DNA from: Candidatus Poribacteria bacterium
Lineage (GTDB): Bacteria > Poribacteria > WGA-4E > WGA-3G
DNA length: 41,513 bases
NCBI GenBank assembly: GCA_028824575.1
Contig: JAPPDN010000059.1
Coordinates: 1 to 41,513 of the forward strand
Direction of reading: 5' to 3'
Numbering within the stretch: the stretch's first letter is position 1; each line of letters begins with the position of its first letter. Under the pieces are notes generated by a model that saw nothing but the letters and a program-made list of their open reading frames with translations, did not search any database and was not told the DNA's origin. Of the stretch, positions 1 through 41,513 are shown one piece after another. A program made the translations under genes and the position numbers.

Positions 1-520
1 TCCTGACAGGAGTTAGTCACGTTGGTGCCAACGGAAATAACGTATGGCATTGGCGTCTTAACTTTAACTTCGGTTACTATTTTTAGTATGATCATACCCT
101 AATCGTGTGTGCAATTTTGGCGTGTTATATTGACTGTGGTAGCAATACGGAAGTCGGAGAAGATACTCCGTTAGAGATAGTCAACATCGCTTGTGATGGT
201 GACACTATCATGGTTGAGGTCAACAGGCAACGGCAACCTTTAGACGACTATATTTAGCCAATCCTATTCTTAGTCAAGAACCTTCGCTATATACACAGAG
301 GGACAATTTGATACTTATTCCTTACCCTAAAACAAGTGTCAACATTAACGCTTTCTACATAGAATGGTCTTCAGGAAACCATTCTTTCTCTAATCCATGC
401 CGTTAGTGGGCTCTCGGCAAGTTCCGACGTATGTAGGTCGTGCCTATTTCCTACCCCAGACGGTTCTCACTGACTGTCGTCCGCTGATGGGTAGCAGCTA
501 TTCTTAAGGAGAATTTTGAA

Positions 521-2044
521 ATGCGCGAAGAAGTCAAACACCTCCAGAACGACACCAAAATATTTGGACTGACCCCGGTTTTTCTCATTTCCTCAATCGC
601 CATCGTTATTTTTGTCGTCGGGTCCCTCGTGTTTCGGGAAGGTGCAACAACCCTTTTCGGGGCGACCCGCAAATGGCTCACCACAAACTTCGACTGGTGG
701 TTTATGGACATTGTCAATCTCCTTGTGGTGTTCTGTCTCTTTCTGATTGTCTCCCCATTGGGCAAGGTCCGTCTCGGCGGACGGGATGCCGTCCCTGAAT
801 ACTCCAACCTCACTTGGTTCGCCATGCTTTTTGCAGCCGGTATCGGTATTGGGCTCCTATTCTTCGGTGTCCTGGAACCCGTCCAACACTTTATGAGTCC
901 GCCGCTCGGCGGTGAAGCAAAAACCGATACAGCTATCGGTATCGCAGCAACGACATTTCACTGGGGTGTACACGGCTGGGCGGTCTATGGTGTCGTCGGA
1001 CTCGCTCTGGCGTTCTTCACCTATAACCGGGGCTTGCCGCTGACGATCCGATCGGCGTTCTATCCGCTTCTCGGAGAACGCGTTTGGGGCTGGCAGGGTC
1101 ATGTTATTGATACCCTCGCTGTCTTCGCAAGTTTGTTCGGACTTGCGACATCGCTCGGCTTCGGTGCGCAGCAGGTGACAGCGGGATTGAACTACCTCTT
1201 TAAGGTTCCCGCGACCAACACCACCATGGTTGTGCTGATTATGGTCATAACCGCTGCTGCACTCGTCTCCGTGTTGACAGGACTGAATGTCGGTATCAAA
1301 CGTCTCAGCCAGTTCAATGTGATCTTAGCGTTTTTGCTCCTGCTCTTCATCATCGTTGTTGGACCGAAAATCGCAATCCTCAAAGGTATATTCACTGGCT
1401 TGAGTGCCTATATCTCGAAAATAAGACCCTTGAGCAACTGGGTCGGGCGTGAAGATACAGGGTTTCTGCACGGGTGGACGACGTTCTATTGGGCGTGGTG
1501 GATCGCATGGGCACCCTTCGTCGGCACATTTATTGCCCGAATTTCAAAGGGACGCACGGTTCGCGAGTTCATCATCGGCGTGCTCCTCTTACCCACACTG
1601 CTATGCTTAATCTGGTTTTCTGCTTTTGGTGGCACCGCCCTTGACCAGTTCATGAACGATGGCTACACAGGGGTGACCGAAACGGTTGAAGCGTATAAGC
1701 CGGAACTCTCGCTGTTCAAAATGCTTGACAAACTGCCGATGACAACACTTGTCTCCTCCATTGCAATGTTGCTGACGATTATCTTTTTCGTGACCTCATC
1801 GGACTCGGGTTCCCTTGTGATTGATACTATCACAGCGGGTGGTAAGCTCGACGCACCCGTCTCTCATCGAGTGTTCTGGTGCACCGCTGAGGGGGCTGTT
1901 GCTATCGTGCTACTCCTTGGCGGCGGATTAAGTTCGTTACAGGCAGCCTCCTTGGTGACAGGTTTCCCGTTCGCGGTGATCCTCTTAGGAATGGCAGTTT
2001 GCATCTATATCGGACTCCATAGGGAATCGCGGGAATCACATTGA
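521..2044 (+). CDS. BCCT-family (betaine/carnitine/choline-type) osmolyte transporter
   Basis: 507-aa polytopic membrane ORF with BCCT-signature-like segment WTTFYWAWWIAWAPFVGTFIARISKGRTVREFI; AAGGAG about 9 nt upstream of the ATG. Confidence 0.9.
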   Translation: MREEVKHLQNDTKIFGLTPVFLISSIAIVIFVVGSLVFREGATTLFGATRKWLTTNFDWWFMDIVNLLVVFCLFLIVSPLGKVRLGGRDAVPEYSNLTWFAMLFAAGIGIGLLFFGVLEPVQHFMSPPLGGEAKTDTAIGIAATTFHWGVHGWAVYGVVGLALAFFTYNRGLPLTIRSAFYPLLGERVWGWQGHVIDTLAVFASLFGLATSLGFGAQQVTAGLNYLFKVPATNTTMVVLIMVITAAALVSVLTGLNVGIKRLSQFNVILAFLLLLFIIVVGPKIAILKGIFTGLSAYISKIRPLSNWVGREDTGFLHGWTTFYWAWWIAWAPFVGTFIARISKGRTVREFIIGVLLLPTLLCLIWFSAFGGTALDQFMNDGYTGVTETVEAYKPELSLFKMLDKLPMTTLVSSIAMLLTIIFFVTSSDSGSLVIDTITAGGKLDAPVSHRVFWCTAEGAVAIVLLLGGGLSSLQAASLVTGFPFAVILLGMAVCIYIGLHRESRESH

Positions 2045-2305
2045 TTGGCTAATTGCATTCGGCGGGACTGTAGAGTGAGATCCGGTTTGAATCGTCAATT
2101 CTATGCCTGGTGCGGCATCTGGATAGTTTCAACGTGGGAAGCTCTTGAAAAGCATTTCATGGAACGCAGTGCCTTGAAACTCTGTAATAAACCGTGACTG
2201 CCAACAGGCAGGTAAAGTTTGAAAGGTGAGTTTATATCGTGACATTCTCACGTAAACCCCAAAATGATACCTTTTTTACTTTGAAATCGAATCAATAACC
2301 ATGGA

Positions 2306-2950
2306 ATGATGTGCATAGCATCTGTTGTGCATGCAGCAACAACCCACGCCATTGACACTTTGGGATCTGAATATGGAAGGAGAACAACTGCGGATATGGA
2401 TGTCTTTTGGGTCGTTTTTGTGATTGTAACCTTCGTTGTGATTGCTATCCTAAAGGCCATCTTGGCACAACCCGAAGAAAAACGGGACAAGCTGAAGGCA
2501 ATACGGATACCTTCAAGAAGCGGACAGAGACAAACGGCATCTCAAACAAAGGCAAAGCGATTACGACAAGAGCGATCCCCACTACAGTCTAAAATCCTTG
2601 AAAAAGGATATCCTGCTTTTTCAGAGCTTCCACCGCCGATACCAGAATATGTCTCGGATCCATTTGATTATCACGCAGCATGGTGGAAGGCCTACTCAAC
2701 ATGGTACAGAAACGAAAAGGGGTGGACGTGCGAGATATGCCAGATCTCTTTGAACGATGACCGGTATTATCTGCATACCCATCATGTCTGGGGCACGCAG
2801 TTTAACGATCCCGAAGATTTGATGGCACTCTGTATCGCCTGCCATTCAGAACAGCCAGGCGGTCATCACAGTCAACTGAAAGCGAATCAAGCATATCACG
2901 ATTTCATGACGAAATACGGTAAACAGTGGCGATTCCGCCGGTACCATTAA
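2306..2950 (+). CDS. membrane-anchored HNH endonuclease-domain protein
   Basis: C-terminal CEIC...HTHH...N...CIACH pattern typical of HNH nucleases; hydrophobic helix VFWVVFVIVTFVVIAILKAIL near the N-terminus; start uncertain (ATG 2306 or 2396). Confidence 0.6.
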   Translation: MMCIASVVHAATTHAIDTLGSEYGRRTTADMDVFWVVFVIVTFVVIAILKAILAQPEEKRDKLKAIRIPSRSGQRQTASQTKAKRLRQERSPLQSKILEKGYPAFSELPPPIPEYVSDPFDYHAAWWKAYSTWYRNEKGWTCEICQISLNDDRYYLHTHHVWGTQFNDPEDLMALCIACHSEQPGGHHSQLKANQAYHDFMTKYGKQWRFRRYH

Positions 2951-3437
2951 GAACGTGGGTGGATTATGATACCTCTACATTAGTCCAGCTGCGATAGTAG
3001 AAACGCTAACGTGAGAAGCACGAGAAAATGGCGCACTCCTAAGAACACAGGCGAAGTTAGAATTAGTAATAATGCTAACGTTCAAAAGTGGAGCGTCCGA
3101 CAAGACTCACAGGGGTAACGGTTTCCTTGAGCGAAACGCAATGGTTGTAGTGCTATAGGGTGTAATTCCTCTTTATTACATCAATTGTGAACCTGAGTAT
3201 TTTCACAAACTGGAACAAATAGCACAAGGCACAATCTGTGTTTATGAAATCTCTTTACAGGAAGTTAGACAGAACCTAAACCGGCTCAAGAAGTCTGCAA
3301 GGTTGAGGAGATTAGGTAGTCTCTTATGAGACGAGCATAATCAGGTTTACTGCTTTGAAATACTTACAGACACCGTATCTCTATGGAGAAAATCACGCGT
3401 GCGTGTCTCCTTCGGATGGAAGAAGTAAAAGAAAATA

Positions 3438-3512
3438 GGTCCGTGTGCGGTGAAAGTCGTACGCACGGTTTGGAAGGGGTTGTAGAGGGGCGATCCTCTA
3501 CGACTACCTTAC
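3438..3512 (+). mobile_element. group II intron 3'-terminal fragment (domains V and VI), probably decayed
   Basis: 3441-3468 CCGTGTGCGGTGAAAGTCGTACGCACGG follows the domain V layout (lower stem, GCGGT/GTCGT upper stem, GAAA tetraloop, AC bulge). 3473-3512 folds as domain VI (GTAGAGG/CCTCTAC) with a bulged A 7 nt before a terminal AC. No GUGYG 5' end or reverse transcriptase is recognisable upstream, and the AGC triad position reads GTC. Confidence 0.5.
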
Positions 3513-3544
3513 AAAAAACTATTGACGGAGTTGGACTAATCCTT

Positions 3545-3838
3545 TTTATCTATATCTATGAGCATCTTGACGCTGCGATTGACGTTATTAACAAGAAACC
3601 GAAGCCGTTGGCACTTTATGTTTTTGGCAACAATCGCAGAAAGATTGACAAGATCAGGCATCAGACCTCAAGCGAGGGGGGAACCATCAATGATCTCTTG
3701 ATGCACGTCAATGCCAAGGAAATGGGTTTTGGTGAGGTCGGTTATAGCGGTATGGGACGTTACAAAGGTGGATTCATCACATTGCCGATACGCCCTCCGA
3801 GTGAAAGACAATGGTGGAGGTGGTCGTGGGGACTTTAG
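3545..3838 (+). pseudogene. aldehyde dehydrogenase C-terminal remnant
   Basis: ORF 3383-3838 is chimeric. Residues ~55-135 (HLDAAIDVINKKPKPLALYVFGNN...TSSEGGTINDLLMH...GFGEVGYSGMGRYKGGF) resemble the last ~90 aa of ALDH with degraded motifs. The N-terminal 350+ aa are absent. Confidence 0.5.
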
Positions 3839-3841
3839 AGC

Positions 3842-4270
3842 ATGAGAAAAAATAGCACGCTGCTGTTTCAGCATATTTTATGCATTTTCTGTTTACTTGG
3901 GGTCTTGTTGAGCTGGGGGTGCCATCGGTCAGGAACTCCCCAGGAGAGCCGTCAAGCAGAGATCAATCAGATCATCCAAAAGACGAACGCTATAAACGCA
4001 AAGATAGAGATGTATCGGGAAAGAGCTTTGGAACACGATCGGAAACTCAATGCGTATCGTCAAGAGATGAAACAGCTTCGCGCAGACCTTGGCTCCGAGA
4101 CGGGTGCCGCGAGAAAAGATCGTAAATCCGAGATACGAAGACTCAAGTTTTTTGCCAATCACGCTAAGAAAGCGAGAAACGCAGAACGCATACGGATTCA
4201 GGTCTATACCGAAGACGTTAAGGCGTTGGCTGGCGATTTTGATGTCCTTTTCAAGGAAACAACAGAATGA
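3842..4270 (+). CDS. putative lipoprotein with coiled-coil region
   Basis: Signal peptide ending LLSWGC (lipobox-like), followed by a charged helical repeat region; weak RBS. Confidence 0.55.
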   Translation: MRKNSTLLFQHILCIFCLLGVLLSWGCHRSGTPQESRQAEINQIIQKTNAINAKIEMYRERALEHDRKLNAYRQEMKQLRADLGSETGAARKDRKSEIRRLKFFANHAKKARNAERIRIQVYTEDVKALAGDFDVLFKETTE

Positions 4271-4512
4271 ATCATGAAATACGAAGTGAACTCGCAAACA
4301 CTGGCTTGGATATTCTAAAAAAGTCCGTGCTATTGGTGTTATATGAAAGAACAGATACGGGCTATAAAAGATTGCCTCTATCTCCGACTGGGCGCCCCCT
4401 TACACAGGGAAAGATACGGGAATTCCTTCGCATCCGCCGCCCGCATACGCAAATCCAAAGCATCCGCATACCCCGCCAGCAATGTACCACGCCGCACCTG
4501 TATCAGTTTTAG
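4267..4512 (+). CDS. hypothetical protein (doubtful 3' half)
   Basis: ATGA stop/start overlap with 3842-4270. The C-terminal half is Arg-rich, looks like antisense noise and overlaps the minus-strand ORF 4400-4627. Confidence 0.3.
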   Translation: MNHEIRSELANTGLDILKKSVLLVLYERTDTGYKRLPLSPTGRPLTQGKIREFLRIRRPHTQIQSIRIPRQQCTTPHLYQF

Positions 4513-4627
4513 CATCAGAGCGGGCATCCTGTATCGCTGTAGGTGTGTCCAAAACTGTTGCAAATACGATCGGATAGATAAAGATCGTCAGTAATATAGA
4601 ACACATCAAGATTTTTTCTTTTTTCAT
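4400..4627 (-). CDS. small membrane/secreted protein with Gly-zipper-like segment
   Basis: Start MKKEKILMCSILLTIFIYPIVFA preceded by GGAGA; second hydrophobic Gly-rich segment AAWYIAGGVCGCFGFAYAGGG. Confidence 0.45.
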   Translation of the reverse strand: MKKEKILMCSILLTIFIYPIVFATVLDTPTAIQDARSDAKTDTGAAWYIAGGVCGCFGFAYAGGGCEGIPVSFPV

Positions 4628-4643
4628 AGATGTCTCCATAAAT

Positions 4644-4684
4644 AAAACAGGAACATACACCGAAGCGCACACATCCCTGTTTTT
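4644..4684 (-). terminator. hairpin copy of the terminator found at 5983-6022 (orphaned)
   Basis: AAAACAGGAACATACACCGAAGCGCACACATCCCTGTTTT, near-duplicate of the 5983-6022 hairpin; followed at 4694-4735 by a ...LRKRVILK-stop remnant. Confidence 0.4.
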
Positions 4685-4790
4685 AGCGTATGCTTACTTC
4701 AAAATGACCCTCTTACGGAGTATGGCCGTAAAAGGTAGGAAGGATGGAGGTTGCGAATCTTCCACCCTTCCACCCTTCCAATCTTCCGTT

Positions 4791-4910
4791 CTACTTCAGA
4801 ATTAGCATCCTTCGTGTAGCCGTGAAATCATCTGCAGTAAGCCTATAGAAATAGACACCACTCGCAACGCGTTCCCCGTGTGCATTTCGATTACAGGGTA
4901 AGATGACTCT
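4791..4910 (-). pseudogene. remnant of a T9SS-type C-terminal sorting domain
   Basis: Translates to RVILPCNRNAHGERVASGVYFYRLTADDFTATRRMLILK-stop. This is homologous to the end of 6032-10135 (WDGRNASGEQVASGVYFYQLETDEISSLRKMVILK-stop). There is no upstream body, and stops lie immediately 5'. Confidence 0.6.
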
Positions 4911-4954
4911 GGTGATATGAGCCTGTAGGAACTGGTGTTACTTTAGATTAAAAG

Positions 4955-5218
4955 TCAATATAAGAATGTAAAAAAATTCTTACCTGCTTCTAATTCCTCC
5001 AAAAACACCTCCAAAATGTTCCAAGCTTCGTCTACAGAGGTACCTTCCTCAAATTGATGTATGCGTTGCTGCTGTATTGGTAAGCCGTTTTTCGCAATAG
5101 GCATATCAGCGGAACGACAACATAACCATGTAAATCCATCTTCTTCCACAATTACAAGCGACTTGCCGGAAATATCTGTGAGCATACGTTCTTTGCCATT
5201 CCAGGTTTCAATTAACAT
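4955..5218 (-). CDS. hypothetical acidic protein (downstream partner of a coupled pair)
   Basis: 87-aa ORF; its ATG lies inside the last codons of the upstream ORF (AGATGTTAA, 7-nt overlap). Confidence 0.55.
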   Translation of the reverse strand: MLIETWNGKERMLTDISGKSLVIVEEDGFTWLCCRSADMPIAKNGLPIQQQRIHQFEEGTSVDEAWNILEVFLEELEAGKNFFTFLY

Positions 5219-5382
5219 CTAGGTGACCTTCTTTCGTCAAGAAAATTTAGAAGTTCATTTAACAACTCAACTATACGTTCAAGAGCCTCTGCTTGACGAA
5301 GCTCTAAAGATTTCTCTTTTTCCTCTTGTTCCGAAGCCCTTTTCCTTGCTTGTTTACCATACCTGCCTGTTCGTTTATCCAT
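5212..5382 (-). CDS. hypothetical small basic/helical protein (upstream partner)
   Basis: Start taken at MDKRTGRYGKQ (ATG 5382) because GGAGG lies 5 nt upstream; 56 aa with a Lys/Arg-rich N-terminus, then a helical acidic region. Confidence 0.5.
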   Translation of the reverse strand: MDKRTGRYGKQARKRASEQEEKEKSLELRQAEALERIVELLNELLNFLDERRSPRC

Positions 5383-5460
5383 TATTCCTCCGGAATAACT
5401 CATTCAGTGACACCCTCATTAAGTTCAGATACTAGCATAACGTGAGTTTAAAAATAAATT

Positions 5461-5490
5461 CGTAGGTGTTTTTGCTTGGGTATTTCTGCG
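5461..5490. repeat. REP-like element, family 1 (partial copy)
   Basis: CGTAGGTGTTTTTGCTTGGGTATTTCTGCG matches copies at 10511, 11292 and 37453. Confidence 0.6.
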
Positions 5491-5623
5491 GATTTACTCT
5501 AGGTAGACCGGGAACACCCCCGAAAAAAACGCAAAATACCGTAGCGAAACCGGGCATCTCGCTTTTATCAAAAACGAAGAAGATTCACCCCTGAGTTTAA
5601 GGCCGAATTTGTTTGCGAAGTCT

Positions 5624-5908
5624 TCAGTGGTGGCTCTTCACAGCATCGTAATAGATCGTATATCTTACCTGATTATCTCCTTTTTTTCCAATTACATCAA
5701 CATAACTTGAATTTTCCTTATCTGCATGCCCTGTTATTGTTAGTATGCCTTCATCTTGATTCCAAGAATGCGCACCATGACCATATAACGGACCTTCAGC
5801 CCATGCAGTATCAGCATTAGAAATAGGGACTTCTACTATAAAATCTTCCCCAACTGTCCATGTTTGTCGATCTATTGGGGTAATTACTGGTTTGTTTCTA
5901 TTGCTCAT
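5624..5908 (-). CDS. small Ig-like-domain protein (hypothetical)
   Basis: 94-aa ORF; pattern PVITPIDRQTWTVGEDFIVEVPISNA...ILTITG...YVDVIG resembles a single cadherin/He_PIG-like Ig domain; weak RBS. Confidence 0.5.
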   Translation of the reverse strand: MSNRNKPVITPIDRQTWTVGEDFIVEVPISNADTAWAEGPLYGHGAHSWNQDEGILTITGHADKENSSYVDVIGKKGDNQVRYTIYYDAVKSHH

Positions 5909-5982
5909 TTTATAGGTCCCCGTTGGTTGAGATTTGAAGTGCCAACGTTTATTGATACCACAATTTAGCAGTGCCTTTAATT

Positions 5983-6022
5983 AAAAACAGGGACATGCAC
6001 CGAAGCGCACATCCCTGTTTTT
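5983..6022 (-). terminator. rho-independent (bidirectional-type) terminator of the 1367-aa gene
   Basis: Minus strand reads AAAAACAGGGATGTGCGC-TTCG-GTGCATGTCCCTGTTTTT about 10 nt after the stop at 6032; long GC-rich stem, UUCG loop, T-run. Confidence 0.7.
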
Positions 6023-6031
6023 AGCGTATGT

Positions 6032-9000
6032 CTACTTCAGTATGACCATCTTGCGAAGTGACGAAATTTCGTCCGTTTCTAACTGGTAGAAATAGACACC
6101 GCTCGCCACCTGTTCGCCAGAAGCGTTCCGACCGTCCCAATACGCCGCACGCTCGCGATCCGTATAGTAACCAGCCGACTGCTGACCCAACTGCAACGTC
6201 CGGACGACGACACCGTTCGCGGCATAGATCGTGATCCGCACATCCGTATCCGTCGCCAACTCATAGGGTATCCACGTCTCTGGATTGAACGGGTTCGGAT
6301 AGTTCGCAAGCAACTGCGTCCGCTCGGGACGTGCCGTCGCAATGAGTTGCTGCAGATACACCAACGTCTTCAGCGCGTCGGGTGAGCGATCGCCTGACAC
6401 AATCAACAGGTCAATCTGTTCCTGAAGCCGTCCGACCTGCTCGGCAGTCAGTTTCACACCAAAGACCATGGGGGCAGCCGCTGCGCCGTTGTCACGATTG
6501 TCGCGAACCAGGGCGATGTCTTTATCGTTTACCGTGCCATCGCCGTTCACATCATACTGGACGTTGTCTGTCCCGACAGCCAATGAGACTAAAAACAGAT
6601 CGGCATTATCCACCGTGCCACTGCCATCTACATCGTAGTTCGGTTCAGAGGCAGGCTGCGATGGCTTCGTGGAGGGCATCGGTGTTGCGGTGTTCACACC
6701 CCCGATCGCTAAAGCTGTCGGGGTCATCAGACCTGTCACGACATCTTGATACCGAGAGCCTCTCACACCCCGCTGCACCTTGCCCCACCCATTCGTCCAA
6801 TACAACTGCTGATTCGCAGCATCCAGCGCCAGTCCATGCACAGTCGCCGTGACGGTATAGGCATTCGTGATACCCGTGCCATCGAGGTTCGCTGCCCGGA
6901 TTCTGCCACTTCTCGCACCCGTCTGTTCCGTCCAGTAGACTTTGCTACCATCGACAACAATGCCACCGAGCGTCCCAGACCCCGTCACGATGTTCTGAAT
7001 CGCTTTTGTCCCCTGTAACGGGGCAGACCGCACGCGACCGCTGCCATCGGTCCAGTAAATACGGGACCCAGAGACCGCAATACCCAGGGGGGCACCCAAG
7101 TTCGTAAGGAAGTTGGTCTCAAACTGCGTGCCATCTACGTTCATCCGCTGGATTTTGCCCCAGCCGTTGGTGATATACAGTTTCCCATTCGCAAGTGCTA
7201 CCCCTTTCGGCACACTCGTGAGGGTTTTTATGACCGCAGCATCGCTACCGTCGAGGTTCGCATGATGGATAGCACCCCGCGTCTCACTCGTCTGCTCTAT
7301 CCAGTAGAGTTTATCACTACCGACAGCGACATCGGTAGCACTCTCGGCGATCTGTTCAGCACTCGCACCCGCAAGCCGATACAAACCACCCCCCGCTATC
7401 CAATACATCACAGGACGGTTCGCCGCACCGACAACTGCTTTCGCATCGCTCATGCCGGGGGAATCGCCCGCACTCGGGGTCGACACCGTGGAAACTTCTA
7501 TCTCTCCCTTGGTCAGAATGCCGTAAGACACGACACACTCCCCATCACTGACACACGTGTAGACGGTGCCACCGAGCGTGTGCTTGCCGCTGAAGGTCAA
7601 GGTCGCAGCGAGACTGATCGGCATCTTGTCACCGGTCTGATACGTTTTTGCTTCAACTTTCTCAACCGCAGTCGCCGCTATTTCTCCCTTGACGAGCGTG
7701 CCGTAGGAGACGACACACTCCCCAGAACCGACACACGTGTAAGATGTCCCATTCAGGGTCCGGCTCCCTCTGAAGGTCAAGGTATCCTCTAAGCTGATCG
7801 GCACCTTGTCGCCGACCTGATACGTCCGTCCATCAGTTGTGTCGGATGTCTCTCTCGGTGTTGTGCCACCATCGACATCAATGATAAAAGAGACAGACGC
7901 ACTGACACCCGCGGCTTTCGCCTCAACGATGAGGTTACCCCCTAAGGGCGTGACGGACGCACTTGCATAGCCACTTCTATCCGTCTCGGCGACGACTGCG
8001 CGTCCGTTGCCGCGTTGCGACAAGCGTCCCCGTCCAGGTGCCAGCACTCGGAACGTCACTCTGATGCCTGACACACCCCTGTTCGTGGCATCTAAAACGC
8101 GAACCCGAAGCCGTGTGGCTTGGTTGACCGTGCCCTCAAGCTTGCGGGCCCCGTCAATCTCAATGCTATCTGCGACACCCGCAGCACCTGTTTGTGTTGT
8201 CGTTGTCGTTGTGGTGGTCGTCGTATCCGTTGTCGTTTGCGTGCCAGGGGTGAACGACACCTGTGTTGCGTTATAGCCCTCGGCGTTCACTGTCAGGATA
8301 TGGCTACCGGTGGTGAGCCCTATCGGAATAGCACGTCCCGTGCCTGTGGGGAGTATTTCTCCGCCGCCCGCATAGACACCCCCACTCGTGGTGAGCCTAA
8401 ATGCTAAATTGCTCGTAGGTGCAGGACTCGCAGACACGACGACCGTCCCGCCATCTTGCCTGGCAGTCAGGGTGCCGGGGACTGTTACCGTAACAGAGTC
8501 TGACGCAGACGTATACCCTGCAGTCGTGGTCGCGGTGACCGTATATGTGCCAGCAGCACTCGGGAGCGTCCAGGTGCTTGTTAGGGGAGTCGCACCACTT
8601 GGTATCGAAAGCGTCCCACCGTTCGTCGTGAGCGTTGTAAATATGCCGGAGGTGGATGTCGTTCCTGCGGCGAGCGCACTTACTTGAACGGTGCGCGTGT
8701 CCCCGGAGCCTGACAGGGAGATGCCAAGGCGGTTCGGAGTGGTTTGCTGTTGGTTCTGCTGATTTTGGTTCTGGTTCTGTTGCTGATTCGTTGTCCTTGC
8801 CGTTGGAACCGGCTGTCCTTTATACTCAAAAATAATCGTTGCACGGGGGGCAGTACGATCCTCACCCGCAAACCAGACATGAACCTCGTTAGAGCTGTTA
8901 TTCGTGTTAAGATACACGTTGGAACCTTGATGTACTCCTGGTATTAATGAACTTGGTTTTGTCTCCGCCTTTATAAGTGTTCCAACATACAGGGTTCCAC

Positions 9001-10135
9001 TGCCTCTAACGACCTCATAACGAATCCGACGATTTAGGTCAGTATTGGCAGTCCCAGGCGCACTTTCAAAGCTCAAGTATGTACTTACAGGGACTACATC
9101 TTCATCCACAGGTATCCTTCGGATATCAGGCAAAATATTATCAGTGCCTGTGGCCGGAGTGGTAGCCGGCGTTACATGAACTGTGAATGTTAGAACTCGC
9201 CGTGGCCGATTGACGCTTCGCTGTACATCCGGTGGAAAATCTGCTTGTGCTGTTGCATCTGAGATCGTAATTCTATGTATTCCTACCGAAGCATCTTCAT
9301 AAACTAAAGTTATAGAAGACGGAATACCTATATCCACCATCTCCTGTAGAGATGCACTACGGGGAGTATCAGCAGGGACGCTGGTGATAAGGTCTGCCTG
9401 TGTCACCGGGAAAAAATAAGAGGAACTCTTCAATTTAAGAGTTCCGCTACCAGTAGAATCACGTACAGTTGTAATGTTAATCGCTTCATCGTTATAATAG
9501 TAAGCTGTGCTTTCAGTAACCCAATTTTGGGTATCGGTAGTAATGGCGAGTCCGGTAACTGTCGTCGTGTCCACCGCCGATGTCGTGTAATAGTGAGTAT
9601 CGCCTGCAGTATACCCTGCATCTACAGTCCTACTAACAGCAACATTAGAACGGATTCGCTCCGCGCCAGCATATTGGCGGTCCACTGTATTCCCCGCACT
9701 CCAAGTTCGACCCTCCGGCAGTGTATCAGTACCTGAAACCCCCCAATTTCGGGTATTAGTAGTAATGGCGAGTCCGGTAACTGTCGTCGTGTCCACCGCC
9801 GATGTCGTGTAATAGTGAGTATCGCCTGCAGTATACCCTGCATCTACAGTCCTACTAACAGCAACATTAGAACGGATTCGACTCCCGGTAGCATAACCAA
9901 TAGCCGTTGCGTTAGCTTTGGTATGCCTACTATTTGAATTGTAATCATTTATGTCTTTAGGGGGATTCAGTCCTACCCTAAATGACACCTCAAATGGGGT
10001 TCCCATTCGTCCCGATTGACTTAAACTCGATGTTTCTGTGAGCGTTAACGCATCTGCGATGCCTTGTACGCTGAACCCCAGCACAAGCCCCACCAGCAAT
10101 CCAAGCACGATTTTTCGCGTCGTTAAATTCTTCAT
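6032..10135 (-). CDS. giant secreted multidomain surface protein (Ig-like repeats, YWTD-type beta-propeller, dockerin-like repeats, T9SS-type CTD)
   Basis: N-terminal signal peptide. Two exact 41-aa repeats. poly-QN and poly-Thr linkers. Bacterial Ig-like segment (RLRVRVLDATNRGVSGIRVTFRV). Six repeats of the (L/V)YW(T/I)(D/E/N) type. DVDGSGTVDNADL / DVNGDGTVNDKDI dockerin/EF-hand pair. C-terminal NYPNPFNPETWIPYEL...GVYFYQL sorting domain. Confidence 0.9.
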   Translation of the reverse strand: MKNLTTRKIVLGLLVGLVLGFSVQGIADALTLTETSSLSQSGRMGTPFEVSFRVGLNPPKDINDYNSNSRHTKANATAIGYATGSRIRSNVAVSRTVDAGYTAGDTHYYTTSAVDTTTVTGLAITTNTRNWGVSGTDTLPEGRTWSAGNTVDRQYAGAERIRSNVAVSRTVDAGYTAGDTHYYTTSAVDTTTVTGLAITTDTQNWVTESTAYYYNDEAINITTVRDSTGSGTLKLKSSSYFFPVTQADLITSVPADTPRSASLQEMVDIGIPSSITLVYEDASVGIHRITISDATAQADFPPDVQRSVNRPRRVLTFTVHVTPATTPATGTDNILPDIRRIPVDEDVVPVSTYLSFESAPGTANTDLNRRIRYEVVRGSGTLYVGTLIKAETKPSSLIPGVHQGSNVYLNTNNSSNEVHVWFAGEDRTAPRATIIFEYKGQPVPTARTTNQQQNQNQNQQNQQQTTPNRLGISLSGSGDTRTVQVSALAAGTTSTSGIFTTLTTNGGTLSIPSGATPLTSTWTLPSAAGTYTVTATTTAGYTSASDSVTVTVPGTLTARQDGGTVVVSASPAPTSNLAFRLTTSGGVYAGGGEILPTGTGRAIPIGLTTGSHILTVNAEGYNATQVSFTPGTQTTTDTTTTTTTTTTQTGAAGVADSIEIDGARKLEGTVNQATRLRVRVLDATNRGVSGIRVTFRVLAPGRGRLSQRGNGRAVVAETDRSGYASASVTPLGGNLIVEAKAAGVSASVSFIIDVDGGTTPRETSDTTDGRTYQVGDKVPISLEDTLTFRGSRTLNGTSYTCVGSGECVVSYGTLVKGEIAATAVEKVEAKTYQTGDKMPISLAATLTFSGKHTLGGTVYTCVSDGECVVSYGILTKGEIEVSTVSTPSAGDSPGMSDAKAVVGAANRPVMYWIAGGGLYRLAGASAEQIAESATDVAVGSDKLYWIEQTSETRGAIHHANLDGSDAAVIKTLTSVPKGVALANGKLYITNGWGKIQRMNVDGTQFETNFLTNLGAPLGIAVSGSRIYWTDGSGRVRSAPLQGTKAIQNIVTGSGTLGGIVVDGSKVYWTEQTGARSGRIRAANLDGTGITNAYTVTATVHGLALDAANQQLYWTNGWGKVQRGVRGSRYQDVVTGLMTPTALAIGGVNTATPMPSTKPSQPASEPNYDVDGSGTVDNADLFLVSLAVGTDNVQYDVNGDGTVNDKDIALVRDNRDNGAAAAPMVFGVKLTAEQVGRLQEQIDLLIVSGDRSPDALKTLVYLQQLIATARPERTQLLANYPNPFNPETWIPYELATDTDVRITIYAANGVVVRTLQLGQQSAGYYTDRERAAYWDGRNASGEQVASGVYFYQLETDEISSLRKMVILK
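9537..9880. repeat. 222-bp-period tandem duplication inside the giant gene
   Basis: 122-nt blocks 9537-9658 and 9759-9880 are identical by eye; they encode RIRSNVAVSRTVDAGYTAGDTHYYTTSAVDTTTVTGLAITT twice. Confidence 0.85.
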
Positions 10136-10157
10136 GAAAAAATATACCTCTCTTGTG

Positions 10158-10250
10158 AGTTATAAGGGATAGGTTATAAGTAGCAAGTTAAGAGGTTTTG
10201 GATAACAGGACACCTCTGCACTTATAACTTATGGCTGACAACCCATAACT
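10158..10250. repeat. palindromic intergenic repeat, GTTATAAG/GTTAAGAGG family (degenerate copy)
   Basis: Shares GTTATAAG...AGTTAAGAGG...CCTCT..ACTTATAAC words with 19587-19701 and 39578-39744. Confidence 0.5.
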
Positions 10251-10294
10251 ATGTAAAAAAGATGTGTTTACCTTGACCTTGTTTTTCAATCCCC

Positions 10295-10357
10295 CTGCTA
10301 GGGTGGGAAGGGGGCAGTCCTGTGTTTTTTGGAGAAGTGTTACACAGGACCTAGCAG
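10295..10357. other. nested long hairpin upstream of the giant gene
   Basis: CTGCTAGG (10295-10302) pairs with CCTAGCAG (10350-10357); the inner GTCCTGTGT (10317-10325) pairs with ACACAGGAC (10342-10350). Confidence 0.5.
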
Positions 10358-10510
10358 TGCCCCCCAACAAGGTATTTTAATAGGATACTACATTTCCCAC
10401 TAAAAAGTCAATACTTTTTATATTATAACACATTAACGCCTTAATCTCGGAAATGGATACAAACTACAGAAAAATATCCTAATTCTGCCTGATAAGGAGG
10501 CTTTCTTGGT

Positions 10511-10565
10511 TCGTAGGGGGTTTTTGCTTGGGTATTTCTTCGTAGGTCCCCTCGCCCGTTTCCTG
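10511..10565. repeat. REP-like element, family 1 (full copy)
   Basis: TCGTAGGGGGTTTTTGCTTGGGTATTTCTTCGTAGGTCCCCTCGCCCGTTTCCTG; nearly the same string at 37453-37500. Confidence 0.7.
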
Positions 10566-10820
10566 CGATTCACCGCACGTCCATATTGCTGATCCACCTG
10601 CTCTGATTCCCCTTGATAAGGGAGGTGAGGGGGGTTCGAAACGGTATCTGGAACACCCCATCTGCCCGTGCCACGCCGTTCTACCCGACCTACAGGGCGT
10701 GCCTCACGAGAACCGATGGGAAACCCAAACCCCCAAAATCCGCGTCCTCCGCGAAAATCCGCGATTCAGACAACAAAAAAGGCACGGTGCCTACACCGCG
10801 CCTCTTACTGACAATTATTC

Positions 10821-11498
10821 TTAGTATGGCTTCACATGCAGCGAACCCCAGTTCCAATGCCCATCGATGAGTTCGATCCGGGCGTGTTCATCGCTCGTCA
10901 ATGCCGATGCGAGATCATGCCACGCACCCCCAAGTGGAAACGCAACATCGCATTCCACCACACCCGGCGCAATCTGAATAGGGTTCGCGAGACGCACCTG
11001 CTTCTGCAGCTTCAGCAGCGACCATGTGTATTCAATCGAGGCATCCCACCGCTCCCGTTCACGTTCTATCTCTTTCAACGGGCGACCGGCACGCTGGGCA
11101 GACGTATCACACGACAGTGGAACAGAAACACCCCGCAACTGCACTTGACACCAAACAATCGTCTCAATGCCACCGCCAGTCACGCCAGGCCACACGCCGC
11201 CCGGATGTACCCGCACGTTCAAACGGTAATCGCGTGCGGTATCTATGTCGTGCTGATATTCGATCTCGGCATAGAACGACCCATCGTCCTGCGTAGGGGT
11301 GTTTTTGCTTGGGTGTTTCCCCAGGTCTCCCAACCCGTTCGTTGGGTCTCCTAACCCGTTCACCGATTCCTCTTTCGGCGGTGGGTCCCCAGGCGAGGAC
11401 GCAAGACTGAATCTTTCGACACTCACCGCTGCGCCGAACCCCAGAAACACGATCCCGAAAATAAAAAGAAATATCCGCAAACTTAAGGGTTTCCGCAC
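10821..11498 (-). CDS. membrane-anchored protein, possibly SNase/thermonuclease-like
   Basis: Start reassigned to GTG 11498 (GGAGGA 6 nt upstream), giving VRKPLSLRIFLFIFGIVFLGFGAAVSV as signal/anchor. The C-terminal domain has loosely SNase-like motifs (VQLRGVSVP...QVRLANP...GGAWHDLASAL); the family call is weak. Confidence 0.5.
   Translation of the reverse strand: MRKPLSLRIFLFIFGIVFLGFGAAVSVERFSLASSPGDPPPKEESVNGLGDPTNGLGDLGKHPSKNTPTQDDGSFYAEIEYQHDIDTARDYRLNVRVHPGGVWPGVTGGGIETIVWCQVQLRGVSVPLSCDTSAQRAGRPLKEIERERERWDASIEYTWSLLKLQKQVRLANPIQIAPGVVECDVAFPLGGAWHDLASALTSDEHARIELIDGHWNWGSLHVKPY
11292..11340. repeat. REP-like family 1 copy embedded in frame in CDS 10821-11498
   Basis: CGTAGGGGTGTTTTTGCTTGGGTGTTTCCCCAGGTCTCCCAACCCGTTC; read on the minus strand it encodes the linker ...GLGDLGKHPSKNTPTQDD. 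Confidence 0.6.
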
Positions 11499-11690
11499 GG
11501 TTCGTCCTCCTCTAATGGTGCTTTCGCCTCTGGGGGTTCTGGCAACGCCCGCAAATAAAAACGCAATAACATCCGATACCGCGGATCCCGCTTCGGATAC
11601 GAATACATCGGAATCGCCCATGCTGGACGCGGCACTTGGATAAGTTTGTTTCCGTTTCGCACAACAATCATTCTTTAATTATACCTTGCG

Positions 11691-11725
11691 GTTCGTAGGG
11701 GCGGGGTCTCCCCGCCCGTTTTCTG
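11691..11725. repeat. REP-like palindrome, family 2
   Basis: GTTCGTAGGGGCGGGGTCTCCCCGCCCGTTTTCTG (GGGGCGGGG/CCCCGCCC stem). Confidence 0.65.
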
Positions 11726-11767
11726 TCGTTCTAACCTTAACCCTCTTAAACCAAAGCGCGTGGTTTC

Positions 11768-11990
11768 CTGCAACACCGGTTTTTTAACAATTGCTTCTGA
11801 GCTTCTGCGTTCGTTGTCCTTGCACAGTCCCAATTGTGAACAGACCTTTCATAACCTAAAGTAGGTTTCTTAACTTAACCGAAAACCATCGTGGAACGAA
11901 GTGGAACGATGCCCAGATTCAATAAATTAAAAACCAATTTTAGATCGGCGTTGACAACGGAAACGCCGCCCAGACACCCATAATTAAAAA
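11768..11990. repeat. composite X-Y structured repeat, copy A
   Basis: Aligns with 14128-14363: X part 11768-11875 (stem ACAATTG/CAATTGT), a ~55-nt insertion, and Y part 11936-11990 (GGCGTT-GACAACGGA-AACGCC). It overlaps the stop codon of the OMP gene. Confidence 0.8.
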
Positions 11991-12757
11991 TCGTAATCCA
12001 ATGTCCAAAGGTTGGCAATTTCGCGTTCCAGTTCGCCATCAAACGTTTGGAAACCGACATCTAACGCGCCAGTGAGTTCCAACTGCGTGCCGAGTTCCCA
12101 AGACGAGCTCAACGTCGCGATTAACTGATGCACCGCATCCTCTGCTCCCGATAACTCCGGCATCCCTTGTAACCGCACATGCGCAAAAGACAGATCGAAC
12201 TCCGCCTCGAGGAGCGCGTTCACAGAATTACCCGCCTTTATGCTGAGTCCTGTCGGCGCAGGGTTCACCGCATCAAGCCCTAAACCCCTTAATGTAGATA
12301 CATCATAGCCTTTATCTTCAAGCGTTTTTAAGGCATTCGGCGGACCGAACACACCCCCGTTCCTGCCGAAAATACCGAGAGAGACCTGCACATCCCCGAA
12401 CGTTCGACCGAACTTCGCACCGATGTCCGTGGCACGTCCCAAATCGGAGACGCTGTATCCCTTGAGTTTCGTTTTCGTGAAGATACCCGCATCGAAGCCA
12501 GCGACCGGCACAGAGACTTCCAAATTAGACTTACCGAGAATCTGATCGCCACTTTGCACCGTCGCCTCCAATTCACACTTCGCCGCACCCATCTCAAACG
12601 GGATGTCCGCAGACGCACCCCATGAGACATCCGGTCCGATCTGGTTCACGGAGAGCCCGATACTCCGATCCGCATCCGCATTTACACCCGAAAACATCAC
12701 CAGCGCGAGAAGCAACGCGCCCCACACCCAATTCTTTCTACCGTTCTTCAAAAACAT
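11984..12757 (-). CDS. outer-membrane beta-barrel protein (Lom-like position)
   Basis: Signal peptide MFLKNGRKNWVWGALLLALVMFSGVNADA, alternating amphipathic strands, C-terminal ...WTLDYDF (terminal Phe); AAGGAG RBS. Confidence 0.7.
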   Translation of the reverse strand: MFLKNGRKNWVWGALLLALVMFSGVNADADRSIGLSVNQIGPDVSWGASADIPFEMGAAKCELEATVQSGDQILGKSNLEVSVPVAGFDAGIFTKTKLKGYSVSDLGRATDIGAKFGRTFGDVQVSLGIFGRNGGVFGPPNALKTLEDKGYDVSTLRGLGLDAVNPAPTGLSIKAGNSVNALLEAEFDLSFAHVRLQGMPELSGAEDAVHQLIATLSSSWELGTQLELTGALDVGFQTFDGELEREIANLWTLDYDF

Positions 12758-12794
12758 TTGTGTATCTCCTTATATTGATTTAATAGTTTTCAGT

Positions 12795-12827
12795 TCTCGT
12801 AGGGGCGAGGTTACCTCGTCCTTACAA
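12795..12827. repeat. REP-like palindrome, family 2
   Basis: TTCTCGTAGGGGCGAGGTTACCTCGTCCTTACA. Confidence 0.6.
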
Positions 12828-13238
12828 CTGATAACTTCTCTATAGAATACCGAGATTTAGAGGTGAAACGGAAGTGGATTCAACACCCCGATATGCTGAT
12901 TTACAATACATACGCAATAAATTTGCCAAGAAAGTGAGTATCTGATAAAATCTCAAGGAGATAGAGAAGAAGTTGACCGCAACGACGCTGAGGATATCCG
13001 CGAAGCAAGCACCCGCATCGGGTATTTTTTTATCATTATGGGTGAAAATGCCAAAGGGAGTGTTGATAATGTGGGTTTCTTTAGAAATGATTTGACCGAC
13101 ACACACGTTCGGATGATCTATACGCAAGGTCTGGCGAATATTATCAATATCGCTGGTGTGGATCCGGGTGGTAAAGCTGCGACGACGTGGGGCACCTTGA
13201 AGCAGCGGTGATAGCACCCACTATAAAACCGCATTGAG

Positions 13239-13271
13239 CATCGTAGGGGCGAGGTCCCCTCGCCAGTTCCC
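13239..13271. repeat. REP-like palindrome, family 2
   Basis: CATCGTAGGGGCGAGGTCCCCTCGCCAGTTCCC (GGGGCGAGG/CCTCGCC stem). Confidence 0.65.
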
Positions 13272-13294
13272 TATGCCGCGTTCCCTCGTCCGTT

Positions 13295-14107
13295 TCACTG
13301 TTCGGAGACGCTGAAGGTCAATATCTCCCCACCCGTTTTATCGTCTGTCCTGTAGCGAACCGGCACCCGTTCCCCTATGAACGTCGCTGGGAAAATCCGC
13401 CAGGGGAATCGCGACGGCTCCTGCGCATGTACATGATTCCGGTTCTCCGACCGCCAATACAAAAACTCTTCGGGCGTTTCCAAAAGCGTTTTCCCAGGCA
13501 CCACCTTCACGGCGTAGTCCACTTCCCATTTATCGCGTTCAGCCCCGACCGGAGACCCATAGCCGAGACTGCCCCTGGGTGCTGAATGAATCTCGCCACT
13601 CCGATCCACAAAGTCGGCGTTGATCTCCGTAAAGTCACCGTTCGCATCTATGGAAATCCCGAACTCCAGGAGCATCACCTCAATGATCTTGACATTGCTC
13701 CCCGTGAACCTCAGCCGCACACGCGTCGCCGTGAAATGCGCATCTAACAGATACAAGTCGTGCTGGAAGCCGTTCACGAGGGTGCTGACATCCGTGCCTT
13801 CCCAATTCTTCACTGTTGCCGGCATCCTGCGATTGCTATATCCTACTCCCGATCCACCGGTAGGCGTCGCACTGTGCCTTTCAATCCCGATCCCCTTCAC
13901 GAAGACAGCATCCACCCGCGTCGGGTTCCCGTTCACTGCGATGTTGATGTCGTAATCCGTTTCTGTTGAGAACGTCCTGTAATCGTTGTCCGAGACCGCA
14001 CGGATGATATTCGATGCATTCCCATGTTCGCTAATCCGCGCCCCGTCCTCCAAATAGTTGACGCATTCCTTAAAGAACAGCGCGTTGTGTAAAGAGAAAC
14101 CCTTCAT
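13295..14107 (-). CDS. phage accessory tail protein, possibly with a galactose-binding/discoidin-like domain
   Basis: 270-aa ORF with AGGAGGG RBS. The N-terminal half (AVSDNDYRTFSTETDYDINIAVNGNPTRVDAVFVKG...VRLRFTGSNVKIIEVMLLE) resembles carbohydrate-binding jelly-roll modules. It lies after the host-specificity gene. Confidence 0.55.
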   Translation of the reverse strand: MKGFSLHNALFFKECVNYLEDGARISEHGNASNIIRAVSDNDYRTFSTETDYDINIAVNGNPTRVDAVFVKGIGIERHSATPTGGSGVGYSNRRMPATVKNWEGTDVSTLVNGFQHDLYLLDAHFTATRVRLRFTGSNVKIIEVMLLEFGISIDANGDFTEINADFVDRSGEIHSAPRGSLGYGSPVGAERDKWEVDYAVKVVPGKTLLETPEEFLYWRSENRNHVHAQEPSRFPWRIFPATFIGERVPVRYRTDDKTGGEILTFSVSEQ

Positions 14108-14127
14108 CTATCAAACCCTCCTGACCG

Positions 14128-14363
14128 AACCGCAGGGTTTTTTAACGATTGCTTCTGAGCTGCTGCGTCCGTTGTCCTTGCAGTATTTCAATCGTTAACG
14201 AGCCTCTCATAATCTAAAGTAGGTTTTTTACCAATTTTAGATCGATGCCGACAACGGAGGCATCGCTCAGAAGCACATAATTAAAAAATCGTAACCTAAA
14301 GCAGGTTTTTTACCAATTTTAGATCGGCGTTGACAACGGAAACGCCGCCCAGGGGCTCATAGT
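14128..14363. repeat. composite X-Y-Y structured repeat, copy B
   Basis: X hairpin TTAACGATTG (14142-14151) / CAATCGTTAA (14189-14198). Two tandem ~82-bp Y units with stems GATGCC/GGCATC (14244-14264) and GGCGTT/AACGCC (14326-14346) around the identical loop GACAACGGA. Confidence 0.85.
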
Positions 14364-17300
14364 TTAAAATCCGTGCCAGCGGATGAGGGTACCTGCGCCA
14401 TCTGCGAAAAACGGAGTCCCCGCACCATCCGTAATATGCAGCGGAGCTTGCACTGCCGGTAAGACCTCAATCGGCTGCGTGAGCAGGATCACCTGCCCCT
14501 CCGAATCCGTCGCCGTATAAACGTAATCCATCTCCGCCATCACCGCAACCGGTGTCCCGCTGAGCGTCCGGGTCCTCGGATCAAACCGCAACCCTTTCCC
14601 GAGCGCCGGTGAAAAGGCATAGGTAAACGGGTTCCCGATCGGACTCATCCCCGCAGGCAGCACGACAGGCATCATCTCCGCATACTGCACCAGCGTCAGT
14701 TTCGGGAGTTCAGAAACTTCAAAAGTCGGAGCCACATCGAAATAGAGTGCATCCCCGAAATAGAGCGGGGCTTTCCCCGCACCATCCACCAAAAGCGGAG
14801 TCCCCGCACCATCCGTTGTCAAGTAATGCCGTGTCAGGTCCGCCATCCGCACGACTTCCGGCGTAACCACAGGTGTCACCTGCCGCCCCCGAATCGTCGT
14901 GAATTCGCTACCCGTCCGCACCGACATCACCTGCATCGCGATGAGATACCCGTCAACTTCCGGGGCATCCGCGAGATACTTAAAACAGACAATCTCGCCT
15001 AAGTTCACGGCATAGAACGCACGCACCCGGACATTGATGAGATACGCCAAATCCTTGAAACGCTCCAGATACTGCTTAGAGATAAACTCGACCCAGGGCA
15101 GCTCGTGTTCCGTTGTGCTTAACGCCAACTGCAACGGATTCGACCCGAATTGCGACTGACTCGCTGCGTCTAACACACGACTCCGCACGGGCGATCCCTC
15201 TTCAATCGAGTTATAGAGATGATCGGAATCCAAGGAGACGGTTACCTCCAAATACGGTTCCGAAGACCGCATCGTGTTTCGCGCCTCGATGGGTCTATGG
15301 ACAAACGTGATAAGTGAGTCCGCCGCATGCGGGACAATGGGGGTCGCCAGTTCACCGCGCGAGATACCCGTGAAATGCGTCGCCGTCCGACCCGTATACC
15401 GCACCAATTCCGAACCGATCAGCAGATACCCCATCGTCGGGAACGCATGATTCGCAAACGCATACCCTATTTCTGTGTCAGGGACCCCTACATCCGCCGC
15501 TACGAACGCACCGCGGGCCCGACGGTTCTGTAAACTTAAGATATTCTTGTCGATGGAGACCGTCGCACCGACGGTCGTCGCTAACGAGGTCAAGACCTCC
15601 GAGATAGCACCCGATGTCGGTAGCACCGGCACTTTGTAACGGTATTTCTTCCCAAACGAGAACCATTGCCAATTCTCAGGTCGAGACGCATCGCTTTCGG
15701 GCTGCCCTATCAAGGCAGGGTCCCCGTATCCCATCACGAAATGTAAATCGTCGTCGAAACTTATGCCCCGCATCGGGAGCTGTCCGCCGTAGGCACGATT
15801 ATTATCAAAATAGACGTTCCCAAGCGTTTCGATCTCGCCTGTCATCAGAATCCGTTTCAAAAAGCCTTTCGCCTCGGACGCATCAAACGCAACCTCGCGA
15901 TTGCGCGCCTCAAACAGATAAGACACCGCGGGCGACTCTACGAAATAGATATACCCGTCTGCGGAAAAGTCGGGATTTGCGAGGCTATCGGCTCGCAAAT
16001 CGTTACCTTCTGTTTGGCTTTCGCGAACAGAAGCCGACTTTTCCGAGTGTTTCGTTAGCATACACGGTCCGTACTGCACGAAATCATACGTCGCTAATGC
16101 CTGGAGCTGCAACGTCACCTGATTATACCGATACAGAATCACACCCGCATCCGTGCTGATGTCCCGACCGTTACGACTCACCGGCACGATCAGGTAGATG
16201 TTATGCCCATCCACAAGCACTTCATGCACCCCAAGCCACGCATCCCCCGCGGTATCATCGAACGCCCTGAACCGAGACAGGAGTTCTGTCCGCTGGAAAA
16301 CCGTCTCTGTTGTCCCGTCTGTCCATTTCTCAATCGTCAATGTGCTGGTCGTGTCCGTCCCTTCCACCGACGCAAAGAAGACCTCCCCAGCATCCGTCAC
16401 ATCGAAAGCGAAATTTAAGTGGTTCTGATACGCATCTTTATTGCGTGTGAAGAGTGCTGATACACGCCCGTTCGGTTCCCGACGCGCCAGACCGAATGCC
16501 GTGCCCTTCGCATACCGATACACGAAACTCCCATCGGTCCCTTGATACCGAAACCCACCGCGCACGCCACGCGTGATCCCTCGCCACGTGTAATCCAAAC
16601 CGCTCACACCGACCCAGTAATGCAACCCCGCTTGTGGACGGAAGTCTGTTTCTTTTCCGATAAGCACCCTGTAGTGATGCACGCTCTGCTGGTATGAGAC
16701 GATCTGCGTGTTCTCGGATACACTCGCGTCATATCCCAGAACTACCGATTGTGGGACTTTCGACACAGGGTCCACGCTCCGATCGAAGTCCGTCGCATCC
16801 GTTACGATCACCGCGAAGGTGTCGAAATCTGAACTCGCAAAACTCACGACCGAGAGTTCCGGATCGAATTCATATAGAACCTGGTGCGTCTCCTTTTTTA
16901 CGTCGTAGCATACCAACGCATCCGATATATAATTGACAGGGTTCGAGAGCAGGTAATAAAATACCCCGTTCTCAGCGTCTACGATCCAATCTACCGGATA
17001 CCGCAGCAATCTACCCCGTTCTACAGGGAAGGCGAGGTTCCCGTTTGAACGGATATGTGAGGTTTCCCCTATCGCTTCGGGTTCCATGGCGTGCACCGTG
17101 AGTAAGACGGGTTCCTGTTTGACGAGTTTCTCTACGGCTGCCTGCGGGGAGAGATACCGATGCGGGGTTTGCGTTTTCACCAATACGGGGATCGGGGTCC
17201 TGTCTTCTGATACCGATAGATACCCGCCCTGGGTTCGCACCTCCGACTCGGTCATAAATGCCGTGTCGTCTTCCGTCACGCCTTCGGGCGCGTTCTGGAT

Positions 17301-19544
17301 CGCTTTCAGGGTCAATCCCGTTGTGTGAACGTCTGCAGCCGACCCCTTCGGGATCATCGCTCCAAACGTGTCTTCCACCGTATAGCGTCCCTCCGCAACG
17401 GAAACCTCCTGCCCCTCTTCATCGGCAGCGGTGAGCTCCAGTAGCTTCGGCACACCCGCTACTGTCTCGGAGACCTGTAGGTTCTTTAAAACATAACTCG
17501 AATCTATGCACTGTAAACCGACCCTGCCTACGCCTAACCGGTCATCCACTTCAAAGATAACGCCTTTAAAAATTTCTTTCGACTGGACGCTCCCATCGGG
17601 TAACCGGAGGTTCACACACACTATCACCTCGTTGAGATATCCGCTCTCGTTGAGCGAATGCGTCTTCCAAAACGAGTCCGGGTTCGTTTCATTGAAATAC
17701 CCGCCGTTCTCGGAATCGCTACGCAGTGTCACCACGCACCGTCCACGCGTGAACTGGTTCAGCCGCACCCAGTCCAAGTTGTTGCTTATCTCCGGGAGGT
17801 TCTCGCCATCGAGGTGTGCCGTTACGTCTATCCCCTCGATAAATACTTCATACCCCTGAACGTCCGTTATGGATACCAATTCCGGTTCCGATAGCACGGT
17901 TACCCCAAACGCTGCGTCCGCAAAGAATCCCCGTCGCGTTCCCGCCCGCAACGATACTTGATGGGTAACCGTGATGCCTGACCCCGATGCTACTCGTAGC
18001 ACACTGTCGTTTACCAATTCTAAGCCTTCAGGCACCGTCGACCCATACACCCATTCTACGAAATCCGCGCCCTCAACATACTCCAAAAGGTTCACTTCTT
18101 GTGCAGCAGCGAGCGTCATTGTAGATATTTCTTTCCAGACAGGGACCCCTACCCCCGTGACACTCACATAGAAGCCACAGGCGTTCTGCAAAGACCCCCC
18201 GACGCTGTTGATGCCCCGCAATTGCACATACCCCGCACCGTCAACAGGCGCGTCCTCCGAAATCACCAAATACCGGTTCCCTTCTATGGATAACCAGTCC
18301 GGTTTCTCGGAACCGACATCGAACACCACGTCCGTCGCGTTGTGCATGAACTTGAATAGGTCTAACCGTTCTCCTGGGGCAACCTCCTGCGGATAGATCG
18401 CACCAATAGGCTGCGGCAACGTCCATACTGAGACATCAAGAAACTGTAAATCGCCACGCGTATTATACCGAAACAGCCACCCTCGAAAATAAAACAGAGA
18501 CAGCGGGGCGTAGGTGATGAATTCTTTCGCCATCGGTATCCGCCGGCCCGGCACCAATTCGTATGTATCATCGTAGACATGGATGTAATGATCGCCTGTC
18601 GTCCGCTCTTCAATAAACACCGCATTGAGACCGCTTGCCAGATACCACGTCACCTTATCGTCCAGGGGTTCCGCATGTTCCCCATCTGAAAGCGATACGG
18701 TTTCCAACGGTGTCGTTTCTAAATCCATCTCTTCCGCAATGCCCACATGGACGGTTTCTATCGGGAGTTCCGTGATTTGAGTCGTACCTGTTTGGACAAC
18801 TAAGAGCCGCCCATCTTCTGTCAACGTCCACGACCGATTCGCTGTGCTTGGGAGAATGTCCGCGGATTCCCAGACCGATATTCCATCTTTGTAGAGGATG
18901 AGTTTCCGGTTTGAAGCCGTGAGAAACGTTTCCGCATTGAATCGTAGCGTCACGGTGTTTTGTCCGCTGCCTGGTGCTACGATTGCATCGCGTGCTGCTA
19001 CCCGGGTCCCATCCCAATTGTAGATATGGATATTCCGAGCATCCCGTAAGTAGATATGCTCGCTATCAATAGACACGATCTGATCATACGTCTGCAGATT
19101 AGCGTCATCAGGGATAGAATCCGCGTGAAACAGCGTATTCCACTCCGATTTCGGAAAATCATCGCTGTAGTGCACCGTCACCGCTGTTTCAGGATTACCC
19201 GCCGCGACCGTATCCTCAAGCACCCTGAGTGTCACCTGCCCCGCACCACCAGACCCTGGAAACCGCACGGTCGCCCCGTAGACGCATCCCTTTCCCGTCA
19301 GCGCACCCACAAACGACACCTCAGCCGAGATGTCAATGCCGGTGTCGTCTTCAGCCGTCAACACTACATTCGTCAGTGAGAAGTCCGGCACATTCGCATC
19401 AAACGCGAACAGCACCGCGACATCGTTTTTCTCTACGGGGTCCGGCGGATTCGCTTCCAGATCCACCTCCGTCAGATACAACGTGGGAGGGGTTTGTAAC
19501 CCCGAAGGTCTTGGAATGGTAAGGATTTGCAGTGTAGTTGCCAT
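14364..19544 (-). CDS. giant tail host-specificity / central fibre protein (gpJ/Tal position)
   Basis: 1726-aa ORF in the position after the tape measure and Dit-position genes. A C-terminal Ig-like (He_PIG-type) segment FTYAFSPALGKGLRFDPRTRTLSGTP...YVYTATDSEG. A repeated TDGAGTP..DGAG motif at the C-terminus. No obvious SD at ATG 19544. Confidence 0.8.
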   Translation of the reverse strand: MATTLQILTIPRPSGLQTPPTLYLTEVDLEANPPDPVEKNDVAVLFAFDANVPDFSLTNVVLTAEDDTGIDISAEVSFVGALTGKGCVYGATVRFPGSGGAGQVTLRVLEDTVAAGNPETAVTVHYSDDFPKSEWNTLFHADSIPDDANLQTYDQIVSIDSEHIYLRDARNIHIYNWDGTRVAARDAIVAPGSGQNTVTLRFNAETFLTASNRKLILYKDGISVWESADILPSTANRSWTLTEDGRLLVVQTGTTQITELPIETVHVGIAEEMDLETTPLETVSLSDGEHAEPLDDKVTWYLASGLNAVFIEERTTGDHYIHVYDDTYELVPGRRIPMAKEFITYAPLSLFYFRGWLFRYNTRGDLQFLDVSVWTLPQPIGAIYPQEVAPGERLDLFKFMHNATDVVFDVGSEKPDWLSIEGNRYLVISEDAPVDGAGYVQLRGINSVGGSLQNACGFYVSVTGVGVPVWKEISTMTLAAAQEVNLLEYVEGADFVEWVYGSTVPEGLELVNDSVLRVASGSGITVTHQVSLRAGTRRGFFADAAFGVTVLSEPELVSITDVQGYEVFIEGIDVTAHLDGENLPEISNNLDWVRLNQFTRGRCVVTLRSDSENGGYFNETNPDSFWKTHSLNESGYLNEVIVCVNLRLPDGSVQSKEIFKGVIFEVDDRLGVGRVGLQCIDSSYVLKNLQVSETVAGVPKLLELTAADEEGQEVSVAEGRYTVEDTFGAMIPKGSAADVHTTGLTLKAIQNAPEGVTEDDTAFMTESEVRTQGGYLSVSEDRTPIPVLVKTQTPHRYLSPQAAVEKLVKQEPVLLTVHAMEPEAIGETSHIRSNGNLAFPVERGRLLRYPVDWIVDAENGVFYYLLSNPVNYISDALVCYDVKKETHQVLYEFDPELSVVSFASSDFDTFAVIVTDATDFDRSVDPVSKVPQSVVLGYDASVSENTQIVSYQQSVHHYRVLIGKETDFRPQAGLHYWVGVSGLDYTWRGITRGVRGGFRYQGTDGSFVYRYAKGTAFGLARREPNGRVSALFTRNKDAYQNHLNFAFDVTDAGEVFFASVEGTDTTSTLTIEKWTDGTTETVFQRTELLSRFRAFDDTAGDAWLGVHEVLVDGHNIYLIVPVSRNGRDISTDAGVILYRYNQVTLQLQALATYDFVQYGPCMLTKHSEKSASVRESQTEGNDLRADSLANPDFSADGYIYFVESPAVSYLFEARNREVAFDASEAKGFLKRILMTGEIETLGNVYFDNNRAYGGQLPMRGISFDDDLHFVMGYGDPALIGQPESDASRPENWQWFSFGKKYRYKVPVLPTSGAISEVLTSLATTVGATVSIDKNILSLQNRRARGAFVAADVGVPDTEIGYAFANHAFPTMGYLLIGSELVRYTGRTATHFTGISRGELATPIVPHAADSLITFVHRPIEARNTMRSSEPYLEVTVSLDSDHLYNSIEEGSPVRSRVLDAASQSQFGSNPLQLALSTTEHELPWVEFISKQYLERFKDLAYLINVRVRAFYAVNLGEIVCFKYLADAPEVDGYLIAMQVMSVRTGSEFTTIRGRQVTPVVTPEVVRMADLTRHYLTTDGAGTPLLVDGAGKAPLYFGDALYFDVAPTFEVSELPKLTLVQYAEMMPVVLPAGMSPIGNPFTYAFSPALGKGLRFDPRTRTLSGTPVAVMAEMDYVYTATDSEGQVILLTQPIEVLPAVQAPLHITDGAGTPFFADGAGTLIRWHGF
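15962..16045. repeat. 84-bp three-way-junction palindromic element, copy 1 (in frame inside CDS)
   Basis: 12-bp closing stem CGGAAAAGTCGG/CCGACTTTTCCG; hairpin GATTTGCGAG-8nt-CTCGCAAATC; hairpin CTTCTGTT-11nt-AACAGAAG; 96 percent identical to 36402-36485. Confidence 0.9.
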
Positions 19545-19586
19545 GGGAATAGTTTATGGGACTTTCACATCTAAAGAAGTGGTTTT

Positions 19587-19701
19587 AAGTTATAAGTACG
19601 TTTCGCTGCGCTCCACTTTTGGTCGTTGGTTAAGAGGCTCTCTGTAACAACCCACCTCTTAACTTATAACCTACCACCAAAAGCGAACGGAGTGAGCGTA
19701 C
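19587..19701. repeat. palindromic intergenic repeat, GTTATAAG/GTTAAGAGG family
   Basis: AAGTTATAAGTACG...GTTAAGAGG (19629-19637) loop CCTCTTAAC (19655-19663) TTATAAC...GAGCGTAC; lies between the Dit-position gene and the giant tail gene. Confidence 0.75.
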
Positions 19702-19709
19702 TAACAACC

Positions 19710-20261
19710 CTACGGTGTTTTTAAATTGAAGATTAATTTGTGTCCGATAATTTTGCCACCTGTTACGCCTCCACTGCCTCTATTATAAGCAAAACGTGTA
19801 TCACTTATTTTCCAAATAAATGCATCGCTCGACCCCAAATCAAACCGTATTGCCGCCCCATTGCTGGGTTGCGTATTAAACCATAGAGGTTTTGAAATTG
19901 TCTGTGTGATAAGAAAGCTATGACCACCGGGGCCTTTTGTTGGGTAGTTCCCTCTACTGAATAGAAATGTAAAGGCAAAGTAATTATCGTTAAAATTATG
20001 GCGTGTTGTGCTTTCCTTTATATTCAAATCGAATTGCTGTGTTGATCCTGAAGCAAATTGGTCTGTTTTCTCAAAAAGCACCACATCTTCAGTCGCAAGT
20101 TGCAACGGGTTCACCGCTTGCAGTGCTTGGTGCAAAATTGCGAGCCCCAACTGCCGCGCTCTGCCTCGCGCCGTCCCATCGGAGATCGCACCCAGAATCG
20201 CATCCTCAAACTCTGCTGCCGATAAAATAGGTTCATCCTTCAAAGGTCGTTGCTGATTCAT
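19710..20261 (-). CDS. phage tail protein in the distal-tail-protein position (hypothetical)
   Basis: Start reassigned to MNQQRPLKDE (ATG 20261) with GAGGGGGA RBS; 183 aa; function inferred from synteny only. Confidence 0.6.
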   Translation of the reverse strand: MNQQRPLKDEPILSAAEFEDAILGAISDGTARGRARQLGLAILHQALQAVNPLQLATEDVVLFEKTDQFASGSTQQFDLNIKESTTRHNFNDNYFAFTFLFSRGNYPTKGPGGHSFLITQTISKPLWFNTQPSNGAAIRFDLGSSDAFIWKISDTRFAYNRGSGGVTGGKIIGHKLIFNLKTP

Positions 20262-20435
20262 TGTATCCCCCTCTTGTGAAAGTCCGTAAAGTGTTCTAAA
20301 ATCCGTAAAGTTAGAAAGTTGCCAGAGGTGTTTGGACATCCAAAGCATCTCTTGAAACTTTTCAACTTTAGCTACACTTCAAAACTTTAGCTACACTTCC
20401 TTATCTTCCCAACTTTAGTACACTTCAAAACTTTC
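20262..20435 (-). promoter_or_regulatory. conserved phage intergenic module, copy 1
   Basis: Plus strand carries AACTTTAG(C)TACACTTC three times (20364-20380, 20383-20399, 20411-20426), the palindrome CAGAGGTGTTTGGACATCCAAAGCATCTCTTG (20322-20354) and the block GTGAAAGTCCGTAAAGTGTTC (20276-20296). All are shared with 38877-39014. Confidence 0.6.
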
Positions 20436-23400
20436 TTATATATTGACCCGTTCATTGAGTTGCTCTGTCCGAGACTGTTGCTCCAACAGAATATTGTCGT
20501 TCAACGTCACAGGCACCGTAACCTCAATCGTTTGCGGTGATGTGGAAACGTTCCTACCGCCACCGCCTGGCATATTCACAACCCCACCAGACACATTCAC
20601 AGTGTCAGCCTCTATTGAAAGAGTGTCTACAGTGATTTCCTGCGCACCGCGGATCACGAGGCTTTGAATATCTGCTTCCCTTAATGCTGTTGAAAGGAGA
20701 CTGCCGAGCGCGTTCGGAACGTCCGCAAAATCTTCAAGTTTTGGGAGTGTTGCCGAGAATACCGCAATGCCCCGCCCAAACATTTCTGCGTTTGATGCGT
20801 TCGCGATGGCTGTTGCAGACTCGGTGGTAGCAGTGGTGGCGTTTGTCATCGCGGTGGTTGCTTCGGTTTCGGCTGTCGTCGCGTTCTGCTCAATCAACGG
20901 TGCCAATGCCGTTTCAATCGCTGTCGCCTGTAACACCGCTTGTGTTTCGATGTCCGCAGTCCGTTCAACCGTCCGTGCCTCCAAATCCGCTACCGATCGC
21001 TGGTTCTGCAGATACTCATCCAGCCCGCGCCGTCCAAACACCCGTTCAATAAAGTTCTCATCCGTCAACGCACCGCTTTCTAACTCCTGCCGATAGAAGT
21101 CGTATCCCGAACTCCCCGGTGTCAGGATACCGAACTCCGTTTGGAAGTCCTGTACATCCCGATCCCGCTGACGGTTCAGATCAAAAAGGTCCCGCTGATA
21201 CGTGCTATCCGATTCCAATTGCTGCCGCTGCGCCGCCGACAACTCCCCGAACTCCTCATCGAATAACCGCCGCGCCGTCTCTGTTTGTAAATCTTGGAGG
21301 TCGCGCTGATATTCCCGCTGGATTTCCTCTGCCGTCTGATTCCGATCCCGTTGTAAGTCGTCAAGGTCTTCATGGAACTGTTCTTCCAACGCAAGAAGAC
21401 GGTCCTTGTGATCTTCGTTCAATTTCTCAATCGCGTCTAAACGGTCTGCCTCGTTCTCTATCTGGGCATCGCGCACTTCTTCAATCTCATCTTGCCGACG
21501 TGCCTCACGTGCGATCGCATCTTCGCGGAGTCGCTCTATCTCGGCTTGCGCACTCTCTTCGTCTCGGAGCCGATCCCGCGTAAACTGGTTCTGGGCGGTT
21601 GTCGCTCTACGTAATGCCTGTTCACGCAGCAACTGGTTGTCCTGGCGTAAGTTTTCCAGTTCCGTCTCTGATAACGCTAATTCATTGATACGTTTCAGCT
21701 CATTGTCATAAAAAGCATTGATCGCACGGATAAGGGTTCGCCTCGCATCTTCAAAGCCCCGTTCAGTCGTCGCACCTGTCAGATTGAAACGCGCCCGCGC
21801 AACCGCGTTTTCCAATAGGTTCGATTCAGGGGTATCTTCAAGACGCGTGCGTGGCGGTGCTACCTCTGCTGTAGGGGTATCTGTTGATACGGGGTCTTCC
21901 GTCGGGACTTCAGGGACCGGGATTCGGCGGACGGCTAATGCCGTGCCTTGTAGAAATCCTGAAGCCTCTGTAAATGCGTTCTCTAACGCAAAGCCGACAT
22001 CCTCGAGATTGGAAACCAACCGCAGGTTCGCATCAAAAAGCCGATCCGTGAACGCGTTGGTATACCGCGTCCGCGCATTCGCTAACGCATCCTCCGTGAA
22101 GATACCCACACCCGCTTCTATGAACGCTAATTGCTGATCCCGATACGCGGTTTCCGCCGCGCCGAGTCGCGTATACGCCGATGTGATGGTTTCCGCCGTG
22201 CTGTCTTCGCCTAATAAACGGATGGCGTTCTCTGCAGACGTAATATCGCCTTGCAATGTGCGAAGGATGTCTCGCTGTTGTGCTGTGAATCGGAAAACCT
22301 CTGTCGGGGGTTCCTGTTCGAGAACTTGTGGTGTTTCCGTTGGCACGTCGTCCCCAATCGACTGCACAACCGCCTGCTCAGGTGCCTGAACGTCAACAAT
22401 CTCTTCAGGAATCCGTTGCACCTGGAGTGCCGCCCCTGAAAGGACGCCCGACATGTTCTGGATCGCCGTCACTAACTGGAATCCAACGGCTTCCAAAGCA
22501 TCTAAGAGCTCACCGTTCGCCGCTTCAATCTCGTTACCAAACCGCTGACCTGATAGTGTCAACGCACGCTGTCTCGCGTCTTCTGTGATGTTTGTCGCGT
22601 TCGTGATGAAAGCAACGATTTGCGTCTGGACTGCCGCCTGCGCAGTCGCTAAATCCGTGTAGGCACTGGTAATCTCTTGGGGCGTGCTGGTGGCATCGAG
22701 GTCATCCACAACGCCCTGTGCGATCGCGACGGTTTCCTCAAGGGGCGCTAACACCCGCCGCTGTTCCGGTGAAAGCCTGAAAATGTTTTCGAGTGCCTCG
22801 GTCGCCGCCGTTACCGTCTCTTCAACCACCGTGCCGACATCCGCAACAACATCCGCAACGCCCGTCCCTTGGGCTGCTGCGACTTCCGCCTCATACGCCG
22901 TTTCACCATACTGCGCTCGGGCGACATCTTCTATCGCTTGTCTGTCCGTGCCAGTGGATTCGGCAATCTGACGCGCAGTCCGCTCGCCGCTTTGTCCCTC
23001 GCTTTGCAGCTGACGGATGGTGTTTAATTGCTCGTTCCGCGCGTCGTTGAGCTCCTGGATGACATCAAATTGTTGGGTGCCGAACAACGCATTGAAGATG
23101 TTTATCGCTTCCTGCTGTGCATCAAAAAATTGGTTCGTCGCATGCAGTGCCCTGTTCCTGAAATGGTCGACATTCTCACCCGTGGCAAGCGAATCTTCAT
23201 AATCCGATACCGCGGCGTTCATCGCTTGCTGCAATTGCGTGGCGATCGGGTCAAAGATGTTCCGAAGATGTGTTTCGATGACATCTATATCCGTAATGCC
23301 GATCAGTTGCTCCAAAAGCGACTGGATAATCTGTCCATCGAAGTGCGTAGTCCCGTCAGCCGTCTCTTGCGCCGATCGAACTCCCCGCGCAAAATGCCTG

Positions 23401-26192
23401 ACGTTCGCCAATTCTGCCTGATTGTCCTCAAAAGCGTCCCGGTTGCGTGCCTCAAAGTCTCTGCGCGCCTGCCGCGCTTCTTCGCCTTGTCTGAAAATGT
23501 TATAGGGGAGTAGCACGGCTTGGGAAATGTCGCCTTGCGCAAACTTTGCGAGACTCTCGACGTTCTCCGCAACATCCGATAACGCACTGTCGGAATCAAA
23601 CGCAACATCCGCAAACGCCGTCGCAAGTTTACCTAATGCATCGATCGCCTCTCCGATCGGATCCTCTAAATCTCGAAACTTGTCACCCGCATCCGCCGTG
23701 CCGTCTGCAACTTCAGCCACGACTGTATCTAAACTCTCAAAAGCATGCTCGGTGAGTTCCGCGCCCTGTTTCGTTTCATCCAGTGCAGTCGTCAAGTCCT
23801 CAACAGCAGGGGTGGTCTCTCTGTCTACGATATCCGTAAAGTCGATATGACTTCTTTTTGACGTATCCAGGGCATCACTGTAATCGTAAAGCCGTGCCTC
23901 CGCTTGCCGAAAATCCGCAGTTCCTGTCTTGACTGTCTCGCTGACTTGGTTTAAAGGACCAAGCGCGGCGTCCGCCGCAACCGATGTCGCTTCCAACTCA
24001 GCAACATACGCCGCAAGCGGATCGTCTAACCCATCAAAGAACCCGGCAGTGTGCAACGCTTCTAACTCGGCTTGATGGTCGACCACCGAAACCGTCGCTA
24101 AGTCCACCGCTGTCGTGTATTCACCGACTTCACCCGCCGCAACCCGCCAGAAATCATCGAAACCTTCTAATTCTTGGTTGAGATTCTCAAATTCCCGGAT
24201 ATGCCGCTGCGCTGCTGAAATCACACCCAAATATTCTGTGAACGCAACCGCGGCAGTCTTGACGGCTGTTCCCTGTTCTTCTGTCGCGGCAGTCGTCGCA
24301 TCCGTCCCATCTTTCAGCGTGCCTAACCGGGATGTCGCCTTGTCGATCTCCGTGTTGAGTTCAGATTGACGATCTTTCGCGGCACCCAAGCGACGCTCAT
24401 ATTGCTCGATCGCGGGGTTCGTCTCACCGACTGCCGTGTCTTTCGCATTCTGGAGCAGCCCTTCATACCGTTCGACCTCCGCATTCGCACTCCGAAGCTC
24501 TGTCTGTAAGTCCAAAAGCCGCGCCTGCTGCTCCTGTGCTAACGACGCATTTTCACCTAACGCCGCCGATGCACCCCCGAACGCCATCTCAAGTTTCTCG
24601 ATCTCTGCCGTCAATTCCGGGACACGCGCACGTGCCGTTTCAAGCAGCCGCGCAAACTGTTCCGTTGACTGATTCGAGATACCGGCTGCCGATGCTTTCC
24701 GTAGCTCTTCCTCATACCTCGCGATATTCGCAGTCGTCTGCTCCAGTTCAGTTCGTAAGTCCTTGAGTCTCGCACGCCCCGCATCGCCTGCAGTCGCATG
24801 CTCTTCGAGTGCCGCCGTCGCTGATGCGACCGATTGCGTCAACCGATCCGTCGACTCGGACGCTTGGTCCCCCTCGTCGCGCCAGAACGCTATGAACTCT
24901 ACAGCCTCTGCCACCCCGCCGATGAAAGCCGTCAGATGCTCCGAAAGTTGTGCTATTCCTGCCCCAAGCACGCCTACGGCATACGCCGTCCCCTGTATCA
25001 AAGGATTCAAGAGATTCACCAGGGCACCCGCAAGTTCTAAGACTTCGGCTAACAATCCGCCAAGTGAATCTGCTAATGCACCAACAGGGGGTCCCAGTAT
25101 CCGAGTCAACGCACCCCCGAGCTCCAGCAACGCATCAAACAAGGACTGCGCACCCGCAACGATCTCCTGTATCGGTTCCGGTAACGTCGAAACGTCTTTC
25201 GTGCCAACACGAACCACATCCAAGAATTCCGATAACACACGCGCAGCATTCGTAACGGTCGGGAGGAACAGGTCCCCAATTGCCGCTTGGGTCAGCAGTA
25301 TCGAGTTCTGGAGTGTGTCCATTACAACGATATAACTGTCCGCGGGCGGCGCCTCAAAACGTCTGGATAACTCGTCAAACGTCGGAATCAACAGATCCCG
25401 GATGCTCCCGCCAACTCTCCGATATGCTGCATGCAAGCCCTCGATGTTCGCTTCTACACCGTGAACATCCGCCAATGTTTCGAGAAACGAAGGAATTTGT
25501 TGCACGATGGTGCGAAAATCTCTGAAATCGACTTTCCCCAGCTGCACTGCCTGGATTAACTGCTCCATCGCTAACGAAGCTGTCGACGCATTGCCACCCA
25601 AGGACACAATCGTCTGACCGACCGTCAACAGAATTTTGTCCGTGTCCTCCGCACCTAACCCCGCCGCACGGAGTCTATTGGAGTAACGCGTTAACGATTC
25701 AAAGTTCAACCCCGGCAAATTCGCAATCTCAATCAGAGACTCAAGCCGTTTCTCCGCTGCTTCCGAACTCCCTTCAATCTGTGTGATCGCCCGTGTGTAT
25801 TGCTCTAACCTACCCGCTGCTTGAATGCTTTCAATCCCGAAACGACCGATCTGCTGCGTAGCCACCGCAAACCCTAACGCCCCCAGCACGCTCCCCGCGC
25901 CACTCACTGAACGCGTAAATACGCCAACCCCCCGGTTCGCGAACCCGATCGCACCCGTGAGTTCTGTTGCCCCTCTGCCCGTGCGCCGAACCTGATTCCC
26001 AAGACTCCCGACTTCACGCGCAGTTTCACGCGCCTCGTCGCCCAGCTTGTCAACACCCGTCGCCGCGTTCGTCGCCGCGCCCTGCGTCTGACCCAATTGC
26101 TGGCGCAGCTCACGCACCTCACCTTGGAGTTGCTCGATCTCGGTGCGGGCTTTCCGCGAGTCAGCTGTGAATCGGATCCTAACGTCAGCCAT
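20436..26192 (-). CDS. tail tape measure protein
   Basis: 1918-aa ORF, highly helical and Ala/Glu/Gln-rich with coiled-coil segments. An N-terminal region resembles the phage minor tail/TMP core. Glycine-rich hydrophobic stretches. Canonical position between the chaperone candidate and the distal tail genes. Confidence 0.9.
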   Translation of the reverse strand: MADVRIRFTADSRKARTEIEQLQGEVRELRQQLGQTQGAATNAATGVDKLGDEARETAREVGSLGNQVRRTGRGATELTGAIGFANRGVGVFTRSVSGAGSVLGALGFAVATQQIGRFGIESIQAAGRLEQYTRAITQIEGSSEAAEKRLESLIEIANLPGLNFESLTRYSNRLRAAGLGAEDTDKILLTVGQTIVSLGGNASTASLAMEQLIQAVQLGKVDFRDFRTIVQQIPSFLETLADVHGVEANIEGLHAAYRRVGGSIRDLLIPTFDELSRRFEAPPADSYIVVMDTLQNSILLTQAAIGDLFLPTVTNAARVLSEFLDVVRVGTKDVSTLPEPIQEIVAGAQSLFDALLELGGALTRILGPPVGALADSLGGLLAEVLELAGALVNLLNPLIQGTAYAVGVLGAGIAQLSEHLTAFIGGVAEAVEFIAFWRDEGDQASESTDRLTQSVASATAALEEHATAGDAGRARLKDLRTELEQTTANIARYEEELRKASAAGISNQSTEQFARLLETARARVPELTAEIEKLEMAFGGASAALGENASLAQEQQARLLDLQTELRSANAEVERYEGLLQNAKDTAVGETNPAIEQYERRLGAAKDRQSELNTEIDKATSRLGTLKDGTDATTAATEEQGTAVKTAAVAFTEYLGVISAAQRHIREFENLNQELEGFDDFWRVAAGEVGEYTTAVDLATVSVVDHQAELEALHTAGFFDGLDDPLAAYVAELEATSVAADAALGPLNQVSETVKTGTADFRQAEARLYDYSDALDTSKRSHIDFTDIVDRETTPAVEDLTTALDETKQGAELTEHAFESLDTVVAEVADGTADAGDKFRDLEDPIGEAIDALGKLATAFADVAFDSDSALSDVAENVESLAKFAQGDISQAVLLPYNIFRQGEEARQARRDFEARNRDAFEDNQAELANVRHFARGVRSAQETADGTTHFDGQIIQSLLEQLIGITDIDVIETHLRNIFDPIATQLQQAMNAAVSDYEDSLATGENVDHFRNRALHATNQFFDAQQEAINIFNALFGTQQFDVIQELNDARNEQLNTIRQLQSEGQSGERTARQIAESTGTDRQAIEDVARAQYGETAYEAEVAAAQGTGVADVVADVGTVVEETVTAATEALENIFRLSPEQRRVLAPLEETVAIAQGVVDDLDATSTPQEITSAYTDLATAQAAVQTQIVAFITNATNITEDARQRALTLSGQRFGNEIEAANGELLDALEAVGFQLVTAIQNMSGVLSGAALQVQRIPEEIVDVQAPEQAVVQSIGDDVPTETPQVLEQEPPTEVFRFTAQQRDILRTLQGDITSAENAIRLLGEDSTAETITSAYTRLGAAETAYRDQQLAFIEAGVGIFTEDALANARTRYTNAFTDRLFDANLRLVSNLEDVGFALENAFTEASGFLQGTALAVRRIPVPEVPTEDPVSTDTPTAEVAPPRTRLEDTPESNLLENAVARARFNLTGATTERGFEDARRTLIRAINAFYDNELKRINELALSETELENLRQDNQLLREQALRRATTAQNQFTRDRLRDEESAQAEIERLREDAIAREARRQDEIEEVRDAQIENEADRLDAIEKLNEDHKDRLLALEEQFHEDLDDLQRDRNQTAEEIQREYQRDLQDLQTETARRLFDEEFGELSAAQRQQLESDSTYQRDLFDLNRQRDRDVQDFQTEFGILTPGSSGYDFYRQELESGALTDENFIERVFGRRGLDEYLQNQRSVADLEARTVERTADIETQAVLQATAIETALAPLIEQNATTAETEATTAMTNATTATTESATAIANASNAEMFGRGIAVFSATLPKLEDFADVPNALGSLLSTALREADIQSLVIRGAQEITVDTLSIEADTVNVSGGVVNMPGGGGRNVSTSPQTIEVTVPVTLNDNILLEQQSRTEQLNERVNI

Positions 26193-26260
26193 TTTGCGTT
26201 ACCTTATCCTTCTCTAATTGTGCTATACTTTTGGGAAAATTTTGATCACAAGGAGTTTCT

Positions 26261-26947
26261 ATGAAACTTTTTTTACACCCTACAAGGATTGGTCTTATTC
26301 TGTATTCGATCATCTTTATACTGGGGTGCTCAACCGAGAACCCACTTTGCACCGAGAACTACTGCGTTGAAGGCGAAATCTATCCACGTTCAGACTTGCC
26401 TGCTGGCCAAACCTTTGGTGATCTACCAATAGATGATACAACTATCTTTGCTGCAATCGTTGGCGGTGCAACTCCAATGGAGACCACACCTGAGGACCCA
26501 ACAATTGGTAACACTTTGCTTAAAGATATAAATTCGTACTTGCCTGGTCATATACCTAAAGATCCATCCCTTTTGTTTGACGCGATAAATACGGATATAC
26601 CGACAGGCAGCCGATTTTTTATTGGTAAAACGGTTCTGATTCGTGCAACGGTAGATGTAGAAAGTTTACAACCACGCGGCTTAGATGAACCAGAACAACG
26701 AAGTTATATCTCCTTAAATCGGATTGATATTAGAGATTTGGGTAAAACTGACCCTGGTCACCCATGGCGAGATATTGAAGAAATTATTTGGAGAATACAT
26801 TCCCCCGAAGACTCCACTTTGTTAAATCGATTTAAAAAAGGCGAAGCATACGATTTTCATGTTTCAATACAAAATATACTCATTAGGCAATATTCCGACA
26901 GCGTTGATTCTTATTACAGTGTTTTATGCCACTACATTGAAGAATAG
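26261..26947 (+). CDS. prophage moron lipoprotein
   Basis: Signal peptide with lipobox IFILGC; AAGGAG RBS; opposite strand to and divergent from the tape measure gene; visibly more AT-rich than the flanking virion genes. Confidence 0.7.
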   Translation: MKLFLHPTRIGLILYSIIFILGCSTENPLCTENYCVEGEIYPRSDLPAGQTFGDLPIDDTTIFAAIVGGATPMETTPEDPTIGNTLLKDINSYLPGHIPKDPSLLFDAINTDIPTGSRFFIGKTVLIRATVDVESLQPRGLDEPEQRSYISLNRIDIRDLGKTDPGHPWRDIEEIIWRIHSPEDSTLLNRFKKGEAYDFHVSIQNILIRQYSDSVDSYYSVLCHYIEE

Positions 26948-26992
26948 TTCGTCAATATTGTTCGTTGTTATCTACAATGAGGCATCTTTTTC

Positions 26993-27021
26993 TTGCAAAA
27001 TAGTAGGGAAAATGGTATAAT
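26993..27021 (+). promoter_or_regulatory. sigma70-like promoter of HEG cassette 1
   Basis: TTGCAA (26993-26998), 17-bp spacer, TATAAT (27016-27021); same layout at 29675-29703. Confidence 0.65.
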
Positions 27022-27180
27022 GGAAGGAGTAAGTGGGAAGGGGGCGTAACCCCTCCCCGCTGCCAGAAACAGCTAACCTAAGTCGCTAAACTTGGATATT
27101 GCTAAAGGCATTTCTATTTTAACAAACCTTCCAAAGAAATGTCAAGCGAGGTCCCCAAACCTACAGGAGCTTGATATATT

Positions 27181-28149
27181 ATGGGATCCATCTACAAAAT
27201 TACGAACACTCTCAGCGGTGAATCTTACATCGGTCAATGCAGGGGCAATGTCAATAAACGATATAATGCTCATATCAGAGGTGATGGAAACAAACCTCTA
27301 AAAGAAGCCATTGATAAATACGGCATTGAACACTTTACCTTTAAAATCCTGCATGATGGTATTTTAGATGAACTCCTTGATGACTACGAGGAAGCAGCAA
27401 TAGCGAAATATAACACCTTTGAAAACGGCTATAACGAGACTCCCAGAAGTAGTGGCAATCTTTCTGGTAAAAATCACCCGCTGTATGGCAAACCTCGCAG
27501 TGAAGAAGAAAAACGAAAAATATCTGAGTCTGCGAAAGCAAGCCCGCTTGTTGCAAAAGTCCAAAAAATGGCAACTGAAGCGGCTGCGAAAAAAACTAAA
27601 GGTGTTCCCCGTAGTGAAGAAATTCGGAGAAAAATAAGTATCTCACATCGTAAATCTGATTATACAGAAATGCCTGATTTCTTTTTATCCCTTCCGGCAG
27701 ATATGCACTCCTCTATAAAAGTGCGTTTACTTCGTGAACAATTCCCAGATGTAAGTAAGAGCACCCTTTACTTCCGAATAAGCAAATGGACTGGTGTAAA
27801 AACTAAAAAACAGCACCCTAATTACCCAGAGGTTTATGAGTTTTTTACTTCCCTTCCGGCAGATATGCCATTACCGAAAAAAAGACATTTGCTCCACAAG
27901 CAATTTCCAAATGTTAGAAGGCATTATATTAATAGATGGCTCAACAAGTGGAGCGGTACAAAAACTTTGAAGCGGCATCCTGATTATTCAGATGCAAACG
28001 ATTTGTTCTTATCACTTCCCGCGGAGATGTCATTATCTGAGAAAAGATGTTTGCTCTACGAACAATTTCCGAACGTTAAAAGAGACACAATTCGGTCTTG
28101 GATCCGCAAATGGCAAACCGAACTTACCCCCAAAGGAGAACAAAAATGA
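27181..28149 (+). CDS. GIY-YIG homing endonuclease (two NUMOD3-like motifs plus three ~50-aa HTH-like repeats)
   Basis: N-terminus MGSIYKITNTLSGESYIGQ...R...E...GYN (GIY-YIG core); PRSEEEKRKIS and PRSEEIRRKIS motifs; three repeats of F(L/T)SLPA(D/E)M...QFP(D/N)V...W..KW. Confidence 0.85.
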   Translation: MGSIYKITNTLSGESYIGQCRGNVNKRYNAHIRGDGNKPLKEAIDKYGIEHFTFKILHDGILDELLDDYEEAAIAKYNTFENGYNETPRSSGNLSGKNHPLYGKPRSEEEKRKISESAKASPLVAKVQKMATEAAAKKTKGVPRSEEIRRKISISHRKSDYTEMPDFFLSLPADMHSSIKVRLLREQFPDVSKSTLYFRISKWTGVKTKKQHPNYPEVYEFFTSLPADMPLPKKRHLLHKQFPNVRRHYINRWLNKWSGTKTLKRHPDYSDANDLFLSLPAEMSLSEKRCLLYEQFPNVKRDTIRSWIRKWQTELTPKGEQK

Positions 28150-28463
28150 CCTCAGTTATCATCAACGTCAAAGGCAAAGGGCGACTGTCCGCTGAAAGTA
28201 TTGTCACCGTCAGAGCATCCGTGATATATTATCTTGATAACGAACCCGACCCCACATTCTTTCAGGTGATGATCACAGCCCCCGCAGCCGACTTAGAGTT
28301 GTTTCTTTTACCCTATATCGATGACGAACAAGCTGATTTAGAAATTGAAATTCTCAATATCGTTCAACCTGTTATCGGGGAACATGACGAGAATCTAAAA
28401 TGGCTTGACTATCTGATACAACACCAGCAAGGAAATCCCACTCTGGACGAAAACGATCGCTGA
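28146..28463 (+). CDS. small acidic protein translationally coupled to HEG 1
   Basis: ATGA overlap with the HEG stop and AAGGAG 8 nt upstream; 105 aa starting MTSVIINVKGKG, Asp/Glu-rich. Confidence 0.55.
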   Translation: MTSVIINVKGKGRLSAESIVTVRASVIYYLDNEPDPTFFQVMITAPAADLELFLLPYIDDEQADLEIEILNIVQPVIGEHDENLKWLDYLIQHQQGNPTLDENDR

Positions 28464-28506
28464 ACTCAAAAATGGAATCGTTAATTGACGAAGGTATGGG
28501 TTTCCA

Positions 28507-28752
28507 TCATTTTTTCCGTTTTTTCTTCATTTCCTGACAATAGGCAGCGAAACATATCTCGTCGAAGGAAAAACGGTAGTTTTCATCGCGATCCTTACAA
28601 ACCCGCTCACTCGGCAATTTCCCCGACTCCTTGCTGCTCACCCAAAGGTTTGCTAACCTGATCCGACCGTTTGGTGTCTCGAGCTGCTCGTAGAAATCGA
28701 CGCAATGATGCCACCCCCGCGGCTGGGACATTGACAACACGATGCGCTTCAA
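28507..28752 (-). CDS. overlapping ORF in the +1 frame at the 3' end of the chaperone candidate (possible frameshift extension)
   Basis: Open frame overlaps 28607-28752 of the upstream gene. It has no ATG with an SD of its own (the track start is TTG). It ends CFAAYCQEMKKKRKK. Confidence 0.3.
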   Translation of the reverse strand: MKRIVLSMSQPRGWHHCVDFYEQLETPNGRIRLANLWVSSKESGKLPSERVCKDRDENYRFSFDEICFAAYCQEMKKKRKK

Positions 28753-29590
28753 AGAGTGTCCTCATAAAACGCTCCGATAACAACCTCACCGGATACGGCG
28801 CATTCTCATCCATCTGAGACTCCACATTCGCTTCATCCTCTACCGGCGCATACGACAGTTGTGGGTCAACGATCATTGCCGGTACCAATACCCGACGGCG
28901 TGAGGTATTTCTTGCCATCTCCGCAGACAACTCTTCACTCGACATCTCCAGATACTTCTTCTGCTTCCCCACCGGATAGAATTCAAACGTCTCTCCACCC
29001 GTGATCGCAAAGGCATCCGCAGGCACCCCGCGACGGACCGTCACTTGATAGATCGCATCGGTTTCGAGTTGATTCACCACAGAAAACGCCTCAGCAAACG
29101 AATCCAGCATCACGCGAGACCTCGTTTCAATCGGGACTCCCTCACCTTTCCCTCGATACGAAAACTGCGGATCTACCAGCATGCCGGAGAGCAGCAGCCG
29201 TGAGAGCTCTATATTCCGTTCCTCTTTCACGACCGGATCCTTTTCCCTATCCGCGTACTCCGTCATTAAGCGCAATTGCTGAATTTCGAGTTCTAACGGA
29301 ATTCCGTCCCGGACTGACACTTGGAAGAATGAATCCTCAAAAAAAAGCTCTACTGTTTTGATGGGCTTCCCCAGCGTCTCTAAAACGTCTCGCGTGATTT
29401 TCGGGGCATCCGAGGCAAGGACCACCCTTGCCGACATATCACGAAAATTCACTTCTACGAGAGCCGTTTCCCGCTCGTCGTGGTCAAAAATATCGGGCGT
29501 AAAGGTGGGCAAATCCGAGGACTCCACCACCTGGGCAGCCCTTCGCGATGAGATTCGAGCATCTAATTGGGATTGAATATCTTTGTTCAT
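28607..29590 (-). CDS. tail assembly chaperone candidate (internally duplicated)
   Basis: Start reassigned to MNKDIQSQ (ATG 29590, AAGGAA RBS). Lies between the major tail protein and the tape measure. Internal repeats FQVSVRDGIP...LLLSGMLVDPQFSY and YQVTVRRGVP...VLVPAMIVDPQLSY. Confidence 0.55.
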   Translation of the reverse strand: MNKDIQSQLDARISSRRAAQVVESSDLPTFTPDIFDHDERETALVEVNFRDMSARVVLASDAPKITRDVLETLGKPIKTVELFFEDSFFQVSVRDGIPLELEIQQLRLMTEYADREKDPVVKEERNIELSRLLLSGMLVDPQFSYRGKGEGVPIETRSRVMLDSFAEAFSVVNQLETDAIYQVTVRRGVPADAFAITGGETFEFYPVGKQKKYLEMSSEELSAEMARNTSRRRVLVPAMIVDPQLSYAPVEDEANVESQMDENAPYPVRLLSERFMRTLFEAHRVVNVPAAGVASLRRFLRAARDTKRSDQVSKPLGEQQGVGEIAE

Positions 29591-29596
29591 AGATTC

Positions 29597-29626
29597 CTTG
29601 TAGCATAGGCTGTTAGCCTGTGCAGC
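29597..29626 (-). promoter_or_regulatory. conserved GCATAGG-stem-GTT-stem-CCTGTGC hairpin, copy A
   Basis: CTTGTAGCATAGGCTGTTAGCCTGTGCAGC directly 5' of the SD of the gene starting at 29590; related copies at 33573 and 36887. Confidence 0.6.
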
Positions 29627-29674
29627 ATAAGGCATCACCTGCTAAAGTGCGCCGCGCCTTCGTGATTTTTTCTC

Positions 29675-29703
29675 TTGCAAAATAGTGGGGAAAATGGTAT
29701 ACT
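29675..29703 (+). promoter_or_regulatory. sigma70-like promoter of HEG cassette 2
   Basis: TTGCAA (29675-29680), 17-bp spacer, TATACT (29698-29703). Confidence 0.6.
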
Positions 29704-29861
29704 ATAGGAAGGTAGTGGAAAGGGGACGTAACCCCTCCCCGCTGCCAGAAACAATCAACTTTTGCGCAAACATCGGAATCTTGCTTTGGCACTCTCATTT
29801 TAACACACTTCCTTTTGAAATGTCAAGCGAGGCCCCCAAACCTACAGGAGCTTGACATAGT

Positions 29862-30812
29862 ATGGGATCCATCTATAAAATTACGAACACTCTCAGCGGT
29901 ATGGCATACATCGGTAAAACTGTCCATGATGCCGAGAAAACTCGAAAACGCAATCATCTGAGTGGCAGGGGCAATAAACCCCTTAAGGACGATATTGACA
30001 AATACGGAGAAGATGTTTTTACGTTTGAGATCCTCCATGATGGTATCATCCCTGAATTCTTGGATACCCTTGAGCGGGAAGAGATTGCGAAACACAATAC
30101 CATGAAACCATATGGCTATAATCAGAACAGAGGCGGTGGCGGTGTCTGTTCGCATTCAGAAGAAACTCGTCAGAAGATGTCTGAGGCACTGAAGGGCAAA
30201 CCCGCATGGAATAAAGGTAAACCCCATTCAGAAGAAACCCGTCGGAAACTTTCTGAAGCAAACATAGGCAAAACGCATTCAGAAGAAACTCGTCAGAAAA
30301 TATCTGAAGTCACCGCAGGTAAAAAAAATCCTAACTATGGCAAATCCCATTCAGAAGAAACTCTCCGGAGAATTTCAGAAAACAACGCAATGAAACGCCC
30401 TGAAGTTCGTCAGAAAATATCTGGTGAAAACAGCCCAACAAAACGCCCTGAAGTTCGTCAGAAAATATCTAAGGCACTGAAGGGCAAACCCGCATGGAAT
30501 AAAGGTAAACCCCATTCAGAGGAAGCCAAACAGAAGATGTCTGAGGCACTCAAAGGCAACCCTGCGTGGAATAAAGGTAAACCTCATTCAGAAGAAACCA
30601 AACAGAAAATATCAAGAGCCAATAAAGGCAGAAAACATTCAGAAGAAACCCGTCGGAAAAACTCTAAAGTCAAACTTGGCATGAGCCCAGAGGCACTCAC
30701 AATCCTTATCGACTGGTTGTTGCGCGCCGGCTGGTCTAAAACCAAGATAACGCGTGAACTTCGGAAAAGCCAAAATACAATCCGAAAATATGCCCCTCAC
30801 GTTTCCAAGTGA
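29862..30812 (+). CDS. GIY-YIG homing endonuclease with about nine NUMOD3 repeats (I-TevI/Seg-like)
   Basis: MGSIYKITNTLSGMAYIGKT...GYNQN catalytic core; repeated HSEETRQK(I/M)S..(L)KGK units; C-terminal HTH-like tail. Confidence 0.9.
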   Translation: MGSIYKITNTLSGMAYIGKTVHDAEKTRKRNHLSGRGNKPLKDDIDKYGEDVFTFEILHDGIIPEFLDTLEREEIAKHNTMKPYGYNQNRGGGGVCSHSEETRQKMSEALKGKPAWNKGKPHSEETRRKLSEANIGKTHSEETRQKISEVTAGKKNPNYGKSHSEETLRRISENNAMKRPEVRQKISGENSPTKRPEVRQKISKALKGKPAWNKGKPHSEEAKQKMSEALKGNPAWNKGKPHSEETKQKISRANKGRKHSEETRRKNSKVKLGMSPEALTILIDWLLRAGWSKTKITRELRKSQNTIRKYAPHVSK

Positions 30813-30827
30813 CTGGACACAAGATAC

Positions 30828-32879
30828 TTAACCCATCCATTGGTCATCAGAAATTATTGTGACCACCAATTCCCCATCTGTTGCACCGTCCAGGGGCACG
30901 GCTTTTAATTCAATATTTACGTCGATGGATCCAGGTCCCGTTACGGGGACACGTACCGGACTTGTGATCTCACAATTCGGAAGATCGTATATGATCGCGA
31001 GTTGCCTCCCGTTTCCGAGCCATTGGTACGTGACAATTCGCACGGAGACGCTCTCGTTGTTCCTAAACTTCTCGTCCCAGCGAACAAATACATCTTCTTC
31101 GCTCGTCCCGCTTTCATACTTTGTCTGAACACTGGAAGTCACATTCCGTCTCGCAGTCGGCTCCGTACTTCGCCTGAAACGTCCCGGTATCTTGCCTTGC
31201 GCAAAATCATAATTATGAGCGATGGAAATCGGCGCACTATCACAAATAACAGCTTCACCGTCAATCTGCAAAAATCTGCCATACCCCGAAAAGAACCGCC
31301 GCCCCACAAACGGAAACTCGTCCGGATGTTGCACCGCCGTTGGGATAAACTGCTCCTCATCGCCACCTTCGATCGTCCGGCGTTTGTCCACACGGTTGGA
31401 GAGTATATCAATCGTCGCGCCGATACTTTCACCGACCTCGATCTCAGCCCCGATCGGGACCCCTCTCGTGACCAACCACGGCTCACCGCCAACTTCAGGC
31501 TCCAATGTCCACCCTGGGAACTCGTCATTCACCGTCTTTAACGTCGTCTCATAACCACCCGGTTCCGCTATCATCTCTACCTTGTGGTTTCCTGTCAGTC
31601 CGGAGGTAGCAACAACAGCACCGTTCGCATCCTTGATGATAACCTTACTGATCTTGTGGAAATGCTTCTCAGAGAGGACATCCGAACCCAGTGCGATTTC
31701 TTCTCTCAACGGAAGTGTGTCGTTGGAAGCGAGTCCCACACGCCGCACCCCTCTGATCAGAAGTGTATGGTCGGTGAGAGCACCTGTATATTTCACGCGA
31801 AGCCGACCCGGACGATCCGGTTCAGGATTCCGCGCTAAATTCGCAGCAATCGGCGGTATCGTGATGGAGAATTTCCCTGCTTTCCAGCCGGTCGTGGTCA
31901 CCTCTGTAATCGTCCCTCCCGCAGGGAGTTCCGTCGTCTGTGGATCGGTTTTCGAGGCATTCGCGAAGGATAACGACAACGTCCCCGGCTGTCCCGCTGC
32001 GTCTGTGTAGGTGATCACTATCGTCCCCGGCGTGTTGTCATCCGTCAACACCGCAGAACCGTTCGGCGTAACCGTCAGCGTCAACGCTCGTGAATATCCA
32101 CTCAAGCCATTCGCAATCTCTTTCGTTACGACGAGGGTTGTGATTTTAAAAGTACCGGCCTTCCAGCCGGTTGTGGTCACCTCTGTAATCGTCCCTCCCG
32201 CAGGGAGTTCCGTCGTCTGTGGATCGGTTTTCGAGGCATTCGCGAAGGATAACGACAACGTCCCCGGCTGTCCCGCTGCGTCTGTGTAGGTGATCACTAT
32301 CGTCCCCGGCGTGTTGTCATCCGTCAACACCGCAGAACCGTTCGGCGTAACCGTCAGCGTCAACGCTTCCGCGTAGCCGCTTAAGTTGTCCACTATCGTC
32401 TTGGCACCTGCGCCAGATAGGTTTTGACCGTCAACGACGTTTACCGTCTTGTCTGCTAAATCAGCTTCATCTACAGCCTTTACCGTAATATCCGCAGCAT
32501 TCGTGAAATAATTATCTGCGATGACATCACTCAGATTCGTCTTCTTCGGGACCAGGGTTTTGTCGGGAATCTTAACACTCACAGGGTTCGGATCCGCCAG
32601 CACGCCTTGAATAATATCCAAAAACCCCGATTCTGAAGGGATCTCTATCTCTACGTTGCCCGAGCCCCAGAGGTAGCCATCCTCTCCGAAGACATCTGCA
32701 CGCCCCGCACGCAGCGCATCGCTCGATTGCTTCTCTGAATCCTCGTCGTGGTTCCACGCCGTGATGACATACCGGCGCTGCACGGCTTGGGTCCGATCGG
32801 TCACAGGGCTACCTGTGCTTTCATTTTCACGCGCAATGATAAATGACGTTCTCTCGGCCTGGCGCCTTTCAACAGCCAT
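30828..32879 (-). CDS. major tail (tube) protein candidate with tandem Ig-like insertions
   Basis: 683-aa ORF with AGGAGG RBS, upstream of the chaperone and tape measure genes. It contains two near-identical 93-aa repeats (LTLTVTPNGSAVLTDDNTPGTIVITYTDAAGQPG...). The function call rests on synteny. Confidence 0.6.
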   Translation of the reverse strand: MAVERRQAERTSFIIARENESTGSPVTDRTQAVQRRYVITAWNHDEDSEKQSSDALRAGRADVFGEDGYLWGSGNVEIEIPSESGFLDIIQGVLADPNPVSVKIPDKTLVPKKTNLSDVIADNYFTNAADITVKAVDEADLADKTVNVVDGQNLSGAGAKTIVDNLSGYAEALTLTVTPNGSAVLTDDNTPGTIVITYTDAAGQPGTLSLSFANASKTDPQTTELPAGGTITEVTTTGWKAGTFKITTLVVTKEIANGLSGYSRALTLTVTPNGSAVLTDDNTPGTIVITYTDAAGQPGTLSLSFANASKTDPQTTELPAGGTITEVTTTGWKAGKFSITIPPIAANLARNPEPDRPGRLRVKYTGALTDHTLLIRGVRRVGLASNDTLPLREEIALGSDVLSEKHFHKISKVIIKDANGAVVATSGLTGNHKVEMIAEPGGYETTLKTVNDEFPGWTLEPEVGGEPWLVTRGVPIGAEIEVGESIGATIDILSNRVDKRRTIEGGDEEQFIPTAVQHPDEFPFVGRRFFSGYGRFLQIDGEAVICDSAPISIAHNYDFAQGKIPGRFRRSTEPTARRNVTSSVQTKYESGTSEEDVFVRWDEKFRNNESVSVRIVTYQWLGNGRQLAIIYDLPNCEITSPVRVPVTGPGSIDVNIELKAVPLDGATDGELVVTIISDDQWMG
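31882..32367. repeat. 279-bp-period tandem duplication inside the major tail gene
   Basis: 207-bp blocks 31882-32088 and 32161-32367 differ at one position seen by eye (GGTCGTGG vs GGTTGTGG). Confidence 0.85.
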
Positions 32880-32959
32880 TGTCTTTCTCCTCCTGTAGGG
32901 GGTGGGGACTGAAGATGAAGAATTGAATAAACCTCATACCCCAACCCAAATTGATAAAA

Positions 32960-33487
32960 CTATACGCTCTGATTTGACGGATAGATATGCGTCACAATTA
33001 TCCGGAACCTCGCAATTTCGAAGGGTGTGCCCTGAAGCGCAGTTATCCGTCCTGCACTTGTGTGCACTTCCGCAATTCGGGTCCGATACACACCCTCAAC
33101 CCCCAAATCCGGTGTGCCGTTGATGAGCCTTTCAATCGTATAAATCGCATCCGATACCTGATCTGTCAGTGCCTTCGGAGTGACCGGCGACTCCTTCAAC
33201 ACCACATCAAGCGCGATCGGGAGATACTCTTCTGTTTCTCCCAATGACGCAAATTCTGTATTCGCACCCCCATCGCGTTTGCGGAGCACCTCGTCAAAAT
33301 TCAATAGTAAAGCCGGAATCGCGCCCTGCTGATCCAAAACTGTCCAATGCCGATACCGTTTCTGAACCGTCTTGACCTGAAGCGGAAACGCGTCACCATA
33401 AGACGCGTCTGAATCCGCACGCAGCGGTTCACAGAGATCATATAAGGCATCAATGATCTGCGCCCGCCGGTGTTTATGTGCCGCCAT
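32960..33487 (-). CDS. tail terminator / tail completion candidate
   Basis: 175-aa ORF with GGAGGA RBS, immediately upstream of the major tail protein gene; function inferred from synteny only. Confidence 0.5.
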   Translation of the reverse strand: MAAHKHRRAQIIDALYDLCEPLRADSDASYGDAFPLQVKTVQKRYRHWTVLDQQGAIPALLLNFDEVLRKRDGGANTEFASLGETEEYLPIALDVVLKESPVTPKALTDQVSDAIYTIERLINGTPDLGVEGVYRTRIAEVHTSAGRITALQGTPFEIARFRIIVTHIYPSNQSV

Positions 33488-33572
33488 TTTGTTCCTCCGG
33501 CATGGATCGCAGTGCCATAAATCAACTGAACTTTTTCATTTATAGTGGATCCGAAAAATAAATGGGCATCTT

Positions 33573-33603
33573 TGTAGCATAGGAGACCGTTGGTTTCCTG
33601 TGC
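33573..33603 (-). promoter_or_regulatory. conserved hairpin, copy C (variant stem)
   Basis: GTAGCATAGGAGACCGTTGGTTTCCTGTGCC: same flanks and GTT loop as copies A and B, but with apical stem AGGAGACC/GGTTTCCT. Confidence 0.5.
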
Positions 33604-33674
33604 CAGCGTGAGACGTAACCTCACGATTTATCCTATGATACGAGTGTCCAAATAATTACGGGATCTACTATAAT

Positions 33675-34277
33675 TTAAACCAACTCGTAACCATTCGGAC
33701 ACCGACAGGCTACCAATTCAGCGTTCTGTTTATACCACGCGAGATTGCTTCTTTTCACGCTGTCGCCTTGATTCCCGCCAAAAAGCTTGTCGTCGTCCAC
33801 TTTCACACCAACGTGACTGACACGGTATCTTGACCCCTGTTTCGGTTGGAACACCATGATCGCACCGTTGACTTCCTCGCAGTCGGAGCCGAAGTTCGCG
33901 AAAGACATCGCAGATAAATCAAGACCTTGTGTGTCGATCCCACATTCCTCAAGAATCCGTTTCAGAAACCCAGCACACCAAGACAAGCCGTCGGGGTCAT
34001 CATCATTCGGGTTGAAGCCGAGAAAACCTTTCAGCTCCTCCTCATCATAGACTTCGCTTTTACCGTCCCATTGAAGCATTTTCAATACCCACGGGGCTTC
34101 CATGCCGGAGATTTGAATCAGGTCCGCATCCTCCGCGAACGAGTTTTCACCAGCAAGGGCGATTGTTGGACCAACAGAACTCTGTTCCACGATCTCCTTG
34201 AGCCGCATATCAATGCTTTCAAGAAGCTTCAGTTGCTTTATCTGGAATTCATTAGCTCTCAATGTGCTTGCCTCCAT
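33675..34277 (-). CDS. cell-wall hydrolase (TIGR02594 / NlpC-P60-CHAP-like endolysin)
   Basis: APWVLKMLQW...GLSWCAGFLKRILEECG...GAIMVF...SHVGVKV...FGGNQGDSV...CRCPNGY matches my recollection of the TIGR02594 phage peptidase family (catalytic Cys/His context). The start is uncertain (34277 or 34208). Confidence 0.7.
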   Translation of the reverse strand: MEASTLRANEFQIKQLKLLESIDMRLKEIVEQSSVGPTIALAGENSFAEDADLIQISGMEAPWVLKMLQWDGKSEVYDEEELKGFLGFNPNDDDPDGLSWCAGFLKRILEECGIDTQGLDLSAMSFANFGSDCEEVNGAIMVFQPKQGSRYRVSHVGVKVDDDKLFGGNQGDSVKRSNLAWYKQNAELVACRCPNGYELV

Positions 34278-34488
34278 TCGGTTGTTGTTTTCGCTGAAAG
34301 AAATAGGTAACACTGCTCCCGATCCAGCCAAGTGGCGCACCGATCAGAATACCAACAAGCGTTGGAGTAAGGTAGATTTTTTCAAACCAAAAATCACCAA
34401 CAAATAACGCCCCGGTCAGCAACGTTGCATATACAAATATCCCAATATTCGTTACCGTTGAATCAAGTTCGTCTGTTTTTCTTGCCAT
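34252..34488 (-). CDS. holin candidate (two transmembrane helices)
   Basis: 78 aa with TM1 IGIFVYATLLTGALFVGDFWF, TM2 LVGILIGAPLGWIGSSVTYFF and a charged C-terminus; directly upstream of, and overlapping, the hydrolase gene. Confidence 0.55.
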   Translation of the reverse strand: MARKTDELDSTVTNIGIFVYATLLTGALFVGDFWFEKIYLTPTLVGILIGAPLGWIGSSVTYFFQRKQQPNGGKHIES

Positions 34489-34501
34489 GAGCGTGTTTCC
34501 C

Positions 34502-34843
34502 TTAAAAAAACTTACTTAATAGGTATGCGACGATAACCGATCCGATTGCCGAAATACTTTGGAAGAGCGCAAATCTGTTTCGCACGCTTTCTTCAAAAGC
34601 CTTTTTCCATTCCTTGAGTGCCGCGAGTTCCTCTCGGTGGCTATCCAGTTCTTTTGAATGGGCATCTAATCGCTTCGTATCCGTCTCGATGGAGCGGTCT
34701 AACTTCTCAGCAAGTGCCTTGTGCTGGTCGTCATTATGCTCACGCATTGCACGAATTTCACCTTGCAGCTCAACGATCTTGACATCAAGGGCATGGATAC
34801 TCTCAAGCGTTTTATCCACAAGTTGATGTTCCATTTCATTCAT
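34502..34843 (-). CDS. coiled-coil protein with C-terminal membrane anchor (lysis-cassette associated)
   Basis: Start reassigned to MNEMEHQ (ATG 34843, AAGGAG RBS); long heptad-like helix, then FALFQSISAIGSVIVAYLLSKFF. Confidence 0.6.
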   Translation of the reverse strand: MNEMEHQLVDKTLESIHALDVKIVELQGEIRAMREHNDDQHKALAEKLDRSIETDTKRLDAHSKELDSHREELAALKEWKKAFEESVRNRFALFQSISAIGSVIVAYLLSKFF

Positions 34844-34887
34844 CTCAAACTCCTTTCTAATTTGCTGATCTCTTCTCGTTTTTTCCC

Positions 34888-34916
34888 TTGACAAAAGAAG
34901 TCAAGAATGCTACAAT
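34888..34916 (+). promoter_or_regulatory. sigma70-like promoter of HEG cassette 3
   Basis: TTGACA (34888-34893), 17-bp spacer, TACAAT (34911-34916). Confidence 0.65.
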
Positions 34917-35033
34917 ATTGATGTATTGCTGGTAGAGAATGTCACCCTCGTCGCAAGGCGGGGTCTCTACCACCACCGAGTGACATCGGGAGCAATACAC
35001 TTTTAGCAATACAACCCCAAAAAGGAACTCCTT

Positions 35034-35849
35034 ATGAAAAATCCTGGTATCTATATTCTCACTTCGCCGAGTGGCAAGCAGTATGTCGGAAAAGATAACA
35101 ATTTGCCAAGCCGTGTGAGAGATCACTTGCGCGGCAACTCGCCCCAGTGTCCTGCCATCCACGACGCGATTCAGAAATATGGGAGTGATACCTTTTCTGT
35201 TGAAATTATTCAATACCCCGGCATTTCGCATGAGGCATTGAAAGTTGTGGAACGCTGGAAGATTAGACAACTCCAGACAGTGTCTCCCGATGGGTACAAT
35301 CTGACCGAAGGCGGTGATGGGGGTAGCATCTCTGGGGAAACACGCCAGAAAATAAGTAAAAGCAACAAAAAACGCGTTGCGAATGGCACACATAACTTCC
35401 TCGATAGTGATTTCCAACGTCAAGTTCAGAAAAAACGACTTGAGGACGGAACACATCACCTTCTTGATGGTGAAATTCAGCGAAAATCTGCCAAAAAACG
35501 CGTTGCGGATGGCACACATAACTTCCTCGGTGAGAACAACCCAAGCCACAAGCAACTTGCGGATGGCACACATAACTTCCTTGATAGTGAAGTTCAGCGG
35601 CGTGCGAAAATAAAACGGGATGCGGTTAACAAAAAACGACTTAAGGACGGAACGCATCATTTCCTCGGCGAGAACAACCCAAGCCACGCCCGCAAACGCA
35701 AACGGCAAAAAGCCGAATGGTGCTATATCATTGCTCTGTCTCGGTTTTGGTATGAAATTCACGATTATACCCTCAAACGTCGCTCTGAATTCCTCTGTAA
35801 AGACATTCCCAATATGTCGAACGCCGAACAAGAATATTTGTTTGAGTGA
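35034..35849 (+). CDS. GIY-YIG homing endonuclease with five (A/E/K)(D/N)GTH(N/H)(F/L)L repeats
   Basis: MKNPGIYILTSPSGKQYVGK...R...E...GYNLTEGG core; one NUMOD3-like motif SGETRQKISKS; five repeats of the type VANGTHNFLD or EDGTHHLLD. Confidence 0.85.
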   Translation: MKNPGIYILTSPSGKQYVGKDNNLPSRVRDHLRGNSPQCPAIHDAIQKYGSDTFSVEIIQYPGISHEALKVVERWKIRQLQTVSPDGYNLTEGGDGGSISGETRQKISKSNKKRVANGTHNFLDSDFQRQVQKKRLEDGTHHLLDGEIQRKSAKKRVADGTHNFLGENNPSHKQLADGTHNFLDSEVQRRAKIKRDAVNKKRLKDGTHHFLGENNPSHARKRKRQKAEWCYIIALSRFWYEIHDYTLKRRSEFLCKDIPNMSNAEQEYLFE

Positions 35850-35870
35850 CGCATTAATTTCAGGAAACCT

Positions 35871-36386
35871 TCATCGGTTGCCTCTCTCTGCAGCGGCGAT
35901 TTCCTCTTGGAGATACTTATCGCCGAGTTGACCAACTCGTGCTTCAAATCGTTCACCCGCCGCGATGAGTTCGTAAACAGGACGCGCTGATAGATTCGTT
36001 TCGTCATTCCCTTCCTCATGCAACGCAGGGTAATTCGCACCGAACCGCGACTGGAAATATCCGCCACTCACTCCTAGTACCAATTCCTGCGCACTGTATT
36101 CCGCAATAGAGCCTGGACGATTCGGATGTGTCGCCGCATCCCGATAGGTGCCTTCACGCTCCAAAATCCTTTTTCCCGGATGCGTGACGCCTTTCCGTGC
36201 CGCATACAACGGATCCAGTCCCGCCCATCGACCATAACCTTCACTGTCGAAAATATCGTCGATCTCGTCCCAAACAAAGGGCGCAAGGAAATCTGTCCAG
36301 AACCGCGTCGCATCTTGCAACCGCGTTTCGACCCTCTCAACGAAAGCCTCTGTTCTCAGGAGTGCGTCAAAATGAATGTGAATCAT
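35871..36386 (-). CDS. HK97 gp10 / Mu gpG-like virion morphogenesis (head-tail joining) protein
   Basis: Start reassigned to MIHIHFDAL (ATG 36386). The motif pattern FDSEGYGRWAGLDPLYAARKG...GKRILEREGTYRDA...LGVSGGY...YPALHEEG resembles the gp10/gpG family. Confidence 0.6.
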   Translation of the reverse strand: MIHIHFDALLRTEAFVERVETRLQDATRFWTDFLAPFVWDEIDDIFDSEGYGRWAGLDPLYAARKGVTHPGKRILEREGTYRDAATHPNRPGSIAEYSAQELVLGVSGGYFQSRFGANYPALHEEGNDETNLSARPVYELIAAGERFEARVGQLGDKYLQEEIAAAERGNR

Positions 36387-36401
36387 ATTCAGCGTCCTCT
36401 G

Positions 36402-36485
36402 CGGAAACGTCGGGATTTGCGAGGCTTGCGGCTCGCAAATCGTTACCTTCTGTTTGGCTTTCGCGAACAGAAGCCGACGTTTCCG
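36402..36485. repeat. 84-bp three-way-junction palindromic element, copy 2 (intergenic)
   Basis: CGGAAACGTCGG...CCGACGTTTCCG with the same two internal hairpins as copy 1; ends 16 nt from ATG 36386. Confidence 0.9.
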
Positions 36486-36535
36486 ATTTTTCTTTTTGTC
36501 TAAGGTTTCCGACAGCAAGACCTGTTTTAGCGGTT

Positions 36536-36874
36536 CTACAAGACTCCCTGCCCTCTGAGATATAATCTTTGGACAAAGCTGCCTTTCACTTGCAAAACGT
36601 CCACCACACGGAACTCACTCGAATCAGAACGCACCAAGAAATCGCCTTTCGCAATATCCGGGTTCGGTTTCGAGAGCAACGCGATTGCCTCCGTTTGTTG
36701 CACTGCCACATTCGACCGGAGCTGGGTTGCCTCTCGTTGCGGAATCCCAGAAGTAAGCGGTTGGATCATGCAGGTCACATCTTTGGCAACCGTCGTCTCA
36801 TCCGTGGCTTCATACGCCGATTTTCGCACGATTGTCACCATTTCCCTATGGTGTGGCGGAATCCGAAAACGCAT
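36536..36874 (-). CDS. head closure / head-tail adaptor candidate
   Basis: 112-aa ORF with GGAGA RBS. Its size, position and the pattern ...VTIVRKS...W..IQP...GDFLVRSD..EFRVVDV fit SPP1 gp16/HK97 gp9-like adaptors. Confidence 0.5.
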   Translation of the reverse strand: MRFRIPPHHREMVTIVRKSAYEATDETTVAKDVTCMIQPLTSGIPQREATQLRSNVAVQQTEAIALLSKPNPDIAKGDFLVRSDSSEFRVVDVLQVKGSFVQRLYLRGQGVL

Positions 36875-36886
36875 CTTATCTCCGTA

Positions 36887-36914
36887 CCTGTAGCGTAGGC
36901 TGTTAGCCTGCGTA
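36887..36914 (-). promoter_or_regulatory. conserved hairpin, copy B
   Basis: CCTGTAGCGTAGGCTGTTAGCCTGCGTA, 13-40 nt upstream of ATG 36874. Confidence 0.6.
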
Positions 36915-36924
36915 TCTTCTCGCC

Positions 36925-37437
36925 TTAGTCGTTATACGTCGGAACGCGCCGATACGGATACCTCGGTTCCCCGACCTCGCGACGCTCCGTCCCGGCCGCA
37001 CCAAACGGAAGCCGCCGTTTTGTTTGAGAGACCACTGGAGACTCCGCTTGCACTTCTATAACGACATCCGAAACCTTCTCGGTGACCTTCGCCTGATGAA
37101 ACGCACGCTTCTCTTTCCAGTTAATCTCTTGGACCCGCGTGCCAATTTCAATCTGGTCTGACTGAAGGATTTGGGCCGCGACGACGCATAACTCCGAGGC
37201 GCACTGATGCGTCATCGCCAGTCGAGCCACCTCTAACGCCTCGCCTGTCAATGCGTCGGCATCAATGTTCTCCGCCCGTAAGCGTTTGCGAACCTCGCGT
37301 TCAGCGTCCGGCGCGAAGGGCTGCTGCGATAGATACGCATCGGAGATATGATCCGCAGTGACATCCGGGGCAATCAGCCCACGCACCGCATCGTAATGTT
37401 GGGAAGTCAGTATCGTCGCCGGCATAAAGAACTCCAT
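36925..37437 (-). CDS. head-tail connector candidate (gp6-like position)
   Basis: 170-aa ORF following the capsid gene; the likely start is the second ATG (37425), with GGAG 6 nt upstream; function inferred from synteny. Confidence 0.5.
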   Translation of the reverse strand: MEFFMPATILTSQHYDAVRGLIAPDVTADHISDAYLSQQPFAPDAEREVRKRLRAENIDADALTGEALEVARLAMTHQCASELCVVAAQILQSDQIEIGTRVQEINWKEKRAFHQAKVTEKVSDVVIEVQAESPVVSQTKRRLPFGAAGTERREVGEPRYPYRRVPTYND

Positions 37438-37452
37438 AAGTCTCGTCAGGTG

Positions 37453-37500
37453 TCGTAGGGGGTTTTTGCTGGGGTGTTTCTTCGTAGGTCGCCTCGCCCT
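37453..37500. repeat. REP-like element, family 1, inside the prophage
   Basis: TCGTAGGGGGTTTTTGCTGGGGTGTTTCTTCGTAGGTCGCCTCGCCCT, near-identical to 10511-10565. Confidence 0.7.
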
Positions 37501-37514
37501 TTACTGATTGACAG

Positions 37515-38876
37515 CTACTCCAACACCTTCAGTGCCTTGGCACCTGTGTTGCCCAACACGACGATGTAGATCGCTTTCTTCGGCTGATACGAAATCCAGC
37601 CCCAGATCTCGGAGCAGACGATGTATTCGACCTGCTTGAGCATGTCCCGCGTCGTCTCGATGATGTCTGTGTTCATTTGGGAAACGTACTCGACCGCTTT
37701 CCGCTTGTCATACACAACAAACGCGTTATGCTTCGTAACAGAGCCCCCAGACCCAGCCTGAATCCGATCCTGAAGGTAGTCGTGCCACCCGACCCGAACC
37801 CCCTGTGCCAACTGGTTCATCACGGAGAAGCTTCCCCCATACCCGCTCATGACAGCGTTGGGACGCTCGTTCATGTTCACCAGCATCACATTCGTGCCAG
37901 CAACTTTTGCCAACTGGAGATCCGTGATATCCGGGTCATACCCGATCGCTGACGTCAACATATAGGAACGTTTGAACTTCTTCTGGATCGAGAGCCACGC
38001 TTTCGGGGTCATCGTATCCGTCGCATCTTTGTCCAACTCCTGCAGCCGAATCAGCGTGCCACCGAGGTCGTCGCCACCCGCACCATGCAACATCGTCTCA
38101 AGCCCTTCATCCACTTTCGCCATGATCCGCTGGACAGCGATCTCCTCGACGTGCTCCATCGCTTTGTCAATGAACTCGACTTCCCGGAGATGCTCATACG
38201 TGAACGGGATCGCTAACATCCGCTTTTTCGGCTGGATGGGACGCTCAGAGGTGTCGAAGGTCGCCATCGGAGGATCCGCTCCAGGGGTCCGCTGCTCTTC
38301 ACGGAAAGCATCTTCATCATACTCAAGGATCGTGGCACGGTAGTCTTTCTTGCTCGTCTCTGCCATGCGCGTCGTCAATTCCTCAAGCGCGATATCCACT
38401 TCCACGTCTTCGTCCCAGTGTGCCATCGCATCGTGGTAAGGGGTGAGCGTTGAGCCAGGCGGGGTATCATGCACATCTTGGAAAGTGCCAGCGCGTTCCC
38501 AACGCGCACGTCTTTCGGCTTTCCGTGCCGCCGCTTCGATCTGCGGACGATACACCGTACTCCGATACGCGTTCAAACACATCTCTTTGAGTGCTAACTC
38601 TTTCCCAGGATCGCCAATCACGTCCTCACAGCGAGTCGGCCAGACACCCGCAGCAGGATTACAGACGGTGGTCATCTCCAAGTCGTCAAGCACGACCTCA
38701 AACGCTGAAAGCCGTTCGTCATCCGCACCCAACTCGCCATCCTTCTCCGGGTCGTATTGGGAATCAATGTACGCAGAAAACGGCATGCCGGCATCCGCCG
38801 CTTGCTCGACAAGCCCAGCACGCTGCGATGGATTCCCATACCTTTCTACGATTTCTCGTGTCGTCATTAAAGACAT
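37515..38876 (-). CDS. major capsid protein candidate
   Basis: 453-aa ORF with a strong AGGAGG RBS, downstream of the prohead protease and decoration-like genes and preceded by the conserved intergenic module; no diagnostic motif recognised by eye. Confidence 0.6.
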   Translation of the reverse strand: MSLMTTREIVERYGNPSQRAGLVEQAADAGMPFSAYIDSQYDPEKDGELGADDERLSAFEVVLDDLEMTTVCNPAAGVWPTRCEDVIGDPGKELALKEMCLNAYRSTVYRPQIEAAARKAERRARWERAGTFQDVHDTPPGSTLTPYHDAMAHWDEDVEVDIALEELTTRMAETSKKDYRATILEYDEDAFREEQRTPGADPPMATFDTSERPIQPKKRMLAIPFTYEHLREVEFIDKAMEHVEEIAVQRIMAKVDEGLETMLHGAGGDDLGGTLIRLQELDKDATDTMTPKAWLSIQKKFKRSYMLTSAIGYDPDITDLQLAKVAGTNVMLVNMNERPNAVMSGYGGSFSVMNQLAQGVRVGWHDYLQDRIQAGSGGSVTKHNAFVVYDKRKAVEYVSQMNTDIIETTRDMLKQVEYIVCSEIWGWISYQPKKAIYIVVLGNTGAKALKVLE

Positions 38877-39014
38877 TCGTTCTTCCTCCTGTGTAAACTG
38901 TGTAAAGTCTGGTAAAGTGTTCGTAAGTGCCTAAAGTTTCAAGAGATGCTTTGGCCTTCCAAATGTCTCTTGCAACTTCGCAACTATCAAACTTTAGTAC
39001 ACTTCAAAACTTCT
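38877..39014 (-). promoter_or_regulatory. conserved phage intergenic module, copy 2
   Basis: AACTTTAGTACACTTCAAAACTT (38990-39012) is identical to 20411-20433. It also carries the palindrome CAAGAGATGCTTTGGCCTTCCAAATGTCTCTTG (38941-38973) and the block GTGTAAAGTCTGGTAAAGTGTTC (38900-38922). Confidence 0.6.
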
Positions 39015-39554
39015 TTAGCCCGGCATTGTGATCAGGGCGTGTGTGGTGTCAAATTCCATCACCGAGCCTTTGCCCTTTAAAGCCTCCACAATATTTTCAA
39101 CCGTTGTGCCGACACCCTTCGCATAATCACGCGTATGGGTTTGCTCGGCTGCGTTTTTGGCGTTACTGTCTACATCTCCAGCAACAACGTCATCTACATC
39201 CGTCGTCGCAGGTAAGGCAGTTAGGGCACTCACGGCTTTCACGAAGCCCTTCGCACTGCTCGGCCCAAGTCCTGCCACCAACTTATCGCCACGCTTGACG
39301 GTCGCGCTACTCGCAAGCGGGACACGCAACCCACCGAACAGGTACGCACCGGTGATCTGTGTGTCGTCAACAGCGATGATAACGCCATCGAACGCTTCGC
39401 CATCCGCGGGTAATTCGGCTTTGCCATCGGCATTGATCTTATAGACTTTGCCAACTGCCGTGCTACGGTGCTTGGCGGTTATGTCGTATGTGATCGTCTT
39501 CTTATCATGCGGGATACTCGTCGTCACCACATGCGGGTGTTCCTTTAAAGCCAT
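39015..39554 (-). CDS. DUF2190-like head decoration/cement protein candidate
   Basis: 179 aa between the protease and capsid genes; beta-rich segment GKVYKINADGKAELPADGEAFDGVIIAVDD...VKRGDKLVAG resembles DUF2190. Confidence 0.5.
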   Translation of the reverse strand: MALKEHPHVVTTSIPHDKKTITYDITAKHRSTAVGKVYKINADGKAELPADGEAFDGVIIAVDDTQITGAYLFGGLRVPLASSATVKRGDKLVAGLGPSSAKGFVKAVSALTALPATTDVDDVVAGDVDSNAKNAAEQTHTRDYAKGVGTTVENIVEALKGKGSVMEFDTTHALITMPG

Positions 39555-39577
39555 CGTTTTCTATACCTCCTGAATAA

Positions 39578-39744
39578 AGTTATAAGTTGTAGGTACGTTC
39601 GCTACGCTCACTTTTGGTTATAAGTTAAGAGGGCTCACTGTGGAATCCATCTCCCAAAGGGATATTCCATCTGGCGAACGATTGCTACAAACCCACCTCT
39701 TAACTAAAAACCAAGAACCTAAAGCGGAACAAAGTGGAGCGTAC
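39578..39744. repeat. palindromic intergenic repeat, GTTATAAG/GTTAAGAGG family (long copy)
   Basis: AAGTTATAAGTTGTAGGTACGTTCGCTACGCTCACTTTTGG...GTTAAGAGG...CCTCTTAAC...AAAGTGGAGCGTACC; same words as 19587-19701. Confidence 0.7.
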
Positions 39745-39757
39745 CAATAACCACTGA

Positions 39758-41119
39758 CTACCGCCATCTCCGCTTCCGCTGACGCGGGGTCCGTTTCGTT
39801 CGCTCTGGGGGCGGCTCATGGTCGTCGGTCGACCTTCTGCCCGCCGGTAACGCCGCATCGCCTTTTTTCTTGTTGTGTGCGATATGCTCTTCGAGTTTCT
39901 CTAACGGCATGTCGCCGTAATACTCGCGGTGATACGCTTCATCGAATTCGTCACCATACGCACGGTTACCCTGCTTGATCGCCTCTTCAACACGCGCTTC
40001 GCGATACGCCTCGCCGTCCTCGGCAGCTTTCGTCAGATCCGCGATCTCGTCTTTCTGCGTTTCGACTTTCTCGCGGAGACTCGTCACCTCACTGGTCACT
40101 TTTTCTAAGACCGTCTCCGGCTCATCTGTCGAACGCACGTCCTTGAGATCCAAATCCTCCCGCAACGTCGTGACGAGCTGCTGACGCGCCGTGTCCACAT
40201 CCTGTGAGGCGTTCGTGAGATCAGCGATCTCGTCTTTCTGGGTTGAAACGGTCGTGCGAAGGGTCGATACCTCGGTCTCCAGTGCCTTCACAACTTCATC
40301 GGGTTCGTCCGTCGAACGGATACCCGGGACCTTTAGCGCATCGCGCAACTTCTCAATCCACTCATGATCTGTCACTGTAAATTCCTCCATAAATCTTCGC
40401 ATCTGAGCAGCAGCCTCATCAGGCATGTCGGTAGGCATTGGGTTACCTAACCCGTAAGTGGTTGGGTCCCCCCACCCGTACATGAGGAATCGCTGTTTCT
40501 CGATGGAAGTGTGTCGATTAGACCCGAACTCAACGAGTGAAATTTCTTTGAGCCGGGCATCATAGACGGTATACGTCGCCGTCTCCATTTTGCCATCTTT
40601 GTTTTTGTACTGCTTACCCATCTTGTGAGTGCATTGCCCCTCACGTTCGGGTTCCCAATCCCAATAAGAGTACCGACGGATGGGAAGGTTACATAAATTA
40701 CAGATCTCACGGGCATCGTAGAATCCGATAGAGACCTGGTTGATTAACTCGTGTTCAATTGCCCTGATCAATTTCTCAGAAGTTCGGAACTCACGACTGC
40801 CGCCGTCGTATTCCATGTTCTTGAGAATGAAGAAATCGATCAGCAACTCGTTCTTGTCATTCAACATCGCATTTGCCGACCGTCCATACCCGAACGATCG
40901 CCACGCATGATGATCTTTGAGAGCAACCCCAGGCTTCGTTTTCGCATCTTTCTCAAAGTTTTTGAGAGTGGTCTTGGGATCCATAATCGAGTTGTGGCGG
41001 TCCAATTTGTCATTACTTGCCGTGATGCGGACCCAATATTTATCATCGTCCTCTTCCGGCAGATCCGCATGCATTGCGCGGGTCCCAATCGTGACTGGCA
41101 AAAGCCTTATATCTTCCAT
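39758..41119 (-). CDS. HK97-family prohead serine protease fused to a coiled-coil scaffold domain
   Basis: Start reassigned to MEDIRLLPV (ATG 41119, AGGAGG RBS). Motifs SNDKLDRHNSIM, LKDHH, QVSIGFYD and LKEISLVEFGSN match S78/U35 prohead protease patterns. The C-terminal half has two ~66-aa repeats (RSTDEP(D/E).V...QKDEIADLT(N/K)A) and a basic tail. Confidence 0.85.
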   Translation of the reverse strand: MEDIRLLPVTIGTRAMHADLPEEDDDKYWVRITASNDKLDRHNSIMDPKTTLKNFEKDAKTKPGVALKDHHAWRSFGYGRSANAMLNDKNELLIDFFILKNMEYDGGSREFRTSEKLIRAIEHELINQVSIGFYDAREICNLCNLPIRRYSYWDWEPEREGQCTHKMGKQYKNKDGKMETATYTVYDARLKEISLVEFGSNRHTSIEKQRFLMYGWGDPTTYGLGNPMPTDMPDEAAAQMRRFMEEFTVTDHEWIEKLRDALKVPGIRSTDEPDEVVKALETEVSTLRTTVSTQKDEIADLTNASQDVDTARQQLVTTLREDLDLKDVRSTDEPETVLEKVTSEVTSLREKVETQKDEIADLTKAAEDGEAYREARVEEAIKQGNRAYGDEFDEAYHREYYGDMPLEKLEEHIAHNKKKGDAALPAGRRSTDDHEPPPERTKRTPRQRKRRWR

Positions 41120-41172
41120 ACTTATCCTCCTTTCAATCGTTGATCTAAACCTCTCCACGCCCTCTTTTTTTC

Positions 41173-41201
41173 TTGATATTTCCGCTCAAAAATGATATAA
41201 T
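41173..41201 (+). promoter_or_regulatory. sigma70-like promoter of HEG cassette 4
   Basis: TTGATA (41173-41178), 17-bp spacer, TATAAT (41196-41201). Confidence 0.65.
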
Positions 41202-41281
41202 ATTCTTACCTTCATAGGTAGGCAGGTCGCTCCTGCCTTCTAAAACCCCTATGAAGCCACACCTAAACTATGGAGGTTCCA

Positions 41282-41513
41282 ATGAAAAATCCTGGTATCT
41301 ATATCCTCACGTCTCCGAGTGGTAAACAATATGTCGGTAAGGATAGCAATTTGCCAAGACGTGTAAGAGAGCATTTGCGCGGTGATACCCCGGAGTGTCG
41401 CCTGATCCATAAGGCAGTCCAGAAATATGGACGTGATGCTTTTTCTGTTGAAATCATCCAATACCCCGGTATTTCGCATGAGGCATTGAACGCCATGGAG
41501 CGTTGGAAAATTA
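41282..41513 (+). CDS. GIY-YIG homing endonuclease, 5' partial (runs off the window)
   Basis: Absent from the ORF track because no stop is reached. ATG 41282 with GGAGG upstream. Translation MKNPGIYILTSPSGKQYVGKDSNLPRRVREHLRGDTPECRLIHKAVQKYGRDAFSVEIIQYPGISHEALNAMERWKI is a close paralog of 35034-35849. Confidence 0.85.
   Translation, partial: MKNPGIYILTSPSGKQYVGKDSNLPRRVREHLRGDTPECRLIHKAVQKYGRDAFSVEIIQYPGISHEALNAMERWKI

Follow-up and report, generated by a model that had tools for sequence, protein, structure and literature searches.

A palindrome lies in frame within the gene of a large tail-module protein in the window (the whole stretch of DNA analysed, 41,513 nt), and the question it raises is what kind of unit occupies this gene: a piece of DNA that moves, an RNA conserved for its fold, or a protein segment kept for tail function. 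The earlier note likened it to Rickettsia palindromic elements (RPEs), which colonise ORFs in frame. The analysis described here supports that core reading: the feature is probably a mobile DNA element that was inserted precisely and in frame.

Structure of the palindromic element

Two three-way-junction palindromes, 95% identical to each other (83 of 87 bases), were found in the window at a distance of about 20 kb. Each consists of a 12-bp closing stem that encloses two hairpins. The two copies and the parts of copy 1 are as follows.

15960..16046, minus strand: first copy of the element (87 nt), lying in frame within the tail ORF, known as filled and empty site; encodes SEKSASVRESQTEGNDLRADSLANPDFSA
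15962..15973: 5' arm of the closing stem (subterminal inverted repeat), CGGAAAAGTCGG; 12 of 12 pairs Watson-Crick in all four DNA-verified members
15974..16001: hairpin B (hairpin 1 of the earlier note), 10-bp stem and 8-nt loop, GATTTGCGAG with CTCGCAAATC
16002..16006: unpaired junction GTTAC (GTAAC on the coding strand), kept in all four DNA copies
16007..16033: hairpin A (hairpin 2 of the earlier note), 8-bp stem and 11-nt loop, CTTCTGTT with AACAGAAG
16034..16045: 3' arm of the closing stem, CCGACTTTTCCG; pairs with the 5' arm, and the arm plus CA is the remnant in locus L003
36400..36486, minus strand: copy 2, intergenic; orthologous site empty in L008 and L009

Every structural detail given earlier for the unit (the 12-bp stem and the two hairpins with loops of 8 and 11 nt) is present in the sequence, and so is the second copy, whose 84-nt core spans 36402-36485. 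Four of the 87 bases differ between the copies, and two of the four form one compensated pair: A at position 15968 (C in copy 2) is answered by T at 16039 (G in copy 2). A pattern of 34 specified bases matched only the two copies in the window, with 0 matches expected from 100 shuffles.

The element has no coding capacity of its own at 87 nt and folds stably on itself. The fold check proposed in the earlier note was run on both copies, on both strands and with RNA as well as DNA parameters. The folds reached −43.5 to −49.3 kcal/mol as RNA (z = −7.9 to −9.1) and −30 to −34.5 kcal/mol as DNA (z = −7.4 to −9.1), far more stable than those of shuffled sequences, none of which (0 of 200) matched them. 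In a sliding 90-nt scan the two copies were the two most stable stretches of the window (−50.6 and −49.0; the next was −40.6). As claimed, the element, read in the frame of ORF 14364-19544 on the minus strand, contains no stop and gives the peptide assigned to it. It is open in five of the six reading frames (p ~0.025 under a null that preserves the architecture). Viewed as RNA it begins with UCGG and ends with GCA, and the frame is open in every copy that lies in an ORF.

Ends and target of the insertion

Filled and empty sites could be compared in four cases: the tail gene, the intergenic site, L079 (against its paralogue) and L093 (against P0208). The unit had been taken to be 84 nt long. 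The empty sites of close relatives show that the inserted unit, on the coding strand, is T + 84 + CA, exactly 87 nt (15960-16046 and 36400-36486), and that precise removal joins TKH/DGYIYF instead of TKHS to ADGYIYF (a slash marks the point of insertion). In the tail gene the coding strand reads AAACAC/TCGG...CCGCA/GACGGG when filled and AAACAC/GACGGG when empty (L004, L005). At copy 2 it reads GAAAAA/TCGG...CCGCA/GAGGAC against GAAAAA/GAGGAC in L008 and L009, and the spacer, 149 nt with the copy, is 62 nt in these two relatives. The ends lie 1-2 nt beyond the left repeat arm and 1-2 nt beyond the right one; they are T...CA at two sites and near-identical at the two others. No target-site duplication is seen at the tail-gene, intergenic and L093 sites, and L079 has an ambiguous GA only.

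On the strand reading TCGGAAAAG..., the element stands directly 5' of GA in all four DNA-verified cases, with GACGG as the flank in two of them (right flanks GACGGG, GAGGAC, GAACGC and GACGGT). On the complementary strand the 5' flanks are CGTC, CCTC, GTTC and CGTC, of which TC alone is invariant. Apart from GA, the four targets share only a tendency to an A-rich left flank. In most copies known at the peptide level, one of the two codons that follow specifies Asp or Glu.

The tail gene and the intergenic site

The genes around the two copies are listed below.

14364..19544, minus strand: gene of the 1726-aa tail-module protein that hosts copy 1, second gene after the tape-measure gene; the insert is residues 1167-1195
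20436-26192: tape-measure gene
35034-35849: GIY-YIG gene
35871..36386, minus strand: 171-aa gene directly downstream of copy 2; orthologues are mostly 158-172 aa (few longer) and start MIHIHF...
36536..36874, minus strand: 112-aa gene directly upstream of copy 2

Through copy 1 the protein gains 29 residues (SEKSAS...PDFSA), placed after TKH and before DGYIYF. The alignment of orthologues suggested in the earlier note was made, and the residues are missing from 19 of 21 tail proteins (48-86% identical), so it does not refute the proposal. Of the other two, one (L003) keeps a 15-nt remnant, and in the second this very codon boundary is occupied by another hairpin, 45 nt long. The remnant derives from the right arm, of which it is the arm plus CA (GCCGACGTTTCCGCA), and is evidence for decay or excision. 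The insert-bearing protein is present on three contigs, which makes an artefact of a single assembly unlikely.

The description of the host gene as a tail host-specificity gene holds for its position in the tail module; host specificity is suggested by position and by a weak beta-propeller model. The family matches are weak (the virion structural protein phrog_4406, the unannotated phrog_22827 and a sub-threshold He_PIG Ig domain). An AlphaFold2 model of residues 900-1400 resembles beta-propellers, at low confidence (mean pLDDT 54). In this model the insert, itself at pLDDT <50, falls between strands E263-267 and E299-304 (model numbering), and the 29 residues are predicted to form a hydrophilic, disordered segment in the turn between the two beta-strands. 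The tail protein had no sequence relative in the PDB, an alignment search of IMG/VR with it returned no related locus, and among 50,697 phage records blastn found no match to the region.

Copy 2 lies in non-coding DNA, as had been stated. A mechanically called 215-aa ORF with a TTG start overlaps it, but the lengths of the orthologues and the 171-aa gene call on the parent contig place the start of the downstream gene at ATG 36386, so that copy 2 is intergenic. Its 3' end abuts the Shine-Dalgarno sequence GAGGA (36395-36399) of this gene. A 95%-identical relative has the empty form of this site, and the existence of copy 2 counts against the refuting condition of the earlier note that the 84-mer has no other copies in the genome. 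Four homing-endonuclease genes (GIY-YIG/NUMOD3) are found within 15 kb, one of which ends ~550 nt from copy 2.

Relatives of the element and their covariation

The family is 87-93 nt long. Its four DNA-verified members, copy 1, copy 2, L079 and L093, have the closing stem, the junction and the architecture in common, and all the lengths found (87, 87, 90 and 93 nt) are multiples of three. MAFFT alignments of the copies were not consistent with the structure; pairs were therefore counted by hand-defined modules and checked against the source sequences. All 123 stem pairs over the four DNA copies are Watson-Crick, with zero G-T pairs. In L079 and L093 hairpin B is GGTGTTGTTCA with TGAACAACACC: both partners are exchanged in 7 of the 10 pairs, all 10 remain paired, and the replacement changes the peptide. 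The stem of hairpin A has 10 bp in L093, and 7 bp with one compensated pair in L079. The wholesale exchange of hairpin B with perfect pairing bears out the claim that the conserved unit is the nucleotide element and not the peptide.

The L079 copy, on a Poribacteria-like contig, lies inside an IS605-type element, upstream of a tnpB gene, and the paralogous copy is empty. The L093 copy, on a phage-like contig, lies in the gene P0194, and the empty allele P0208 reads GGF/DGSC. In about a dozen more unrelated protein families the peptide that the element encodes is present in frame (at the peptide level only). The element-bearing proteins comprise the tail protein, tyrosine recombinases, a sigma-70-like regulator and many small proteins. 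Residues at paired positions covary without exception: the closing stem gives S-D in 9 loci and R/G-R in 5, and in hairpin B V goes with H, L with D, and F or S with N. Most copies were found with a peptide query in one frame, so the frame bias comes partly from the way they were found.

Exact patterns (hairpin 1, an interior 23-mer and a half-element) had no match in IMG/VR, the JGI metagenomes or the GTDB genomes, and the patterns used gave no copy in IMG/VR, GTDB representative genomes or phage GenBank records. In scans of IMG/VR, the JGI metagenomes and the GTDB genomes taken together, the pattern of closing-stem pairs matched 47 + 31 + 2 loci. With the exception of L064/L079 these are unrelated: one orthologous locus of the Bacillus cereus group, chance palindromes, and tandem or inverted arrays of GTCGGAAA, which occur in Gemmatimonadales MAGs and in the IMG/VR contigs L006/L007. 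This genome has two copies within 49 kb of phage sequence, and the copy number per genome looks low. The family is previously undescribed and is present in many genes of sponge-associated microbes and their phages.

Proteins of L079 cluster at >=90% with those of Candidatus Poribacteria. Besides three tnpB genes, L079 carries a Y1 transposase (Y1_Tnp, 129 bits) 5 kb from its copy of the element. The IS605-type elements adjoining that copy have quite different end hairpins (CCCCCAGCTRAAGCAYGGGGG) and are therefore not obviously the cognate mobiliser. The two hairpins of our element are unlike each other. A tblastn search of the window and of the related phage loci gave no transposase. Assignment of the host from MAG binning was rejected, near-identical tail proteins being filed under Poribacteria, Dadabacteria and Gammaproteobacteria MAGs.

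DISCUSSION

A probable mobile element and alternative explanations

The data are best accounted for by a small, palindromic, ORF-compatible and non-autonomous element with a fixed architecture around the unpaired GTAAC junction, which enters as a unit with defined ends and without target-site duplication. Since its length is 3n and five frames are free of stops, insertion at a codon boundary lengthens the protein and does not break it. Copies would spread as DNA rather than as an RNA or a protein module, and the mobilising enzyme would act in trans, since neither the element nor the 49 kb of phage sequence covered encodes one. Our leading guess, a tentative one, is an HUH-type single-strand transposase (IS200/IS605 TnpA, RAYT or IS91-like), which would recognise the folded strand together with a short YNTC target on the complementary strand. 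Under this model the consistency of the target favours the plus strand as the active one and GC skew would favour the minus strand; the skew is uniform across the structural genes and does not decide. The source of the element would be the host; a Poribacteria-like genome fragment contains a homologous copy. The insert in the tail protein is probably tolerated rather than adaptive.

That the conserved object is a structured RNA, serving as mRNA stabiliser, processing site or translational regulator, with DNA copies kept for the fold of the transcript, appears unlikely. In its favour are the high stability of the folds as RNA and the sense orientation of all four copies, transcribed or coding, that were verified in DNA. 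Between the end of copy 2 and a Shine-Dalgarno sequence there are 0 nt, and the opposite strand of copy 2 is followed by a TTTTTCTTTTT tract, terminator-like for antisense transcription from the GIY-YIG gene 35034-35849. However, none of the 123 pairs is a G-U wobble, as expected of a double-strand or either-strand DNA palindrome and not of an RNA fold. The places where copies lie (unrelated ORFs, a UTR, the interior of an IS element) provide no common regulatory context, and relatives with empty sites manage without the element. No covariance model of Rfam 15, small ribozymes included, matched at the gathering threshold, and two noise matches (E = 3.5 and 5.2) aside, there was no Rfam match even at E = 10. 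A hammerhead or other ribozyme was rejected, since the five unpaired bases of the junction are on one strand only and a hammerhead-type core is lacking. The protein-level counterpart, in which the 29 residues are a module kept for tail function and the DNA palindrome is incidental, is effectively refuted. All in-ORF copies found do use one frame, giving the hydrophilic peptide SEKSAS...PDFS, but two of the four DNA-verified copies are non-coding, most orthologues do without the residues, the insert is predicted to be disordered, and residue changes follow the base-pairing partners (V-H, L-D, F-N) and not physicochemical similarity. An intron or translational bypass was also rejected: the flanks cannot pair, the neighbouring codons CAC and GAC differ, and the frame is open.

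Two further explanations also treat the copies as DNA. They could have been captured in the repair of breaks made by homing endonucleases, or spread by gene conversion between co-infecting phages, with no transposition at all. Insertions without duplications would be expected from such capture, and the GIY-YIG/NUMOD3 genes are near, yet we regard it as improbable: independent insertions in different genomes have ends that are the same to the base or near-identical, GA flanks all sites, copy 1 has no adjoining endonuclease gene, and one copy belongs to a bacterial-type contig, where it lies within an IS element and away from endonuclease genes. Classical bacterial MITEs are as a rule associated with DDE transposases and duplicate their target (TA, for example). 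An element of this type, moved by a cut-and-paste transposase acting on the inverted repeats, with a duplication too short or too decayed to be seen, would fit the perfect 12-bp repeat near the ends, the small size, the lack of an ORF and the GA on both sides of the L079 copy. It is nevertheless very improbable, as classical MITEs duplicate their target, whereas no base is duplicated in three of the four insertions with known empty sites (tail gene, intergenic and L093), the boundaries of copy 1 are unambiguous, and no IS with matching repeats was found in the IMG/VR, JGI metagenome and GTDB sequences scanned.

Comparison with known systems

In the IS1111 group (IS110 family) the inverted repeats are subterminal, ~12 bp long and bordered externally by a few more bases, and the target is not duplicated. 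The element may resemble them in its subterminal repeats and in the lack of a duplication, but IS1111 targets are long and highly specific. Insertion of the serine-recombinase (IS607) or IS110 type was rejected: the two junctions share no crossover dinucleotide, and the targets are too variable. Identity with an attC site was considered and likewise rejected. The MPME elements of mycobacteriophages are ~440 bp long and carry a small ORF. The MITEs of giant viruses (pandoraviruses, pithoviruses) are non-autonomous mobile DNA in viral genomes (PMC13359090). Both resemble the element in being ultra-small or non-autonomous within viral genomes; the giant-virus MITEs are eukaryotic-type.

IS200/IS605 elements make no target-site duplication and have no terminal inverted repeats (PMC7290912), whereas the element has a perfect 12-bp one. 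The ends-only elements derived from them (PATEs) and the REP/REPIN-RAYT systems are like the element in lacking a duplication. They may also share with it the hairpins near both ends and the short specific sequence adjoining, and the action of a Y1 HUH enzyme in trans on folded single strands would explain its precise ends (PMC7290912). The target of PATEs, however, is a fixed tetra- or pentanucleotide 5' of the insertion, whereas here TC (GA) alone is invariant. REP/REPIN sequences are high-copy extragenic palindromes of 20-40 bp with a GTAG or CGTC tag at one end (PMC3733652). In the element no such tag lies inside, CGTC belongs to the target (empty sites keep GACGG), and the copies are largely intragenic.

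RPEs are small palindromes without an ORF of their own that lie in frame in unrelated genes and also in non-coding DNA, and their mobiliser is not known (PMC10969869). The element likewise enters unrelated genes in frame and lengthens the protein without breaking it. In contrast to the 87-93 nt three-way-junction family of sponge-metagenome phages and a Poribacteria-like genome, RPEs measure ~100-150 bp and are confined to Rickettsia, and judged by host phylum and size homology between the two is unlikely. ERIC, Correia/NEMIS, BOX and the QMITE of Coxiella, classical bacterial MITEs that get into ORFs, are short, non-autonomous sequences with inverted repeats and stable folds, sometimes translated in frame (PMC10969869); size, inverted repeats, stable folding and lack of autonomy are traits of the element as well. 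In the literature searched, we found no report of such a mobile element in frame in a phage structural gene, and a recent review names homing endonucleases and satellites as the selfish elements of large phages, with MITEs absent.

Implications

In-frame colonisation by palindromes is best known from Rickettsia, and here it affects the large tail protein of a tailed phage. In a more speculative reading, which we consider rather unlikely, the element would be one of several "ORF-adapted" palindromic families that circulate between sponge symbionts and their phages, aimed at /GA(CGG) sites by an enzyme yet to be found. The adapted traits would be the 3n length, the near-total lack of stops and the single hydrophilic frame; the beta-turn of the tail protein would have been hit by two families, with one copy lost imprecisely, and loop insertion of this kind would be a natural way of diversifying exposed turns of receptor-binding proteins.

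For annotation, the element calls for caution, as gene callers run ORFs through such elements and assemblies break there. The filled, empty and remnant alleles form a clean set for studying movement without duplications, and the tail gene is a natural case of a phage tail protein that tolerates an added loop of 29 residues. The family is common to the phage and to its likely host lineage, Candidatus Poribacteria, and the element is a sequence marker that ties uncultured sponge phages to their hosts where binning is contradictory.

Structure of the element and its copies in the window

The three-way junction that the earlier note had described at 15962-16045 (copy 1, in a tail gene) agrees exactly with the sequence, and a second copy is present, as claimed, at 36402-36485. 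In the core of copy 1 (15962-16045), a 12-bp closing stem (CGGAAAAGTCGG/CCGACTTTTCCG) encloses a 10-bp hairpin with an 8-nt loop (hairpin B), five unpaired bases GTTAC and an 8-bp hairpin with an 11-nt loop (hairpin A). A degenerate pattern with 34 specified bases matched the window only at these two copies (0 matches expected from 100 shuffles), and a repeat finder extended the copy pair to 94 nt at 94% identity. Folding of both copies with RNA and DNA parameters, proposed as a check in the earlier note, returned the three-way junction, with energies of -43.5 to -49.3 kcal/mol for RNA and -30.3 to -34.5 kcal/mol for DNA and z-scores of -7.4 to -9.1; either strand folds into the same shape. 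When the window was folded in sliding 90-nt stretches, the copies ranked first and second in stability (-50.6 and -49.0; next -40.6). An independent Logan assembly contig terminates within copy 2 (L092:9413-9449), so assemblers do break at the palindrome.

Copy 1 is inserted in a gene of a phage tail module

The window matches the initial 41.5 kb of a metagenomic scaffold of 105 kb. Its minus strand carries a tailed-phage structural module, and homing-endonuclease genes lie on the opposite strand:

39758-41158, minus strand, prohead protease-like gene
37515-38876, minus strand, major head protein
20436-26192, minus strand, tape-measure protein (TMP_3, 64 bits)
next in order, minus strand, a small gene, then the 1726-aa ORF at 14364-19544 that hosts copy 1
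27181-28149, 29862-30812, 35034-35849 and 41282-41513, plus strand, four GIY-YIG/NUMOD3 homing-endonuclease genes

The 1726-aa ORF had been called a tail host-specificity gene. Its position in the tail module stands, but its family matches are weak (phrog_4406 'virion structural protein', the unannotated phrog_22827 and a sub-threshold He_PIG Ig domain) and no PDB entry is related to it in sequence, so that 'host-specificity' is a positional label. An AlphaFold2 model of residues 900-1400 was weak (mean pLDDT 54) and placed the insert, itself with pLDDT <50, between beta-strands E263-267 and E299-304. Every top Foldseek match was a beta-propeller (sialidases, K1F endosialidase, paraoxonase); since TM-scores were low, these matches indicate the fold class only.

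An identical insert-bearing tail protein was found on three contigs. In the alignment of 21 full-length orthologues (48-86% identical), also a check proposed earlier, 19 lacked the insert residues and read TKH directly followed by DG-IYF, not TKHS/ADGYIYF as had been expected for excision. At the DNA level, two empty sites (contigs L004 and L005) read AAACAC∧GACGGG (∧ marks an insertion boundary), and the window reads AAACAC∧TCGGAAAAGTCGG...CCGACTTTTCCGCA∧GACGGG. The inserted unit thus measures 87 nt (15960-16046), not 84 nt; on the coding strand it consists of T + 84 + CA, with unambiguous boundaries and zero duplicated bases, and contributes 29 residues, SEKSASVRESQTEGNDLRADSLANPDFSA.

Two relatives differ at this site. 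In L003 (5975-5989) only GCCGACGTTTCCGCA is found, 15 nt that match the copy-2 version of the right closing-stem arm followed by CA; it is in frame, and the adjacent DG is changed to AA. An earlier copy left this remnant when it was lost imprecisely. In L002, the contig of the orthologue P0014 (63% identical), another 45-nt hairpin-forming insert occupies the same codon boundary (13394-13438; AGCGAAGCATCCC...GGATGACTTCGCGA, peptide SEASHHNDRDRMTSR; DNA fold z -3.9 and -4.6), with GA directly after it, as at the main element. P0228, an unrelated protein that also bears a copy of the main element, has a near-identical peptide, SHHDDRDRTTS, at residues ~130-142. Together, these inserts suggest that there is a second ORF-colonising palindromic family.

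Several further features of the window and its relatives were recorded. An 85-nt repeated promoter-like sequence precedes two homing-endonuclease genes (26987-27071, 29669-29753), whose positions as a group differ in relatives. A full-length BCCT betaine/carnitine/choline transporter gene (521-2044, plus strand, 599 bits), at the very contig end in at least two assemblies, could belong to the phage as an auxiliary gene or to flanking host DNA. A group II intron domain V/VI was matched in Rfam at 3436-3512 (plus strand, 44.8 bits, over the gathering score) inside ORF 3383-3838, which further on matches the C-terminal part of aldehyde dehydrogenase (profile 373-448); neither an upstream exon nor an intron-encoded protein was seen. 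The 1367-aa protein at 6032-10135 (minus strand) combines FlgD Ig-like, type IX secretion C-terminal sorting, dockerin and YWTD-propeller matches, which is unusual for a phage tail-module gene. Intergenic repeats of 82-95 nt lie downstream of the tail gene in three and two copies (11778-11991, 14136-14370), a 22-nt motif, GGTGTTTTTGCTTGGGTATTTC, occurs five times between minus-strand genes (5465, 10517, 11298, 19929, 37459), and TCAACTTTAGCTACACTTCAAAACTT is found at 20362-20433 and 38987. The tail proteins P0203, P0204 and P0205 (P0002 cluster), at least 90% identical to each other, sit in MAGs named Candidatus Dadabacteria, Candidatus Poribacteria and Gammaproteobacteria; binning is thus unreliable for the host of this phage group.

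Copy 2 is inserted between two genes

A 215-aa TTG ORF crosses copy 2 in a mechanical ORF list. Most of the 146 homologues of the downstream protein have 158-172 aa, with a few longer ones, and the gene as called on the contig itself has 171 aa, which places the start at ATG 36386. In a 95%-identical relative the inter-gene spacer is 62 nt (...GAAAAA∧GAGGACGCTGAACATG), and in the window it is 149 nt (...GAAAAA∧TCGG...CCGCA∧GAGGACGCTGAATATG). The unit is again exactly 87 nt, with the end bases of copy 1, no duplication and GA to its right; it adjoins the Shine-Dalgarno sequence GAGGA without occluding it.

Relatives beyond the window

The element had no match in Rfam, even at E = 10, or in phage records by blastn. 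A scan for the closing-stem pair gave mostly unrelated matches and one true relative, on two JGI contigs (L064, L079), with the closing stem of the window copies, the junction GGTAAC, hairpin A CTTCTGC/GCAGAAG and a hairpin B that is wholly different yet perfectly paired (GGTGTTGTTCA/TGAACAACACC). L079 carries one IS200/IS605 Y1 transposase and three tnpB genes, and its proteins cluster at ≥90% with proteins named Candidatus Poribacteria. Two of its tnpB paralogues can be aligned over their upstream regions, one reading GGAAAAAAT∧GAACGT and the other having a 90-nt unit before GAACGC; the alignment shows that the L079 element, too, is an insertion. A run of eleven tandem 8-nt units (TGCATCCA and similar; L079:3813-3928) lies directly upstream of the IS200/IS605 tnpA, and an extended ORF call reads through it.

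Concatenated stop-free translations of the element, used as a query, found in-frame copies in tyrosine recombinases (...LKN∧SEKSASATKWQQVNDVVHRRRNEQHPDFS∧AEADA) and in a 172-aa protein of a phage-like contig, L093. The L093 DNA is a 93-nt hybrid of a window-type hairpin A and an L079-type hairpin B, flanked as GGTTTT∧T...CT∧GACGGT. An exhaustive HMMER search with the L093 protein found its empty allele (P0208, GGF∧DGSC) and about a dozen more unrelated representative proteins that match the element-encoded segment only; these include a sigma-70-like regulator, numerous small proteins and one protein of 941 aa that carries two copies.

Arrays of GTCGGAAA(G) units, direct and inverted, form long hairpins in Gemmatimonadales MAGs (L012, L013, L032, L033, L036, L037, L047, L054) and IMG/VR (L006/L007). 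They have the 12-mer of the element in common with it, without its architecture, and are found repeatedly on numerous contigs within the same MAGs.

Pairing and reading frames

Judged from the sequences, the conserved feature of the element is its pairing. In the four DNA copies all stem pairs (123/123) are Watson-Crick, with zero G-T pairs; the absence of wobble argues for a DNA-level constraint on both strands over an RNA fold. Changes comprise one compensated closing-stem pair, one compensated hairpin A pair and, in hairpin B, 7 of 10 pairs changed on both sides. Of the four base differences between the window 87-mers, two are partners in a single closing-stem pair (A-T at 15968/16039, C-G at 36408/36479). 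In the peptide-level copies, residues from partner positions co-vary without exception, with counts inflated by shared descent: the closing stem encodes S...D in nine loci and R/G...R in five, with no mixed cases, corresponding to GTCGG/CCGAC versus GCGGG/CCCGC, and hairpin B encodes NGV...NEQH, NGL...NEQD and NGF or NGS...NEQN, that is G-C, C-G and T-A at one stem position. Since closing-stem and hairpin B states occur in several combinations, more than one event took place. P0195 has one additional codon on each hairpin A arm, and this symmetric change suggests that correction of one arm against the other acts alongside selection to keep the arms matched.

The four DNA copies, two of them non-coding, are 87, 87, 90 and 93 nt long, all divisible by three. 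Five of six frames are stop-free in the window copies and four of six in L079; five open frames are reached by ~2.5% of random sequences of the same architecture. With an unbiased multi-frame query all in-ORF copies were in one same hydrophilic frame, at three loci only; the larger in-ORF set was found with a query in that frame itself. Antisense read-through was seen once, at the C-terminus of P0211.

Possible mode of movement and relation to known elements

A unit with defined ends is inserted without duplication, which points to HUH enzymes, IS110-type or site-specific recombinases; loss was imprecise in one lineage. GA lies directly 3' in all four DNA cases (GACGG in two), the 5' flank is A-rich in three of them, and within the next two codons most peptide-level cases have one for Asp or Glu. 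The complementary-strand targets are CGTC, CCTC, GTTC and CGTC, and such variable targets disfavour IS110-type, serine and tyrosine recombinases. An enzyme would act on the element in trans; no Y1 transposase or TnpB was detectable in the window and the related phage loci. An HUH enzyme of the IS200/IS605, RAYT or IS91 kind would use a folded single strand and a short target, and the stable single-strand folds and short complementary-strand target fit it (criteria in PMC7290912). Against it stand the perfect inverted repeat and the mismatch with neighbouring IS605 hairpins, and the skew is uninformative; we therefore regard an HUH enzyme as the leading candidate mobiliser, though at a fairly low probability.

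The element differs from classical MITEs in making no duplication, from PATEs (IS200/IS605-derived ends-only elements) in having an inverted repeat, and from REPINs in being without a tag and largely intragenic, each a defining property. A recent review names homing endonucleases and satellites, but no MITEs, as selfish elements in large phages, and literature searches found no element of this kind described from sponge symbionts or phage structural genes. The interpretation of a palindromic element residing in an ORF is supported overall, with unit length, excision junction and confidence in gene function corrected. The element is functionally like the Rickettsia palindromic elements (PMC10969869), while its setting and architecture are both new.

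What the first reader, a model, noticed from the sequence alone, without database searches (positions are those of the whole stretch)
26993..41513. Four GIY-YIG homing-endonuclease cassettes, all antisense to the phage late operon, each with its own 17-bp-spaced promoter
Plus-strand ORFs at 27181-28149, 29862-30812, 35034-35849 and 41282 onward all open with GIY-YIG cores. Each sits in a gap between two minus-strand virion genes: chaperone and tape measure, major tail and chaperone, gp10-like and the lysis cassette, and upstream of the protease. Each is preceded by a -35/-10 pair with exactly 17 bp between them: TTGCAA/TATAAT, TTGCAA/TATACT, TTGACA/TACAAT and TTGATA/TATAAT. Four free-standing HEGs in about 15 kb, uniformly convergent with late transcription, is dense and oddly regular. 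Late transcripts must read through them antisense. The promoters look strong enough to fire in a lysogen, which would give antisense RNA against the structural operon.
Basis: partly seen in the sequence, partly recalled or inferred. Interest (0 to 1): 0.7.

Follow-up and report, generated by a model that had tools for sequence, protein, structure and literature searches.

The report
Antisense homing-endonuclease cassettes with structured RNA leaders
Four mobile selfish nuclease genes sit backwards inside the head-and-tail gene block of a phage of sponge-symbiont bacteria (Poribacteria). Each has its own strong promoter and a conserved folded RNA leader, not in Rfam 15, that probably switches its translation on and off.

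Summary
Window 26193-41513 is the head-tail module (minus strand) of a phage found only in Candidatus Poribacteria assemblies. Four plus-strand ORFs are I-TevI-like GIY-YIG homing endonucleases with all catalytic residues intact. They form two families: A (HEG1, HEG2) and B (HEG3, HEG4).

Each ORF lies in a gene junction behind a near-consensus sigma-70 promoter with 17-bp spacing and an extended -10. These promoters recur at a fixed distance in homologous cassettes.

Across about 30 related genomes, eight late-gene junctions are occupied or precisely empty. One decayed remnant was found, and all 30 or so A/B cassettes in late modules are antisense.

The rule has limits. Homologues in early-gene arrays are co-oriented with their neighbours, and one different GIY-YIG gene is sense-oriented.

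New here: promoter and ORF are separated by conserved 80-160-nt leaders. The B leader is a three-way junction with a pseudoknot. It is supported by covariation and recurs in four sequence classes with unrelated helix sequences. Every class holds a second, ribosome-site-proximal partner for the 5' strand, which suggests a translational switch. No Rfam family matches.

Lysogenic firing and antisense silencing of late genes remain untested. Lysogeny itself is not established.

The parts
26993..27021 (+). Promoter of cassette 1 (TTGCAA-17-TATAAT, TG extended -10)
   Evidence: conserved at about -187 from the ATG in family-A cassettes
27022..27180 (+). A-type 5' leader. It has a GC-rich 5' hairpin, a conserved CUUGCUU(U)GGCAUU segment, and a hairpin UGUCAAGC...GCUUGACA that encloses the Shine-Dalgarno sequence.
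   Evidence: (D9, D13); the leader is conserved more than third codon positions
27181..28149 (+). HEG1, a 322-aa GIY-YIG endonuclease (family A): NUMOD3 plus three HTH-like C-terminal repeats
28146..28463 (+). p121 (105 aa from the ATG), an unknown small protein co-transcribed downstream of HEG1. The same gene follows the endonuclease at this junction in L001 and L145.
   Evidence: no Pfam, PHROG, PADLOC or NCBIfam hit
26261..26947 (+). p228, a lipoprotein-like plus-strand gene (lipobox LGC) at 40% GC. It is additional antisense cargo in the chaperone|tape-measure junction.
   Evidence: no family hit
29675..29703 (+). Promoter of cassette 2 (TTGCAA-17-TATACT, TG)
29704..29861 (+). A-type 5' leader of HEG2, 84-87% identical to that of HEG1
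29862..30812 (+). HEG2, a 316-aa GIY-YIG endonuclease (family A) with tandem NUMOD3 repeats. Its stop lies 15 bp from the stop of the tail gene.
   Evidence: (D1, D3)
34888..34916 (+). Promoter of cassette 3 (TTGACA-17-TACAAT, TG). The -35 lies about 10 bp inside the insertion boundary.
34923..34998 (+). B-type leader motif. P1 is GUAUUGCU/AGCAAUAC. P2 is GGUAGAG/CUCUACC. P3 is a hairpin. P4 is CCGA/UCGG. The pseudoknot is UGUCAC/GUGACA. P1 starts at about the predicted transcript 5' end.
   Evidence: (32 pairs, 100% paired, 8 compensatory pairs, 0/500 shuffles)
35005..35012 (+). Second copy of AGCAAUAC, an alternative partner of the P1 5' strand upstream of the ribosome-binding site
35034..35849 (+). 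HEG3, a 271-aa GIY-YIG endonuclease (family B) with six DGTHxF repeats. Its stop lies 21 bp from the p215 stop.
   Evidence: (D5)
35871..35912 (-). Recoded replacement 3' end of structural gene p215 (...YLQEEIAAAERGNR*), carried with the HEG3 allele
   Evidence: shared with L160
34846..34890 (-). Remnant of the original p215 3' end (REEISKLERSLR*). It is now non-coding but keeps the SD and start codon of p130.
41173..41201 (+). Promoter of cassette 4 (TTGATA-17-TATAAT, TG), 52 bp from the protease start codon (41119-41121)
41202..41281 (+). Short leader of HEG4. P1 is CUUCAUAGG/CCUAUGAAG around a hairpin. A second partner, CUAUGGAG, overlaps the SD.
   Evidence: (does not fit the 5-helix descriptor)
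41282..41513 (+). HEG4 N-terminus (family B), cut by the window end. The full ORF is 320 aa on the source contig (P0041).

Best explanation
SHOWN.
The region is the head-tail morphogenesis module of a phage of Candidatus Poribacteria. Four autonomous cassettes have been inserted into it. Each consists of:
- a near-consensus sigma-70 promoter with an extended -10;
- a conserved structured 5' leader of 80-160 nt;
- an I-TevI-like GIY-YIG homing endonuclease ORF;
- no terminator, with the 3' end butting against the stop codon of the upstream late gene.

The cassettes are AT-rich relative to the phage. They are present or precisely absent at eight late-gene junctions among relatives, and in those junctions they are always antisense.

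INFERRED MECHANISM.
1. Host RNA polymerase transcribes each cassette independently of late transcription, on the same strand as the phage's non-structural genes.
2. The endonuclease cuts the cassette-less allele of a co-infecting or resident relative.
3. Recombinational repair copies the cassette and its adjacent flanks. This is intronless homing, as for the T4 seg genes.

At the p215 junction the occupied allele carries a recoded duplicate of the last 13 codons of p215. This keeps both overlapping genes intact and probably destroys the target site.

The leader is a riboregulator.
- In family B and its variants, the transcript's 5'-terminal strand can pair with a first partner, closing a three-way junction locked by a pseudoknot. 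It can instead pair with a second partner lying 5-22 nt upstream of the start codon.
- In family A, a Shine-Dalgarno-enclosing hairpin competes with a conserved upstream anti-sequestor.
- Either way the leader toggles ribosome access and so limits or times nuclease synthesis.

The antisense orientation is best explained by selection. A terminator-less strong promoter pointing with the late genes would drive them prematurely.
For: Endonuclease identity:
- Family hits.
- Y5, Y16, G18, R28, H32 and E71 are invariant, and N87 is kept in over 90%, in 19 family members.
- The profile hits the I-TevI catalytic domain 1MK0/1LN0 at E=1e-9.

Mobility:
- Empty-site alignments at nucleotide level are (p215|p130; tail|chaperone and chaperone|tape measure; portal|protease).
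- L022 is a cassette-free reference with 5-67-bp gaps.
- L019 12743-12787 is a decayed remnant. It keeps the promoter, the first 45 nt of the leader and the last ~20 codons.
- A second occupied p215 allele shares the recoded C-terminus and the remnant duplicate.
- A TnpB element sits in the same tail|chaperone junction in L006.

Composition: cassettes are 40-46% GC against 52-57% for structural genes.

Promoters: conserved at a fixed distance from the ATG, up to 12/12 consensus; otherwise rare in the phage.

Orientation:
- All cassettes are antisense in late modules.
- Homologues are co-oriented with their neighbours in arrays of small genes carrying HTH-type domains.

Leaders:
- They are more conserved than third codon positions: 0.86 against 0.62 for B, 0.75 against 0.50 for A.
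- They stay recognisably the same B1 leader (R1 scores 142-153 bits) upstream of ORFs only 43-54% identical.
- B fold: 32 pairs, 100% of cells paired, 8 pairs with compensatory changes (4 of the 6 pseudoknot pairs), 0/500 shuffles, and slid controls 35-49% paired.
- G-U pairs place the fold on the endonuclease-sense RNA.
- The same five-helix architecture, with unrelated helix sequences, occurs in classes B2 and B3. A kissing-loop minimal form occurs in L034.
- The descriptor hits 19/19 of these leaders, 0/420 shuffles and 1/918 other window tiles.
- Independent minimum-energy folds give z-scores of -4.1 to -5.5.
- An alternative partner for the P1 5' strand exists in all five classes: 7-8 bp, with 0-8 of 500 shuffles matching per class.
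- The A-leader anti-sequestor can form 13 bp with one bulge. It is used in the minimum-energy fold of the HEG2 leader, whereas the HEG1 fold uses the SD hairpin.

Precedent: RBS-sequestering hairpins regulate I-TevI, segB and mobE (PMC2988022).
Against: - No cleavage, transcription or translation data exist.
- The recognition and cleavage sites are not defined.
- The sigma-70 consensus is assumed to apply to Poribacteria.
- P1, P4 and the A-leader SD hairpin never vary within their class, so their pairing rests on complementarity and on cross-class comparison, not on within-class covariation.
- The trigger of the proposed switch is unknown. Few unpaired nucleotides are conserved across classes, which argues against a small-molecule pocket.
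- The A-type promoter and leader also drive a non-endonuclease ORF (L136, L145), so the leader is not endonuclease-specific.
- One GIY-YIG cassette (L034) is sense-oriented.
- Cassettes at one junction in different genomes are not independent events. The orientation statistic therefore rests on about eight junctions.
Confidence: 0.75

Rival explanations
1. The nucleases are domesticated weapons rather than selfish homing genes. They are expressed constitutively from strong host-type promoters, for instance from a resident phage genome. They cut incoming related phages that lack the matching junction alleles and so give superinfection exclusion or interference competition. Their spread is then a by-product.
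For: The promoters are of consensus host type rather than phage-late type. Catalytic residues are under purifying selection in all 19 members. The family is large, with 666 homologues at E<=1e-10, in what appears to be one host phylum (the few named hits and all carrier MAGs are Candidatus Poribacteria). Other antisense cargo of moron type shares the same junctions: the p228 lipoprotein, and four small membrane proteins in L022. PADLOC lists such enzymes only as 'HEase'.
Against: The presence/absence pattern, the decayed remnant and the shared flank structure are the classic homing-endonuclease life cycle. The two readings are not exclusive. No defence-system partner genes are present.
Confidence: 0.2
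2. The main selected role of the cassette promoters is to make antisense RNA across the structural genes. That RNA silences leaky late expression in a lysogen, and the endonuclease ORFs are passengers.
For: No terminator lies between each endonuclease stop and the converging late gene; the gaps are 15-43 bp. About 30 cassettes are antisense at eight junctions.
Against: The ORFs and their catalytic residues are conserved. The leaders are built around the ribosome-binding site, which points to control of translation rather than to a non-coding role. The same cassettes are co-oriented with their neighbours in early regions. Cassette-free relatives such as L022 exist. Lysogeny is unproven for this element.
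Confidence: 0.1
3. The leaders are not switches. They are passive 5'-terminal structures that protect the endonuclease mRNA from 5'-end-dependent decay (RNase E, RNase J). The second partner for the 5' strand is incidental.
For: P1 begins within a few nucleotides of the predicted transcription start in classes B1, B2 and B3. The fold is compact and pseudoknotted. Few unpaired nucleotides are conserved across classes.
Against: A second 7-8-bp partner placed 5-22 nt before the AUG recurs in five classes whose sequences are unrelated. The A leader encloses the SD itself in a hairpin.
Confidence: 0.25
4. The cassettes are now immobile. The polymorphism reflects ancient insertions followed by deletion and ordinary mosaic recombination between phages, not endonuclease-driven homing.
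For: Cassettes at the portal|protease junction have diverged to 43-60% protein identity while staying in place. Phage mosaicism is evident in the uneven identities of neighbouring genes.
Against: The catalytic residues are intact throughout. Closely related endonucleases occur at different junctions, for example family B at four junctions. The flanks of the p215 allele are shared in two otherwise different phages.
Confidence: 0.1

Closest known systems
Free-standing GIY-YIG homing endonucleases of T4-like phages (segA-G), with I-TevI as the enzymatic prototype
   Same: The catalytic domain is I-TevI-like. The architecture is modular: an N-terminal nuclease plus repeated DNA-binding modules such as NUMOD3. 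The genes are intergenic and free-standing, show presence/absence polymorphism among relatives, are densely packed, and carry RNA structure around the ribosome-binding site. T4 devotes 11% of its coding potential to 15 such genes (PMC2988022).
   Different: In T4 every endonuclease gene except segD is co-oriented with its neighbours. Their own promoters are middle or late, never early or host-type, and segD has no promoter of its own (PMC2988022). Here all late-module cassettes are antisense, with near-consensus sigma-70 promoters. The leader is a multi-helix pseudoknotted element rather than a single hairpin.
T4 segD, a GIY-YIG gene antisense between capsid genes 23 and 24
   Same: It is an antisense GIY-YIG gene inside the head-gene block.
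   Different: segD is a single case with no identifiable promoter and flanking terminators, and is presumed to be barely expressed. Here the arrangement is systematic and promoter-driven.
RBS-sequestering hairpins of I-TevI, segB and mobE mRNAs
   Same: RNA structure occludes the Shine-Dalgarno sequence of a homing-endonuclease mRNA. The A leader has exactly such a hairpin.
   Different: In T4 relief comes from a second, late promoter that starts inside the hairpin. No such internal promoter is seen here. Instead a competing helix exists within the same leader, and family B adds a pseudoknotted three-way junction.
Phage morons (autonomous promoter-gene units between late genes)
   Same: They are independent transcription units of deviant base composition inserted between late genes.
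   Different: There is no terminator. The cargo is a mobile nuclease. Expression from a prophage has not been shown.
Riboswitch-type leaders, in which a closing helix P1 competes with an expression platform
   Same: A structured domain is closed by a P1 whose strand has a mutually exclusive partner next to the ribosome-binding site.
   Different: No Rfam family matches. No conserved ligand-pocket nucleotides are seen across classes. No ligand is known.

Membership tests
GIY-YIG homing endonuclease (I-TevI-like, TIGR01453) | GIY-YIG catalytic domain detected by curated models | tested here: met
   PF01541 is above its cut-off for HEG1, HEG3 and HEG4, and 22.0 against 22.6 for HEG2. TIGR01453 scores 65.7, 112.2 and 69.4 against a cut-off of 56.05.
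GIY-YIG homing endonuclease (I-TevI-like, TIGR01453) | Catalytic residues present (GIY Tyr, YIG Tyr/Gly, Arg, His, Glu, Asn) | tested here: met
   Y5, Y16, G18, R28, H32 and E71 are invariant and N87 is kept in over 90% of 19 sequences. The profile aligns to I-TevI 1MK0 at E=1.4e-9.
GIY-YIG homing endonuclease (I-TevI-like, TIGR01453) | Separate C-terminal DNA-binding modules | tested here: met
   NUMOD3 is present in HEG1 and repeated in HEG2. HEG3 and HEG4 carry 6 and 9 DGTHxF repeats of unknown fold that hit PHROG 12324 'intron-like DNA endonuclease'.
GIY-YIG homing endonuclease (I-TevI-like, TIGR01453) | Presence/absence polymorphism at the same locus among related genomes | tested here: met
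   Eight junctions are occupied or precisely empty. A decayed remnant exists.
GIY-YIG homing endonuclease (I-TevI-like, TIGR01453) | Site-specific cleavage of the cassette-less allele, followed by gene conversion | not testable with these tools
   This needs enzyme assays and phage crosses.
Group I intron-encoded endonuclease | ORF embedded in a group I intron within a host gene, in sense orientation | tested here: not met
   There is no RF00028 hit at the gathering score or at E<=10. The cassettes lie between genes and are antisense to them.
T4-type free-standing seg/mob arrangement | Co-orientation with flanking genes and middle or late phage promoters | tested here: not met
   The cassettes are antisense in all late-module instances and have sigma-70 consensus promoters. 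The T4 rule is taken from PMC2988022.
Moron | Own promoter and own terminator, expressed from the prophage | tested here: inconclusive
   The promoter is present. No terminator was found; terminator-like hits are at the chance level. Prophage state and expression are unknown.
Known Rfam RNA family (riboswitch, ribozyme or leader) | Match to a curated covariance model | tested here: not met
   The gathering-score scan of the whole window finds only a group II intron fragment at 3436-3512. E-value scans of the B1, B2 and A leaders give only noise.
Riboswitch-like conformational switch | Mutually exclusive helices linking a structured domain to the ribosome-binding site | tested here: met
   A second partner for the P1 5' strand is present in five classes. 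The A leader has a sequestor/anti-sequestor pair.
Riboswitch-like conformational switch | Conserved ligand-binding core and a known ligand | tested here: not met
   Junction nucleotides are not conserved between classes B1-B4.

The most novel reading that the evidence does not exclude
The leaders are a new family of cis-acting riboregulators dedicated to mobile nuclease cassettes. The family B type is a 5'-terminal three-way junction with a pseudoknot whose closing helix competes with a ribosome-site-proximal decoy. A phage or host signal sets the switch. Candidates are the endonuclease itself, a late-phase factor, or the antisense late transcript. The nuclease would then be made only when a cassette-less rival genome is present or at a safe time. 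In this reading the arrays of antisense, host-promoter-driven endonucleases act as an inter-phage warfare and gene-drive system in the dense, phage-rich sponge symbiont community.
Probability: 0.3. Interest if true: 0.75.

Novelty: new variant of a known kind. Interest (0 to 1): 0.6.

Why it matters
Homing endonucleases in phages are textbook selfish genes. The model is built almost wholly on T4, where they ride the host gene's transcription and are held back by simple hairpins.

This Poribacteria phage lineage shows a different solution. Its cassettes are fully autonomous, with host-type promoters, oriented against the late genes, and fronted by an elaborate conserved RNA.

If the leader is a switch, it would be a new, compact, well-sampled regulatory RNA with natural covariation across four classes. 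It would also give a handle on how selfish nucleases are timed in uncultivated symbiont phages.

The empty and occupied alleles found here define the substrates needed to test homing directly.

Tried and rejected
- Isolated phages: a tblastn of the major head protein against 50,697 phage records found nothing. The lineage is known only from metagenomes and MAGs.
- Solved structures: a single-sequence PDB search with HEG2 and HEG3 found nothing. Only the family profile reached I-TevI.
- JGI metagenome contigs: a scan for the B-leader pattern found nothing. Extra leaders came instead from ENA assemblies by exact-protein look-ups.
- Divergent promoter: the minus-strand TTGACA-18-TAAAAT matches inside the A leaders (27145..27116 and 29826..29797) looked like a divergent promoter for the downstream late gene. 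The TTGACA is one arm of the palindromic SD hairpin and appears on both strands. I do not claim a promoter.
- Upstream ORF: the ATG at the start of the B leader (MYCW*) is not conserved; relatives have GTG, CTG or ACG. It is rejected. The long N-terminal extensions in database gene calls are translated leader.
- Group I intron remnant: no Rfam support.
- Guide-RNA analogy to HEARO/IscB: there is no variable 5' segment ahead of P1. The variable pseudoknot strands co-vary with each other, not with target sites.
- Outer helix in the A leader (AGGAAGG/CCUUCCU): it is complementary in 12 sequences but may lie partly upstream of the transcription start, so it is not claimed.
- Descriptor hit at window 10261-10433: this is a set of nested hairpins with no ORF downstream. 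It counts as the single false positive.
- PADLOC: it lists the enzymes only as 'HEase'.

Full report
**1. What is in the window**

Minus-strand genes from 41121 down to 20436 form a head-tail module. In order they are:
- a protease-like gene, with only a weak Peptidase_S78 hit;
- p179;
- the major head protein (PHROG 3922);
- p170;
- p112, with a weak head-closure hit;
- p215;
- a small lysis-like set, p130, p78 and lys221 (lysozyme PHROG 1259);
- p175;
- a 683-aa tail protein with a duplicated Ig-like segment (D2);
- a chaperone whose 3' end is overlapped by a conserved second-frame ORF, 28507-28752;
- a 1918-aa tape measure (Pfam TMP_3).

Relatives of the head protein occur only in Candidatus Poribacteria MAGs and single-cell genomes and in IMG/VR contigs (the Poribacteria records are sponge symbionts); one Arenicellales contig matches at 53%. 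No isolated phage is similar.

**2.

The four plus-strand ORFs are GIY-YIG enzymes of the I-TevI type. An alignment of 19 family members keeps every catalytic residue. Its profile finds the I-TevI catalytic domain at E=1e-9.

They fall into two families. Family A is HEG1 and HEG2 (MGSIYKITN...). Family B is HEG3 and HEG4 (MKNPGIYILTS...). HEG4 is cut by the window end but is a complete 320-aa ORF on the 129-kb source contig.

They are not chance matches.
- Comparable sites are absent from the other 20 kb of phage genes.
- The same promoter sits at a fixed distance from the ATG in homologous cassettes of other genomes, several with a perfect 12/12 consensus.

Plus-strand cargo makes up 30% of 26193-41513. 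It is 40-46% GC, against 52-57% for the structural genes.

**3. The cassettes are mobile insertions**

I mapped the window's proteins onto 32 related loci and onto further loci found through exact-protein look-ups. Eight late-gene junctions are occupied in some genomes and empty in others.

| Junction | Occupied (all antisense) | Empty or other |
|---|---|---|
| portal\|protease | HEG4 and 12 others | L006, L019, L022 |
| p170\|p112 | L005, L016 | — |
| p112\|p215 | L156 | L019 holds a remnant |
| p215\|next gene | HEG3, L160 | L001, L002, L015, L022 |
| p175\|tail | L002, L013, L016 | — |
| tail\|chaperone | HEG2, L001 | six genomes; L006 holds a TnpB element |
| chaperone\|tape measure | HEG1, L001, L015, L019, L145 | L002, L006 |
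| between tail-fibre genes | L135 | — |

L022 has no cassette at all, with 5-67-bp gaps between its structural genes.

The L019 remnant keeps the promoter, the first 45 nt of the leader and the last ~20 codons of the ORF. This is the expected decay stage of a homing-endonuclease cycle.

The best-resolved site is p215|p130. In empty alleles the p215 stop overlaps the p130 start (ATGA). The occupied allele has a recoded copy of the last 13 codons fused to p215. The original copy is left next to the cassette promoter as the ribosome-binding region of p130. The same structure is present in L160, whose downstream gene is different. This allele therefore spread together with its flanks. The promoter lies inside the inserted segment at every site.

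**4. Orientation**

About 30 A/B cassettes at the eight late-module junctions are all antisense. Counting junctions as the independent events, 8 of 8 gives a probability of about 0.004 under equal odds. This is my arithmetic, and it is only an inference.

The rule is not absolute.
- Homologues in L153-155 and L157/158 sit in arrays of small plus-strand genes with HTH-type domains; L154 also carries a VRR_NUC gene. They are co-oriented with those neighbours.
- In L150-152 the RHH-type genes (plus an acetyltransferase in L150) beyond the terminase share the cassette strand.
- A different GIY-YIG gene in L034 is sense-oriented between late genes.

So the cassettes follow the strand of the non-structural genes.

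In T4, every endonuclease gene except segD is co-oriented with its neighbours. Their own promoters are middle or late, and segD has none (PMC2988022). This lineage therefore departs from the model system.

**5.

Between promoter and ORF lie 80-160 nt that are as conserved as first and second codon positions and far more conserved than third positions. They remain clearly the same leader (R1 scores 142-153 bits) upstream of ORFs that share only 43-54% protein identity.

The B leader has the following elements:
- P1, which begins at about the predicted transcript 5' end;
- P2;
- the P3 hairpin;
- the P4 hairpin;
- a pseudoknot formed between the P4 loop and an internal loop of P2.

On ten distinct sequences all 320 cells form standard pairs. 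Eight pairs show compensatory changes, including four of the six pseudoknot pairs. No shuffle out of 500 reaches this, and slid controls pair only 35-49%. Twelve G-U cells in P3 place the fold on the endonuclease-sense RNA.

The same architecture recurs with entirely different helix sequences.
- Class B2: L147 and L159, whose pseudoknot strands differ from each other yet remain complementary.
- Class B3: L153.
- Class B4: L034, a reduced kissing-loop form.

These are documented. A descriptor requiring all five helices matches 19/19 B1-B3 leaders, 0/420 shuffles and one other place in the window. Free-energy folding independently returns the three-way junction, with z-scores of -4.1 to -5.5.

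In all five classes, including the shorter HEG4 leader, the P1 5' strand has a second 7-8-bp partner ending 5-22 nt before the AUG. Only 0-8 of 500 shuffles per class match this.

The A leader has three elements:
- a GC-rich 5' hairpin with compensatory variants;
- an invariant hairpin that encloses the Shine-Dalgarno sequence;
- a conserved upstream segment able to form 13 bp with the 5' strand of that hairpin.

The two minimum-energy folds choose different states.

No Rfam family matches either leader.

The A promoter and leader also drive a 112-aa non-endonuclease ORF, which heads a three-gene antisense operon (ORF, endonuclease, p121 homologue) in L001 and L145. The module is therefore not endonuclease-exclusive.

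**6. Interpretation**

Shown:
- the identity of the enzymes;
- the autonomy of the cassettes;
- the insertion polymorphism;
- the orientation bias;
- the conservation and fold of the leaders.

Inferred:
- homing by double-strand break repair;
- transcription by host polymerase;
- leader-controlled translation;
- selection against sense-oriented insertion of a terminator-less strong promoter.

Not supported by any data here:
- activity in a lysogen;
- antisense silencing of the late genes.

The lifestyle is open. The window's left end carries a BCCT transporter and an aldehyde-dehydrogenase fragment. Close relatives lie on 140-350-kb contigs, some with names that suggest circularity. Only more distant head-protein relatives sit in complete 4.8- and 5.5-Mb chromosomes.

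**7. Verdict**

The endonucleases themselves are new members of a well-known kind. Two things are new variants of known themes: the systematic antisense, host-promoter-driven arrangement, and the pseudoknotted switch-like leaders. The leaders are the most interesting lead.

Noticed in passing
window 15958-16051 and 36398-36491: A 94-nt repeat, 93-94% identical between the two copies, folds into a Y-shaped double hairpin (about -49 kcal/mol). One copy lies inside the 1726-aa tail-fibre-like ORF without breaking the frame. The other lies between p112 and the likely true start of p215. It looks like a miniature mobile or REP-like element.
   Followed up: partly
window 3436-3512 (+): Rfam group II intron domain V/VI (RF00029, 44.8 bits) lies just inside the 5' end of the ORF (3383-3838) that holds an aldehyde-dehydrogenase C-terminal fragment.
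   Followed up: no
window 28507-28752 (-) overlapping 28607-29638 (-): The chaperone gene has a second-frame ORF across its 3' end. DNA conservation continues past the stop codon in L002 and L006. This looks like a G/GT-type programmed frameshift upstream of the tape measure.
   Followed up: partly
window 28146-28463 (+); L001 10541-10912; L145 7001-7333: The p121 family is a ~105-aa protein with 26 unnamed homologues and no domain hit. In the three phage loci examined (window, L001, L145) it lies immediately downstream of the endonuclease in the chaperone|tape-measure junction. One homologue lies near a TnpB gene outside a phage module.
   Followed up: partly
window 26261-26947 (+); L022 15814-17586 (-): The chaperone|tape-measure junction also collects other antisense cargo. 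The window holds a 228-aa lipoprotein-like gene that may have a TGnTATACT extended -10. L022 holds four small membrane or lipoprotein genes. These are moron-like.
   Followed up: partly
L006 16713-17933 (-): A TnpB (OrfB_IS605 plus Cas12f-like TNB) gene occupies the same tail|chaperone junction that holds HEG2 in the window. It is also antisense.
   Followed up: partly
window 20309-20433 and 38933-39012: Repeated motif AACTTTAG(C)TACACTTCAAAACTT, with a 53-nt inverted-repeat relationship between the two sites. One lies in the gap upstream of the major head gene, the other in the gap after the tape measure. It may be a late regulatory or processing element (D15 and I1).
   Followed up: no
window 6032-10135 (-): A 1367-aa secreted protein has YWTD/LDL-receptor-type propeller repeats, a dockerin-like segment and a T9SS/FlgD-Ig C-terminal sorting domain. 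It lies next to the phage tail-fibre genes. It is unclear whether it belongs to the phage or the host.
   Followed up: no
window 2306-2950 (+): A 214-aa ORF has an HNH-like CxxC...HxxH...CxxCH pattern but no Pfam hit.
   Followed up: no
window 35366-35687; P0041: Family-B endonucleases carry tandem DGTHxF(L) repeats of 18-28 aa: six in HEG3 and nine in HEG4. These are probably modular DNA-binding units of unknown fold, and their number varies between paralogues (D5, 107).
   Followed up: no
L147-L152 (for example L151 7094-7573): A GNAT acetyltransferase gene lies in or beside the packaging-gene block of several relatives: between the ~480-aa and ~470-aa genes upstream of the protease in L147, L148, L151 and L152, and on the opposite strand beyond them in L150.
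   Followed up: no
window 10280-10365 (+): Three nested GC-rich inverted repeats (CTGCTAGG/CCTAGCAG, GTCCTGTG/CACAGGAC, GGGGGCA/TGCCCCC) lie in the gap upstream of the 1367-aa gene. This was the only off-target hit of the leader descriptor.
   Followed up: partly
window 11693-11717, 12797-12821, 13241-13265; also 10511-10560 and 37453-37502: Families of GC-rich hairpins, TCGTAGGGGCGGGG...CCCCGCCC, lie after minus-strand genes. They could be terminator or stabiliser elements (D12 and D19).
   Followed up: no
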